Of a stretch of DNA of 51,437 bases, positions 1 to 51,437 are shown in pieces; positions within the stretch are counted from its first letter, which is position 1, and the number at the start of each line of letters is the position of its first letter. The stretch covers positions 1-51,437 of the forward strand of contig JACQAC010000057.1 of NCBI GenBank assembly GCA_016195245.1. Direction: 5' to 3'. The notes under the pieces are model-generated. The model ran no database searches and was not told where the DNA came from. It saw only the letters and a list, made by a program, of their open reading frames with translations. The translations under genes were made by a program, and so were the position numbers. The stretch is from Pseudomonadota bacterium (GTDB lineage Bacteria > Pseudomonadota > Alphaproteobacteria > Caulobacterales > Aquidulcibacteraceae).

Positions 1-966
1 GATTTGGCGTTGGGCGCCATTGCGCTCTGCTTCGACGCGGGTTTCGTCGTCGCGTCGCGCTGCAACAAGCGGGCCTTGGCGCCATGGCTGGAAAAGCGGC
101 AGTCCGATACGCACTTCGACCGAGGCCATGTCGCCGAAAGAGGGATCGCGATGCTGGTATTGGAGCGACCACGACCAGTCGGGAACGCCTTCGGCTTCCG
201 CCGCGCGCACTTGGGCGTGCGCCAGATCGCGTTCCGCTGCATATGCGGCAAGCGCCGGATGTTGGACCAAACGGGCGCGCAAGCGATCGGCGTCGACTGC
301 AAAGCGCGGCGCTTCGACAGTGAGTGCTTCATCGGCTTCCGTGCCGATCCAGCGACGCAGCTCTTCGCGCGCGGCGACAATCGCCGCGCCTGCGTCGGCG
401 CGGCGGTCATCGATCCGTGCGGCTTCGACTTCGGCGGCGATGGCGTCCTCGACGCCGCCGCCTGCGGCAAGCCGGGCGCGCCCAGCAGCGGCGGATGCAT
501 GGGCTTCGCGCGCCAAGCGGTCGAGAGCAGTGACCCGCGCATTGGCGTAGTAGAGGTTGATCCAGGCGCGGGCTGCGTTCATGCGCGCGTCGAGTCGGGT
601 CACATCGAGGTTCGCTTCGGCGCGCTCGGCGTCCGCGCGCGCCACATCGGTTCTGGCGGCGAGCTTCCACGGGTTTGGCATGTCCTGCATCACGCCAACC
701 GTCTGCATGGTCATCTGATCGCGGTTGAGCCGATAGCGATCCGCCCCCTCGATCGGGATGTTCTGAAGCCCCAGTACCAATTGCGGGTCGGGCAATTGTC
801 CAGATGGCGTGATGGTGCGGCGCGCGCCGTCGGCGGCGGCGGTCGCTGCGGTTACGCTCGGCGCCTGCGTGCCTGCGTGCGCGACGGCGTCGGAAAGACT
901 GAGCGGTTGAGCGTGGGCGACCGGCGCCAAGCCGATCGCACAGCATAAGAGCCATGCCTTGCGCAT
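1..966 (-). CDS. TolC-family outer-membrane efflux protein (CusC/CzcC-like), 3' end outside window
   Basis: Not in the ORF track because it runs off the window edge. Manual translation from ATG at 966: MRKAWLLCCAIGLAPVAHAQPLSLSDAV...GQLPDPQLVLGLQNIPIEG...QMTMQTVGVMQDMPNPWKL...PDWSWSLQYQHRDPSFGDMASVEVRIGLPLFQ. Signal peptide plus OEP-type pattern; copper-gene context. Confidence 0.85.
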   Translation of the reverse strand, partial: MRKAWLLCCAIGLAPVAHAQPLSLSDAVAHAGTQAPSVTAATAAADGARRTITPSGQLPDPQLVLGLQNIPIEGADRYRLNRDQMTMQTVGVMQDMPNPWKLAARTDVARADAERAEANLDVTRLDARMNAARAWINLYYANARVTALDRLAREAHASAAAGRARLAAGGGVEDAIAAEVEAARIDDRRADAGAAIVAAREELRRWIGTEADEALTVEAPRFAVDADRLRARLVQHPALAAYAAERDLAHAQVRAAEAEGVPDWSWSLQYQHRDPSFGDMASVEVRIGLPLFQPWRQGPLVAARRDDETRVEAERNGAQRQI

Positions 967-1039
967 GTGTCTGCTCCAGAAGGACGTTATTTGGCGCACG
1001 CAAGCGCGTGGCTTGCAGCGCTAGGTCAGGTCTTCGGGA

Positions 1040-1384
1040 TCAGATCGTGCGTGGAGGTCGAAACACGCCGTCGAGCGCGGCGAGACTAGGCGGTTGCGCC
1101 GTCAAAGGCGCGCTCGCCGCTAGAATCATAGAGAGCGGAGCGCGCAGGCCTACCGCGCTCGCCGGCACGGCCTCAGCTGTGCGGCAGAGCTGCATCGCGG
1201 CGCAATCGCCAGTGCTCTTCGATTTTCCGTCGTTGCTTGGGGCAGGTCGTTGATCGGGGCAGTCGGGGCAGCAGGCGTGCGCCGCGATTTGCGGCGTTGG
1301 GCATGCTGCGGCGGCAGAGGCGGAGGCAAGACCGCTCAGAACCAAGGCTATTGCCGAGAACAGGGTTAACAGCACCCGATGCAT
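1040..1384 (-). CDS. Small exported Cys-rich protein, CopL/DUF2946-like metal-responsive leader protein
   Basis: Likely start MHRVLLTLF (ATG 1384). Signal peptide, HACCPDC and DCAAMQLC motifs, C-terminal FRPPRTI; lies 73 nt upstream of the TolC gene. Confidence 0.6.
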   Translation of the reverse strand: MHRVLLTLFSAIALVLSGLASASAAAACPTPQIAAHACCPDCPDQRPAPSNDGKSKSTGDCAAMQLCRTAEAVPASAVGLRAPLSMILAASAPLTAQPPSLAALDGVFRPPRTI

Positions 1385-1459
1385 GCAGCGATGATAGTGC
1401 AGAGCGGTCATCGGCGGGTCAATGCGGCGCTAAGCATCGGCGATTTTCTTCAGCGTCGG

Positions 1460-1485
1460 TGAGGGAGAACGCCATTGCGCGCGTA
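1460..1485 (+). promoter_or_regulatory. ECF-type promoter motif TGAGGGA-N15-CGTA (copy 3, antisense to copB)
   Basis: Exact match in both boxes and spacing to the copies at 5476-5501 and 6809-6834. Confidence 0.5.
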
Positions 1486-1556
1486 GCAGCGGGCTGAGTT
1501 CGGGCAATCTCATTGAACTGGCGCTTCCGGCGACCTTCGAAAACGCCCCGCGATAC

Positions 1557-2561
1557 TCAAAACCACGCGCGTATGCCGACGACGAAACTCGTCTGAGAGG
1601 GGTCTTCGCCTCGGGCGCGAGCGAAGTCGGCGGCCGCGTTGAATTTGCGATCGAATGAGACGCCGACATAGGGCGCAAACTCGCGGCGGATTTCGTAGCG
1701 CAGGCGCAAACCTGTTTCGAGACCTGAGAGCCCGCGCCCAGCGCCGATCTCTGGTGCGTCATTGGCCGAGAGATTGGCCTCGACCCGCGGCTGCAAGATG
1801 AGCTTCTGGGTGAGACGCAGATCGTATGTCCCTTCTAAGCGGCCCAAAACGTCGCCGTGGTCGGAGACGAACAATGCGGCGTTCACATCAAACCAATAGG
1901 GCGCGACGCCTTCAACGCCGAGCGCGGCGTAGGTGCGCTGCCGGCCTGGATCGAAATCGTGGCGCACGCCAGCTTGGAGATTGAAATAAGGGCCGATGGC
2001 GCGTGAATAGAGCGCCTGCACTTCGGCAGCATCGACGCTGCTTCGCGAACCTTCGCCTTCGGACTTCAAGACGAAGCGATCGATGTCGCCGCCGATCCAC
2101 GCCTCACCCTCCCAGCGATACCCGTCCTCGCCGTTGCGGAACTGATATTCCCCGAGATTGAGCATCACCTTCGAGATCAACGTGCCGCCATGTTCGTGGC
2201 GCAATTCATCGCGCGCATGCGCCATGATCGCTGGATCGAAATAGCGATCTGCGGCGTGATCGGTAGGCGCCGCCGGCGCTGGTTCATTGCCAACCGTTTC
2301 TTCAGCGGGTGTCTCGGCCATCGTCATACCCGGCATCGTTTCAGCTTGCGGCGCGCTTTGCGGCTGGGCGCCTGTTTGCGTTTGCCCTGCTGCCGCCGGC
2401 GGCGTGTGATGATGTGCGGGCGGATGAGGCGCAGGCGGATGGTGCGGCGGAGACGCAGGATGGGTCATGCCGGGCATGTTGGGCATGCCTGGAATCGACT
2501 GACTCCAGGCGGATCCGCTCGCGGCGAGTACAAATGCGGCAGTTAGGACCAACGGTCTCAT
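1557..2561 (-). CDS. copB: Copper resistance protein B
   Basis: Signal peptide, Met/His-rich N-terminus, WIGGDIDRFVLKSEGEG, GLRLRYEIRREFAPYVGV, C-terminal GIRAWF; overlaps the copA stop. Confidence 0.95.
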   Translation of the reverse strand: MRPLVLTAAFVLAASGSAWSQSIPGMPNMPGMTHPASPPHHPPAPHPPAHHHTPPAAAGQTQTGAQPQSAPQAETMPGMTMAETPAEETVGNEPAPAAPTDHAADRYFDPAIMAHARDELRHEHGGTLISKVMLNLGEYQFRNGEDGYRWEGEAWIGGDIDRFVLKSEGEGSRSSVDAAEVQALYSRAIGPYFNLQAGVRHDFDPGRQRTYAALGVEGVAPYWFDVNAALFVSDHGDVLGRLEGTYDLRLTQKLILQPRVEANLSANDAPEIGAGRGLSGLETGLRLRYEIRREFAPYVGVSFDRKFNAAADFARARGEDPSQTSFVVGIRAWF

Positions 2562-4342
2562 GTGTGCGGCTCATCGAGCGGGCGCACGCTGACGACGCGG
2601 AACATGCCGGCGTGCATGTGATAGAGCAGGTGGCAGTGAAACGCCCAATCGCCCGGCGCATTGGCGGTCAAATCGAACATCACTTTGCCGCCCGGCAACA
2701 CGTTGACGGTGTGCTTTCGCGGATGTTTGCCCGGCGGGCCCACCATCAGTTCGAAGAAGTGCCCGTGAATGTGGATCGGATGCGTCATCATCGAATCGTT
2801 GACCAGCGTCACGCGCACGCGTTCGTCGCGCCGGAACGGAATGGGCGCGGTCACTTCGGTGTAACGCTGGCCGTCGAAGCCCCACATAAAGCGCTCCATA
2901 TTGCCGGTCAGGTGCAATTCGAGCGAACGCGTGGGCGCGCGCGTGTCCGGGTTTTCCTCAAGCGCTTCGAGATCGGTATAGACGAGCACGCGATGATCGA
3001 CGTCGTCGAGGCCTTGACCGCGGTCGCCCATGCGATCGACAGCCATCGGTGCAATCATCTGCACGCCGGGTCCCATCACCACTTGCGGCGCGTTGGCCCC
3101 GTTGCGCATGGACATGTCCATGCCACCCATGTCCGTCGATGCGCCGCTACCGGTTGAACTTGCGCCGTGCCCGTTATGGCTGCTCGCATCGCCGCCGGGC
3201 CAACTCATCGACATGCTGCTCATGTCCATGCCCATGTCGCGCATGCTTGCAAGCGGGCGCGCTCTCAGCGGGGGAACTTCCGCAACCATACCGGCGCGCG
3301 GCGCGAGCGTGGCGCGGCCCATGCCGGAGCGGTCCACGGCTTCCGCAACCAGTGTGTAGGCGCGATCGCCACTGGGGCGCACGATCACGTCGTAGGTCTC
3401 CGCCACGGAGATCTGAAATTCGTCAGTCTCGACCGGCTTCACGTTTTGACCGTCAGCCTGCACCACTTGCAGCGGCAGGCCAGGGATGCGCACGTTGAAG
3501 ATAGTCATCGCCGAGGCGTTGATGAAACGCAGACGCACCCGCTCACCGGGTTCGAACAAGGCGGTCCAATTGTCGCGCGGGCCGTGGCCGTTGATGAGGA
3601 AGGTGTAGGTCGAGCCGGTGACGTCGGAAATGTCGGTTGGGTCCATGCGCATGCCGGCCCATTGCATGCGCTCGCTGAACGACTGGCCGCGTCCGGCCGC
3701 GAGATCGGCGACGGTCTGGCGCTGCATGTTGAAATGACCGGAATTCTGCTTCAGCCGCTCGAAGATCTCGTGCGCGTGCATGAAACTGAAGTCCGAGAGC
3801 ACCACGACATACTCACGGTCGTAGCCGATCGGATCGGCGCCGGCTGGATCGATAATGATTGGCCCGTAGTGGCCTTCTTGTTCCTGCAAGCCGGAATGGC
3901 TGTGGTACCAATAGGTGCCGGACTGGCGCACCGGAAAGTTGTACACAAAGGTCTCGCCCGGACGAATACCCGGGAAGCTCAGGCCTGGCACGCCGTCGAA
4001 TTGGTGCGGAACCAAGACGCCGTGCCAATGAACCGAAGTGTCTTCGGCAAGATGATTGGTCACGGCGATGCGCACGTTCTGCCCTTCGCGCAAGCGAATG
4101 AGCGGGGCTGGCACTGTGCCGTTGGTGGCGACGGCGTGACCCATGCGTCCATCGATCGAGACATGCGTCTCACCGACGGTGAGCGCGATGTCAGGTCCGG
4201 AAAGCGCTTCGGGAGAGCGCTGCGGCCCAGAGGGCAGTGACTGCGCCCAGGCAGGCAAGAAATTCGCAAGTCCCGCACCGGCGCTCAAGAGCGCGGCATT
4301 GCCAAGAAAGGCGCGGCGTCCAACTCGTTTCATGTCTCTCAT
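2558..4342 (-). CDS. copA: Copper-resistance multicopper oxidase
   Basis: Tat-like RRAFL signal; HWHG, WYHSH, HPIHIHGH and HCHLLYHM copper-binding motifs; Met-rich insert. Confidence 0.97.
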   Translation of the reverse strand: MRDMKRVGRRAFLGNAALLSAGAGLANFLPAWAQSLPSGPQRSPEALSGPDIALTVGETHVSIDGRMGHAVATNGTVPAPLIRLREGQNVRIAVTNHLAEDTSVHWHGVLVPHQFDGVPGLSFPGIRPGETFVYNFPVRQSGTYWYHSHSGLQEQEGHYGPIIIDPAGADPIGYDREYVVVLSDFSFMHAHEIFERLKQNSGHFNMQRQTVADLAAGRGQSFSERMQWAGMRMDPTDISDVTGSTYTFLINGHGPRDNWTALFEPGERVRLRFINASAMTIFNVRIPGLPLQVVQADGQNVKPVETDEFQISVAETYDVIVRPSGDRAYTLVAEAVDRSGMGRATLAPRAGMVAEVPPLRARPLASMRDMGMDMSSMSMSWPGGDASSHNGHGASSTGSGASTDMGGMDMSMRNGANAPQVVMGPGVQMIAPMAVDRMGDRGQGLDDVDHRVLVYTDLEALEENPDTRAPTRSLELHLTGNMERFMWGFDGQRYTEVTAPIPFRRDERVRVTLVNDSMMTHPIHIHGHFFELMVGPPGKHPRKHTVNVLPGGKVMFDLTANAPGDWAFHCHLLYHMHAGMFRVVSVRPLDEPHT

Positions 4343-4353
4343 TCCAAGAGGCG

Positions 4354-5070
4354 TCAGAACACTAAATGGTCTTCGCCGTGCGTGATGTTCCCGCCGAGAT
4401 AGGCTTGCGCCAAAATCACCAGCACCGACAACACCAGCACCACTTCATAGATTGGCGCGCTTGGCTTCTTGGCCGCCTCATCGGGTGGGCGTTTCAGCCA
4501 CCACGCCAACAGCAGCAACACCGGGAGTCCCGTTCCGATCCATCGGTGCCAAGTCAAAAACCATTTGTCGTCGGGAGCGGGCAGTCCCGCGTCGGCCCAG
4601 CCCATCGGCGCCGCGACAAAAGCGCTGAGCACGGCGAGCCCAAGAATGATCTTGTTGCTTGCGGCATAGACTGGCTTGCCGCGCATCGCTGCGGCGAGCT
4701 CCAGAAACGCCGCCGTGAGCAAGAGCGCGACGGGGAAATGAACGATGGCCGGGTGCCAGGCGCCGAGCCATGCGATCAAGCGTCCTGCGAAAGTGGTCGG
4801 ACGATCATGATGCATCTCCATCATGCCGCTGTCGCTGTCGGCGTCCTCGCTCGGCCAAGCGATTTGAGAAGCGTCCATCGGCGGCGCGCTTTGAGCGGGC
4901 GCGGCCGATGGCGTAGAGGTCGCGGTCGCGGGGGCTTGTTCCGCAGCCTCGTGTCGTTCGCCGTTATGTGCGAAGGCGGGTGCGCCCGGAGCGAGAACCA
5001 GCATCGAAAGGGCGCCAACGGCTAACGCGACAAAGATTGCGCTTCGCCAACCGATGCTTGCACGTCTCAT
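4354..5070 (-). CDS. DUF2231-type membrane protein
   Basis: HPAIVHFPVALL motif, about four TM helices with conserved His (WHRW, GGNITHG), His/Met-containing N-terminal extension. Confidence 0.7.
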   Translation of the reverse strand: MRRASIGWRSAIFVALAVGALSMLVLAPGAPAFAHNGERHEAAEQAPATATSTPSAAPAQSAPPMDASQIAWPSEDADSDSGMMEMHHDRPTTFAGRLIAWLGAWHPAIVHFPVALLLTAAFLELAAAMRGKPVYAASNKIILGLAVLSAFVAAPMGWADAGLPAPDDKWFLTWHRWIGTGLPVLLLLAWWLKRPPDEAAKKPSAPIYEVVLVLSVLVILAQAYLGGNITHGEDHLVF

Positions 5071-5100
5071 GCGTTCCTCCCGCTTCGTGCCAGCGCTGGA

Positions 5101-5433
5101 TCAGAGTGTGTGAATCTCTGAAACCATTGGATGGCCTTCATGGTTCACGAGCACGAAATGCACGTGCGCGCCGACCGCGATGCCGTTCAGCAATGTTGCG
5201 GACTGGACCGGAAAGGTCATGGTCATCGCCGGCCAGTGCAACGCGGCAATCGCCTCATGCTGTATGGTGACAGTGCCTTGCTGCACGTTAACAGCGCGTA
5301 CCACGCCTTGACCTTCGGCCGATTGTGGCGCGGCCTCGGTGTGATCGTGGCCGGCATGGGCGAACGCACTGGTGGCCGGGACCGCAGCGGCAAGCAACGT
5401 GGCGAGCGCCGCGGCGGCGAGGTTCAGTCTCAT
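5101..5433 (-). CDS. CusF-family periplasmic copper-binding protein
   Basis: Signal peptide from MRLNLAAAA; TIQHEAIAALHWPAMTMTF matches the CusF H...W.M.M site. Start could be 9 nt further upstream. Confidence 0.9.
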   Translation of the reverse strand: MRLNLAAAALATLLAAAVPATSAFAHAGHDHTEAAPQSAEGQGVVRAVNVQQGTVTIQHEAIAALHWPAMTMTFPVQSATLLNGIAVGAHVHFVLVNHEGHPMVSEIHTL

Positions 5434-5475
5434 CAATATCATCTCCCTCTTGGGTCTTTGATCCCTCAGCCATTC

Positions 5476-5501
5476 TACGCAGCCATGCCTCAATTCCCTC
5501 A
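5476..5501 (-). promoter_or_regulatory. ECF-type promoter TGAGGGA-N15-CGTA upstream of the cusF-like/DUF2231/copAB genes
   Basis: Minus strand reads TGAGGGA attgaggcatggctg CGTA; same boxes and spacing as the copy upstream of the anti-sigma gene. Confidence 0.7.
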
Positions 5502-5510
5502 AAGCGCGGT

Positions 5511-6062
5511 TCAAGTTCCACTGAGGGCGGCCTCCAGGGCCCGCTTGGCGCGGTACACCCGCACCTCAATGGCCTTTGGGCTCAAATTGAGCAACTCGGC
5601 GGCCTCCTTGTGGGACAGACCTTCAATCTGGGTGAGCAACAATGGTTCCTTGAGTGCGGCAGGGAGCGAGGCGATTGCGATGTCGAGCCGAGCCAGCGCC
5701 GGTTCATTGTTCTCTACGGCTGGCGTCTCAATGTTGAGTGACGATTCAAGCGCGCGAGCACCGTAGAAAAATCGCCTCACCTTGCGCCGCCGGCTCCAGT
5801 CCCTGCATTTGTTGAGGGCGATGCGCCGAAGCCAGCCAATGATCGGTTTATTGGCGTCGAAGTCCCGCATAGCGTTCCAGGCGGAGGCGAACGTCTCCTG
5901 CAGCAGGTCGTAGGCCTCGTCGTCATCGCCGACATAACGGCGGATGAGGCGATAGAGCCCATCCTTGTGCCGGCCCATCAATTCGCTGAACGACCGGCCA
6001 TCGCCGCCGAGGATCGCCGCGACAAGCGCTGCGTCATCGCGCTCGCGAGGCGTGTTCGTCAT
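5511..6062 (-). CDS. ECF RNA polymerase sigma factor (CnrH-like)
   Basis: Region 2 (EAYDLLQETF...WLRRIALNKCRD) and region 4 (EGLSHKEAAELLNLSPKAIEVRVYRAK). Confidence 0.92.
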   Translation of the reverse strand: MTNTPRERDDAALVAAILGGDGRSFSELMGRHKDGLYRLIRRYVGDDDEAYDLLQETFASAWNAMRDFDANKPIIGWLRRIALNKCRDWSRRRKVRRFFYGARALESSLNIETPAVENNEPALARLDIAIASLPAALKEPLLLTQIEGLSHKEAAELLNLSPKAIEVRVYRAKRALEAALSGT

Positions 6063-6499
6063 TGCTGCTCGGCGGTGAGCGCCGACACGACACTATTGTC
6101 GAAGACCTCTTTCTGTTGCGGCGTCAACACCTCGCGCATGGCAAACACGTGCTGGATCATCTCGGTCTGAAGCGCGCCCATAGCGTGATGAAAGCGCTCG
6201 ACCGCGGCCGACACGCGTGGGCCGTAGCCATGCTCCTCGCGAATAGCCGCCGCGAGCTCGACGTTGGCGGCTCGCATCTCGAGTTCTAGCGCCTGGCGAC
6301 GGGTGTGGAAATCGGCCTCTAGATTTTCTATGCGCCGCATCTGATCGGGCGTGAGGTTGAGCTCCGCGTGAATGACTTCATGCAGCGTGGGCGGATGATG
6401 GCTGCGTTCGAACACCAGCTTGCCGAGCCCAATCCCGGCAAAGCCGGCGACGAAGGCGACGAGCGCCGTGATCAATAAGCCGCGGACACGCGGCGTCAC
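6059..6499 (-). CDS. Periplasmic heavy-metal sensor (CnrX/NccX-like)
   Basis: GTG start at 6499 overlaps the upstream TGA (GTGA). N-terminal TM, LHEVIHAELNLTPDQ, HVFAMREVLTPQQ. Confidence 0.85.
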   Translation of the reverse strand: MTPRVRGLLITALVAFVAGFAGIGLGKLVFERSHHPPTLHEVIHAELNLTPDQMRRIENLEADFHTRRQALELEMRAANVELAAAIREEHGYGPRVSAAVERFHHAMGALQTEMIQHVFAMREVLTPQQKEVFDNSVVSALTAEQQ

Positions 6500-6771
6500 C
6501 GACCGTCCTCGAGGAGCGTCGACGGCGCGAAGGCTGGGCTGACCGAAAACGGCGAGTTCTCTCGTGCCGGCGCGGCCGCGGCGCCGCTGGCGAGCGCGCC
6601 TGTCATCAGCATCAGGGCGGCGATCGCGGCGCGCCAACTCCAAGCCTCGCGGAACGTGTCGCGGCCGAGTCGGTCGATTCGCGCCCAGACGGCCGGCTCC
6701 AATTGGGCGAGTCTCGGCTCGGCCTGAGCTTCGCGCAGGCGACGCAGAAGAAGGTCTAGATCAGAACTCAT
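6496..6771 (-). CDS. Single-pass anti-sigma factor (CnrY-like)
   Basis: 91 aa, one TM helix, C-terminal APSTLL; first gene of an anti-sigma/sensor/sigma triad. Confidence 0.75.
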   Translation of the reverse strand: MSSDLDLLLRRLREAQAEPRLAQLEPAVWARIDRLGRDTFREAWSWRAAIAALMLMTGALASGAAAAPARENSPFSVSPAFAPSTLLEDGR

Positions 6772-6808
6772 GTCGGAAAATCGATCCTCGAACGGCCCTC
6801 GAACACAA

Positions 6809-6834
6809 TACGCGCGCTCAGCGCCAATCCCTCA
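6809..6834 (-). promoter_or_regulatory. ECF-type autoregulatory promoter TGAGGGA-N15-CGTA
   Basis: Minus strand reads TGAGGGA ttggcgctgagcgcg CGTA, 37 nt upstream of the anti-sigma start. Confidence 0.7.
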
Positions 6835-6927
6835 TCGTGCGCGAGAAGCCCCGCCGCAATCAGGGTTGTGGCGCGCCCAGGTGGTCACTAGGCCCTCCAG
6901 CGGAGAAATGACGGATTTTCCCTCGAG

Positions 6928-7012
<85 letters not shown>

Positions 7013-7078
7013 ACAGACTGCGTGGTGAGCGCGGGGGTTTAAGGGAGGTGGCTCTGGGCGTCAATCGGCGTTGGATCA

Positions 7079-7172
7079 CTTGGACCGCCGGCGTCCTCGC
7101 CGGCGGTTTGTATCGGCTCGCCCCTATGGAAGCATCTGGCAGCACCTCCGGCGAGGACGCCGGCGGTCCAAG
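7079..7172. repeat. REP-doublet (REPIN-like) element with perfect 25-bp inverted repeat
   Basis: CTTGGACCGCCGGCGTCCTCGCCGG (7079-7103) is the exact reverse complement of 7148-7172; each arm is itself palindromic. Confidence 0.8.
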
Positions 7173-7193
7173 GTTTTGTGCTAAATTCCACTC

Positions 7194-7544
7194 ATGGAAG
7201 TCTCCATCTCCGGGCCCGGCGCATTTGCCCTGAACGTCGTCGGCGTTTCGCAATATCAGCGCGTGCTGGAGGTTGCCGCCGAGGAGGGCGTGGTCGAGGC
7301 TGTGCTGATGCGCGAGGACGACAATCCATACGACGACCAAGCCGTCGCGGTTTTTCTCGATGGCGAACGCGCCGGCTATCTCGCCCGCGCCGATGCGCGC
7401 CGCTACCGCGCCGACCTCGCCGCTGCCGGCGATGCAAATCTCAGCGTCCGCTGCGCCGCCAAGATCGTCGGCGGCTTCGAAACCAAAACCGGCGAGCGCG
7501 CGCATTTCGGCCTCAAGCTCGATCTGCCGCAGCTCTCCTCCTAA
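7194..7544 (+). CDS. HIRAN domain protein
   Basis: VVGVSQYQ...LMREDDNPYDDQAVAV...GYL pattern of HIRAN domains. Confidence 0.8.
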   Translation: MEVSISGPGAFALNVVGVSQYQRVLEVAAEEGVVEAVLMREDDNPYDDQAVAVFLDGERAGYLARADARRYRADLAAAGDANLSVRCAAKIVGGFETKTGERAHFGLKLDLPQLSS

Positions 7545-7647
7545 GCGCATTGGCGGCGTTTTAGCCCTTGCGGCAGGCTGATATGCGGAAATTGGCGGTG
7601 CGGAAGCTTGGCGTCCGGGGCGGGCGCCTATACCTACCGGCTCGAAA

Positions 7648-9453
7648 ATGACTCCTCGCGACCGCATCCGCAATTTTTCCATCGTGGCGCATATCGACCA
7701 TGGGAAATCCACGCTCTCCGATCGTTTGATCCAAACGACCGGCGGCCTCACCGCGCGCGAGATGACCGAGCAAGTGCTCGACAACATGGACATCGAGAAA
7801 GAACGCGGCATCACCATCAAGGCGCAAACCGTGCGCCTCAATTACAAGGCGAAAGACGGCAACGATTACGTCCTCAACCTGATGGACACGCCCGGTCACG
7901 TTGACTTCGCCTACGAAGTCAGCCGTTCACTCGCCGCCTGCGAAGGCGCGCTCTTGATCGTCGATGCGTCACAAGGCGTCGAAGCGCAGACGCTCGCCAA
8001 CGTTTATCAAGCGCTCGATCTCGATCTTGAGATCGTGCCAGTCATTAACAAGATCGATCTGCCGGCCGCCGAGCCCGATCGCGTCAAGCAGCAGATCGAG
8101 GACGTCATCGGCCTCGACGCCTCCAACGCCATCCTCGCCTCCGGCAAATCCGGGGAGGGCGTGCCCGAACTGCTCGAAGCCATCGTCACGCGCCTACCCG
8201 CGCCGAAATCTGGTGATCCGAATGCGCCTCTGAAAGCGCTGCTGGTCGATGCCTGGTACGACGCCTATCTCGGCGTCGTCGTGCTCTTCCGCGTCATCGA
8301 TGGCGTGGCGCGCAAAGGCATGCGCATCAAGCTGATGCAAACCGGCGCCGACTACGGCATCGATACGCTCGGTGTGCTCACCCCGCGCCGCATCGATGTC
8401 GCCGAGCTTGGCCCCGGCGAAATCGGCGTGCTCACCGCCTCCATCAAGGAGGTCGGCGACGCCCGCGTCGGCGACACCATCACCGAATATCGCCGCGAAA
8501 CGCATCACGCGCTGCCGGGCTTCAAGCCGGCGCAACCCGTCGTCTTCTGCGGACTCTTTCCCGTCGATGCCGCCAATTTCGAAGACCTACGCGCCGCCGT
8601 TGGGCGCCTGCGCCTCAACGACGCCAGCTTCAGCTACGAAATGGAAAGCTCCGCCGCCCTCGGCTTCGGCTTTCGCTGCGGTTTCCTTGGCCTCTTGCAC
8701 CTCGAAATCATCCAAGAGCGGCTGACGCGCGAGTTCAATCTCGATCTCATCGCCACCGCGCCCAGCGTCGTCTATCGCATCCATCTGAACGGCGGATCGG
8801 TGCTTGAATTGCACAATCCCGCCGACATGCCCGATCCCACTTTGATCAAGGAAATCGAGGAGCCGTGGATCAAAGCCACCATCCTCACGCCCGACGAATA
8901 TCTGGGCTCGATCCTGAAACTCTGTCAGGACCGGCGCGGCGTGCAGAAAGACTTAAGTTACGTCGGCAGCCGCGCCATGCTCGTCTATGAGCTGCCGCTC
9001 AACGAAGTGGTGTTCGATTTCTACGATCGCTTGAAGAGCGTCTCCCGCGGCTATGCCAGCTTCGACTATCAGATCATCGATCACCGGCCCGGCAATCTGG
9101 TGAAGATGCAGATCCTGGTGAACGACGAGCCGGTCGATGCGCTCTCCATGCTGGTGCACGCCGCCCGCGCCGAAAGCCGCGGCCGCGCCATGTGCGAGAA
9201 GCTCAAGGAGCTGATCCCGCAGCACCTGTTCAAGATTCCAATCCAGGCGGCAATCGGCGGCCGCATCATCGCCCGCGAAACCATCTCAGCGTTGCGCAAA
9301 GACGTGACGGCGAAGTGCTACGGCGGCGACGCCACCCGCAAACGCAAGCTCCTCGACAAACAAAAAGAGGGCAAGAAAAAGATGCGCCAGTTCGGGAAAG
9401 TCGACATCCCGCAGGAGGCGTTCATCGCAGCGTTGAAGATGGATGGGGATTGA
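7648..9453 (+). CDS. lepA: Translation elongation factor 4
   Basis: [50 protein letters not shown]. Confidence 0.99.
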
Positions 9454-9456
9454 GTT

Positions 9457-9705
9457 GTGATTTGCAACATCATCGACGCCCGCGAGCGCAAGTATCGATG
9501 GAAGAAGATCAACGCCATTATTGAAGCGACGTGGCACGACAACAGCTGTCAGGATACAGACATCGCAGACAGCGTTTCGGCGGACATTGAGGTCACATAC
9601 GAACAGCGTGAGGGCATTTCGCTGATGGAAGCCGTCGAATGGGCTCACGCCGATCCATGCCCTGTAACGCTGTACCTGTATGACGAAGGCAAGGGCACAA
9701 CGTGA
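9457..9705 (+). CDS. Small acidic hypothetical protein
   Basis: 82-aa ORF starting 3 nt after the lepA stop; protein-like composition; no recognised motif. Confidence 0.55.
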   Translation: MICNIIDARERKYRWKKINAIIEATWHDNSCQDTDIADSVSADIEVTYEQREGISLMEAVEWAHADPCPVTLYLYDEGKGTT

Positions 9706-9726
9706 TCGAGCGCACCAACTTGCTCC

Positions 9727-9874
9727 TCTCCCCTTGTGGGAGAGGGATCGCAAGCTCGATGCTTCAGCTTCTCAGATGTGGGTGAGGGGTATCAGCGCAA
9801 CTCTCAGACAATCGCGCCCTTACCCCTCATCCGTCGCTCGCTTCGCTCGCGCCACCTTCTCCCACAAGGGGAGA
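9727..9874. repeat. Alphaproteobacterial long palindromic interspersed repeat
   Basis: TCTCCCCTTGTGGGAGA (9727-9743) pairs perfectly with 9858-9874; inner arms GGGTGAGGGGTA and TACCCCTCATCC. Confidence 0.8.
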
Positions 9875-10246
9875 AGGACGAGCTAGCGCCCCATGCAAAG
9901 CGGTCCGGATGAACTCCATCGCGCCTTCGCGATCCTTAAACAGATCGCCGCACCAAATACGTGCCACGCGAAAACCAGCAGCCTCAAGGCGGCGCGTGCG
10001 CTCCGCATCAAAGGCAGCTTGCTCTGGTTCGGCGTGTTGCGACCCGTCCAATTCCAAAACAAGCTTCGACCCGAAGCAAACGAAATCCACAACGTAGTCT
10101 CCAAGCGGCACCTGCCGACGAAACTTGAAATCCGCAAAGCGCCGATCGCGCAACAACATCCAAAGCACGCGCTCCTCATCGCACATCTCGCGCCGCAGGC
10201 GCTTCGCGCGGTCTAGCGTGCGATCATCTTTGACTAGGCGCTTCAC
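9827..10246 (-). CDS. DUF559 (Vsr-like) endonuclease domain protein
   Basis: RAKRLRREM..EERVLW..LR, KFRRQVPLGDYVVDF, LVLELDGSQH, D..RT..LE..GFRV; the C-terminus reads into the palindromic repeat. Confidence 0.9.
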   Translation of the reverse strand: MKRLVKDDRTLDRAKRLRREMCDEERVLWMLLRDRRFADFKFRRQVPLGDYVVDFVCFGSKLVLELDGSQHAEPEQAAFDAERTRRLEAAGFRVARIWCGDLFKDREGAMEFIRTALHGALARPSPLVGEGGASEASDG

Positions 10247-10454
10247 CGGATGAGGGTATCAGCCCGAGTTGGGGGAAACGCGCGCCGCAATCCAGCGGGA
10301 AAATTCGACGTTCGCCCTCATAAATTCAATCACTTCCGCCGAAAAATATGCCGAGTCGCCGCGCTCGCAATTCGACCCGTCCAAATCCCGCTTACACTCC
10401 GCCTCATCCCTCACACGGGAGGTTCTTGAGGCTAGCCGAGCCAAGCGAATGTGA

Positions 10455-10686
10455 GGGACGCGATTGAGCGTGAAGCGCTCTTCGAGACCAACCGAAGAGC
10501 CAAGCTGACGGGGCCTTTGAAACCGTCAGGGTCCAGCGGAAACGTGCTCCGCTGCACGTCCAAGCGCCGCAATCCGGAGTGAAGAGCTCCTCACCTGCGG
10601 CGCCGAAGCAGAACAATCGCGCGGGACGTGGATGTGGTTCGCAAACATCTCATTCCCTTACTGGCCTCGCGGCCCATCCGCGTCCC
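10455..10686. ncRNA. Candidate structured non-coding RNA, family unknown
   Basis: Closing helix GGGACGCG/CGCGTCCC enclosing several mutually compatible 7-8 bp helices in an intergenic gap (see findings). Confidence 0.55.
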
Positions 10687-10816
10687 GCTCTCCCATTTTT
10701 TCATTGGCGTCAGCCAGTGAGGCGAAGACGCATGTCCAATTGGGAACCACGACAATGGTCGTTTGCAAATCGTTCCTAAGCTTGCGCAGGAATTTTCCCT
10801 GACGGTAAAATGCGGT

Positions 10817-11245
10817 ATGGCTTTCAATTCCATCACGCGCTTGCGGCTCAGGTCGGTGTTTACACTGCCCGCGTTCGCGCGCGAAACGCGCGTCATCACC
10901 GCGCAGTGCGCCATCGCGCCGGGGTTTCTCGAGGGCGCCGTCTTGGCCGAGGGCTGGATGGTGTTCTGGACGCGCAGCGCGTGGGACAGCGAAGCGGCGA
11001 TGAAGGCGTTTCGCGACAACGACGCGCATCGCGCATCAATGCCAAAGCTGCTCGATTGGTGCAGTGAGGCCATGGTGGCGCACTGGGAGGGTGAACCAGA
11101 AACCGCTTGGACTAACATTCATGCGCGGATGAGCCAGCAGGGGCGCAAGTCGAAGGTGCGATCTCCCAATCAGGCGCACGAACAGCGCCGTGTCGCGCCG
11201 CTGCGCCGTTGGTCGCCGGAACAACCGATCGTTCGCATGCCGTGA
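10817..11245 (+). CDS. ABM/DUF3291-like dimeric alpha-beta barrel protein
   Basis: SITRLRLRS...APGFLEG...FWTRSAWDSEAAMKAF...AHRASMPKL..WCSEA; ATG at 10817. Confidence 0.7.
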   Translation: MAFNSITRLRLRSVFTLPAFARETRVITAQCAIAPGFLEGAVLAEGWMVFWTRSAWDSEAAMKAFRDNDAHRASMPKLLDWCSEAMVAHWEGEPETAWTNIHARMSQQGRKSKVRSPNQAHEQRRVAPLRRWSPEQPIVRMP

Positions 11246-11313
11246 CCGGCGACACAGCCTTGAGCGTGTGAGCGGGCCATTGCAGAAAAGCTCCATGGAC
11301 GGAGGAGGATGGA

Positions 11314-11886
11314 ATGAAAGTTTGGATGATGGCGGCCGCGTCAATGGTCGTGCTCGCCGCCTGTAATCAGCTACCTGGTATGAGCGGCGGCGAACCGCCG
11401 TTGCCGCCCGTGCAATCCGGTGCGCAAGCGCCAACGCAGCTGCCGCCAGCGCCGCACGTGCAGCAGGCCAACGTGACGCCGCAAGTGCGCCAGGGTCTTG
11501 AGCAGCAGATGACGCAATTGCTCGATGGCTACCAAGGGCAGTATGCGCAAGGCGATCAGCGGGTGCAGGGTTTGAACGATGAGATCAAGGCGATGCAGCC
11601 GAACACCGATCACCGTTGGCGCGTGACGCTCCAGGCCAACACGGCTTACACCTTCCTCGGCGCCTGCGACGGCGATTGCCACAACGTCGATATCGAGCTG
11701 ATCGATGTGCGCACCGGTGGCGTGGTCGCGTCGGACATGCTGCCGGATGACTATCCGGTCGTGAACTACACGCCGACTGCCAATGGCGACTACATTGCCC
11801 GCATCATCTTGCAAAATTGTACGACAGCGCCGTGCTACACCGGGATGCGCGCGCTATCGCAGCCGGCGGGCGGTGGCGGCAAATAG
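11314..11886 (+). CDS. Hypothetical lipoprotein with PPC-like beta-sandwich C-terminus
   Basis: Lipobox LAAC, strong RBS GGAGGA, GACDGDCHNVDIEL motif. Confidence 0.7.
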   Translation: MKVWMMAAASMVVLAACNQLPGMSGGEPPLPPVQSGAQAPTQLPPAPHVQQANVTPQVRQGLEQQMTQLLDGYQGQYAQGDQRVQGLNDEIKAMQPNTDHRWRVTLQANTAYTFLGACDGDCHNVDIELIDVRTGGVVASDMLPDDYPVVNYTPTANGDYIARIILQNCTTAPCYTGMRALSQPAGGGGK

Positions 11887-11900
11887 TTGCTGCCAAAGAA

Positions 11901-12323
11901 CTAGGCGTAAGGGAAACAGTCTTCGCGTTTCAGGTCGAGGTGATAGTGAGCGCCTAGCGCCGCGATCGCCTCGGCCTGATCCGCGTAAGGGTCATTGTTT
12001 TGCGGCCCAACGATCACCGTCTTGAAGTTCACTTGGTTGCGCCCCTCCGGCGGCAACATCGCTGTGGCCAAGCCTTCGCCATCGCTCGCACGCAGAGTCA
12101 GGAACAGCGGCATCGAGCGTGCGATGTGATCCTTGAGCCCGATATCGCGCTCAATCATCGGCGCGTTGGTTGGCGCGCGATAACTCTCGCGCGCGGCGGC
12201 GAGAAAGCGGCGGAAGAATTTATCGACGGCGTGGTGCATCAAAGCGGCTTCAGCTTCCGCCTCCGCTTCGGTCTCAAATCTGAACCAGGTCTTGCCGCCA
12301 GGGGCGTCGCACACGTACCGCAT
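11901..12323 (-). CDS. Hypothetical protein
   Basis: 140-aa ORF with protein-like composition filling the gap; no recognised motif. Confidence 0.65.
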   Translation of the reverse strand: MRYVCDAPGGKTWFRFETEAEAEAEAALMHHAVDKFFRRFLAAARESYRAPTNAPMIERDIGLKDHIARSMPLFLTLRASDGEGLATAMLPPEGRNQVNFKTVIVGPQNNDPYADQAEAIAALGAHYHLDLKREDCFPYA

Positions 12324-12402
12324 AAAGTGGCACTATAAGCGCCACTTCGGAACAAATTATGGAGATGGCTGCAGTTTATCGGGCGACGGGCGCACCCTGT
12401 GA

Positions 12403-12828
12403 TCAGCAGGGCACGTCCACGGTGACATAACGATTGGCGTAGCGATCAAACTGCCGCTCGCGCCGGGTGCATTGCGACTTATAGGGCGCCTGACCGTAAT
12501 CCTGTTCGTATGCGGAGCCCGGATCATCATAGGCCCGTGCGGGTGGTCGCCCATAATAGCCCCGTGGCGGGCCATAGTAATCGCTCGCGCCGCAGTTGTC
12601 GTAGCACCGGTCCGCCCGCGGCTGGCTGAGAGCTGCGCCTACCGCAAGCCCAAGGATCAGGCCGACCACGCCTGCCGCGGCGGCGTTGCCGTGGGCGTGT
12701 CGGTAGTAGCGGCCAGAATGGGCATGATCGCCATAATATCCGTTCCAGTCGTGGGCCTGAGCGGCTGGCGCCAGCGCCGCTGCCGCCAACGCCGCTGCGG
12801 AAACCATGGCCGTGAATTTGCGCATCAT
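12403..12828 (-). CDS. Exported Gly/Tyr-rich hypothetical protein
   Basis: C-terminal part of ORF 12403..13284. Signal peptide MMRKFTAMVSAAALAAAALAPAAQA, hydrophobic AGVVGLILGLAVGAAL segment, C-terminal Cys pair. Confidence 0.7.
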   Translation of the reverse strand: MMRKFTAMVSAAALAAAALAPAAQAHDWNGYYGDHAHSGRYYRHAHGNAAAAGVVGLILGLAVGAALSQPRADRCYDNCGASDYYGPPRGYYGRPPARAYDDPGSAYEQDYGQAPYKSQCTRRERQFDRYANRYVTVDVPC

Positions 12829-12954
12829 TTTCAAACGCTCCCGCCGGAACATTTGCGCCGGCAAGCTGAATCCTGACCGAATCTTGCGGCGGACTGATGG
12901 CTCCGCGCAAGTGAAGGCCCTATGTAGCAGACCTTCCAGGAGCGGGGACATCGA

Positions 12955-13896
12955 ATGAGCGACAAAAAGATCATCGCGGTGATGGGCGCCACCGGCGCGC
13001 AGGGTGGCGGCCTCGTCCGCGCGATCCATGCCGACCCCGCCAGCCCGTTTGCCGCCCGCGCCATCACCCGCAACGCCCATTCCGACGCCGCCAAGGCGCT
13101 GGCAGACCTGGGCGCGGAAGTGGTTGAGGCTGACGTCGCCGATGGCGGCGCGATCGTGAACGCGTTCAAGGGCGCGCACGGCGCCTATTGTGTGACGTTC
13201 TATTGGGCGCACATGGACCCCGAGCGCGAAATCGCCGAAGCGCACACTTTGGCCGACGCCGCCAAAGCCGCCGATGTGAAGCACGTCGTTTGGTCAACGC
13301 TGGAAGACACCCGCAAATGGGTGCCGCTCGACAGCGATCAGATGCCCACCATCCACGATCACTACAAAGTCCCGCACTTCGATACCAAGGGCGAGTCGAA
13401 CCGCTTCTTCTACAATCGCGTGCCGACCACCTTCCTGCTGACCTCGTTCTATTGGGACAACCTCATCTATTTCGGCATGAACCCGAAACCGGATGGCCAA
13501 GGCCGCTACGCGTTCACGCTGCCGACGGGTGACGCGAAAATGCCGGGTATCGCCGCCGAAGACATCGGCAAGTGCGCGTACGGCATCTACCAGCAAGGCG
13601 TGGTCGACAAGACAGTCGGCGTCGCGGGTGAACATCTGAGCGGCGCTGAAATGGCGGCGATCATGTCCGAAGTGCTTAGCATTGATTGTTATCACAACTC
13701 GGTGACGCCTGAGCAATATCGCGGCTTCGGCTTTCCGGGCGCCGACGATCTGGGCAACATGTTCCAGTTCTATCGCGATTTCGAGAAGGACTTCCGGGCG
13801 CCGCGCGATCCAGCCATTGCGCGCGGATTCAATCCCGAGCTCCAAGACTTCCGCACCTGGCTCACGCGCAACAAGGATCGGATTCCGCTGACCTGA
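12955..13896 (+). CDS. NmrA/HSCARG family NAD(P)-binding protein
   Basis: IAVMGATGAQGG, HVVWSTLEDTR, VPHFDTKGE, GFPGADDLGNMFQF. Confidence 0.92.
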   Translation: MSDKKIIAVMGATGAQGGGLVRAIHADPASPFAARAITRNAHSDAAKALADLGAEVVEADVADGGAIVNAFKGAHGAYCVTFYWAHMDPEREIAEAHTLADAAKAADVKHVVWSTLEDTRKWVPLDSDQMPTIHDHYKVPHFDTKGESNRFFYNRVPTTFLLTSFYWDNLIYFGMNPKPDGQGRYAFTLPTGDAKMPGIAAEDIGKCAYGIYQQGVVDKTVGVAGEHLSGAEMAAIMSEVLSIDCYHNSVTPEQYRGFGFPGADDLGNMFQFYRDFEKDFRAPRDPAIARGFNPELQDFRTWLTRNKDRIPLT

Positions 13897-13904
13897 GGCC
13901 GGCC

Positions 13905-15447
13905 ATGAACGCTCTCGATGAAGCGCGGCGGTTGGTCTCGGAGGACGATCGCAAGGATTTCGACTTCGCCAGTCGCGGCTTTGTCTGCACGCGCGCCGAT
14001 CCGGTGATCAAACACGAAAGCGGTTCGCGCGCGGCGTTCGATCTCTCGGCGTACAAGTTCTTGCAGGAAGACGCGCCCGCGAGCGCCAACCCGAGCCTGT
14101 GGCGCCAAGCGCAAATCCTCACCAAACATGGGCTCTTCAAGGTCGCTGACCGGATCTACCAGGTGCGCGGCTTCGATGTGTCCACGGTGTCATTTATCGA
14201 TGCTGGCGAGGGCTGGATTGTTGTCGATCCTCTGACCACCGTTGAGGTCGCGCGCGCGGCGCTGGAGCTGGTCAGTCAAAACGTAGCGCAAAAGCCAGTG
14301 CTGGCGGTGATTTATTCGCACAGTCACGTCGATCATTATGGCGGGGTCGGCGGTGTAACCAACGCGGCTGATGCGGCCGCTGACAAAGTGAAGATCATCG
14401 CGCCGGAGGGTTTCCTCGAACACGCTGTATCGGAAAACATCATCGCCGGCCCCGCCATGCTGCGCCGTGCACGCTTTCAGTTCGGCATCACGCTGCCGTG
14501 CTGCGCGGAAGGAGAGATGACGTCGGGTCTGGGCCCGAGGCCATCACTCGGATCGCTTTCACTCATCGCGCCCAACGAAATCATCGCGAAGACCGGGCAA
14601 GAGGTGACGGTCGGCGACGTGACGATGGTGTTCCAGCTGACGCCTGGCACGGAAGCGCCGGCGGAGATGAATTTCTACCTGCCGCAATTCCGCGCGGTGT
14701 TCATGGCCGAGAATGCCAATCTCACCATGCACAATCTGTTGCCGGCGCGCGGCGCGCTGGTGCGCGATTGCAAGGCTTGGGCCGATTATCTCACCGAATC
14801 GATCCGCCTGTTCGGCGACAAGAGCGACGTGATGTTTGCCGCGCACGGCATTCCGCGGTTCGGGCAGAGCGAGATCGTATCATTCCTTACCCAGCATCGC
14901 GACGCTTACAAATTCCTGCACGATCAGACGGTGCGCTTGATGAACAATGGCCTCACCGCGCCTGAGATTGCAGAAGCATTGAAGCTACCGGAGGTGCTCG
15001 CCAAGCAATGGTTCAATCGTCTACTTGACGGGCGCACAAGAACTACGCTCCGGCCCGGTGCAATTACCGCCCGGCGGGTTCAGCCCGGATGTGCTCGCGG
15101 CAACGACCACGTCCATGCTGCTCGATTTCGCCGCGGTGCGCGTTAATCCGGAGAAGGCGGCCGAGCCGTTCAAGTTCAATCTTGAACTCATCGACCGCAA
15201 CGAGAAGCATCTCATCACCGTCGGCAACGGCGTGCTGATTCACGAAGAGGGCATCAGCGATCCGAAAGCTGGCGCGACGGTGCGCATGAAGCGGCCCGAC
15301 CTTTTGATGACTCTGTTCGTCGGCATGCCGTTCCAGCCGCGCGTCGAGAGCGGCGACATCGCCATCAAGGGCGATGCCACGCTCTACGCGGCGCTGGTCG
15401 GCCTCATCGAACCGCTCGCGCCAAACTTTCCAGTTGTGACGCCGTAG
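13905..15447 (+). pseudogene. Alkyl/aryl-sulfatase (SdsA1-like metallo-beta-lactamase fold) broken by an out-of-frame internal deletion at ~15020
   Basis: HSHVDHYGG, PSLWRQA, PGTEAPAEM. Homology stops at WFNR and resumes in another frame at YLTGAQELR plus a C-terminal SCP2-like domain. Confidence 0.8.
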
Positions 15448-15456
15448 CGGCGCGCT

Positions 15457-17694
15457 TTAGTGCGCGCCGCTTGAGCCGTTTGGTGGAGTCGGCGCGACCG
15501 AGAAGCCACGCACCCGCAACAGCGCGTTCACGTCCGGATCGCGGCCGCGGAATTGGCGGTAGGCCTCTGCGCGATCGGTGTTGTTGCCGGGCGCTAGGAT
15601 GATGTTGCGCATGCCGGCGGCGATCGTTGGATCGAAGACGTTGCCGGATTGCTCGAACATTTCCCAGGTGTCGGCCTCCATGACGTTCGACCAGAGGTAT
15701 GAGTAGTAGCCGGCCGAATAGGCGTCGCTGGAGAACAGATGCGAGAATTGCGGCAGACGGTGGCGCATGGCGATCTCATGCGGCATGCCGATGTCCAGGA
15801 GTGTCTGACGTTCGAACGCGTCGGGATCGACGACGCCATCCGCAACCAGATGCAGCTTCATGTCGACGATAGCCGAGGAGAGGTACTCCACCGTCTGATA
15901 GCCCTGATTGAAAGTCTCTGAATTGTGCACGCGGTCCAGCAAGGCTTGCGGCATCGGCTGGTGCGTTTGGTAGTGCAGCGCGAACTGATTGAGGATCGGA
16001 CGCGTCAGCACCCAGTGCTCGTGCACTTGGCTCGGATATTCGACGTAGTCGCGCGGCGTGCCGGAGAGGCCGGGATAGCTCACGTTGCTGACAAGACCAT
16101 GAATGGCGTGCCCAAACTCATGGAAGATGGTGCGCGCGTCGTCGAGCGAGATGAGGATCGGCTGACCCGGCGCGCCGTGCACGAAATTGTTGTTGTTGGA
16201 CATGATCGGCGTGATTGTGCGGCCCGTGAAGGTCTCGTGACCCTGATAGCCAGTTGTCCAAGCGCCTGAGCGCTTGCCGGCGCGGGCGAAATAGTCGCCG
16301 TAGAAGAGCCCGACATATGAGCCATCGCGATCGTTCACCCGCCAGACGCGGACATCCGGGTTGAACGTCGGCACCTGACCAGTGATCTCGGTGAAGTGCA
16401 GTCCGTAGAGCTGCTCGGCCATGTAGAAGCCGGCGTTGACGATGTTGTTGAGCTCGAAGTACGGGCGCAATTCGTTCTGATCAAGGTTGTAGCGCGCGCG
16501 GCGAACCTTCTCGGCATAGTAGAGATAGTCCCAAGGCTCGATGGTGATGTGGGCATGTTCGCGGTTGGCGATCGCCTGCATGTCGCGCACTTCTTCGTGT
16601 ACACGCTGCACGGCTGGCCCCCAGACGCGCATCATCAAATCCATGGCGCGCTGTGGATCGTGCGCCATGGTGTCGTCCATGCGATAGGCGGCATGGGTCG
16701 GAAAGCCCAGCAGGTGAGCGCGCTCGGCGCGCAGATGCACGATGTCGGTGATGATCTGATTGGTGTCGTTGGCGTCGCCATTGTCGCCGCGGTTCTTGAA
16801 CTTGGTCCAGACTTGCTGGCGCAGCCTGCGATTGGCAGAGAAGGTGAGGAACGGATCGACGCTTGAGCGCGTGTTCACCACTGCCCATTGGCCGGTATGG
16901 CCACGTTCTTGCGCCGCTTGAGCGAGCTGATCGACAATGTTGGCAGGGAGGCCCGCCAGGTCGGCGCGGCGCGTAATGAAGATTGCGGTGTTCTCATCGG
17001 CCAACAGGCGGCGGCCGAATTCCGCGAATTTCGCCGACAGCTCGGTGTTGATCTGCCCGATGCGTTGCTGTTGCTCCGGCGTCGCGGCGGCGCCGACGCG
17101 GACGAAGCGGTCGTGTGTGCGTTCCAGAAGACGAAGCTGCTCCGAGTTGAGGCCGAGCGAAGCGCGGCGCTGATAGAGGTCATCAATGCGATGATAGAGC
17201 GCGCGATTAAAGCTGATGGCGTTGAACGCTGTCGTCAGGCGCGGCGACCACTCCGCTTCGAGCTGCTGAATTTGTGCATTGCTGACATTGTCCGTCATGA
17301 CGTTCCAGACACTGGAGACGCGATCGAGATGACGCCCGGCGCTCTCAAGCGCGCCAATGGTGTTGTCGAACGTCGGCTGCGCGGGGTTGGCGGCGATGGC
17401 GTTGATCTCCGCCGCCTGCAAATCGATGCCGAGCTGCAGGGCGGCGGGGATAGCGGCTGGGTCGGCGTGATCGAACGGCGGCACACCGCCATAAGGACCG
17501 GTCCAAGGCGCCAGCAGCACGTTTTGGTTCGCTTGCACCCTAAGACGCGTCACGTCGGCTTGCGCGGCTTGATAGGCGCTCGCCGGCGACGTGCTGGTTG
17601 CGGCAGCACCTCCGGATGGGCCAGTGCTCGCGGTTTCGCAACTGGACAAAGCAAGCACTCCGATGAGGCAGGTGGCGAGCAATAGAGATTTCAT
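15457..17694 (-). CDS. M3 family metallopeptidase (peptidyl-dipeptidase Dcp-like), lipoprotein
   Basis: HEFGHAIH, KRSGAW, RDYVEYPSQ, YSAGYYSYLW, FRGRDP; lipobox LSSC after ATG 17694. Confidence 0.93.
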   Translation of the reverse strand: MKSLLLATCLIGVLALSSCETASTGPSGGAAATSTSPASAYQAAQADVTRLRVQANQNVLLAPWTGPYGGVPPFDHADPAAIPAALQLGIDLQAAEINAIAANPAQPTFDNTIGALESAGRHLDRVSSVWNVMTDNVSNAQIQQLEAEWSPRLTTAFNAISFNRALYHRIDDLYQRRASLGLNSEQLRLLERTHDRFVRVGAAATPEQQQRIGQINTELSAKFAEFGRRLLADENTAIFITRRADLAGLPANIVDQLAQAAQERGHTGQWAVVNTRSSVDPFLTFSANRRLRQQVWTKFKNRGDNGDANDTNQIITDIVHLRAERAHLLGFPTHAAYRMDDTMAHDPQRAMDLMMRVWGPAVQRVHEEVRDMQAIANREHAHITIEPWDYLYYAEKVRRARYNLDQNELRPYFELNNIVNAGFYMAEQLYGLHFTEITGQVPTFNPDVRVWRVNDRDGSYVGLFYGDYFARAGKRSGAWTTGYQGHETFTGRTITPIMSNNNNFVHGAPGQPILISLDDARTIFHEFGHAIHGLVSNVSYPGLSGTPRDYVEYPSQVHEHWVLTRPILNQFALHYQTHQPMPQALLDRVHNSETFNQGYQTVEYLSSAIVDMKLHLVADGVVDPDAFERQTLLDIGMPHEIAMRHRLPQFSHLFSSDAYSAGYYSYLWSNVMEADTWEMFEQSGNVFDPTIAAGMRNIILAPGNNTDRAEAYRQFRGRDPDVNALLRVRGFSVAPTPPNGSSGAH

Positions 17695-17856
17695 GGTGTT
17701 CCCCGAAACGGTTGGCGGCTTGTTTAGGGGCCGAAGGGCCGGGCGCAAAGCCAGGGGCTGCTGGTCTGCGAGCGGCTGGCCCGATTTTGCGACTAAAGGG
17801 CAGGTTTCAGCGAGCCTGCGTCGTGCTACGCCGGGGCGGTTAGCGGAGGTGCTTTG

Positions 17857-18582
17857 ATGCGAATTGTGGCTTTGGCGCTTGTTTCAGTTCTGGCGATGGC
17901 GGCATGCAGCCCCGGCGCGCCCTCCAGCAGCAGTTCCGGCACCGCGGCCGCGCCGCCCAGCGGCGGCGCCAGCAATGGTTTTCCACAGGGCGGAAACGTC
18001 TCGTTTCGTCAGACCGCCACAATGACCATCGGCGGAAGCGCGGTGCCTGAAGTCATCTACCATGACGGCGCCAAGATGCGGACCGAGATGAACGGCCCGA
18101 TGGGGCACATGACCAGCATCATCGACAACGACACCCACGAAGCCTTCAACATTATGCATGTCGCCGGGCGCACCATGGCGACTCGCACCGACCTCTCCCA
18201 GCTCCAAACCCATGCTTCCACGACCGTGGATATGGATGCGATGCGGGCGCAGATGCAGGCGCGGGCGCACCGATTGGGCGATTGCTCGGCAGGCGGTGAG
18301 CATGGCGGCGAATGGACCGTCGATGCGCCGGCGGGTGCTGCCACGACCTCTGGCACGCGCAGCATGTGCGTCACCAACGACGGCATCATGATCCAGATGA
18401 AGATGGACGGAAACGTCGTATTCGACACCCAGAGCCTGCAGCGGGGCCCGCAAGACCCAAGCCTCTTCCAGCTGCCGCCGGGCGTTCAGGTGACCGAGAC
18501 CCACATACCCTCACAGGCCTCGATCGCGGATGCGATGGCCCGTGCCCGCGCTGCGGCCGCCGCCGCTCAGGGCCATCCCTAA
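17857..18582 (+). CDS. Hypothetical lipoprotein (DUF4412-like)
   Basis: Lipobox MAAC, YHDGAKMRTEM, GPQDPSLFQLPPG. Confidence 0.7.
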   Translation: MRIVALALVSVLAMAACSPGAPSSSSSGTAAAPPSGGASNGFPQGGNVSFRQTATMTIGGSAVPEVIYHDGAKMRTEMNGPMGHMTSIIDNDTHEAFNIMHVAGRTMATRTDLSQLQTHASTTVDMDAMRAQMQARAHRLGDCSAGGEHGGEWTVDAPAGAATTSGTRSMCVTNDGIMIQMKMDGNVVFDTQSLQRGPQDPSLFQLPPGVQVTETHIPSQASIADAMARARAAAAAAQGHP

Positions 18583-18740
18583 AACGGGGCACGCCCCAGA
18601 ACGTGGCTTAATCCACACGCCCTTATTCCCGCCCGGGATGGGCGGTGTGCGTTGGCCCGCGCGACGGCGCCTGGGGGCGTTGTGCGCCGCCGAAGGGCGG
18701 GCTAAGGGTCAGGACTCGCACCAAGGACGACGACCGCTAA

Positions 18741-19856
18741 ATGGTTAATTTTGCAGAAGCAACCGCGCTGGCGCCGGACTTGGCGTCCAAGTTGATGCGC
18801 CTGCTTCCGCGCGAACTGCAGACCATGTTCGTGCAGGCGCCGAACGTGTTTATGTTCTTCATGTCGATGGCGCTGGCGGCGGTGGTGATTGCCATCTTCT
18901 GGGTGCTCGCCGGCATGATGCGCGCTTCGAGTGTCGCGCGGATCGCGCTGCGCGCGCAGGCGCTCCGGCGGACCAAGGATCACCGCGCACTCGTCCTGAT
19001 CGGCGACATCGAAGGCGGCGGCTTTCTTCTGCGTCAGGAAATGAAGGAAGCGGTCGAGGACAATTTTGGTTTGTTCTCGTTCGAGCCGAACGTGCAAGTC
19101 GATGTCTTTCCGGTCCGTCTGAAGACACTGGCGCCGAACGCGCATCCCGAGAGCCGCCGACGGGTCGCGGTTGAGGCCGCTGATGCGCTTGAGCGCTCGG
19201 CCGCCGATGTGATCGTTTGGGGTAAGCGCAACTGGCTCGGCCGGCTCGATCTGCGGATCATGACGTTGCCCGGCTACGGCCGCGTGCATGAGGTCCAGGA
19301 CCTCCAACTCCAGTGGCGTACAGGCCGTCCGGACGAGATCGTACAGCGCGCGTTGGCGTTTGCTTTGGCGCGCAAGGCGCGTCCGGTCTTACATCGCCCG
19401 CAAGATTACAAGCCCGAACGCCTGCAGCCGATTGTCGAAGCGCTCGACAAGATGGTCGATGCACGCCCGGATTCGGTAAGCGACGGCTTGCAGCTCGACA
19501 TTTTGTCGGACTTTGCGTCGGGCGCACTGAGCCTCGGTGAGCGCGGCGGCCATATCAAATGGCTGCAGAAGTCGCTGGACGCGCGGCAGCACTATCTCGA
19601 TCGCGTCGATCGCACCACCGATCCCATAGCATGGGGTTCGGCCCAGCAGGAAATTGGGCGGGCGTTGACCGCCCTGGGTGAGCGCGAGGGTGCGCGCGAC
19701 AAGTTGGAAGAGGGCGCCTCCCGCCTGCGCTTGGCGATGGACGTGCTGCGTTCGACGGACTCGCTGCAGCAAGCTGAAGTGGCGTTGCGGGCCCTGCAAC
19801 GGGCCGAGCAGACGCTGCAACAGCGTCGCCGCGTCGGTCTGCGCTGGCCGACCTAG
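18741..19856 (+). CDS. Hypothetical membrane-anchored protein with helical (TPR-like) C-terminus
   Basis: One N-terminal TM; AWGSAQQEIGRALTALGEREG-type helical repeat. Confidence 0.7.
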   Translation: MVNFAEATALAPDLASKLMRLLPRELQTMFVQAPNVFMFFMSMALAAVVIAIFWVLAGMMRASSVARIALRAQALRRTKDHRALVLIGDIEGGGFLLRQEMKEAVEDNFGLFSFEPNVQVDVFPVRLKTLAPNAHPESRRRVAVEAADALERSAADVIVWGKRNWLGRLDLRIMTLPGYGRVHEVQDLQLQWRTGRPDEIVQRALAFALARKARPVLHRPQDYKPERLQPIVEALDKMVDARPDSVSDGLQLDILSDFASGALSLGERGGHIKWLQKSLDARQHYLDRVDRTTDPIAWGSAQQEIGRALTALGEREGARDKLEEGASRLRLAMDVLRSTDSLQQAEVALRALQRAEQTLQQRRRVGLRWPT

Positions 19857-19926
19857 CGTCACACCGACTTCGCACTAGCGATCTTCTGGAGCTGTCGTAA
19901 CCTGCGCCATCGCGCAGGGGACCGTC

Positions 19927-21975
19927 ATGGACAATTCACGCCGCTCAGTTTTGCAGATGGGCGCGGCCGCGCTCGCGGCGGAAGCGTTTGGCCCAACGAT
20001 CGCGCGCGCGCTGGCGCAACCCGCAAACACGCGCACCGGCACGATCCGCGATGTCGAGCACGTCGTGATCCTGATGCAGGAGAACCGTTCCTTCGATCAT
20101 TATTTTGGATCGCTGCGGGGCGTGCGCGGCTTCGGTGATCCGCGGCCTTTGATGCTGCCAAGTGGCGAGAGCGTGTTTCGCCAACCGTCGCCAAACGGAA
20201 GGGCGGTTGCGCCGTTCCATCTCGACACGCACACGACGCGCGCCGATCACAACGGCAGCCTCGATCATAGCTGGAAGGGGTCACACGAACGCTGGAAGCA
20301 TCACGACGCTTGGATCCGCATGAAGACGCCGATGACTATGGGTTACTTCACGCGCGACGACTTGCCGTTTTACTACGCGCTCGCCGACGCATTCACGATT
20401 TGCGACGCGTATCATTGTTCGATCTTTGGCCCGACGTCACCGAACCGGAATTTCCTGTTCACGGGCACAAGCGGGTTGAGTGCTGGCTATGACGGCCCAC
20501 TGGTGGCGCGCAATGCGTTGTTGGAACTGAATTGGACATCCGACCCCGGCAACGACCATGCGATGTTTTCGCCGCTCACATGGCGGACATATGCGGAGCG
20601 CCTTCAGGCAGCGGGCGTAAGCTGGAAGGTCTATCAGGAATACGACAACTACGGTGACAACTCGCTGGCCTACTTCGCGGCGTTTCGCGGCGAGCATGCC
20701 GATCGCGCGCTCATGCAGCGCGGACGCAGTTGGGCGGAAGGGTCAACCAAGGAAAATGCGCACGCCTCGCGCGGCGAATATTTGGTGGCTGAGCTTGCCA
20801 AGGATGTGCGCGAAGGCACGCTGCCACAAGTCTCGTGGATCGTTGCCCCCTACATCATGTGCGAGCATCCCGCGGCCGGGCCGGGCTACGGTCAGTCACT
20901 GACAGCGCGCTTGCTCGCGGCCCTCGTCGATAGTCCGGAGATGTGGTCGAAAACCGTCTTCCTGCTGAACTACGATGAGAATGACGGTCTGTTCGATCAC
21001 ATGCCGCCGCCCTTGCCGGCGCTCGGTCCGGCGCTTGGCGCATCGACGGTCAGCACAGACGGCGAAAGCTTCGGCGGCGAGCCGGTGGGCTTGGGACCGC
21101 GCGTGCCGATCCTGGCAATTTCACCTGGGAGCAAAGGCGGCTACGTCAATTCGCAAGTATTCGATCACACCTCAGTCGTTCGCTTTCTTGAGCGGCGCTT
21201 CGGCGTGCAAGAGCCGAACATCAGCGCGTGGCGGCGCGCCGTGTGCGGCGATCTCACATCGGTGTTTGATTTCGCGTCGCCGGATACCGCGCGTTCGCAG
21301 TTGCCGGACACCGGTGGTTACATCGCCGCTGCCGACGCGTCGCGCGCATTGCCGCGCGCGGTGGCGCCTGCGACGCCTACTGTCGCGCTTCAGGAGCGAG
21401 GGCAGCGGCCAGCTCGTCCTTTGCCGTACGATCTGCAAGCGCATTGTGAAACGGATGAGGTGAGCAAGAGCGTTGCGCTGGTCTTCACAAATAACGGCGC
21501 AGCGGGAGCAGCCTTCAACGTTTATGATGCAGACGGAACCACCGGCCCTTGGTTCTTTACCGTCGAAGCTGGCAGGTCGCTGCGTCACGAAGTGCTTACC
21601 GATGCCGATGCCTACGATCTCAGGGTTCTTGGGCCCAACGGATTCCTGCGCAACTTTTGCGGGACACATGGCGCGGTTCTAAGTGTGGCGGCCAACACCG
21701 ACCGTGTGCAGCGGGCGCTCGTCATCGCGCTGCGTAACACGGGTTCGGCGCCCATCGAGGCGATTGTTCGCATGCGCGCTTACGGAACGCGGAGCGAGAA
21801 TGTGACGTTGCGCGGCGGACAAGCCGTGCAATTGGCTTGGCAGATACAAAGCAGCGCCGACTGGTACGATGTCGAAGTCGTCATTGTCGGCGATGCGGCC
21901 TTCCTGAGCCGCTTTGCGGGCCATATTGAAACAGGTGCGCCCAGTATGAGCGATCCGTTGATCGGGGCCGCCTAG
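19927..21975 (+). CDS. Phosphocholine-specific phospholipase C (PlcN/PlcH family)
   Basis: Tat signal SRRSVL, VEHVVILMQENRSFDHYFG, GPTSPNR, YDENDGLFDH, C-terminal DUF756-type repeats (GPNGFLR, WYDV). Confidence 0.93.
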   Translation: MDNSRRSVLQMGAAALAAEAFGPTIARALAQPANTRTGTIRDVEHVVILMQENRSFDHYFGSLRGVRGFGDPRPLMLPSGESVFRQPSPNGRAVAPFHLDTHTTRADHNGSLDHSWKGSHERWKHHDAWIRMKTPMTMGYFTRDDLPFYYALADAFTICDAYHCSIFGPTSPNRNFLFTGTSGLSAGYDGPLVARNALLELNWTSDPGNDHAMFSPLTWRTYAERLQAAGVSWKVYQEYDNYGDNSLAYFAAFRGEHADRALMQRGRSWAEGSTKENAHASRGEYLVAELAKDVREGTLPQVSWIVAPYIMCEHPAAGPGYGQSLTARLLAALVDSPEMWSKTVFLLNYDENDGLFDHMPPPLPALGPALGASTVSTDGESFGGEPVGLGPRVPILAISPGSKGGYVNSQVFDHTSVVRFLERRFGVQEPNISAWRRAVCGDLTSVFDFASPDTARSQLPDTGGYIAAADASRALPRAVAPATPTVALQERGQRPARPLPYDLQAHCETDEVSKSVALVFTNNGAAGAAFNVYDADGTTGPWFFTVEAGRSLRHEVLTDADAYDLRVLGPNGFLRNFCGTHGAVLSVAANTDRVQRALVIALRNTGSAPIEAIVRMRAYGTRSENVTLRGGQAVQLAWQIQSSADWYDVEVVIVGDAAFLSRFAGHIETGAPSMSDPLIGAA

Positions 21976-22352
21976 GATGCGGCGCTTTCGTTCAACAAGT
22001 CGGTGATTACCTGCGCCAATGCGCTGGCGCGGAACGGCTTTGTCATGACGGCGTTGGCGCCGCCCTCTTGTGCGACTTCCAGCGCGTCGCGGCCGCCGAT
22101 AACGCTCGATCCCGAAATTGCAACCAACGGCAAGTGCGGAAAAAGCTCGCGCACCTGCGCGATGAATTGGGCGCCGTTCGTGCCCGGCATGCTCATGTCC
22201 GTGACGACCGCATCAACACCTTCACGCTTGACGAAATCGAGACCGCTTGCCGCTCCAGGCGCGGCGCAGACCTCAAAGCCTGCGTCGCCCAACCCAAGGC
22301 TGATCGCATCGCGTACGAGGATGTCATCATCAATCAAACAGACGCGTGGCAT
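21972..22352 (-). CDS. Single-domain response regulator
   Basis: LIDDD, VVTDMSMP, AISG, KPF receiver motifs. Confidence 0.9.
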   Translation of the reverse strand: MPRVCLIDDDILVRDAISLGLGDAGFEVCAAPGAASGLDFVKREGVDAVVTDMSMPGTNGAQFIAQVRELFPHLPLVAISGSSVIGGRDALEVAQEGGANAVMTKPFRASALAQVITDLLNESAAS

Positions 22353-22537
22353 GGAATCATCCGAACCGGCATTCTAGCATAAATTGTAAATAATGCGCTC
22401 ACGGCGTGCATCGCGAAACTTCGAGGTGCGGGTGGGATGCCTGTCGGAAGGATTTGTGTTGCGCCACAGAAACAAAACAGCTTCGTGCGCGCTTTGATCA
22501 GCAACCCTTGAGCGGATGCGGGGCCTGGATGCTGCTC

Positions 22538-23689
22538 CTACACGAAGAGTTTTCGCGCCGTAGCCAGGCGTTCGATCCCTCTGTCGAGGGTTGAATCGCT
22601 CTTGGCGAAACATAGCCGCACCAGCGGCGGCGCGCCTGGTTCAGCGTAGAAGGCGGAATAGGGGATGGTTGCAACACCCGCTTCCTTCACCGCGCGAAGC
22701 GCAAACTCCTGGTCCGACGCAACGATGCCAGAGGCGTTCAAGTCGACACTGAGAAAATACGCGCCCGCGGCCGGCAGCACTCCATAACCCGCTTGCACTA
22801 GTCCTTGCGCCAAGCGGTTGCGACCGCGTTCGAAGTTGGCGCGGACTTCGGCAAAGTGCTCCGCCGGTTTGCCTAACCCGTACGCGACAGCGTGCTGCAG
22901 GTTCGGCGGCGTCGTGAACGTTAGATATTGATGGGCCTTGGCGAAGAGATCGGTCAGCGGCGGCGCGGCGCAAGCGAAACCGACCTTCCAACCGGTCATC
23001 GAGAACATTTTGCCAGCTGAGCCGATTTTAATTGTTCGATCGCGCAACGCATGCAGCATCGACACGTGCTTGGCGCTGTCAAACAGCACATGCTCCCAAA
23101 CCTCGTCGCTGATCACGATGGCGTTCGCCTTTAGTGCGTAGCGGGCAATGAGTGCGAGATCGGCGCTCGAAAACACGTTCGACGACGGATTGCCGGGTGT
23201 GCAGACGACAATGGCGCGTGTTTTTGGCGTGATCGCTGCAGCCAGCTTGTCTTCATTGACGCGCCAATGTGGTGGCTCAAGGCGCACGAAGCGCGCCGTT
23301 CCGCCACCCCGGCGCACCATCGGCAAGTAGGAGTCATACATCGGCTCGAACAGCACGACTTCGTCGCCTGGTTCGATCACGGCGAGAAGCGCAGCGGCGA
23401 GCGCTTCCGTGGCGCCCGATGTTATGGTGACCTCCGTTTTCCAATCGAGCGCGACGCCTTGGTGCGTCCGATAGTGTTCGGCGACGGCCTCGCGAAGCGC
23501 TGGTATCCCACGCATCGGCGGATATTGGTTGGGACCATCAAGCAGTGCTTGTGCGGCACGCTCGCGGACATCGAGTGGGCCGTCGGTTTCTGGAAAGGCT
23601 TGCCCCAGATTGATCGCGCCAAGCTCCGCGGCGAGGCCCGACATCGTCTCGAAGATGGTGGGTTTCAGGGCGGCGTAGATGCAGTTCAT
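22538..23689 (-). CDS. PLP-dependent class I/II aminotransferase (YbdL-like)
   Basis: AINLGQAFP, SDEVWEH, SAGKMFSMTGWKVG, VRLCFAK. Confidence 0.93.
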   Translation of the reverse strand: MNCIYAALKPTIFETMSGLAAELGAINLGQAFPETDGPLDVRERAAQALLDGPNQYPPMRGIPALREAVAEHYRTHQGVALDWKTEVTITSGATEALAAALLAVIEPGDEVVLFEPMYDSYLPMVRRGGGTARFVRLEPPHWRVNEDKLAAAITPKTRAIVVCTPGNPSSNVFSSADLALIARYALKANAIVISDEVWEHVLFDSAKHVSMLHALRDRTIKIGSAGKMFSMTGWKVGFACAAPPLTDLFAKAHQYLTFTTPPNLQHAVAYGLGKPAEHFAEVRANFERGRNRLAQGLVQAGYGVLPAAGAYFLSVDLNASGIVASDQEFALRAVKEAGVATIPYSAFYAEPGAPPLVRLCFAKSDSTLDRGIERLATARKLFV

Positions 23690-23769
23690 CTATTCTTCTT
23701 GGCGCCACGCCCGGGACGCCGCCAGGGGCCTTTACGTGAAGCGCCCGCGCGGCCATAAACCCGCCCTCC

Positions 23770-23859
23770 GGACAGGTGGCCGAGTGGTTGAAGGCGCACG
23801 CCTGGAACGCGTGTGTAGGTGAAAGCCTACCGAGGGTTCGAATCCCTCTCTGTCCGCCA
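23770..23859 (+). tRNA. tRNA-Ser(GGA)
   Basis: GGACAGGTGGCCGAGTGGTTGAAGGCG CACGC-CTGGAAC-GCGTG, long variable arm, GGTTCGAATCC, CTGTCCGCCA. Confidence 0.97.
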
Positions 23860-24321
23860 TCCGCCTCACCCAAGAACAAGAGACCAAACGCGGACCGAAA
23901 GGCGGTGAAGCACTCAACAGCGCACCCATCTCTGTACGCAATTGAAATGGCTGGCGCAGTGGTGATCGGGATGGTCGAGTTACTCGGCAATTGTCATCCC
24001 CCGGCCCTCGATGTCGCCCATCGTGTCAGTGATCCAACCTTTGTGGACCATCGCTTCCGATGACGTCACTCAGCTCGCTTCGACCGAACGCGGAGGCGCC
24101 TCTGTGCTCGCCCGCATTTCTTGCGCGCAGCGCGAGGAGCAGCTCGCTCAAGCGCTTGCAGGCGCATCATGAAGCGAGGCCGCCAAAGTTGATCGACGGC
24201 GCGGCGATCAACGGGCAGGGCGGCCGAGAAGCGGGTGCTCAGTCGCGTGGGAGTTCGGGCTGACTGCCGCGAGTCGGCGCATTGGCAGATTGTGGTTTTC
24301 GCGGCTGTGCGACTCCTCTGA

Positions 24322-24342
24322 GTAAGATAACAAAAATTACAA
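24322..24342. promoter_or_regulatory. Candidate regulator-binding site, copy 1 (upstream of the response regulator)
   Basis: GTAAGATAACAAAAATTACAA; its reverse complement matches 36359-36379 at 19 of 21 positions. Confidence 0.55.
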
Positions 24343-24500
24343 CCCACTTCGAAGCATGCGGACCCATTGTTAATTCAGGTCAAAAGACTTTGGCCGTTGC
24401 GCGCGTGGCGAACATGCTTGCGCAAACGGACCTTGTTGCGTCACACACTCGACCAGGCTGAGACGCTTGTCGCGGCAGGGGTAGAGGCGAGTGAACAAGC

Positions 24501-25169
24501 GTGGCGAGAGTATTGATCGTCGAAGACGATCTGAGAACAAGTGAGCTCCTGCGCAGCGGCCTGGCGGAAGCCGGGCACGCCGTGGAAGCGGTGGGCGACG
24601 GTGAGCTTGGCCTCGCAGCGATCCAGGCTGCGCCATTTGATCTTATCATCCTCGACGCGCTGTTGCCGAAGAGAGATGGATGGCAAGTTCTCGAAGAGCT
24701 GCGCCGACAAGGGTGTCAAACGCCGGTCCTCATGCTCTCGGCGCTCGATGGCATTCAACACAGAGTGCGAGGTTTGTCCCTTGGCGCGGATGACTATCTA
24801 ACCAAGCCGTTCTCCTTCGAAGAACTGAACCTACGCGTCAACGCCATCTGCCGTAGACTTTCTCGTGCAGAAACCAGCGGTCTCGGTAACGCCGATGTTG
24901 CACTCGACGAGGCGAACTTGAGCGCGCTGCGAGATGGAGAAGTGATCTCCCTCACCATGAAGGAATTTGCCCTCCTGAAACTGTTGCTGACCTATCAAGG
25001 AGCAATCCTGTCGAAGCAATATATCGCCAAGCAGGTGTGGGACATCGAGGTGGACTCGGAAAGCAACGTCGTTGAGGTAAATATCAGACGGCTTCGACAA
25101 AAACTCGACGATCCGTTTGCCAAAAAGCTCATCTACACCTTACGCGGTCGAGGATATGTCCTCCGCTAG
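24501..25169 (+). CDS. OmpR-family response regulator (CusR/CopR-like)
   Basis: LIVEDD, LIILD, GADDYLTKPFSFEEL, SNVVEVNIRRLRQKLDDPF..KLIYTLRGRGY. Confidence 0.93.
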   Translation: MARVLIVEDDLRTSELLRSGLAEAGHAVEAVGDGELGLAAIQAAPFDLIILDALLPKRDGWQVLEELRRQGCQTPVLMLSALDGIQHRVRGLSLGADDYLTKPFSFEELNLRVNAICRRLSRAETSGLGNADVALDEANLSALRDGEVISLTMKEFALLKLLLTYQGAILSKQYIAKQVWDIEVDSESNVVEVNIRRLRQKLDDPFAKKLIYTLRGRGYVLR

Positions 25170-26592
25170 GGCCGTGTTGCAGCGATGGCTCTCGCGGCTA
25201 CCGCCGTTCTCGAGCCTCTCGTGGCGGCTGGCTGCGTGGAGCGCCGTGGCCTCCATGTTGATTGTCCTTTCCGTTAGCGTGGCGATGTACGGTGCGATGA
25301 CCGCGCAAGTACGCAGCGTGGACGAACAGGTGCTTATGAAGCGTGCGCAGCGCGTCGCGGATATCTTGCAGACGTCCTCAGACATCGCCTTCTGGCTGCC
25401 CCACGAAGTCAGCGAAGACTTGGAAGGTCCACGCCAGGTATTCATGCGCGTTATTGATCGTCGTGGCGTGGTGGTAAACGAAACGCCGCTTATGGCGGGG
25501 GCGGCGCCCGCGGATCTATTTCCAAGTGCGGCCGTCGCAAGTGATGCGCGGCCGATCACGTTCGCCAATGCCCATGGCCGACAGTTTCGCGGCTTGAGCC
25601 TACGGGTCAGGGCGGCCGGCTTACCCTCTGGTGAAGCCACCGTCCAGACCGCGGTGGACGTGAGCGTCGACGAACTTCTTCTCGGGCGCTTTCGCGCTAT
25701 GCTGCTGTCCGTCGTGGCGCCTGCCTTGTTGGCATGCGCTCTGGTTGCCGCCGTCATTGCCGCGACATTGTTGGCGCCACTGCGGCGCATGGCGCGAGAA
25801 GCCGAGACTCTTGGTGGAGATGCCGTGGGCGCGCGGCTGAGCGCCTATGGCGCCGGCGACGAGGTTAGCGATGTCGGGCGCGCCTTCAACGGAGCCCTGG
25901 AGAGGCTTCAACGAGCCCACGAAGCACTGCGGCGCTATGCCGACAATGTCGCCCACGAAATTCGAACGCCGCTGAACCGAATGCTCCTGAAGGCCGAAAT
26001 TGCCGCGCGCGAGCCAAGAACCGCAGAGCAGTACCGCGAGGTTATCGAGGAGCAGGCGCGCGAGTGCGGTGAGTTAGCGCGACTGGTGCAACGGCTTCTG
26101 TTCTTGGCGCGAGCGGAAAATGCGCCAACGTTACCCGAGCGCGCGATGCTTGATGTGGAGGGCGAGCTGGGCGTCTTGCGCAACTATTTCGAGTCAAGTG
26201 CGACGGACGCCGGAATTAGCATTGTGGTTGAATGCCAAGCGATGACTCCGCACGCGTTCGCCGACCGTCTGCTTTTTCAGCAGGCGATCGGTAATCTCGT
26301 AACCAATGCGATCGCCCACGCCAGGGCTGGCGGCGTTGTTCGGGTCGTGGCGCGCCCAGTTTCGTCGGGTGTGGAGGTGGCCGTTATCGACACCGGCTCG
26401 GGCATTGCGGCGGCGGACATTCCTCATGTCTTCGATCGCTTTTATCGCTCGAATCCAAGGCAATCGAATGAGGGAGTGGGTTTGGGTCTCGCCATTGCAA
26501 AGAGCATACTCGACCTTCATGGCGGCAGCATTGCACTAAAGAGCGGAGTGGGAGAAGGCACGACGGTCGTCACGCTCTGGCCGAGTGTTTGA
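25156..26592 (+). CDS. Sensor histidine kinase (CusS-like)
   Basis: ATG 25156 overlaps the regulator stop; two TM helices, HAMP, AHEIRTPL H-box, N/D/F/G boxes. Confidence 0.92.
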   Translation: MSSARAVLQRWLSRLPPFSSLSWRLAAWSAVASMLIVLSVSVAMYGAMTAQVRSVDEQVLMKRAQRVADILQTSSDIAFWLPHEVSEDLEGPRQVFMRVIDRRGVVVNETPLMAGAAPADLFPSAAVASDARPITFANAHGRQFRGLSLRVRAAGLPSGEATVQTAVDVSVDELLLGRFRAMLLSVVAPALLACALVAAVIAATLLAPLRRMAREAETLGGDAVGARLSAYGAGDEVSDVGRAFNGALERLQRAHEALRRYADNVAHEIRTPLNRMLLKAEIAAREPRTAEQYREVIEEQARECGELARLVQRLLFLARAENAPTLPERAMLDVEGELGVLRNYFESSATDAGISIVVECQAMTPHAFADRLLFQQAIGNLVTNAIAHARAGGVVRVVARPVSSGVEVAVIDTGSGIAAADIPHVFDRFYRSNPRQSNEGVGLGLAIAKSILDLHGGSIALKSGVGEGTTVVTLWPSV

Positions 26593-26615
26593 CCCTTCAG
26601 TGCTGGGAAGGTTGA

Positions 26616-28283
26616 ATGAACGCCGGGTCGGTTAGACATTTGCTATCAAGAGCCGCCCTTCGCGCCGACGCTGGCGGCGACGGTTCGGCGCTCGTATTGC
26701 TTCGTTCAGCGCTAATAGAGACCGATGCGTCGCAACATGAACCGATCGCGCTGGCGCTTCGTCGCATTGAAGCGATTGCGGCCGCCGGCATCGCCGAAGA
26801 GCCCTGCAGCTTGGATGAAGTCTTGGAAGAACCGCCGCCTCTTGTCGACGCGACCCTCGCGGCGGCGGTGACGAAGCTTTGCAGCTGGGCGGAGCGCGTT
26901 TGGGCAAGCGAAGAACGCCTGGCTTACTTGAGGCGGCGCGCCGCCACCGAAGGCGGACGCTCTCCCTCGCTGGCGCTAGCCCTTAGCGCCTCCGCTCAAA
27001 GCCTCGCGCGAAACGGACGCTTCGAAATCGCGGTGCCGCTTTGTACGGAGGCGGTGTCGATGTGGTGCAAGCTGATCGATGGCGGCGCCACTCTCCTCGC
27101 AGCGAGGCTAGCGGATTCGCTCCGGTTGCTCGGCGCCGTCGAGTCAGAGCGGGGAAACCTCGAGAAGGGTGTGAGCCTCGGCGCCGAGGCGCGCGATCTT
27201 TTCCTCCGGGAGCTTGATCGGAACGATCGCATCCAAAATCGAATGGGGCTGGGCGCTGCCTTGCATAATCTGGCCGGTGCTTACCTCAAGACAGGTGATG
27301 TTTCGCGCGCAGTCGCCGTGTCGAACGAGGCTATCGCGGTGCGTCGATTGCTCGCCGTGCAGGCGCCAATGGTCTGCGGTTTAGATATGGCGCGCACGTT
27401 GTCGGAGGCGAGTGTGGTGTTCGGCCACGCGGAGCTTTTTGACGACGCGTTTTCTGTCAGCCAAGAGGCGACGGAATTTTTCCGTACCGCCTCGTTAGCG
27501 GAAGTGGCCTATCTGAATCCGTTAGCGACTGCGCTTCGCAATCTGTCGCAGCATGCTTTTGCCGTTGGGCAATACGCTGTTGGTCTTGACGCCACAGATG
27601 AGGAGATTGCGATTTATCGTCGTCGCGGTCATCACGAGGGAAATGATACAACGACCGCACTCGCTGGTGCTCTACACAACAGAGCGTCGCATTTGGCGAT
27701 GTTGGCGCAGAACGAAGAAGCGCTCAAGAGCGTGTCCGAAGCCATTGACACGCAAAGGAGTGCATCAGGCGCGTCGGCGCGTCGGGCCGCCATGGGAGCG
27801 TCGATGCATCTGGCGGGGATTGTCGCGCATCAAGCTGGCCGCGAGGAGGAGGCTTTGGATCGTCTCGCGGAAGCGGTGAAAGTTCGCAACACATTGCGCG
27901 TCGGTGGAGATGCTGAGGCGCAGGTGGACTACGCGCGCTCCTGCAGCGAGCTAGCGGATGCACAATGCGCTGCGGGGCAGTGGGCATTGGCGGTCGAGAC
28001 CAACGAAGAGGCGGTCGCTGCAATGTCCGCGGTCATGCGCCTGCGCGCCAGCAAGTCTGATGTATTCGAATACGCGCGCCTACTCTTGCAAACCGGCAAT
28101 TTGCAGCGCCGCGTTGGCCGGATTAGCGCCGCGATTAGGTCTTATGAGGCCGTGGCGGCGCTGCGCTCGCAATTGCAGGAAATGGAGTTGGACGGAGCTT
28201 TGGCGGACGTTGCCGCGCAACGTTTGATTTCCTGCCTCAGGCGATCGAACGGCGCGAGTGCTGGATCAACGCCGCACACCTGA
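26616..28283 (+). CDS. Tetratricopeptide-repeat protein
   Basis: Repeated LA.AL.NL....G..A...EA...R.L helical units; 23 nt after the kinase, same strand. Confidence 0.75.
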   Translation: MNAGSVRHLLSRAALRADAGGDGSALVLLRSALIETDASQHEPIALALRRIEAIAAAGIAEEPCSLDEVLEEPPPLVDATLAAAVTKLCSWAERVWASEERLAYLRRRAATEGGRSPSLALALSASAQSLARNGRFEIAVPLCTEAVSMWCKLIDGGATLLAARLADSLRLLGAVESERGNLEKGVSLGAEARDLFLRELDRNDRIQNRMGLGAALHNLAGAYLKTGDVSRAVAVSNEAIAVRRLLAVQAPMVCGLDMARTLSEASVVFGHAELFDDAFSVSQEATEFFRTASLAEVAYLNPLATALRNLSQHAFAVGQYAVGLDATDEEIAIYRRRGHHEGNDTTTALAGALHNRASHLAMLAQNEEALKSVSEAIDTQRSASGASARRAAMGASMHLAGIVAHQAGREEEALDRLAEAVKVRNTLRVGGDAEAQVDYARSCSELADAQCAAGQWALAVETNEEAVAAMSAVMRLRASKSDVFEYARLLLQTGNLQRRVGRISAAIRSYEAVAALRSQLQEMELDGALADVAAQRLISCLRRSNGASAGSTPHT

Positions 28284-28296
28284 GCAAGAGCCGCTT

Positions 28297-29598
28297 TCAA
28301 GCGGTGCCGTATTTGGTCTGAATGTTAATCCCGATGCTGCGAAGAAAATCAGTCGGCAATACGCCGCCTGCGCAAATGATCACGGCATCATTCGGAAAAT
28401 GACGCTGACGACCGTTGCGTTCAAGAAGGACGTTTTCCGGTTCGATCTGAATGATGTTGGTCGACAGCAATAGTCGAAGCGCGCCGCTTTCGGCCGCGCG
28501 CGCGATGCGCTCTCGGTTGCGTGGCTTTGCGCGTCCGAGAGCCGCGCCGCGATAGGCCAAGATCACCTCCGCGTCCGTTTCCTCGACCAAGGAGGCGGCC
28601 GCCTCAAGCGCGCTATCGCCGCCTCCGACGACGAGAACGCGCATCCCCGCATATTGTTCGGGGTCGATGAGACGATAAACCACGTGGGGCAGATCTTCTC
28701 CGGGTACGTCAAGCGCACGGGGAGTTCCCCGCCGGCCGATCGCGAGCAATACGCTGCCGGCGCGCACTTCACGCTGCGTGGTTGCGATGGAAAAGACGCC
28801 GCTGACATCTTCGATGCGCGTTACCCGTTCGTCGTAGATGATGTTTGCTCCGCTATCGCGCACGACGTTGGACCAAAATTCCAAGAGCGATTCCTTGTTG
28901 ATCTCGCGAAATTTGACCTCGCCATAACCGGGCAAGGTCGCTGGCTGGGTCATAACGAGCTTGTTGCGGGGAAAATGCGCAACCGTTCCGCCGAAAGTTT
29001 CCTGTTCGATCGTAAGATAGTTCAAGCCGTGTTGCTGTGCGGCGAGACTGGCTGAAATGCCGGCGGGGCCGGCGCCGACAATAACGAGGTCGTAGTCTGC
29101 GCCGTGGGCGCGGGGCAAACGGGCGATCTCATCGACGGCCTGACGGCCTTGTTCGATGGCATTGCGGATGAGGCCCATTCCGCCCAGCTCGCCAGCGATG
29201 AAGACGCCCGGGACGTTGGTTTGAAAATCAGGTCCAACATGCGGCAATTCAATGCCGCGTTTTTCGGTCCCAAACACCAGTTGGATTGCATCGACCGGAC
29301 ATGCGGTCCGGCATGCGCCGTGGCCGATGCATTCTGTAGGGGAAATCAGTACCGCCTTTCCGCTAATGCGGCCCAGCACATCGCCTTCGGGACACGCCGC
29401 TACGCACGCGCCACAGCCAATGCACTTCAACGGATCGATCTTTGGATGCAGCGACGTGGGCTGATCCAGGCCCGCTTCAAGCGCTGCCTCGCGGGCAAGA
29501 CGCGCTTCGTTCTCGCGCCGTCCGCGCCGCACAATGTAGAAGCCCACAATGCCAACAAGCGGAAGAACGTACCAAAGCAAGCTTGGGTCAAGCGCCAT
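28297..29598 (-). CDS. Membrane-anchored ferredoxin-domain FAD/NAD(P)H oxidoreductase (thioredoxin-reductase-like fold)
   Basis: N-terminal TM; CIGCGACVAACP and CIGHGACRTACP; IVGAGPAG (FAD) and VVGGGDSA (NAD(P)H) motifs. Confidence 0.88.
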   Translation of the reverse strand: MALDPSLLWYVLPLVGIVGFYIVRRGRRENEARLAREAALEAGLDQPTSLHPKIDPLKCIGCGACVAACPEGDVLGRISGKAVLISPTECIGHGACRTACPVDAIQLVFGTEKRGIELPHVGPDFQTNVPGVFIAGELGGMGLIRNAIEQGRQAVDEIARLPRAHGADYDLVIVGAGPAGISASLAAQQHGLNYLTIEQETFGGTVAHFPRNKLVMTQPATLPGYGEVKFREINKESLLEFWSNVVRDSGANIIYDERVTRIEDVSGVFSIATTQREVRAGSVLLAIGRRGTPRALDVPGEDLPHVVYRLIDPEQYAGMRVLVVGGGDSALEAAASLVEETDAEVILAYRGAALGRAKPRNRERIARAAESGALRLLLSTNIIQIEPENVLLERNGRQRHFPNDAVIICAGGVLPTDFLRSIGINIQTKYGTA

Positions 29599-29608
29599 TG
29601 GCGTAGCC

Positions 29609-30778
29609 TCAGGCCCCCGGAACGTTCAACTCAGTGGCGGCGGCGCGCAGACGCTGCTGGGCTGCTCCATCGCCGTTGAACGCGCGCAATGCAGATTGCA
29701 GCGCGGCGCCCGCGCGATCGGCCTGCCCGAGCACCATGCGCGAACGCATCAGACGCACCCATCCGTCCGCGTCACGAGGGTTCTGGGCCAACCGTTGTTC
29801 CAGGCCGTCCACCATTCCCGCGATCATTTGCTGTTGCGCTTCCGGCGATGCCTGCTGCGCCTGAGCAACAACGCCCGCGGACAGCGGAGGCGCGCGCGAG
29901 AGGGATGCCGCCGGCGCTGGCGGCATCCGCCCTGCGATGTTCAAGCCAATCTGACGCGCTGCGGTTTCGGCGCTCTCCCGCATGCGCGGCGCCCATTGCG
30001 AGTCTGGCGCAGCAGCGCGAACGCCCGCAATCCAATCGTCAATCGCACCGCGCGCGTCGCCGCTCTGAGATTTCGCGAGAGCGAGATAATAGCGTGCTCG
30101 CTCGTCATGTGCATCGCGAGAAAGAGCGGTTTGAAAATCCTGGCGCGCGGCCGCTGTGACTGAGCCGCCATTGGCTTGCGTGACCGCCTCGGCGAGCGCG
30201 GACTTGTAGCTTGCTTCCTGTGGCGCGAGAGCGACCGCCCGGCGGTATGCGTCGACAGCCTCCGGGAAGTGATTGGTTTCAAAATAAGACCAGCCGAGCA
30301 TGCGCCAGCCTTCCGCATCGTTGGGCGAGCTCTCCAGCCGCGCGCGCAAACGCTGGATCATGGTGTCAACGTCAGGGAGTGATTGCGCGGCGGCCGCGGC
30401 CGGCGCGGCGTCGGCGCCGCGAGCGGCGCTTTGCATTTGTGGTGCGCCGGTCGCGGCATAGAGTACAGCCGATCCTAGCACGACAATGAGCGCCACAGCG
30501 GCGGCGGTGACGCGGTCGAACTGAGCGCTTGCGGGAGACGCGACAGGGGCGGCGGGGGGTGCTTCGAGAATGCGCCGTTCGACTTCGGTGCGCAACTCAA
30601 CCGCCGCACTGGCATCGACATCGCCTGCTGCTTCGTCGCGCGCGATCGCATCAAGTTGCGCCTTGTAAACATCCACGGACGTCGCCGCGGCCGGTGGAGC
30701 GCGGCGCGTACGCAGAAATGGCAATGCAACAAGCAAGCCGGCACACACAGCGAGTGCGGTCAGCGCAAACCAAAGCAT
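29609..30778 (-). CDS. ccmI: Cytochrome c biogenesis protein CcmI/CycH
   Basis: N-terminal TM, VYKAQL..I.RD...G, second TM, TPR region (PNDAEGWRMLG), LAQNPRDADGW. Confidence 0.9.
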   Translation of the reverse strand: MLWFALTALAVCAGLLVALPFLRTRRAPPAAATSVDVYKAQLDAIARDEAAGDVDASAAVELRTEVERRILEAPPAAPVASPASAQFDRVTAAAVALIVVLGSAVLYAATGAPQMQSAARGADAAPAAAAAQSLPDVDTMIQRLRARLESSPNDAEGWRMLGWSYFETNHFPEAVDAYRRAVALAPQEASYKSALAEAVTQANGGSVTAAARQDFQTALSRDAHDERARYYLALAKSQSGDARGAIDDWIAGVRAAAPDSQWAPRMRESAETAARQIGLNIAGRMPPAPAASLSRAPPLSAGVVAQAQQASPEAQQQMIAGMVDGLEQRLAQNPRDADGWVRLMRSRMVLGQADRAGAALQSALRAFNGDGAAQQRLRAAATELNVPGA

Positions 30779-31266
30779 CAGGAAACTCCAGTCCCAGGGG
30801 GCGGCTGCTTCGCATTCGTCAGCAGCTGATTCAGTCGGCGGCGCTCGTCAGCGCTAAGAGGCGGCGGCGCTGCTTCGCTTCGCCTGCGGACCTGGGAGAA
30901 AAGACCCAGAAGTGCCAGCGCAAAGATGGCAAACGGCGCGATCCAGAGCGCCCAAGTATCAGGTTGCCAGGGCGGACGCAGCAAGACGAAGTCACCGTAC
31001 CGGGCGACGATGTAGTCGATCACTTGCCGATCGCTATCACCCGCCATCAGGCGTTCGCGCACCAAGAGACGCATGTCGTGCGCAAGCGGAGCGTTGGAAT
31101 CGTCAATTGTCTGGTTCTGACAAACGACACAGCGCAGGTGCTCGCTGATGTCGCGTGCCCGCGCCTCAAGCGCCGGATCGCGCAACATCTCCGAGGGCTC
31201 AACGGCGAGTGCAGGCGCGGCCATCACGAAGAGGCAAACGGCAAGAATTGGCTTGAGCAATTTCAT
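30778..31266 (-). CDS. ccmH: Cytochrome c biogenesis protein CcmH/CycL
   Basis: LRCVVCQNQTIDDSNAPLA, RYGDFVLLRPP. Confidence 0.95.
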   Translation of the reverse strand: MKLLKPILAVCLFVMAAPALAVEPSEMLRDPALEARARDISEHLRCVVCQNQTIDDSNAPLAHDMRLLVRERLMAGDSDRQVIDYIVARYGDFVLLRPPWQPDTWALWIAPFAIFALALLGLFSQVRRRSEAAPPPLSADERRRLNQLLTNAKQPPPGTGVS

Positions 31267-31799
31267 GGCTCATTCTCAAGCTGGGTCATAATCGGCTCGA
31301 TCGTCTGTTGCCACACCTCCGGTGTTATTGGGCCGACTTGTTTGAACCGAATCCTGCTGTGACGGTCCAGGATAAAGGTCTCCGGCGCCCCAGTGACACC
31401 AAGTTCAAGCGCAAACCGACCGCTCTCGTCGCTGCCGATGCGTGTAAACGGGTCGCCGGCCTGCGCCAGATACGCCCGGCAGTCGGCGGGCGATTCCTTC
31501 CAATTGATCCCGTAGATCGGAACATGTCGTTCGCTTGCGAGCGCGACGAGCGTCGGATGCTCCTGACGGCAAGGACCGCACCACGACGCAAACACATTCA
31601 CCAGCACGACCTGTCCTCGAACGTCATTGCTGACGAATTCGGCGTCTCCCTGACGCACAGGTGCCAGCGTGAACTGTGGCATTGGCTGGTTGATCAATGC
31701 AGACGGCAGGATCGAAGGGTCGTGATCAAGGCCGAACCAGAACGCCGTCGCAACCACCACAAAGAGTCCGACGGGAATGAACAAGATCAAGCGGTTCAT
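31263..31799 (-). CDS. ccmG: Thiol:disulfide interchange protein CcmG/DsbE
   Basis: Start MNRLILF (ATG 31799), LPSALI, NVFASWCGPCRQEHP, GVTGAPETF. Confidence 0.93.
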   Translation of the reverse strand: MNRLILFIPVGLFVVVATAFWFGLDHDPSILPSALINQPMPQFTLAPVRQGDAEFVSNDVRGQVVLVNVFASWCGPCRQEHPTLVALASERHVPIYGINWKESPADCRAYLAQAGDPFTRIGSDESGRFALELGVTGAPETFILDRHSRIRFKQVGPITPEVWQQTIEPIMTQLENEP

Positions 31800-33778
31800 G
31801 GCGATGTGGCAGCCGCCATGACCGCCGACTTCGCGGAAGCCGTTGTCGCAGAACGCAGCCCGCCGGACCAGGAGAGCGCGCCTCCGAGCGCCATGATCGC
31901 GGCGCCCAGCCAAATCCAAATCGCCAGTGGGTGGCGATAGAGCCTCACCGTCCACTTGCCATCGTCGCCACGCTCACCAAGGGCGGCATAGGTATTGGCG
32001 ACTAAGTTGCTGCGCACCGAAGCCTCCGTCGTTTGCATCTCGCGATCGGGGTAAAAGCGCCGCTCTGGCGTTAGAAGAAATGCGATATCTTCTCCGTGTG
32101 AGAAGGAGAGCACCGAGCGTTCGGCTTCGTAGTTCGAGCCTGTACCGGTCGTCACTGACAGCATCTGCACGTCGTAGCCCGCGAAGCGCAGGCTTTCGCC
32201 GGGTTGCAGGCTGGAAGTCAGTTCCTGCTTCCAGGCATTGGCCGCCACGAGCCCCGCCAGCAACAGACCGACCCCCAAATGCGCGAACACAACGCCGTAA
32301 ACCGTGCGGGGTAGGGCAAGCGCGAGGCGCGTGGACTCAAGCCAGGGCGCTTTGCCAATGCGAATGCGTTTGGCGACGATCGAGACCGACGCGGCCATGA
32401 TCCAAACCGCCAGGGCGATGCCCACGGCAGCGACTGGTGTGCGTGCGCCGGTAAGCACCAGCGAGATCAAGCCCGCAAGGGCGCCGGCAATTGCCGCCCA
32501 ACCCAATTTCCGCAGACCATTGGCGAGCGTATCGCTGCGCCACTTCAGCATTGGCCCCACTGCCATGCCGGCAAGAACGGGCGCGACGAGCGGCACGAAG
32601 GTCAGCGCATAGAAAGGGGCGCCAACCGAAATTCTATCGCTTCCTAGAAGCTCGATCAGCAGCGGATAAAATGTGCCGATAAAAACCGTGGCCATAGCCG
32701 TCACGATCAGCGCGTTGTTGAGGATCAAGCTTCCTTCGCGGCTGACGATGGAGAAGGGCGCGCCAGATCTGAGATTGTTGGCGCGCAGTGCGTAGAGCAG
32801 CAGGCCGCCGCCGGTCGCGACGCCAAGCAGAAGTAGGATGAAGACGCCGCGTTGTGGGTCGACCGCAAAGGCATGCACGCTCGTCAGCACGCCCGAGCGC
32901 ACGACAAAGGTGCCGATGAGGCTGAGCGAGAACGTCAATATGGACAGCAGCAACGTCCAGCGAACAAAGGATTCGCGTCTTTCCATCACGAGAGCGGAGT
33001 GGAGCAGTGCGGTGCCAAGCAGCCACGGCATCAGAGAAGCGTTCTCGACCGGGTCCCAGAACCACCAGCCACCCCAGCCGAGTTCGTAGTACGCCCACAA
33101 CGACCCAAGCGCGATGCCAGTCGTCAAGAACACCCACGCAGCGAGAATCCACGGCCGCGCGTGGCGCGCCCACGCAGCATCGGCGCGCCCCTCAAGCAAA
33201 GCGGCGACGGCAAATGAAAAGGCTGTCGAGAACCCAACATAGCCAAGATAAAGCATCGGAGGATGCGATGCGAGGCCGGGGTCTTGCAGGAGAGGATTGA
33301 GCCCGTTTCCTTGCAACGGCGCCGGATCCAACCGCGCGAACGGGTTCGACGTGAAGATCAGGAACGCAAGAAAGCCGACGCCAATGAGCCCCTGCGTCGC
33401 CAACACACGCGCGCGCATCGTTGATGGAATAGTGCGGCCAAGGAGGGCTACCGTCGCGCCGAACACCGCCAGGATCAGCACCCAGAGCAGCATCGAGCCT
33501 TCATGGTTTCCCCAGGTGCCGGCAAGTCTGTAGATGAGCGGCTGGCTCGTGTGGGAATTGGTGGCGACCACCTCAACGGAGAAGTCGGAGACCGCGAAAG
33601 AGATCATCAAGCAGCCGAACGCGACTCCAACGAAGAAAAGTTGCGCTATCGCGCCGACATCGCCGAACGCCATCGCGCGCGCATCGCGCCGCGCTGCGCC
33701 GATCAGCGGCAGGATCGTTTGCGCGAGCGCAATCATCAACGCCAGAATCAACGCGAAGCGCCCGATCTCTGGAATCAT
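31796..33778 (-). CDS. ccmF: Heme lyase subunit CcmF
   Basis: WGNHEGS, HPPMLYLGY, WAYYELGWGGWWFWDPVENAS, SVHAFA. Confidence 0.97.
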   Translation of the reverse strand: MIPEIGRFALILALMIALAQTILPLIGAARRDARAMAFGDVGAIAQLFFVGVAFGCLMISFAVSDFSVEVVATNSHTSQPLIYRLAGTWGNHEGSMLLWVLILAVFGATVALLGRTIPSTMRARVLATQGLIGVGFLAFLIFTSNPFARLDPAPLQGNGLNPLLQDPGLASHPPMLYLGYVGFSTAFSFAVAALLEGRADAAWARHARPWILAAWVFLTTGIALGSLWAYYELGWGGWWFWDPVENASLMPWLLGTALLHSALVMERRESFVRWTLLLSILTFSLSLIGTFVVRSGVLTSVHAFAVDPQRGVFILLLLGVATGGGLLLYALRANNLRSGAPFSIVSREGSLILNNALIVTAMATVFIGTFYPLLIELLGSDRISVGAPFYALTFVPLVAPVLAGMAVGPMLKWRSDTLANGLRKLGWAAIAGALAGLISLVLTGARTPVAAVGIALAVWIMAASVSIVAKRIRIGKAPWLESTRLALALPRTVYGVVFAHLGVGLLLAGLVAANAWKQELTSSLQPGESLRFAGYDVQMLSVTTGTGSNYEAERSVLSFSHGEDIAFLLTPERRFYPDREMQTTEASVRSNLVANTYAALGERGDDGKWTVRLYRHPLAIWIWLGAAIMALGGALSWSGGLRSATTASAKSAVMAAATSP

Positions 33779-33893
33779 TGCGATGCCTCCACAATTTCAA
33801 AGCAGTAGCTGCTTCTTGAGTGGTGGTAGTCAGTAACGTATTGGATAGAGTCAAGCGTTAGTGGCGGTACGCATCAGGAGGGCGCGAACGAGC

Positions 33894-34790
33894 ATGAGTA
33901 GTGACAGCGCCCTCGCGGGATCGGTAAGCGTAACGCGCGCCAGGCGTCGCTTTGATGACGGGCCAATTGCGCTTGTCATTTTTGTTATCTGCGTTGTCGG
34001 CGTGCTGTATTTGGCTTGGCAGCATCGCGGTGAGAGTTGGTTGGACCCTCGCCATGGGTGGGGTTACCCGCTTGGAATCGTCGGCGGATCGATGATGCTG
34101 GCGTTGCTGCTTTACCCTCTGCGCAAGCGCGCCAAGTCAATGCGAACTTTGGGGAGCGTGGCGACGTGGTTTCGCTTGCACATGATCCTCGGCATTGTTG
34201 GGCCCGTCTTGGTCGTTGTTCATTCCAACTTTGAAATTAAGTCGCTCAATGCAGCTGTCGCGCTGTATTCCATGTTGATCGTGTCTGGGAGCGGCATAGT
34301 CGGACGGTACTTTTACGGACGCATCCATCGAGGCCTGTACGGCAGCAAGGTTGAGGCGCGTGAACTGATTGCTGAGGCGCAAGGGTTTCGCCGAGACATG
34401 GATGTCGATGTCAGGGCGGCGGCGCAAAATGTTGTCCTTGCCGCCTTGGAGCGCGAGGCGATGACCCAATCCCGCGGCTTCTTCTCAGCGGTGGCGCATG
34501 CAGTTTCTCTTAACGTACATGCCGCACGCAGCGAGCGGGAACTCATTGCCGACTGCGATCGCGAGTTGGAAAGCTGGGCGAGCCAGGAACGCTGGCCGGC
34601 TCGTGTGCGATCCAGGCGGATAGCAGAAGCGCATCGCAAGATACGCCGCTACCACGACGCGGTGCGCCGGGTTGGATCGCTTGCGGTTTACGAGCGCCTA
34701 TTTTCGGCGTGGCACGTACTCCACTTGCCTTTGTTTTTCATGCTGATCCTCACCGCGCTCATTCACGTCGTCGCGGTTCACCTTTATTAG
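33894..34790 (+). CDS. Inner-membrane protein, cytochrome-b/ferric-reductase-like (His-rich TM helices)
   Basis: About five TM helices; WFRLHM, VVHSNF, SGIVGRYFY, WHVLHLPL, IHV. AGGAGG upstream of ATG 33894; alternative GTG at 33861. Confidence 0.75.
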   Translation: MSSDSALAGSVSVTRARRRFDDGPIALVIFVICVVGVLYLAWQHRGESWLDPRHGWGYPLGIVGGSMMLALLLYPLRKRAKSMRTLGSVATWFRLHMILGIVGPVLVVVHSNFEIKSLNAAVALYSMLIVSGSGIVGRYFYGRIHRGLYGSKVEARELIAEAQGFRRDMDVDVRAAAQNVVLAALEREAMTQSRGFFSAVAHAVSLNVHAARSERELIADCDRELESWASQERWPARVRSRRIAEAHRKIRRYHDAVRRVGSLAVYERLFSAWHVLHLPLFFMLILTALIHVVAVHLY

Positions 34791-34798
34791 CGGCGCAA

Positions 34799-36364
34799 AT
34801 GCGGTGGATACTACGTCTAGCAGCCGTCCTGATCGCGGCGATGACGCTGTTTGGCGTAGCCCAGGCGCAATCCGTTATAGAGCGGCTCGTTTCGCCAGGA
34901 CCCCTCGCGGCCGCGCACGCAAACGTCGAGGGGCGTTGCGCGTCGTGTCACGCGCCATTTAACAGAACAGCGCAAGCGCAACTCTGTGTCACGTGCCATC
35001 GACCGATCGGCGCAGATCTCGCTGCTCATACCGGCTTTCATGGGCGCGACCGCGCGGCTTCGACAGCAAGCTGCGGTTCATGCCATTCGGATCACCACGG
35101 GCGCGCGAACGCACTGGTGCGGTTCGATGCTCGAACCTTCGATCACACGCAAACCGATTATCCTCTTCACGGCGCCCACGCGAGTGTGACGTGCGTGTCC
35201 TGCCATCCGGTTGGCCGCAAGTACCGGCTCGCATCAACGGCGTGCGTCGACTGCCATCGAACAGACGAACCCCACCACGGACGCCTCGGTGTGCGCTGCA
35301 GTTCATGCCACACAGACGAGAGCTGGCATCAAATTCGGTTTGATCACTCGAGCACGCAATTTCCTTTGGTGGGCGCCCACCTGCGCGCGCGATGCGTTAC
35401 CTGCCACGCCAACGAGCGCTACGACGGCACGCCTACAACGTGCGTCGCGTGTCACCAGAGTGACGACGCGCACCATGGAAGTCTCGGTCCGAATTGCGGC
35501 GAGTGCCATTCCGCCGTCGATTGGCACGCGCAACGCTTTGACCACAGCCGAACGCGCTTTCCATTGAGAGGGCGTCACGCTGCAATTCAGTGTTCGGCGT
35601 GTCACGCGCAGCCCGCGGGACAAGTGCGCCTGCCAACGGACTGCCTATCGTGCCATCGCGCTGACGATCAGCGTGCGCACCAGGGGCATAACGGCGCCGC
35701 CTGTCAGGAATGTCATTCAGAGACAGACTGGCGGCGCTCCAACTTCGATCACACGCGGCAGACGCAGTTTCCACTCCGCGGGCGGCATGCCGGCCTGACC
35801 TGTCAGCAGTGTCACGTTCAGCCGGCTCGGCAGGTGCGCCTCGCGATGACCTGCATATCTTGCCATCGCGCCGATGATGCGCACGCCGGTCAGGAGGGCG
35901 CGCAATGTGAGCAGTGTCATAGCGACGCCGGCTGGACGACCTCGGTGCGTTTTGACCATGGACTGACGAGGTTTCCCCTCATTGGCGAACACGCCAGCGC
36001 CACATGTGCGTCTTGTCATCAAACACGTCGCTTCAAAGATGCTCCGGAGCAGTGTGTAACGTGCCACCGCGATGACGATCGCCACGAAGGACGGCTCGGA
36101 GTGAACTGCGGCGCGTGCCATAACCCCGTCGCGTGGGCCCGTTGGTCGTTTGACCATGATCACCAGACGCATTTTCCTCTGACCGGTGCGCACGCAGGCC
36201 TGCAATGTGAAGCGTGTCATACGCAGCGCATGCGTGATCGCGTCCATCAATCGGATGCCTGCATTACTTGTCACCGGGCTGACGATGCGCACCGCGGCGA
36301 GTTCGGACCCGAGTGCGGCCGCTGCCATACCACCGAGATGTTCCGCGGCGCGCGGCGTTTGTAA
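34799..36364 (+). CDS. Exported multiheme cytochrome c, 21 CXXCH
   Basis: Signal peptide MRWILRLAAV...AQA; 21 CXXCH counted by hand, in seven tri-heme units linked by FDH..T.(F/Y)PL.G.H. Confidence 0.95.
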   Translation: MRWILRLAAVLIAAMTLFGVAQAQSVIERLVSPGPLAAAHANVEGRCASCHAPFNRTAQAQLCVTCHRPIGADLAAHTGFHGRDRAASTASCGSCHSDHHGRANALVRFDARTFDHTQTDYPLHGAHASVTCVSCHPVGRKYRLASTACVDCHRTDEPHHGRLGVRCSSCHTDESWHQIRFDHSSTQFPLVGAHLRARCVTCHANERYDGTPTTCVACHQSDDAHHGSLGPNCGECHSAVDWHAQRFDHSRTRFPLRGRHAAIQCSACHAQPAGQVRLPTDCLSCHRADDQRAHQGHNGAACQECHSETDWRRSNFDHTRQTQFPLRGRHAGLTCQQCHVQPARQVRLAMTCISCHRADDAHAGQEGAQCEQCHSDAGWTTSVRFDHGLTRFPLIGEHASATCASCHQTRRFKDAPEQCVTCHRDDDRHEGRLGVNCGACHNPVAWARWSFDHDHQTHFPLTGAHAGLQCEACHTQRMRDRVHQSDACITCHRADDAHRGEFGPECGRCHTTEMFRGARRL

Positions 36365-36382
36365 GGTTTGTTATCTTACAAA
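36358..36382. promoter_or_regulatory. Candidate regulator-binding palindrome, copy 2 (upstream of the second cytochrome)
   Basis: TTTGTAAG-N9-CTTACAAA perfect 8-bp arms; near-identical to the reverse complement of 24322-24342. Confidence 0.55.
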
Positions 36383-36518
36383 GATTTTCGCGCAGCATCC
36401 ACGCGCGCTGAGTTAGGGTCATGTTAAGCGGACTCGAAAAGAGTCACCGACGTCGTTGTCGGGGGAGAGGTCGAACGACGCGGGGTTCGATCGCAGGAAG
36501 AAGTTCGGTAGGCGCTGC

Positions 36519-38423
36519 ATGGGAACTGCACTCCCTATTGCGAAGCGATTGCAAGAATGGGTGCGCGGGTCCGCGCGCCTTGTTCCCGTTCTCTTGCTCG
36601 TGTTGACCGCGCTTGCGTTTGCTGACGTTTCCGCAGCGCAGACGCGTGGGCGCCCGCAGGCGAGTTTCGACCATGACAGAACCGGTTTTTCGCTGACGGG
36701 CGCGCACCGGCGCTTGAATTGCACTGAGTGTCACGCGAACGGTGTGTTCACGGATGCGCCCAATACTTGCGCGGGTTGTCACAACGGCTCACGCGCGATG
36801 GGTCGTAGCGCAACGCACGTGCCGACGACGCAGCAGTGCGGCGCATGTCACGGTACCGAAAACTATCGGCTGATCCGCTTCGAGCACAGCGAGGCGATTG
36901 GCACCTGCGTGTCTTGCCACGACGGACGCCGCGCAGGAGGCAAACCGGCCAACCATCCGCAAACGAGCAACGATTGCGAGTCCTGCCATACGACCGGAAT
37001 ATGGACGAGCGCTCGGTTCGATCACTCCGGCGTCACGGCGGCTTGTGCGAGCTGTCACAACGGCCGCGATGCGTCGGGCAAGCCCGCAAATCACGTGCCC
37101 TCGAGCAACACCTGTGAAGACTGCCACACCACGGCGACCTGGGCGAACGCGCGCTTTGATCACGCGAGCGCCACGGGGACATGCGTAAGCTGCCACAATG
37201 GTACATCCGCGACGGGGCGCTCACCGTCGCACTTGTCGACCACGACATCCTGTGAAAGCTGTCACGTCACCACGAATTGGACGACGGTCCATTTTGATCA
37301 TACTGCGGCGACCGGCACTTGCGCGAGTTGCCACAACGGGACTCGTGCTCCGGGCAAGCCGGCGAACCACATTCCCTCAAGCACGACATGTGACGATTGC
37401 CATACGACCACGACTTGGGCGAACGCGCGCTTTGACCACGCGAGCGCTACGGGGACTTGCGCAAGTTGCCACAATGGCACGACCGCCACCGGTAAACCCG
37501 CAACCCACTTGCCGACGACAAACGCGTGTGACGACTGCCATGTGACGACCAACTGGACGACTGTTCGCTTCGACCATGCCGGGGTCACCGGAACCTGCGT
37601 GAGTTGTCACAATGGAACGACGGCCGCAGGGCGATCAGCCAATCACCTGCCTACGACGACAACGTGCGACGATTGTCACGTCACAACCAATTGGACGACA
37701 GTGCATTTTGATCACGCGAGCGCCGTCGGCACCTGCTTCAGCTGTCATGATGGGACGCGCGTTGCGGGCAAGCCCGCCAATCACATGGCGACGAGCAACA
37801 CCTGCGATGATTGCCATGTCACGACGAGCTGGACAAACGTCCGATTTGACCACAACGGCGTCACTGGTTCGTGCGCGAGCTGCCATAACGGCACGACGGC
37901 AACGGGTAAGACGCCAACGCACATTCAGACCTCCGCGGATTGCGGCGATTGTCACTCGACACTTGCCTGGACGCCCGCCCGGTTTGACCACGCGTCGATA
38001 ACTGGCTCGTGCGCAACCTGTCACAACGGTTCGTCGGCGACGGGACGGCCAACCAATCACTTCACCACCTCGCTGGGCTGTGAGGATTGCCACCTCACAA
38101 CGGCGTGGACGCCGATCGTATTCCGCCACACATCGCCAGATTATCCGGGCGATCACCGGAGCAGCGTAACCTGCGTGATGTGCCACCGCAGCAATGCGCA
38201 GACGATTGCTTGGCCGAACGCCGCGTACGCGCCGGATTGTGCAGCCTGCCACGCCAACAACTATCGCTCCGATCCTCATACCAAGTACGGCAACGTGCGC
38301 TACACGGTTAGCGAACTGCGCGACTGCGCGGGCGCGTGCCATATCTACAGCGACAGTTCGATGACGACGATCCTGACGCGCCGAAATTCCCACCACAGGG
38401 CCAGCGACGGCGGATTCGATTGA
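36519..38423 (+). CDS. Exported tandem-repeat multiheme cytochrome c, 23 CXXCH plus 1 CXXXCH
   Basis: Hydrophobic signal (LVPVLLLVLTALAFADVSAA); ten 46-aa di-heme repeats; terminal CAGACH. Start uncertain (ATG 36519 chosen). Confidence 0.95.
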   Translation: MGTALPIAKRLQEWVRGSARLVPVLLLVLTALAFADVSAAQTRGRPQASFDHDRTGFSLTGAHRRLNCTECHANGVFTDAPNTCAGCHNGSRAMGRSATHVPTTQQCGACHGTENYRLIRFEHSEAIGTCVSCHDGRRAGGKPANHPQTSNDCESCHTTGIWTSARFDHSGVTAACASCHNGRDASGKPANHVPSSNTCEDCHTTATWANARFDHASATGTCVSCHNGTSATGRSPSHLSTTTSCESCHVTTNWTTVHFDHTAATGTCASCHNGTRAPGKPANHIPSSTTCDDCHTTTTWANARFDHASATGTCASCHNGTTATGKPATHLPTTNACDDCHVTTNWTTVRFDHAGVTGTCVSCHNGTTAAGRSANHLPTTTTCDDCHVTTNWTTVHFDHASAVGTCFSCHDGTRVAGKPANHMATSNTCDDCHVTTSWTNVRFDHNGVTGSCASCHNGTTATGKTPTHIQTSADCGDCHSTLAWTPARFDHASITGSCATCHNGSSATGRPTNHFTTSLGCEDCHLTTAWTPIVFRHTSPDYPGDHRSSVTCVMCHRSNAQTIAWPNAAYAPDCAACHANNYRSDPHTKYGNVRYTVSELRDCAGACHIYSDSSMTTILTRRNSHHRASDGGFD

Positions 38424-38430
38424 GGTCCTT

Positions 38431-40611
38431 ATGCGTTATATGAAGTCACTCGGGACTGTGACGGCTGGTGCGGCCGCTCTTGCGTCCGTTGCTCCCTCCG
38501 CCCTGGCTCAGCCAGCGCTGGATCGGGTCTTGTCGGACGCGACGGTGGAAGAGGGGCAGCACTGCGCTGTCTTGCAGGTCAACTTCAATTTCCCCGTTCG
38601 CTATCTCAGTCACTTTCCGGTTTCGAGCGGCGATGACTTGCGCGTGCGCATCCGTGCAGCTGACCGCGATCACGACAGCGCCATGCAACATCGTGAGGCG
38701 GTGCGGCCCCCGGAAAGTCAGCTCGCTCATATCAGCGAAATCCAGTTTGACGGCGACCGCCCAGACGGGGCGACGTTGTCTTTCCAGTTCGGCGCATCAA
38801 CCCAGTATCGCGTAGGCCAAGGGCCAGACTTCCGCAGCATCCGGGTTGCTATCAACGATGGCGTGGACGCGGCCTCATGTTCGCCGGAGTCCCACCCAAG
38901 TCTACCAAACGGCGCCGCCGCGGCGGTGTCACAACCAACGCCAGTGACCGTGCCGCAGGTCGACGTTGGAGCGGGCGATCCGCTCCTCACGGAGGCTCGC
39001 GCGGCCATGACGGCGGGCGACAACGCCCATGCCGTGCAGTTGCTCACGCGCATTTTGGAGGCGCCAGACTCGCCGAGTTCGCGGGATGCGCAGGAATTGC
39101 TTGGCGTGGCGCGCGAACGCGCGGGTCAACGTGCGCACGCTCGCGCGGAATATGATGAATACCTGCGCCGCTATCCAACCGGCGAAGGTGCGGATCGCGT
39201 GCGCCAACGTTTGGCCGCGCTTGTGGCAATGGATATGCCTCAGCCGAGGCCAGAGCTGCGTCGCGCCGGACGGCAGGAGCGGCGAGGCGGGGCGCAGTGG
39301 GAAGCAAGCGCAAGCTTGTCGCAAATCTACTTCCGGGACGATGCGACCTACACCTACGAAGATTTGTTTGGACCGCCGTCGCCGACCACGACGGATCACC
39401 AAACGAACCAGAACGAACTTCTGTCTGCCCTTGATGCTGACGTGGCAATTGCAACCAACTCCGTCCATGCGCGCCTGCGCGCCTCTGGGGCCTACAGCAA
39501 CGATTTCAGGGCCGGCGGCAAAGACGAAACCAGTTTGAGCGCGCTCTATTTGGAAGTTGGCGACGCCCAAGACCGGTTGGTCGTTCGAGGGGGGCGCCAA
39601 ACCCGCAGCACTTCGGGAGTGTTCGGTCGCTTCGATGGCGGCGTGGTTTCGCTGCGTCCAATGGATCGCATCAGAGTCGATGTTATTGCCGGTTATCCGG
39701 TGGATACACCGCGCGATCTCACGTTTGATCCGCACCGTTCTTTCTACGCGGCCAGCGTCGACTACCAGGGCGAGAAATGGGACGCCAGCGTCTATTGGCT
39801 TCGTCAGACGTCGTACGGGTTTGTCGATCGCAACGCGGCAGGCGTGGAGCTGCGTTATGTGAGCGATCGGATGAACCTGTTCGCGCTCGCGGACTATGAT
39901 GTTCACTATAATGAACTCAATATCGGACTCGCGAACGCGACGTTCACGCTCCCCGGCGATACAACACTCAATCTCGGCGTCGACTATCGCAAGGCGCCGA
40001 TGCTGGCGACGATCAACGCATTGATTGGACAGACGGTTGGCTCTCTGGACGAACTGCGCGCGACCTACACGGACACCGAGATTGAACAGCTTGCGTTGGA
40101 TCGTACTGCCCAGAGCACAACCTACTTTGCGGGGATCGCGCACCCGATCAGCCAACGCTTTTCGATCAATGTTGACGCGACGCTTTCGAACTTGGATGGC
40201 ACTCCCGCGTCCGGCGGCGTTCCTGCGACGACCGCAACCGGTCAAGAATTATACGGCTCCATCCAGCTTATCGGCACCAGCCTTTTCAAGGAGGGCGATC
40301 TCGGCATTATCGGCCTGCGCTACGCCGACACGTCGACTTCGGTGCGGTATGGATTTGACCTTAACACACGCTACCCCGTGAGCCGTGCGCTTAAGATCAA
40401 TCCGCGGTTCCGGTTGAGCTACCGGGAAAACAAGAACGACAATGGCACCCAGTTGTCGGCTCGCCCCTCGTTCAGGCTGAATTACCAAGTCGGGCATCAC
40501 GGATCGCTGGAAGCGGACGTAGGCGCCGAATGGCAACGCACCTCAAACTCATCGATGCGTGAAGAGAGCTGGGATTATTTTGTGACGGCTGGCTACCGGT
40601 TGGATTTCTAG
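38431..40611 (+). CDS. Outer-membrane beta-barrel protein with N-terminal periplasmic and TPR domains (putative conduit porin)
   Basis: Signal peptide; TPR ([30 protein letters not shown]); long region of alternating beta-strands; C-terminal GYRLDF with terminal Phe. Confidence 0.82.
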
Positions 40612-40624
40612 GACCGGAGTCGTT

Positions 40625-41851
40625 GTGAGATCTCAAGACCTGCAGGTATTCGAAGCGGCGGTTGGCGCTATCCGTGAGGAGGGGCGTTACCGGGTGTTCG
40701 CCGACATCATGCGCGAGCGCGGGCGTTTCCCGCACGCGACATTGCGGCGCGAGGACGGTTCGACCCGCGACATCGTGGTGTGGTGCTCGAACGATTATCT
40801 AGGCCAAGGCCAGAGCCCTGAAGTTCTGGATGCGGCGCATGCGGCGCTGGACAAGGTGGGCGCCGGGGCCGGCGGCACGCGCAACATTTCCGGCACCACC
40901 AGCTATCACGTCGATTTGGAGCGGGCGCTTGCCGAGCTTCACGGCAAGCAGACGGCGCTCTTGTTCACGTCGGGCTATGTGTCCAACGATGCGACGCTGT
41001 CGACGCTGGCGCAGCTTTTCCCCGATCTCTGGATTTTCTCCGATGAGCAAAACCACGCCTCGATGATCGAAGGCATCCGCCGCGCCAAGTGTGAGCGGCG
41101 GATATTCAGGCACAATGATCTTCAGCATCTGGAAGCGCTGATCAACGAGGCGCCAGCCGAGGCGCCGAAGCTGATCGCCTTCGAGAGCGTCTATTCGATG
41201 GACGGCGACACGGCCCCGATCGAAGCCATTTGCGACATCGCTCAAGCCTATGGCGCGATGACCTATCTGGATGAAGTGCATGGGGTTGGGCTTTACGGCC
41301 CCACCGGCTGGGGCGTCGCCGAGCGTGACGGGGTGATGCACCGGGTTGACTTCATCGAAGGCACCCTCGCCAAGGCGTTTGGCGCGATGGGCGGGTATGT
41401 CACCGGCCCGGCGGCGGCGATGGACGCTATCCGCTCCACGGCTTCGGGGTTTATCTTCACCACCTCGCTGGCGCCGTCGATCGCGGCGGCGGCGCTGGAG
41501 AGCGTGCGCATCGTGCGCGAGTGCCCGCACCTGCGCGACCGCTTGGCCGAACGCGCGGAGCGCTTGAAAACCATGCTGTTCGAGGCCGGCATTCCGGTGA
41601 TGTCGGAATCGACCACCCACATCGTGCCGGTGTTGGTGGGCGATGCGGCGCGCTGCAAGAAGATCTCCGACATCCTGCTCTATGACCACGGCATTTATGT
41701 GCAGCCGATCAACTATCCGACGGTGCCCAAGGGTACTGAGCGGCTGCGTATTACGCCGTCGCCCTTCCACGACGATGCGTTGATGGAGCGCCTGGTGGCT
41801 TCGCTCAAAGCGGTTTGGGCGATGTGTCCGGTGCATACCTCAGCGCCTTGA
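40625..41851 (+). CDS. hemA: 5-aminolevulinate synthase
   Basis: [63 protein letters not shown]. Confidence 0.97.
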
Positions 41852-42063
41852 GCGCGGACGCTCCAGACGAGGTTATTTTCGAAATCACCAAGATTGGTGA
41901 CGTGCAGCGGGTCGCGGTGGTGCATGTCGCCACCGGTACAGAGGTTGTGTTTCAGACGCCAGCGACCGCGGCGCTCGCCGATCTGCGGGCGCTTGGCAGG
42001 CAATTGCTCAAGCGGAAACTCGCGGAAGGCGATCAGCCGAAAGGGGCTGGCATCATTGTCTAG
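41848..42063 (+). CDS. Small hypothetical protein (DUF6898-like)
   Basis: EVIFE...IG...RVA.V...TGTEV; probable TTG start overlapping the hemA stop. Confidence 0.6.
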
Positions 42064-42497
42064 TCGCGGCGGCGAACGCCTTTGCCGAGGCCAATGCGCT
42101 TGGCGAATTCCGAACGGCGCGCAGCGTAGGAGGGCGCCACCATCGGATAGTCCGCTGGAAGTCCCCAGCGCTTACGATATTCGTCAGGCGTCATGCCATA
42201 GGTTGAGCGCAAATAGCGCTTGAGCATCTTGAGCTTTTTTCCGTCTTCGAGGCAGATGATGTAATCGTCATGCACGGAGCGGTTGATCGGCGCCGCAGGC
42301 TTCGGCCGCTCCCCGGCCCTTTCAGCCGCCGCATCCGGCAGCGCCGCAAGCGCACGATGCACGCTGCGGATCAAGTCGACCAGCTCGTCGGACGAAACCT
42401 TATTGTTGCTCACGAATGAAGCGACGATTTCTGTCGTCATGCGGAGCGTGTCGCTGCCATCTGCGGTGGAAGTATTGTCTCCTTCGCGCCCGTTCAC
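42060..42497 (-). CDS. mucR: Ros/MucR family transcriptional regulator
   Basis: IICLEDGKKLKMLKRYL, YRKRWGLPADYPMVAPSYA..RS..AK.IGLG. Confidence 0.95.
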   Translation of the reverse strand: MNGREGDNTSTADGSDTLRMTTEIVASFVSNNKVSSDELVDLIRSVHRALAALPDAAAERAGERPKPAAPINRSVHDDYIICLEDGKKLKMLKRYLRSTYGMTPDEYRKRWGLPADYPMVAPSYAARRSEFAKRIGLGKGVRRRD

Positions 42498-42706
42498 GGG
42501 TTCTCCTAACTAATACAATACCCTCGGGCGGTCTTGTAGGCTGTATTCGGTAGATTGTACAAGTATTACTCTCGAACTAAGGCGGTAATTGCGGCTACTC
42601 TGCTGCATTCATAAGTAATGCTCAGCACTGTCAGCGGCTTTGATTGCTGTGAATCGAGCGCCTATGCTCGGTGACGATTCAGCTTGCCAGGAGTTGCAGA
42701 GAGCCC

Positions 42707-44005
42707 ATGGACCACGGTGGAGGCCGCGCGGCCGAACGCGATCGCTTTTTTGAAGCGCCGTTGGATCGAGCTGATCCCGATGTGCAGTCGGCGGTCCAAG
42801 ACGAACTGAAGCGGCAGCAGCGGCAGATCGAGCTGATCGCGTCGGAAAACATCGTCTCGCGTGCTGTCCTGGAAGCGCAGGGGTCGGTGCTGACCAATAA
42901 GTACGCTGAGGGTTATCCGGGGCGGCGCTATTATGGCGGTTGCGAATTTGTGGACGAGGTCGAACGCCTCGCCATTGAGCGGGCGAAGAAACTCTTCAAT
43001 TGCAGCTTCGCGAACGTGCAGCCGCACTCCGGGGCAAACGCCAACCAGGCGGTGTTCTTTGCGCTGTTGCAGCCGGGTGACAAGTTCTTGGGAATGGACT
43101 TGGCGTGCGGTGGGCACCTCACGCACGGCTCGCCGGTCAACATCTCCGGTAAATGGTTTCATCCCGTCGCCTACGGCGTGCGAGAGGATGATCATCTGAT
43201 CGACTATGATCAGGTCGAAGAGATTGCGCATCGCGAAAAGCCGAAGCTGATCTTGGCAGGGGCGTCCGCGTATTCACGGCAGATCGATTTTGCACGCTTC
43301 CGCAAGATCGCGGACGAAGTGGGCGCGGTGCTCATGGTCGACATGGCGCACTATGCGGGCCTGATCGCTGGCGGTGTCTATGACTCACCCCTGCCGCACG
43401 CGCACGTGGTGACGACCACGACACACAAGACGCTCCGCGGGCCCCGTGGCGGCATGATCCTGTCGAACAGTGAAGAGATTGGAAAAAAGATCAATTCAGC
43501 GGTATTTCCGGGTCTGCAAGGCGGGCCGCTCATGCATGTGATTGCCGCCAAAGCGGTGAGTTTCGGTGAGGCGTTGCAGCCCGAGTTCAAAGCCTATGCG
43601 AAGCGGACGCTGGAGAATGCGCAGGCGCTGGCGGGGCAGCTGATCAAGAATGGCTTGGCGGTGGTTTCCGGCGGCACTGATAGTCATCTGATGCTAGTGG
43701 ATGTTCGACCGAAGCGCACGACCGGTAAGCTCGCTGAGCAAGCGCTCGAGCGGGCGATGATTACTTGCAACAAGAACGGCATCCCGTTCGACCCGGAAAA
43801 GCCAATGGTGACGTCGGGCATTCGCCTGGGTTCGCCGGCATGCACCACACGCGGCTTTGGGCCGGCGGAATTCCGGCAAGTCGCGGATCTGATTTGTGAA
43901 GTTCTGGATGGGCTGTCAGGCTCGAACGGCGACAATACCGCCGTCGAAACTGCAGTGGCCGCCAAAGTCGAGCAACTCACGGGGCGGTTTCCCATCTATT
44001 CTTGA
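42707..44005 (+). CDS. glyA: Serine hydroxymethyltransferase
   Basis: [38 protein letters not shown]. Confidence 0.98.
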
Positions 44006-44051
44006 GCGGCGGCGCGGCTGATTCGGCACGAGCGCCCCGGGAGTTCGCTGA

Positions 44052-44462
44052 ATGCGTTGCCCCTTCTGTCAGAACGAAGACACTCAGGTGAAGGACAGCC
44101 GTCCGACCGAAAGCGGCGACGCCATTCGTCGCCGCCGCCAATGCGACAAATGCGAGTCGCGCTTCACCACTTTCGAGCGCGTACAATTGCGTGAGCTGAC
44201 TGTACTGAAGAGGTCGGGGCGGCGCGTCCCGTTCGACCGAGAGAAGCTCGAGCGGTCGGTGTCAGTGGCCCTGCGCAAGCGGCCGATCCACGACGACCAG
44301 GTTCAACAGATGATTTCGGGCATTGTCCGCAAACTGGAGAGTTCCGGAGAAAGCGAGAGTTCGCCCACACGTCACATTGAAGCTGGCGACTTCGCTCGAC
44401 GGGCGCATTGCGACCGCCTCGGGCGAAAGCCGCTGGATCACGGGGGAGGAAGCGCGTGCTGA
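44052..44462 (+). pseudogene. nrdR: Transcriptional repressor NrdR, truncated after ~102 codons and continuing out of frame into ribD
   Basis: [29 protein letters not shown] are intact; the conserved VAYVRFASVY segment is absent. Confidence 0.85.
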
Positions 44463-45012
44463 GGTGCATAAGCTGCGCGCAAGTGTCGACGCGGTGATGA
44501 TCGGCGCCGAAACCGCACGCCGAGACAACCCCTCGCTGCTAGCGCGTACCAACCCACCGCCCGCGCGGCAGCCAAAGCGTGTGGTTCTTACGCGCAGCTT
44601 CGACCTACCAACGAGCGGCAGGCTGTTCGACCAATTGGATCTGTCTCCGCTGATTATCATCGGAGAGGAATCGAACGCACGATCCAAAGCGCTGGCTGCT
44701 GCTGGCGCACAGGTAGGCACTGTTGTGGACACGATGGACGGGCGCGGTCCGGAGCTGGCACTGCAGGCGCTCGGGTCCGTTGGCGTGCGTTCTGTGCTGA
44801 TAGAGGGTGGGGGCGTGCTGTCGGCCGGCGCGATTATGGCCGGCTTAGTGGATCGCCTGGAGTGGTTCCGAGCGCCAATCCTCCTGGGCGCAGAGGGGCG
44901 GCCTTCCGTCGCGGCGCTGGCTTTGGCGCGGCTTTCCGATGCGCCGGCGTTTCGCAGAGTTGCGGTTCGAGAGCTTGGACCCGATCTGTGGGAAGGCTAC
45001 GAGCGGGTCTGA
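44359..45012 (+). CDS. ribD: RibD reductase domain, with no convincing start codon
   Basis: [33 protein letters not shown]; no deaminase domain; the 5' end abuts the nrdR break. Confidence 0.75.
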
Positions 45013-45013
45013 G

Positions 45014-45622
45014 ATGTTTACCGGGATTGTCACAGCGCTAGGGGAAGTGAAGGCGGTTGAACGCCTGAACGGACTTACGCGCTTGTCGATCGTTGCGCCG
45101 TACGATGCGAAGGATGTGGCGATTGGCGCAAGCATTGCGCATGAGGGGTGCTGCCTCACCGTGGTTGAAGCGACGCCTCAGGCGAATGGATTGCGCTATG
45201 TCGTTGAGGTCGCGTCCGAGAGTTTGGCGCTGACGACGCTAGGCGGATTAGAGCTAGGCGATCGGGTGAATTTGGAACGCTCGCTGCGCGTCGGCGATGA
45301 GCTTGGCGGGCACATGGTGCAAGGCCACGTCGACGGCCGGGGCGAATTGCTTTCCGTGACGAAAGATGGGGAGGGTTGGCGGCTCAAGATCAGGCCGCCG
45401 TCTTCGATCAATCATCTGATCGCGCGGAAAGGTTCTATCGCCATCAATGGCGTATCGTTGACGGTGAATGAGGTCGATGCTGAGGGGTTCGGGGTGTTGA
45501 TCATTCCGCACACTTGGAGCGTTACCACTTTGTCTCGGCTCAAAGCGGGCGATAAGGTCAATCTCGAGGCCGACATGATGGCGCGCTACGCGGCGCGTCT
45601 GATTGAGGTGCGGAGCAAATAG
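45014..45622 (+). CDS. ribE: Riboflavin synthase (alpha chain)
   Basis: [36 protein letters not shown]. Confidence 0.95.
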
Positions 45623-46707
45623 TGGCGGCAAAATTGTCCCCGGTCGAGGAGCTGAAGCGCGCGATTTCGCCAATCCCCGAGATCATCGAGGAAGCGCGCG
45701 AAGGACGTATGTTCATCCTCGTCGACGAAGAAGATCGTGAGAACGAAGGTGACCTGGTGATACCGGCGCAGTTTGCGACGCCGGAAAAAGTGAATTTCAT
45801 GGCGCGCTACGGGCGTGGCCTCATCTGCTTGGCGTTGACGCCCGATCGAACGGAAGCGCTCGGTCTCGACCCCATGACGCCGCGCAATCAGACCCGCATG
45901 GGCACGGCGTTCACCGTCTCGATCGAGGCACGCGACGGTGTTTCGACCGGCATCTCCGCGCATGATCGCGCGCTTACGATCGCCACGGCGATCGACCCGA
46001 CGAAGGATCGGCGCGATATCGTCTCGCCAGGGCACGTGTTTCCACTTACGGCGCGGGAAGGCGGCACCTTGGTTCGAGCGCTCAATCCGTCAGCCGTGAT
46101 TTGTGAAATCATGAACGACGACGGAACCATGTCGCGACTGCCGGAACTCGTGGCGTTCGCTCAGTTTCACAATTTGAAGATCGGCGCGATTGATGAGCTG
46201 ATCGCATACCGGCGTGTGCATGAACGGCTTGTCGAGAAGATCGCCGAAGCGTCGTTCGGAGTGCGCAGTGGACGAGATTTTCGTCTCGTAGTTTTCCGCA
46301 ACAAGCTTGACGGCGTTGAGCACGCAGCTCTGGTGAAGGGCGAGATCAAGGCAGACGAGCCCACATTGGTCCGCGTGCATCGTATCGATTTCGCGGCGGA
46401 CGTGATGGGCGGATACGGCGCGCGCGCTGGGCTGATCGATCGCGCCGTGGCGGAGATCGAGGCGGAAGGCGCGGGCGTGATCGTGTTGCTGCGCGATCTG
46501 TTGCCCGATGTGCTGTCGCGGCGCCTGCATGGAGAGCCAGCTGAACGCGAAGACGATGACGGCCTACGCGTGATCGGCTTGGGTTCCCAGATTTTGCGTG
46601 AGCTGGGCGTCGGCCGAATGACGGTTTTGGCGAACGCGCCGCAAAAGCTCATCGCACTCGATGGCTACGGGCTTTCGATTGACGGTTGGCGCGGGTTCAA
46701 GTCGTGA
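45622..46707 (+). CDS. ribB: DHBP synthase fused to a degenerate GTP cyclohydrolase II domain (RibBX type), with an in-frame gap at 46080/46081
   Basis: [34 protein letters not shown]; the GHTE motif is missing; the C-domain lacks the Zn-binding cysteines. Confidence 0.88.
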
Positions 46708-47180
46708 AGGAAGGCGTTTCCAAGTTTGCAGCGGTGAAAGCGCCGGGCGCGCGGCTGTTGATGGTTGTAGCGCCGTATTACAGCGACATCGCCGAGCAGC
46801 TTCAGCGCGGCGCCGAAGCTGCAGCCGTCGAAAGCGAAGCCACCCTTGAACGCATCTTTGTGCCAGGCGCGTTTGAAATCCCAGCGGCAATCGTGCACGC
46901 CGCGCGGCGCAGCGGCTACGAGGGGTTTGTGGCGCTGGGCTGCGTCGTGCGGGGCGAGACGAGCCACTACGACTATGTGTGCGGTGAAAGCGCGCGGGCT
47001 CTGATGGATCTATCGGTCCGCGAGGGTCTGTCGATCGGTTATGGAATTTTGACGGTGAACACGATCGCGCAAGCCGAAGAACGCGCCGACCCGGATCGTG
47101 GAGACAAAGGCGGCGAAGCCACGCGGGCGGCTTTGGCAATGATCGCCCTGAAGCGGCGTTTCGCGGAATCAACCGAATGA
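46704..47180 (+). CDS. ribH: 6,7-dimethyl-8-ribityllumazine synthase
   Basis: VPGAFEIP, ALGCVVRGETSHYDYV, DKGGEA; GTG overlaps the ribB stop. Confidence 0.95.
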   Translation: MKEGVSKFAAVKAPGARLLMVVAPYYSDIAEQLQRGAEAAAVESEATLERIFVPGAFEIPAAIVHAARRSGYEGFVALGCVVRGETSHYDYVCGESARALMDLSVREGLSIGYGILTVNTIAQAEERADPDRGDKGGEATRAALAMIALKRRFAESTE

Positions 47181-47638
47181 ACGAGGCTGAAATTGACGCG
47201 CGGCGCGCGGCGCGGCTGGGCGCCGTGCAAGCGCTCTACCAGATGGAGGTGGCCGGGGCCTCGACAGCCGACGTGATCGCCGAGTTCGATGCAGGCAGAC
47301 TGCCGCGCGAAACCGAGGCGAGCATCACCGAGACCGAAGGCGATCCCGAGCTCTTTAAGACCATCGTCGAAAAGGCGGTCGAGCGGCAGGCGACGTTGGA
47401 CCGCGCCATCGCGCGGCATCTGAGCAAGGGGTGGCGGTTGGAGCGGTTGGACGCGGTGGCTCGAGCCATTCTGCGCGCGGGGTCGGCGGAGTTGGAGCAG
47501 CGCGCGGATATTCCGGTGGCCGTGGTGATCGATGAGTATGTCGAGATCGCAAAGAGCTTTTTTGATGGACCGGAGCCGGGCTTTGTGAACGCCACTTTGG
47601 ATGCTTGCGCGCGGGACTTGCGGGCCGCTGAAGCGTAA
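47177..47638 (+). CDS. nusB: Transcription antitermination factor NusB
   Basis: RRAARLGAVQALYQ, WRLERLD, VIDEYVEIAK, FVNATLD. Confidence 0.96.
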   Translation: MNEAEIDARRAARLGAVQALYQMEVAGASTADVIAEFDAGRLPRETEASITETEGDPELFKTIVEKAVERQATLDRAIARHLSKGWRLERLDAVARAILRAGSAELEQRADIPVAVVIDEYVEIAKSFFDGPEPGFVNATLDACARDLRAAEA

Positions 47639-47647
47639 GTTGCGGCC

Positions 47648-48649
47648 ATGTCCGCGGATGAATTCGACACGATCCGAAGGTTGTTCGCGCCGTTAGCGAC
47701 GAACCCGGCTGCACGCGGACTCGTGGACGACGTCGCGGTGTTGGAAGCAAGCGGCAGTCTCGTCGTGACCACAGACGCCATCGTCGAAGGCGTACATTTC
47801 CTGCCGGACGACCCAATCGAGACGGTGGCGAAGAAGGCGCTGCGGGTGAACCTGTCCGATCTGACGGCAAAGGGCGCGAGATGCGTGGGCGTTCTGCTGA
47901 CCTTGGTCTGGCCCGATCAGCGCCCGAGCGCGCAGTTGACGACTTTCGCGGACGGGCTTGCCGAAGACCTGACGTTCTTCGATGTCCCGCTGCTGGGAGG
48001 CGACACCGCAAGAACGCCCGGGCCGCTCGTCGTATCAATGACGGCTCTCGGAGAGGCGCTGGAAGCAAGAATTCCTTCGCGCGCTGACGCAATACCGGGT
48101 GATCATTTGTGGGTCACAGGTTTCATCGGCGAGGCGTACCTCGGACTTCGAGCGCTAACCGAGCTGCCCCCCGTCCTTGGGGCCAGCCCAGACGATCAAG
48201 TGGACCTCGCGGCGATACAGGTGCGCTCATCCTATCGCACGCCGTACCCGCCCGTACCGCTTGCGGAGTGCATCGCGCGCTATGCGCGCGCTTCGACAGA
48301 TGTGTCGGATGGGCTGGTCGCTGACGCGGCGAACATCGCCAATGCTTCGGGGGTAGCCATTCGTCTAGACGCGGAGGCTATTCCCCTTGGCCTGGCGGGC
48401 CACAACTATGTCGCCAAACACGGCGCTAAAGGGTTAGTTGAACTCATCACGGGTGGAGACGACTATCAGGCGCTGTTCACGGCTGACTCTGCGCACAGGC
48501 GCGAAATCTTGGCGATTAGCCGAGCGGCCGGTGTGAATGCCGTTGTTATTGGACACGTGACCGAAGGACGCGGCGTGAAAGTGATCGACGCCAATGGGGC
48601 GGAAATAGCAACGTATGCGCTCGGTCACCGCCACACCTTGGGCCGGTAA
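47648..48649 (+). CDS. thiL: Thiamine-phosphate kinase
   Basis: DDVA, VEGVHF, VNLSDL, GGDT, DVSDGL, GGDDY. Confidence 0.94.
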   Translation: MSADEFDTIRRLFAPLATNPAARGLVDDVAVLEASGSLVVTTDAIVEGVHFLPDDPIETVAKKALRVNLSDLTAKGARCVGVLLTLVWPDQRPSAQLTTFADGLAEDLTFFDVPLLGGDTARTPGPLVVSMTALGEALEARIPSRADAIPGDHLWVTGFIGEAYLGLRALTELPPVLGASPDDQVDLAAIQVRSSYRTPYPPVPLAECIARYARASTDVSDGLVADAANIANASGVAIRLDAEAIPLGLAGHNYVAKHGAKGLVELITGGDDYQALFTADSAHRREILAISRAAGVNAVVIGHVTEGRGVKVIDANGAEIATYALGHRHTLGR

Positions 48650-48684
48650 TATCTCGGCAACCATTGCGTCGGATTCTCCTGACC

Positions 48685-49131
48685 ATGAAACGGGCAATCG
48701 CAATGGCGCTGTTGGCGTCCACACTTCTGAACGGTTTGGCGACGGCGCGGGCCGAAGAACATGGCGCGGCGGCGCCGGCCGGGCACGGGCAAAGCGATGG
48801 CGATGTCACGCGAACGATGGACGCGCAATACCTAGCCGTGCCGGTGGTTCGTGATGGCCGCCTGGTGAACTACCTCTTCGTTTCGCTCCGGATACAGATT
48901 TCGCCGCACGTGGACCTGTGGCGGACCCGGGAGAAGGCGCAGTTCCTGCGCGACGCCCTGGTTCGCGCCAGCCACGCCAACGCGCTGGCCGACCCAAACG
49001 ACAACAACGCTCTCAATCAGGCGCTCGCCATCCAGGTGTATCGGCAAGCAGCCTCGCAGACGCTGGGCGCGGATGCGGTGGCCGGCATCACGATTGTATC
49101 GACTTATTCGAGCCTCGGGGCCGGCATGTGA
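48685..49131 (+). CDS. Exported hypothetical protein (FliL-like pattern)
   Basis: Signal peptide, VPVVRDGRLVNYLFV, FLRDALVRA. Confidence 0.6.
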   Translation: MKRAIAMALLASTLLNGLATARAEEHGAAAPAGHGQSDGDVTRTMDAQYLAVPVVRDGRLVNYLFVSLRIQISPHVDLWRTREKAQFLRDALVRASHANALADPNDNNALNQALAIQVYRQAASQTLGADAVAGITIVSTYSSLGAGM

Positions 49132-49300
49132 ATTCGTAGGGCTGGGCTGCCCTGGCCTTCCTTGCGCTCTGGATCAGGTTTTGGCAGTAGAGCGCCCACC
49201 TGAGGGGGAAGCGTACCGCTGACGGACTGTCGCGGGCGGCCAACCCAATTCCCCAACCCGGCGCCGCTGTCGCAAGCACTGCGTCGCCCAGGACAAAGCA

Positions 49301-51437
49301 ATGAACCTAGATTTGATCCTCTGGCTGGCGGTGGCCGCGGGCATTCTCGCAGCGCTGTATGGCTGGCTCGAAACCCAATCCATCACCAAGGCGAGCGCCG
49401 GCACCGACCGGATGAAAGAAATCGCTGCGGCCATTCAAGAGGGCGCGCGTGCTTACTTGAACCGCCAATATCGCACCATTGCGATGGTCGGCGCTGGCGC
49501 GGTGATTGTGCTCGGCTTCGCATTCTGGCCGGTGTGGCAGATCCCGGTTGGCTTCATCATCGGCGCAGTGCTTTCGGGCGCTGCCGGTTTCGTCGGCATG
49601 AACGTGTCGGTGCAAGCCAACGTGCGGACGGCGGAAGCCTCGCGTACCTCGCTCGCAGGCGGCCTACGCATGGCGTTCAAGGCGGGCTCGGTGACCGGCA
49701 TGCTGGTCGCCGGCGGCGCGCTGTTCGGCGTCGCTGTCTATTATCTCATCCTGACGAAGTTCATGAACCTTGAGCCGACGAGCCGCACGGTTGTCGACTC
49801 GCTGGTTGCGCTGGGCTTCGGCGCTTCGCTGATCTCGATCTTCGCGCGTTTGGGTGGCGGCATCTTCACCAAGGGCGCTGACGTCGGCGGCGACATGGTC
49901 GGCAAGGTCGAAGCCGGCATTCCGGAGGACGATCCACGCAACCCGGCGACGATCGCCGACAACGTTGGCGACAACGTTGGTGATTGCGCTGGTATGGCGG
50001 CGGACTTGTTCGAGACCTACGCGGTGAGCACGGTCGCAACGATGGTGTTGGCTTCCATCCTCTTCCGCGAAGCCACGGAAGTTGCATCGATCATGATGTT
50101 GCCGCTGGCGATTGGCTCCATTGCGATCGTGGCCTCGATCATTGGTACGTTCTTCGTCCGCTTGGGCCCGTCCAACAACATTATGGGCGCGCTCTATAAG
50201 GGCTTGGCCGCCGCGGGCATTCTCTCGGCCATCGGCTTGGCCGGCGCGATCCAATCGACGATCGGTTGGGGTGCGGTCGCGCAAAGCCTCGGCCCGTCTT
50301 CGCCACTCGCCAACATCACCGGCACGAACCTCTTCCTGTGTGGGATCATTGGTCTGCTGGTGACGGCGGCGATCGTGTGGATCACGGAGTACTACACGGG
50401 CACGGGCTTCCGTCCGGTGAAGAGCGTGGCGAAAGCTTCGCAATCCGGCCACGGCACCAACGTCATTCAAGGTCTCGCAGTCTCGATGGAATCGACGGCG
50501 CTGCCGGCGCTGACCATCGTGGCGGGCATCGTCGCGTGCTTCACGCTTGCGGGCTTGTTCGGCATCGCCATCGCGGTAACGACCATGCTCTCCGTCGCAG
50601 GCATCATCGTTGCACTCGATGCGTTTGGTCCGGTGACGGATAACGCAGGCGGTATCGCTGAAATGGCGGAGCTGCCGAAGGAAGTGCGCGTCACCACTGA
50701 TGCGCTCGACGCGGTCGGCAACACCACCAAGGCGGTCACCAAGGGCTATGCGATCGGCTCAGCGGGCCTCGGCGCGCTGGTGCTGTTCGCGGCGTATTTC
50801 GAAGACCTGCGTTACTACGCAGCGCACGCTTCGGAATTCCGCTTCTTCGACGGCGTGCTGCCGGATTTCGCGCTCAACAATCCGTACGTGATCGTCGGCC
50901 TCTTCGTGGGCGGATTGTTGCCGTACCTGTTCGGCGGCTGGTCGATGACCGCCGTGGGGCGCGCGGCGGAGGCGGTAGTTGCGGAAGTGCGCCGTCAGTT
51001 CAAGGAAATCCCGGGCATCATGGAACGCACGGCGAAGCCGGATTACGGCCGCGCCGTGGATATTCTGACACAGGCGGCGATCAAGGAAATGATCATCCCG
51101 TCGATGCTGCCTGTGCTTTCCCCGATCGCGCTCTTCCTGGTGGTCGACGCGATCGCGGGCCCCAGTCAAGCACTGGCCTCGCTGGGTGCGCTGCTGGTCG
51201 GCGTGATCGTGACGGGCTTGTTCGTCGCCATTTCGATGACCTCGGGTGGCGGCGCTTGGGACAACGCCAAAAAGCTGATCGAAGAAGGTCAGTACGGCGG
51301 CAAGGGCTCGGATGCGCACAAGGCGGCGGTCACGGGCGACACGGTTGGCGATCCCTACAAGGATACGTCCGGCCCCGCCGTGAACCCGATGATCAAGATC
51401 ACCAACATCGTGGCGCTGTTGCTGCTGGCGGTATTGG
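49301..51437 (+). CDS. hppA: Membrane H+-translocating pyrophosphatase (K+-independent type), 3' end outside window
   Basis: Manual translation from ATG 49301: [70 protein letters not shown]; GNTTKA has the Lys of K+-independent enzymes. Confidence 0.96.

What the first reader, a model, noticed from the sequence alone, without database searches (positions are those of the whole stretch)
24501..41851. Self-contained porin-multiheme-cytochrome conduit (44-45 hemes) with its own maturation, regulation and cytoplasmic redox module
Seen: two divergent operons. Rightward: His-rich inner-membrane protein, 21-CXXCH cytochrome, 23(+1)-heme cytochrome, TPR/beta-barrel protein, hemA. Leftward: ccmF-G-H-I, then an FeS/FAD oxidoreductase. 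A two-component system and a TPR gene flank them. Known: this layout resembles the PCC3-type porin-cytochrome clusters predicted from genomes of Fe(II)-oxidising bacteria, which to my knowledge are largely uncharacterised biochemically. It is not MtrAB/MtoAB/PioAB, whose cytochromes are decahemes. Inference: a cytoplasm-to-exterior electron wire in an apparent Caulobacterales/Hyphomonadaceae heterotroph, a group not known for extracellular electron transfer. The direction of electron flow cannot be read from sequence.
Basis: partly seen in the sequence, partly recalled or inferred. Interest (0 to 1): 0.92.

Follow-up and report, generated by a model that had tools for sequence, protein, structure and literature searches.

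The report
PCC3 heme wire with NADPH inlet
This gene block in a Terricaulis-type bacterium is a member of a published but untested family of 45-heme "wires" predicted to cross the cell envelope (PCC3), and its neighbouring iron-sulfur flavoprotein accompanies that family almost everywhere, which suggests the wire likely exports electrons from cytoplasmic NADPH rather than importing them from iron.

Summary
In detail: 21 and 23 CXXCH (+1 conserved CX3CH) cytochromes, a 5-helix membrane protein with both PCC3 WX3HX13H motifs, and a protein that models as a 22-strand barrel (pLDDT 89). It is a regular member of PCC3 (He et al. 2017), a family already reported in heterotrophic Alphaproteobacteria and still untested. 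The main result concerns the FeS/FAD gene: a membrane-anchored 2x[4Fe-4S] + thioredoxin-reductase-fold flavoprotein with an NADPH-type site. It occurs in 16 of 16 PCC3 genomes among 301 sampled (one frameshifted extra) and 5 of 5 among 401, usually head-to-head with the membrane protein; ES-1's Slit_0866 is its orthologue. Papers I could search list only four PCC3 parts and assume quinone coupling. Best reading (about 0.55): NADPH -> FAD -> FeS -> two b-hemes -> 45 c-hemes -> outside, an outward, quinone-independent wire. Binding and direction are untested. Corrections: maturation is only the CcmFGHI half; hemA is a collapsed two-copy repeat, so DNA right of 41860 is probably mis-joined within the same genome. 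Earlier AI notes of this scan made the same partner observation on other DNA.

The parts
23770..23859 (+). tRNA-Ser(GGA); likely integration site at the left edge of the island (inferred)
   Evidence: ARAGORN; in two complete or near-complete congeners other genes follow the neighbouring aminotransferase
24501..25169 (+). OmpR-type response regulator, closest to the CusR/CzcR heavy-metal group
   Evidence: TIGR01387 247.8 bits, under its 279.2 cut-off; 48-52% orthologues beside the cluster in G114, G068, G062
25156..26592 (+). Sensor histidine kinase of the CusS/CzcS heavy-metal subfamily
   Evidence: TIGR01386 302.8 bits, over its 292.55 cut-off; 39-40% orthologues in G114, G068, G062
26616..28283 (+). 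TPR-repeat protein; peripheral
   Evidence: Pfam TPR_12; 34% match beside the cluster in G114 only, not in the G068 or G062 stretches
28297..29598 (-). Membrane-anchored 2x[4Fe-4S] ferredoxin + circularly permuted TrxR/FNR/Bdr-fold flavoprotein; proposed NADPH inlet and fifth core part of PCC3
   Evidence: Pfam; closest solved relatives Bdr/YpdA E 1.5e-23 and ferredoxin-NADP reductase E 2.6e-14, with the C-terminal FAD segment placed at residues 125-160; motif conservation in 72 loci; co-occurrence
29609..30778 (-). ccmI
   Evidence: TIGR03142 over cut-off, PF23914
30778..31266 (-). ccmH
   Evidence: PF03918
31263..31799 (-). ccmG/dsbE
   Evidence: TIGR00385 over cut-off
31796..33778 (-). ccmF, second copy (49% to the housekeeping copy on C90)
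   Evidence: TIGR00353 over cut-off
33894..34790 (+). PCC3 inner-membrane protein: 5 TM helices, His96/His110 and His277/His291 predicted to bind two b-hemes, large cytoplasmic helical hairpin (about 138-270)
   Evidence: WX3HX13H twice and SGXXG, as defined in PMC5566968; all four His invariant in 116 homologues; model pLDDT 84.7; hydropathy
34799..36364 (+). 21-heme cytochrome c built of triheme repeats; predicted periplasm-spanning subunit
   Evidence: 21 CXXCH, 24.8 aa per heme, 53 His
36519..38423 (+). 23(+1)-heme cytochrome c, 23-residue repeat, Thr/Ser/Ala/Gly-rich; predicted outer subunit
   Evidence: 23 CXXCH, 27.6 aa per heme, 44% TSAG; terminal CX3CH seen in 24 of 136 ORFs with 10 or more hemes across the loci
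38431..40611 (+). Outer-membrane protein: beta-sandwich (34-142), TPR (184-268), 22-strand barrel (289-725)
   Evidence: AlphaFold2 mean pLDDT 89, strands counted from the DSSP list; fold matches are outer-membrane barrels
40625..41851 (+). hemA (5-aminolevulinate synthase), island copy collapsed with a near-identical housekeeping copy
   Evidence: TIGR01821; C16 ends in 140 identical bases of its start and C121 begins with 126 identical bases of its end; depth about doubles
41860..41861 (.). Probable assembly mis-join: island hemA joined to the housekeeping mucR-glyA-rib exit
   Evidence: In 4 congeners glyA follows hemA, and in the 3 stretches mapped C16 genes precede it; hemA contig pieces end at 41860 in runs X1 and X2

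Best explanation
The block is a PCC3 cluster whose membrane-anchored ferredoxin-flavoprotein likely takes electrons from cytoplasmic NADPH and would pass them through two iron-sulfur clusters and two predicted membrane b-hemes into a 21-heme and then a 24-heme cytochrome predicted to run through a 22-strand outer-membrane barrel, so reducing acceptors outside the cell without using quinones. Shown: gene content, motifs, barrel model, near-universal pairing of flavoprotein and membrane protein. Inferred: cofactor binding, physical contact, location of each cytochrome, direction. Moving electrons outward spends membrane potential instead of making it, so this would be a reductive service (mobilising or detoxifying Fe, Mn or Cu, dumping surplus reductant, possibly reducing O2) and not respiration. 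It would let a ubiquinone-only heterotroph reach acceptors that ubiquinol cannot reduce. The extra CcmFGHI and hemA likely raise capacity to make 45 hemes per wire; the CusRS-like pair likely ties expression to metals. The acceptor is not identified.
For: Co-occurrence. In one sample of 301 genomes, the membrane protein was found in 16 and the full-length flavoprotein in the same 16, on the same contig, 15 of them head-to-head 226-357 bases apart; the only other full-length hit is frameshifted. In a phylum sample of 401 both are full-length in the same 5 genomes. Starting from the flavoprotein, 21 of 22 metagenome loci with at least 4 kb on each side hold the membrane protein and a multiheme cytochrome (54 of all 80). 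One 751-aa Atlas cluster matches both proteins by predicted structure (TM 0.87 and 0.57), as a natural fusion would. In Emticicia the two genes are consecutive in a ccsA-IMP-flavoprotein-23-heme-40-heme operon. PCC4-like loci also have a FAD/FeS protein next to their membrane protein (3 loci). Chemistry: GGGD, Arg350 and the His-ligated CxxHxxCxxxCP are invariant in 72 of 72 loci; there is no TrxR CXXC, as in FNR and Bdr. Topology puts the flavoprotein and the membrane protein's hairpin in the cytoplasm (positive-inside rule). TrxR-type FNR flavins sit at -0.240 and -0.285 V (abstract starts). MsrQ is a precedent: cytosolic NADH oxidoreductase to membrane heme to periplasm, with ubiquinone not the donor (abstract). 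Host: ubiG found; menD, mqnC, RuBisCO and a photosynthetic reaction centre not found; Nar, cbb3 and a second heme-copper oxidase found (genome 81% complete). In ES-1 both PCC3 clusters go down on Fe(II) versus thiosulfate.
Against: No biochemical data for any PCC3. TrxR-type FNRs can run either way (recalled). The membrane protein shows no significant sequence or fold match to ferric-reductase/NOX or cytochrome b561 structures; heme binding rests on four His. In ES-1 the better expressed cluster Slit_1446-1449 has no adjacent flavoprotein gene (neighbours are an HD hydrolase and an aldolase), and Slit_0866 is sparsely detected; it is higher on magnetite than on Fe(II)-citrate late in growth (log2 +2.4 and +2.6, with missing values), which fits an oxidative role at least as well. 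The CL21 copy-2 membrane-protein gene rises when cells can oxidise iron. In the window the gene closes the ccm operon, which fits a maturation role. One long metagenome locus (L143) and G1173 have the flavoprotein without the membrane protein. Cys62 of the first cluster is Ser or Ala in 24 of 72 loci. No fusion appeared among 16 long homologues checked. Kin share genes, so the counts are not independent events.
Confidence: 0.55

Rival explanations
1. Published model: the wire imports electrons from Fe(II), Mn(II), reduced humics or minerals; the membrane protein reduces the quinone pool; the flavoprotein is a side branch, for example making NADPH from very low-potential donors.
For: Proposed in PMC5566968. 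PCC3 is common in Gallionellaceae and Leptothrix. CL21 copy-2 membrane-protein gene is up in iron-oxidising cells. Slit_0866 is up on magnetite late in growth. The host has Nar and cbb3 oxidase as sinks and is held in groundwater runs.
Against: ES-1 PCC3 is down on Fe(II). Most PCC3 holders are not known metal oxidisers. The model does not explain why an NADPH-type flavoprotein accompanies the cluster in 16 of 16 and 5 of 5 genomes. Electrons moving inward to NADP+ work against both the redox gap and the membrane potential and would need donors near -0.47 V (calculation from recalled values).
Confidence: 0.22
2. The flavoprotein serves assembly or upkeep of the wire, supplying reductant for heme ligation or keeping hemes reduced, while the working electron flow goes through quinol.
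For: In the window and four relatives (G114, G068, G062, G366) the gene ends the ccmF-G-H-I operon; ccm genes lie near several other PCC3 loci.
Against: In 15 of 16 genomes of the 301 sample it faces the membrane-protein gene directly with no ccm gene between. It also accompanies a CcsA-type system in Emticicia. The likely fusion is with the membrane protein, not with a Ccm protein.
Confidence: 0.12
3. The chain is NADPH-fed but its main job is to reduce O2 to superoxide or peroxide at the cell surface, driving indirect Mn or Fe oxidation or defence, like a long-range NOX.
For: Same inlet evidence as the best explanation. A heme peroxidase with RTX repeats lies beside the cluster in G114 and in one other locus, L065. 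PCC3 holders include Mn oxidisers.
Against: A 45-heme wire is not needed to reach O2. The peroxidase was not found in G000 (81% complete) and in only 1 of the other stored loci.
Confidence: 0.08

Closest known systems
PCC3 porin-cytochrome cluster (He et al. 2017, PMC5566968; Gallionellaceae survey PMC9900912)
   Same: Same four genes in the same order; 21-heme periplasmic subunit equals the family median; 25-28 aa per heme; TSAG-rich repeat; membrane-protein motifs; 22 barrel strands as given for Leptothrix cholodnii.
   Different: Bundled with second copies of ccmFGHI and hemA and a CusRS-like pair on a tRNA-linked island. The papers list four parts and a quinone link; here a fifth conserved NADPH-type flavoprotein is shown to accompany the family.
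PCC4 cluster (same paper)
   Same: Related 5-helix membrane protein; a FAD/FeS protein sits next to it in 3 PCC4-like loci.
   Different: PCC4 has 4-, 5- and 10-heme cytochromes and no outer giant cytochrome; its partner is an 800-aa Pyr_redox + cNMP + Fer4 protein without the N-terminal ferredoxin arrangement.
MtrCAB / MtoAB / PioAB
   Same: Heme chain through an outer-membrane barrel.
   Different: Decahemes, a 26-strand barrel and a quinol-linked CymA-type inlet (recalled). The barrel profile finds no MtrB chain in the PDB at E <= 0.01; the outer cytochrome has only a weak E 7e-4 hit to chain 6r2q_A (recalled as MtrA).
MsrQ + cytosolic flavin reductase; NOX/ferric-reductase (FRD) superfamily
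   Same: Works like it in the proposed model: NAD(P)H flavin module in the cytoplasm, His-ligated b-heme in the membrane, acceptor on the far side.
   Different: Flavin module is TrxR-fold with two FeS clusters, not FNR-fold; the membrane protein has 5 helices and a long cytoplasmic hairpin and shows no significant FRD match; the acceptor is a giant cytochrome.
TrxR-type ferredoxin-NADP+ reductase and bacillithiol disulfide reductase Bdr/YpdA
   Same: FAD and NADPH domains, no CXXC.
   Different: Circularly permuted, fused to a His-ligated dicluster ferredoxin and a membrane anchor; TIGR04018 score 155 is far under its 339.9 cut-off.

Membership tests
PCC3 | Cluster of inner-membrane protein, periplasmic MHC, extracellular MHC and porin in conserved order | tested here: met
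   same order in betaproteobacterial-type loci found with these profiles
PCC3 | About 300-aa membrane protein with 5 TM helices, WX3HX13H on TM3 and TM5, SGXXG on TM4 | tested here: met
   298 aa; motifs at 92-110, 273-291 and 133-137; five hydrophobic segments
PCC3 | Very large heme numbers, 22-39 aa per heme, repeats, TSAG-rich outer cytochrome | tested here: met
   21 and 23(+1) hemes; 24.8 and 27.6 aa per heme; 44% TSAG
PCC3 | Outer-membrane beta-barrel | tested here: met
   22-strand barrel, pLDDT mostly over 90; barrel matches. A model, not a structure.
PCC3 | One cytochrome periplasmic, the other exposed outside | not testable with these tools
   Both have signal-peptide-like N-termini and no lipobox cysteine by eye; location needs fractionation
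PCC3 | Direct homology to the ES-1 type clusters | tested here: inconclusive
   No full ES-1 sequence was on hand. Five published peptides of Slit_0866 match the window flavoprotein at 32 of 49 residues by eye
MtrAB/MtoAB/PioAB | Decaheme MtrA-type cytochrome with MtrB-type barrel | tested here: not met
   TIGR03508 scores 20 and 85 against a 192.2 cut-off; 21 and 23 hemes
PCC4 | Three periplasmic cytochromes with 4, 5 and 10 hemes | tested here: not met
Ferric reductase domain (FRD/NOX/MsrQ) superfamily | Two His pairs spaced about 13 residues on TM3 and TM5 | tested here: met
Ferric reductase domain (FRD/NOX/MsrQ) superfamily | Sequence or fold match to PF01794 or solved FRD structures | tested here: inconclusive
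   PF01794 not among the 25 families shown for 116 members; cytochrome b561 in 14 of 116, best E 1.6e-4; no Foldseek match at E <= 0.001; Atlas TM 0.34 to a Ferric_reduct cluster, under the bar
Thioredoxin reductase (true TrxR) | Redox-active CXXC in the NADPH domain | tested here: not met
   No Cys between residues 101 and 408; TIGR01292 77.7 against 343.45
TrxR-type ferredoxin-NADP+ reductase | NADPH/ferredoxin oxidoreductase activity | not testable with these tools
   Fold and NADPH-type motif present; activity needs an assay

The most novel reading that the evidence does not exclude
PCC3 is a five-part, quinone-independent electron exporter: a split NOX-like inlet (NADPH flavoprotein plus diheme membrane protein) wired to the longest known heme chains, driven outward with help from the membrane potential. 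It lets aerobic, ubiquinone-only heterotrophs of several phyla reduce low-potential minerals, metals or partner cells. Genome surveys that count PCC3 as a candidate iron oxidase would then have the direction backwards.
Probability: 0.45. Interest if true: 0.82.

Novelty: new member of a known kind. Interest (0 to 1): 0.6.

Why it matters
PCC3 has been carried since 2017 as a candidate iron oxidase without a functional test. A fifth conserved part with an NADPH-type site gives a concrete, cheap experiment on donor and direction, and the Gram-negative conduits I know of are quinol-linked (recalled). The window itself is a compact example in a heterotroph with no other multiheme cytochrome found, but the organism is uncultured; the cultured Emticicia oligotrophica plasmid operon and Sideroxydans ES-1 (Slit_0866-0870) are better test beds. 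As a single locus it is an ordinary member of the family, and this scan's earlier notes had already flagged the partner elsewhere.

Tried and rejected
Fold searches with the membrane-protein model gave only generic helical bundles; this is no evidence of a different fold. PDB sequence searches found no solved relative of the membrane protein, the barrel or, beyond E 6e-4 to 7e-4, the cytochromes. A fused flavoprotein-membrane protein was not seen among 16 long homologues scanned of the 150 listed nor in 80 metagenome loci; it rests on the Atlas rows alone. No conserved FNR/FixK box was found in the divergent promoter regions. No RNA holder was listed for the stretch. Pairwise identities of flavoprotein and membrane protein correlate (Spearman 0.48, 39 loci) about as well as those of barrel and membrane protein (0.57); shared ancestry explains this, so I do not use it. 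The short homologues of the membrane protein (16 genomes) sit beside 6-12-heme cytochromes without barrel or flavoprotein in the stretches read and were left out of the PCC3 counts; partial flavoprotein hits (15 genomes, 11) were left out likewise. Three weak barrel hits in the family search are TPR-only. The flavoprotein was not searched across the class sample or the family sample. A chimera with another organism was considered and not supported by depth, G+C or the congeneric locus. Supplementary Tables 3 and 4 of PMC5566968 are pictures and could not be read, so Caulobacterales or the flavoprotein may appear there or in its Figure 6. Literature searches for a prior description of the partner (term searches inside two papers) found none; most subscription papers are not in the library.
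Full report
1. Observation. The first cytochrome has 21 CXXCH and the second 23 plus a CX3CH; shuffles give at most 4. Each linker region supplies enough His for bis-His ligation and Met is rare, so both look like plain wires (inference). Pfam and NCBIfam name ccmF, G, H, I, hemA, a CusRS-like pair and a Fer4 + Pyr_redox protein. The 38431-40611 product models at pLDDT 89 as a beta-sandwich, a TPR segment and a barrel with 22 strands, and its fold matches are outer-membrane barrels. That is narrower than MtrB (26 strands, recalled). Alignments to TonB-dependent receptors start at residues 21-28, so the model may place the N-terminal domain in the lumen; I could not view coordinates, and in three loci that domain is a separate ORF.

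2. Family. He et al. 2017 (PMC5566968; I read the abstract, sections 15 and 16, passages of 17 and 18, and the text of Supplementary Figure 1) define PCC3 by four genes, very high heme numbers, 22-39 residues per heme, and a 5-helix membrane protein with WX3HX13H twice and SGXXG. Every feature testable here is met. They already list Alphaproteobacteria not known for metal redox. Later papers (passages read: PMC9900912; bioRxiv 2025.02.27.639646; PMC13386937) keep the four-gene definition and state that the function is untested. PMC13013709 uses the label for Geobacter-type conduits (one passage).

3. Host and assembly. The closest locus is a MAG titled Terricaulis sp. at 67% barrel identity (Caulobacterales). 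A full-length barrel gene was found in 3 of 147 other genomes of the family and 1 of 79 of the genus (L001 and the G114 stretch give the same matches and are counted once). All three carry IMP, two cytochromes (21-29 hemes), barrel, ccmFGHI, the flavoprotein and the two-component pair, at different chromosomal places. The block starts after tRNA-Ser, so it is likely an island. The genome has Nar, cbb3 and a second heme-copper oxidase and ubiG; RuBisCO, a reaction centre, menD and mqnC were not found (81% complete). Housekeeping CcmA, B, C, E, F, G and H lie on other contigs. hemA is duplicated: C16 ends in the gene's first 140 bases behind an ATG, the window has a GTG, and C121 starts with its last 126 bases. 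In congeners the order is C16 genes, hemA, mucR, glyA. Contig depth over hemA is 12.6 against 6.1-7.5 in run X1 and 8.0 against 4.6-5.7 in X2, and pieces end at 41860. The right flank is therefore probably mis-joined, though a real rearrangement is not excluded; the island probably continues into C121 (PepSY membrane protein, split copper ATPase). X1 and X2 may be the source. A run from another study holds pieces of both cluster and mucR/glyA at 92-98% identity and equal depth. The left junction was not tested with reads.

4. The flavoprotein. It has one N-terminal helix followed by basic residues, a dicluster ferredoxin whose second cluster has His in place of a Cys, and a TrxR-fold FAD/NAD(P) part whose usual C-terminal segment comes first. 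It lacks the TrxR CXXC; its closest solved relatives are Bdr and ferredoxin-NADP reductases. GGGD and Arg350 are invariant in 72 loci and Arg356/Lys358 in 71, the pattern of NADPH sites (motif meaning recalled). In 301 genomes drawn from the order of G479, 16 have the PCC3 membrane protein and the same 16 have the full-length flavoprotein; 15 are head-to-head and one lies 8.4 kb away in the same operon; one more genome has a frameshifted copy near a contig end and no membrane protein found. In 401 genomes across the phylum both are full-length in the same 5. The two further PCC3 genomes of the class sample have it too; in two genomes the link spans a contig break. From the other side, 21 of 22 long, 11 of 12 medium and 22 of 46 short metagenome loci hold the membrane protein; these were the 80 best of 571 confirmed, ranked by likeness to the window's protein. 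One 751-aa Atlas cluster of 74 members matches both proteins. [quoted passage not shown] The second ES-1 cluster has no such neighbour. My searches found no paper naming this partner; unreadable supplementary tables and figures may bear on this.

5. Mechanism. Inferred chain: NADPH, FAD, two FeS clusters, heme b at His96/His277 (cytoplasmic side), heme b at His110/His291, 21 hemes across the periplasm, 24 hemes through and beyond the barrel. NADPH near -0.32 V (recalled) and FNR flavins at -0.24 to -0.285 V (abstract starts of PMC11121358 and PMC9137726) lie far below ubiquinone (about +0.1 V, recalled). Outward movement of electrons is helped by an inside-negative potential; inward movement to NADP+ is opposed by it and would need donors near -0.47 V. 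If the two proteins are coupled, flow should be outward and should cost, not yield, proton-motive force. MsrQ is the working precedent (abstract of PMC12525009). Expression data are mixed: ES-1 PCC3 falls on Fe(II) (PMC8788666 passages and supplement rows), while Slit_0866 rises on magnetite late in growth with missing values and one CL21 membrane-protein gene rises with iron-oxidising ability. The membrane protein's link to the ferric-reductase superfamily is by His pattern only. Physical contact could not be modelled.

6. Earlier notes. I had reached this reading (notes) before looking at the scan's earlier findings; seven notes on other genomes say much the same. They are not independent support; one gave the fusion lead. 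No look-alike stretch was listed for this window.

7. Verdict. A real, intact PCC3 cluster, a new member of a known but untested kind, with a partial maturation kit and a probable mis-join at its right end. The worth lies in the fifth component, which turns an open question into a direct assay. Interest 0.6; best mechanism about 0.55.

Noticed in passing
window 40625-41860; G000 C16 end and C121 start: Island and housekeeping hemA copies are near-identical over the whole gene (one differing base seen at 41309), whereas the two copies in G114 are only 80% alike; recent duplication or gene conversion.
   Followed up: partly
L157:4908-16706 (Emticicia oligotrophica plasmid NC_018749.1): One operon ccsA, IMP, flavoprotein, 23-heme and 40-heme cytochromes and a 538-aa unknown protein in a cultured Bacteroidota; the only match to the membrane protein among 72,556 plasmid records. 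The 538-aa protein does not match the window's barrel profile.
   Followed up: partly
L016:2-5194 (G114) and L065:1-1689: A large animal-heme-peroxidase with RTX repeats (resembles Mn-oxidising MopA, recalled) lies next to the PCC3 cluster in two loci; not found in G000.
   Followed up: partly
L049, L050, L051: PCC4-like clusters (4, 5, 10 hemes) have an about 800-aa Pyr_redox + cNMP-binding + Fer4 protein directly before their membrane protein: a cyclic-nucleotide-sensing version of the same inlet.
   Followed up: partly
L031-L048, L052: Short homologues of the membrane protein sit beside 6-12-heme cytochromes without barrel, several next to sensor kinases.
   Followed up: no
G000:C150:2498-2746: An 82-residue remnant of a second PCC3 barrel gene (54% identical, one stop) in a region rich in mobile and broken genes; suggests a lost second cluster.
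   Followed up: no
L056, L059, L054, L061, L029: Outer cytochromes with 54-62 CXXCH; L029 has both a 55-heme and a cut 33-heme gene around a separate N-terminal barrel domain.
   Followed up: no
L073:1378-3637 (G000 C121): Copper-exporting P-type ATPase in two frames just after the probable true exit of the island hemA.
   Followed up: no
window 44052-45012: nrdR matches only to residue 102-104 and runs into ribD, which has only the reductase domain; possible frameshift or fusion.
   Followed up: no
window 19927-21975: Phosphocholine-specific phospholipase C (TIGR03396 over cut-off) with a Tat-like signal, outside the island.
   Followed up: no

What the first reader, a model, noticed from the sequence alone, without database searches (positions are those of the whole stretch)
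36519..38423. Strictly periodic 46-aa di-heme repeat cytochrome: a candidate length-tunable heme wire
Seen: from heme 2 to heme 21 the CXXCH motifs recur every 23 aa. The unit is C..CH-NG..A.GKP..H..T...-C.DCH-.T..W....FDH....G., repeated ten times (138 nt per unit). Each unit has two conserved extra His (P..H and FDH), one per heme, consistent with bis-His ligation. The protein is very Thr/Ser/Ala/Gly-rich and ends in a distinct cap with a non-canonical CAGACH. Inference: a rod-like electron conductor whose length evolves by repeat expansion, with a possible substrate-facing terminal heme.
Basis: partly seen in the sequence, partly recalled or inferred. Interest (0 to 1): 0.75.

Follow-up and report, generated by a model that had tools for sequence, protein, structure and literature searches.

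The report
Repeat-built 24-heme PCC3 cytochrome wire
This gene encodes a real cytochrome built from ten repeated two-heme units whose number varies between close relatives; it is an ordinary member of the described but untested "PCC3" cell-envelope electron-wire clusters, which likely draw electrons from NADPH through a neighbouring flavoprotein.

Summary
In detail: 23 CXXCH motifs, 19 consecutive 23-residue spacings, ten 46-aa units, one extra His per heme, and a terminal CAGACH. The units are old (40-78% DNA identity, longest exact repeat 20 nt), so the count is not an assembly artefact.

The gene is the 'extracellular' cytochrome of a PCC3 cluster: diheme-b membrane protein, 21-heme cytochrome, this protein, and a predicted 22-strand barrel. 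He 2017 already reported the repeats, the T/S/A/G bias and the wire idea; Hoover 2023 reported linear models and 10-35 hemes.

Added here:
- Homologues change length in two-heme steps (15-89 motifs; 58 of 59 odd), even between close relatives, while the partner cytochrome stays at 18-27.
- The CX3CH cap is conserved but absent in 9 of 59, and it carries a spare His, so a substrate-facing heme is not shown.
- A membrane-anchored 2x[4Fe-4S] FAD protein sits beside the cluster in 40 of 41 well-flanked loci; complex prediction gave weak support only.

Best model: an outward NADPH-fed wire. This scan has found the same kind of cluster and reading before on other genomes. New member of a known kind.

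The parts
36519..38423 (+). The finding: PCC3 'extracellular' multiheme cytochrome (MHC2), 634 aa, 23 CXXCH plus CAGACH; signal-peptide-like hydrophobic stretch at residues 21-39, no lipobox Cys
   Evidence: Pfam cytochrome c7/c3 and weak DmsE-family hit below cut-off
36768..38147 (+). Ten 46-aa (138-nt) di-heme units, hemes 2-21, each with two extra His
36666..36767 (+). N-terminal heme-1 module (FDH...F.L.G.H...CXXCH), the same motif type as the repeat of the upstream 21-heme cytochrome
   Evidence: tblastn MHC1 against MHC2 E 2e-19
38148..38423 (+). C-terminal cap: two CXXCH, CX3CH and three conserved extra His (546, 587, 626); absent in 9 of 59 intact homologues
34799..36364 (+). PCC3 periplasmic cytochrome (MHC1), 521 aa from ATG 34799, 21 CXXCH in three-heme units, 21 invariant extra His
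33894..34790 (+). PCC3 inner-membrane protein (IMP), 298 aa, five hydrophobic segments, two WX3HX13H and one SGXXG motif; predicted diheme b
   Evidence: motifs as defined in He 2017
38431..40611 (+). PCC3 outer-membrane protein, 726 aa: N-terminal beta domain, TPR domain, predicted 22-strand barrel, C-terminal Phe
   Evidence: AlphaFold pLDDT 89; fold searches
28297..29598 (-). Membrane-anchored 2x[4Fe-4S] plus TrxR/FNR-type FAD protein, 433 aa; constant companion of the cluster
29609..33778 (-). Second, locus-linked cytochrome c maturation genes ccmF-ccmG-ccmH-ccmI, divergent from the IMP gene; other ccmF/H (C90) and ccmG-like (C57) copies lie elsewhere in the genome
40625..41851 (+). hemA (5-aminolevulinate synthase) directly after the barrel gene; one of two near-identical copies in this genome

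Best explanation
The gene encodes the long outer cytochrome of a PCC3 cluster, a repeat protein of ten two-heme units that is predicted to form a linear, all bis-His heme wire and likely carries electrons outward from cytoplasmic NADPH. Proposed chain: NADPH -> FAD -> two [4Fe-4S] clusters (membrane-anchored flavoprotein, 28297-29598) -> two b hemes (IMP) -> 21-heme cytochrome across the periplasm -> this 24-heme protein in or beyond the 22-strand barrel -> an outside acceptor such as Fe(III), humics or O2. Shown: the repeat, the His count, gene content and order, length change in two-heme steps (partner: three-heme steps within 18-27), and co-inheritance of the flavoprotein. Inferred: the linear shape (about 1.8 nm per unit and 20 nm in all, scaled from MtrA's 80 A for 10 hemes), surface exposure, heme attachment at CX3CH, binding of flavoprotein to IMP, NADPH preference, direction of flow and the acceptor. 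The partner's narrow range would fit a fixed periplasm width; the sixfold range of this protein would fit a free end outside the envelope.
For: PCC3 gene order IMP-MHC-MHC-barrel matches Slit_1446-1449, and the IMP motifs are met. In 78 related loci: barrel 71, IMP 56, MHC1 56, flavoprotein 59; in the 41 with at least 7 kb on both sides: barrel 41, flavoprotein 40, IMP 36. Intact homologues have 15-89 CXXCH, odd in 58 of 59; MHC1 counts are multiples of three in 52 of 54. Relatives with 91-96% identical barrels have 19, 23 and 27 motifs with MHC1 fixed at 24 (L012, L016, L017, L034); L005 and L018 have 39 and 21. His balance: a His precedes 1437 of 1440 core motifs; capless forms have exactly one His per heme in 5 of 9 and one more in 4 of 9; MHC1 has 21 invariant His for 21 hemes in 17 sequences. 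Unselected genome samples (300 of the order, 400 of the phylum, overlapping): 7 of 7 genomes with a close IMP have the flavoprotein, and 7 of 8 with the flavoprotein have the IMP. All 5 distant IMP loci inspected have a homologous FAD/Fe-S gene directly upstream. A Bacteroidota plasmid has IMP, flavoprotein and two cytochromes in one run of genes. The flavoprotein has two ferredoxin motifs, GXGXXG, GGGDSA and YRG, is closest to YpdA/TrxR/FNR structures and is more conserved (50-76%) than IMP or barrel. Complex prediction IMP plus flavoprotein: weak support, 0.41 against best control 0.00; the mark was reached by 116 of 157 solved and 2 of 215 mismatched pairs, but at 0.60 or under by only 18 of 157 solved and by both mismatches; runs agree in at least 54% of contacts, partner pLDDT at least 77. 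In S. lithotrophicus ES-1 both PCC3 clusters went down on Fe(II) (Zhou 2022).
Against: No PCC3 component has been tested for function (stated in the CL21 preprint). My model of this protein was uninformative (pLDDT 41, pTM 0.21). There is no lipobox, and no export route to the surface is known; the barrel has 22 strands against 26 in MtrB. In ES-1 the 'extracellular' cytochrome Slit_1448 was not detected in any proteome while the other three proteins were. The flavoprotein gene is co-oriented with ccmF-G-H-I here and in many loci, so it could serve heme or thiol reduction for maturation. One genome (G104, 99% complete) has it without a close IMP. The IMP gene of one CL21 cluster rose when cells oxidised iron. 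Kin are not independent, and some sampled genomes may also be among the loci.
Confidence: 0.5

Rival explanations
1. Published model: PCC3 takes electrons in from Fe(II), minerals or other outside donors and passes them through the IMP to the quinone pool; the flavoprotein is incidental or serves maturation.
For: He 2017 model. PCC3 is common in Gallionellaceae iron oxidisers (26 complete clusters). The CL21 PCC3_2 IMP gene rose in iron-oxidising cells. The host has two heme-copper oxidases and a NarG-like enzyme as possible sinks.
Against: Both ES-1 clusters went down on Fe(II), and protein levels were similar across substrates. It does not explain why the flavoprotein follows the IMP across gene rearrangements and phyla and into the distantly related IMP family. 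No RuBisCO match in this 81% complete genome, which is weak evidence only.
Confidence: 0.2
2. The protein stays mostly in the periplasm or is trapped in the barrel like MtrA and acts as an electron store or periplasmic relay; repeat number drifts by unequal recombination and is not a selected reach.
For: Ordinary signal peptide without lipobox here and in homologues read by eye. The 'extracellular' label is a prediction (He 2017; Hoover 2023 used PSORTb and LocTree3). Large length differences between close relatives (39 against 21; 43 against 21) fit weak constraint. An earlier scan note reports a SPOR-tethered variant (e1-3693358; not tested here).
Against: An 89-motif rod would be about 80 nm by MtrA scaling, too long to stand across a periplasm. 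The barrel gene follows it in 41 of 41 well-flanked loci. The partner cytochrome keeps a narrow range while this one does not.
Confidence: 0.2
3. The cap is a catalytic head: the CX3CH heme with a spare His forms an active site for a soluble substrate (O2 to superoxide, an oxyanion, an Fe chelate), and the repeats are only its stalk.
For: A CX3CH is kept in 49 and a CX4CH in 1 of 50 capped homologues, with many invariant cap residues. All 50 have at least one His more than hemes, 15 exactly one. The locus has its own ccmF-G-H-I.
Against: 9 of 59 intact homologues end right after a core unit yet keep the cluster. A His surplus allows full bis-His ligation, so no open site is required. No structure supports a pocket.
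Confidence: 0.1

Closest known systems
PCC3 porin-cytochrome cluster, 'extracellular MHC' (He et al. 2017, PMC5566968; Hoover et al. 2023, PMC10734462; ES-1 Slit_0867-0870 and Slit_1446-1449)
   Same: Four genes in the same order; IMP of about 300 aa with five helices, two WX3HX13H and SGXXG; 21-heme periplasmic partner (published median 21); T/S/A/G-rich repeat cytochrome with 26-28 aa per heme (published 22-39); 22-strand barrel (22 in L. cholodnii, supplementary Fig. 1 text).
   Different: Nothing essential. 23+1 hemes is below the published median of 34. The flavoprotein, own ccm genes and hemA are not in the four-gene definition. The two-heme and three-heme step rules and capped versus capless forms were not in the text I read. 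Reference PCC3 sequences were not aligned directly.
MtrCAB / MtoAB (Edwards et al. 2020, PMC7198977; PDB 6R2Q)
   Same: Barrel plus bis-His multiheme chain; MtrA is the only solved sequence match (E 7e-4); weak DmsE-family similarity (85 bits, cut-off 192).
   Different: Twice the hemes, strict tandem repeat, 22 rather than 26 strands, TPR and N-terminal beta domain on the barrel, no lipoprotein MtrC, and a cytochrome-b-type IMP in place of CymA.
PCC4-type clusters (He et al. 2017, section 16)
   Same: A distantly related IMP; in five loci inspected it follows a homologous FAD/Fe-S gene and precedes a 6-10-heme cytochrome.
   Different: That flavoprotein is about 820 aa with cNMP-binding domains and another domain order; no long repeat cytochrome.
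Ferric reductase / NADPH oxidase (FRD/NOX) architecture
   Same: Two HX13H pairs in a membrane domain (noted by He 2017) next to an FAD/NAD(P)H enzyme.
   Different: The flavin part is a separate TrxR/FNR-type protein with two Fe-S clusters, not the NOX dehydrogenase domain (NOX layout recalled); no Pfam match for the IMP. It may work like one; it is not a member.

Membership tests
PCC3 | Cluster of IMP, periplasmic MHC, extracellular MHC and porin in conserved order | tested here: met
   33894-40611, all + strand; order as Slit_1446-1449; conserved in homologues
PCC3 | IMP about 300 aa, five TM helices, SGXXG and two WX3HX13H | tested here: met
   298 aa; five hydrophobic segments; motifs at 92, 133, 273; four His invariant in 42 sequences
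PCC3 | Two very heme-rich MHCs, 22-39 aa per heme | tested here: met
   21 hemes in 521 aa; 23(+1) in 634 aa, 26-28 aa per heme
PCC3 | Extracellular MHC rich in T/S/A/G and built of heme-containing repeats | tested here: met
   43.7% T/S/A/G; ten 46-aa units
PCC3 | Outer-membrane beta-barrel | tested here: met
   AlphaFold pLDDT 89, 22 strands counted from residue 263 of the model on; best matches are outer-membrane barrels
PCC3 | Sequence homology to the ES-1 or Leptothrix reference proteins | not tested
   Reference sequences were not fetched; the assignment rests on motifs, order and composition
PCC3 | Extracellular location and electron transfer | not testable with these tools
   Untested for any PCC3
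MtrAB/MtoAB | DmsE-family decaheme cytochrome | tested here: not met
   23 motifs; TIGR03508 85 bits against cut-off 192
MtrAB/MtoAB | MtrB/PioB-family 26-strand barrel | tested here: not met
   No MtrB/PioB family hit in Pfam or NCBIfam; 22 strands in the model against 26
FRD/NOX | Ferric_reduct membrane domain with its own FAD/NADPH dehydrogenase domain | tested here: not met
   No Pfam hit for the IMP at E 0.01; the partner is TrxR/FNR-like

The most novel reading that the evidence does not exclude
PCC3 is a five-part, quinone-independent export line: a split NADPH-oxidase-like module (Fe-S flavoprotein plus diheme-b IMP) feeds a periplasm-length three-heme-repeat cytochrome joined head to tail to a surface rod whose reach (about 13-80 nm) is set by the number of 46-aa di-heme units, with an optional CX3CH head. 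It would give aerobic heterotrophs a genetically length-programmable single-chain heme wire.
Probability: 0.35. Interest if true: 0.75.

Novelty: new member of a known kind. Interest (0 to 1): 0.3.

Why it matters
The gene itself is ordinary for its family. The family is an open question: it is widespread, holds some of the largest heme proteins known, and has no tested function or solved structure. This copy is small, regular and intact, so it suits a first structure of the 46-aa di-heme repeat and a test of distance against conductance with natural length variants. The constant flavoprotein partner turns the question of direction and electron source into a direct test (NADPH against quinol). 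It also argues against using PCC3 as a marker of iron oxidation.

Tried and rejected
Tandem Repeats Finder found no array at the gene; the units are too diverged. An assembly artefact in repeat number was rejected.

AlphaFold of the cytochrome with a 25-row alignment: pLDDT 41, no use for shape. Foldseek with that model gave no match under E 0.001; the only row was MtrA at E 7.4. Fold searches of the barrel gave generic barrels and TPR proteins; MtrB was not among the rows shown, which does not exclude it.

Idea that this protein's first His completes the last heme of the 21-heme partner: rejected by counting, since MHC1 has 21 invariant His for 21 hemes and capless MHC2 balances alone. The head-to-tail junction itself was not modelled.

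The '1 TGA' flag on the G104 flavoprotein is its normal stop; the 437-aa frame is intact. No RNA holder listed. No earlier notes exist on this genome. No RuBisCO match in an 81% complete genome does not show absence.

He 2017 Supplementary Table 4 gave only its legend, and Supplementary Figs 2-4 gave no text, so a mention of the flavoprotein there cannot be excluded. Protein-database homologue searches and the ESM Atlas were not used.

Full report
Observation. The ORF 36519-38423 encodes 634 aa with 23 CXXCH motifs and a CAGACH at residue 603. Motifs 2-21 are exactly 23 residues apart and form ten 46-aa units from 36768. Each unit has two extra invariant His, 16 residues after one motif start and 7 before the next. 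Shuffles gave at most 4 motifs in 10,000. The units are old: 40-78% DNA identity, 625 of 1108 same-residue codon pairs differ, and the longest exact repeat is 20 nt. An assembler cannot easily collapse or expand such an array, and contigs of public runs tile it without differences, though these may come from the source study. Units 3 and 5 (85% aa) and 4, 6 and 7 (67-76%) are the most alike, which fits duplication of internal blocks.

Surroundings. Upstream on the same strand lie a 298-aa five-helix membrane protein and a 21-heme cytochrome; downstream lie a 726-aa outer-membrane protein and hemA. Divergent from them run ccmF-G-H-I and a 433-aa protein with an N-terminal membrane anchor, two [4Fe-4S] motifs and a TrxR/FNR-type FAD domain. 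The outer-membrane protein folds with confidence (pLDDT 89) as a beta domain, a TPR domain and a barrel in which I count 22 strands. These two cytochromes are the only ORFs with more than two CXXCH in the 2.97-Mb, 81% complete genome, and the genome has further ccmF, ccmH and ccmG-like genes elsewhere. The closest named relative is a Terricaulis MAG (59-84% identity over the locus), so the host is likely an alphaproteobacterium of that kind. It has two heme-copper oxidases, a NarG-like enzyme and no RuBisCO match.

Identity. This is the PCC3 cluster of He et al. 2017 (PMC5566968; sections 15 and 16 read whole, other passages, and the text of two supplements). That paper defines the four genes and the IMP motifs, all met here. 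It also states the T/S/A/G bias, the heme-containing repeats, counts up to 85 and the wire hypothesis. Hoover et al. 2023 (PMC10734462; passages and supplement hits) report 10-35 hemes and long, mostly linear AlphaFold models.

Repeat number. A scan of GTDB genomes found 179 candidates, of which the best 80 gave 78 loci. Of 81 matching ORFs with 8 or more motifs, 61 were closed at both ends and began with the N-terminal module; I dropped two frame- or gap-broken ones (L056, L058), leaving 59. They have 15-89 CXXCH, odd in 58; the exception (L032, 22) has one 46-residue gap, a lost motif. Length therefore changes by whole di-heme units. The partner changes by three hemes: 52 of 54 closed ORFs are multiples of three, and 51 have 18-27 in such steps. 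Close relatives differ: barrels 91-96% identical go with 19, 19, 23 and 27 motifs while the partner stays at 24, and two Limimaricola loci have 39 and 21. Some loci are near-duplicates (L012/L013, L068/L069). Whether length is selected is not shown.

Ligation and cap. A His stands 6-8 residues before 1437 of 1440 core motifs. The 9 capless homologues have one His per heme (5) or one more (4). The 50 capped ones keep a CX3CH (49) or CX4CH (1) and always have at least one His in excess, exactly one in 15. Here 25 conserved His face 24 possible hemes. All hemes can be bis-His. The cap is conserved but not essential to the family, and nothing forces an open, substrate-facing heme.

Shape and location. 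My AlphaFold model was too poor to use, and no solved structure is close; MtrA is the only hit. Scaling from MtrA (80 A over 10 hemes; Edwards 2020, PMC7198977, passages) gives about 1.8 nm per unit, 20 nm here and 13-80 nm across homologues, if linear. The signal peptide has no lipobox, the barrel has fewer strands than MtrB, and the ES-1 counterpart was not detected in proteomes (Keffer, PMC11429942, passages). Surface exposure remains a prediction. The contrast between a narrow range for the partner and a wide range for this protein favours a free outer end.

Electron source. The flavoprotein lies within the fetched DNA in 59 of 78 loci, in 40 of 41 with at least 7 kb on both sides, and in 52 of 56 that hold the IMP; three of the four misses are short contigs. 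In unselected samples of 300 order-level and 400 phylum-level genomes, 7 of 7 with a close IMP carry it and 7 of 8 carrying it have the IMP; six pairs share a contig. Five of five distant IMP loci that I inspected, out of 14 weak hits, have a homologous cNMP-containing flavoprotein gene directly upstream. An Emticicia plasmid has ccsA, IMP, flavoprotein and two cytochromes in a row. Complex prediction gave weak support: 0.41 against best control 0.00, with the mark reached by 116 of 157 solved and 2 of 215 mismatched pairs, but at 0.60 or under by only 18 solved and both mismatches; contact agreement was at least 54% and partner pLDDT at least 77. The GGGDSA and YRG motifs suggest NADPH (established knowledge of the TrxR family, recalled). 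Against this reading: the gene often ends the ccm operon and could serve maturation, G104 has it alone, and the IMP gene of one CL21 cluster rose in iron-oxidising cells (bioRxiv 10.1101/2025.02.27.639646, passages). For it: both ES-1 clusters fell on Fe(II) (Zhou 2022, PMC8788666, passages).

Novelty. I found no paper linking the flavoprotein to PCC3: searches (listings only, apart from the papers named), and no 'FAD', 'flavo' or 'pyridine' in the He 2017 main text. Subscription papers and picture-only supplements were not visible. Earlier agents of this scan reached the same PCC3 assignment and the same flavoprotein reading on other genomes. I had written both down before seeing them; they are not independent support.

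Verdict. A real and correctly described repeat, a new member of a known but untested kind. Interest 0.3. The NADPH-fed, length-variable wire reading has probability about 0.35 in its full form and would deserve 0.75.

Noticed in passing
window 40626-41860; G000 contigs C16 (end) and C121 (start): hemA is present in two near-identical copies collapsed in assembly: C16 ends in its first 140 nt and C121 starts with its last 126 nt, both 100% identical; contig depth doubles over the gene and there are loose ends at both edges. The join from the PCC3 locus through hemA to glyA may be chimeric. The barrel-hemA side is also seen in relatives.
   Followed up: partly
L077:13640-21977 and L046:6080-12547: Giant homologues: at least 117 CXXCH (cut by the locus end) as a second copy in a Sneathiellales MAG, and 89 in an Omnitrophota MAG; both exceed the 85 given by He 2017.
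   Followed up: no
L005, L018, L029, L035, L040, L045, L048, L049, L054: Capless forms that stop a few residues after a core heme, in Rhodobacteraceae, Sphingomonadales and others; natural controls for the role of the CX3CH cap.
   Followed up: partly
L080, L081, L082, L087, L088: PCC4-like loci in the same order: an FAD-cNMP-Fe-S protein of about 820 aa directly before a distant IMP and a 6-10-heme cytochrome with an FHA-like domain (L081).
   Followed up: partly
L089 (NC_018749.1, 78197-89995): Emticicia plasmid operon ccsA, IMP, flavoprotein, 23-heme and 40-heme cytochromes, hypothetical protein, with an ECF sigma factor divergent; the cytochrome spacings differ from the 23-residue repeat.
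   Followed up: partly
L079:9810-11123 (G104): Intact flavoprotein gene at a contig end beside ribosomal-protein-operon genes, with no close IMP found in that genome.
   Followed up: partly
G000:C150:2501-2746: An 82-codon piece 55% identical to the barrel's C-terminus, not in a long ORF; likely a relic of a second cluster.
   Followed up: partly
window 44052-45012: nrdR matches only profile positions 1-102 of 147 and the overlapping ribD only its reductase half; this looks like a deletion or mis-assembly between them.
   Followed up: no
window 24501-28283 and 1557-4342: A heavy-metal-type two-component pair and a TPR protein flank the locus, and copA/copB-type genes lie at the window start. 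GC3 is 0.63-0.74 across 24.5-40.6 kb against 0.77-0.80 for lepA, the M3 peptidase and hemA, but glyA and thiL are also low, so this is only a weak hint of acquisition. The cluster is patchy in the genus: a close IMP in 0 of 23 other genomes.
   Followed up: partly
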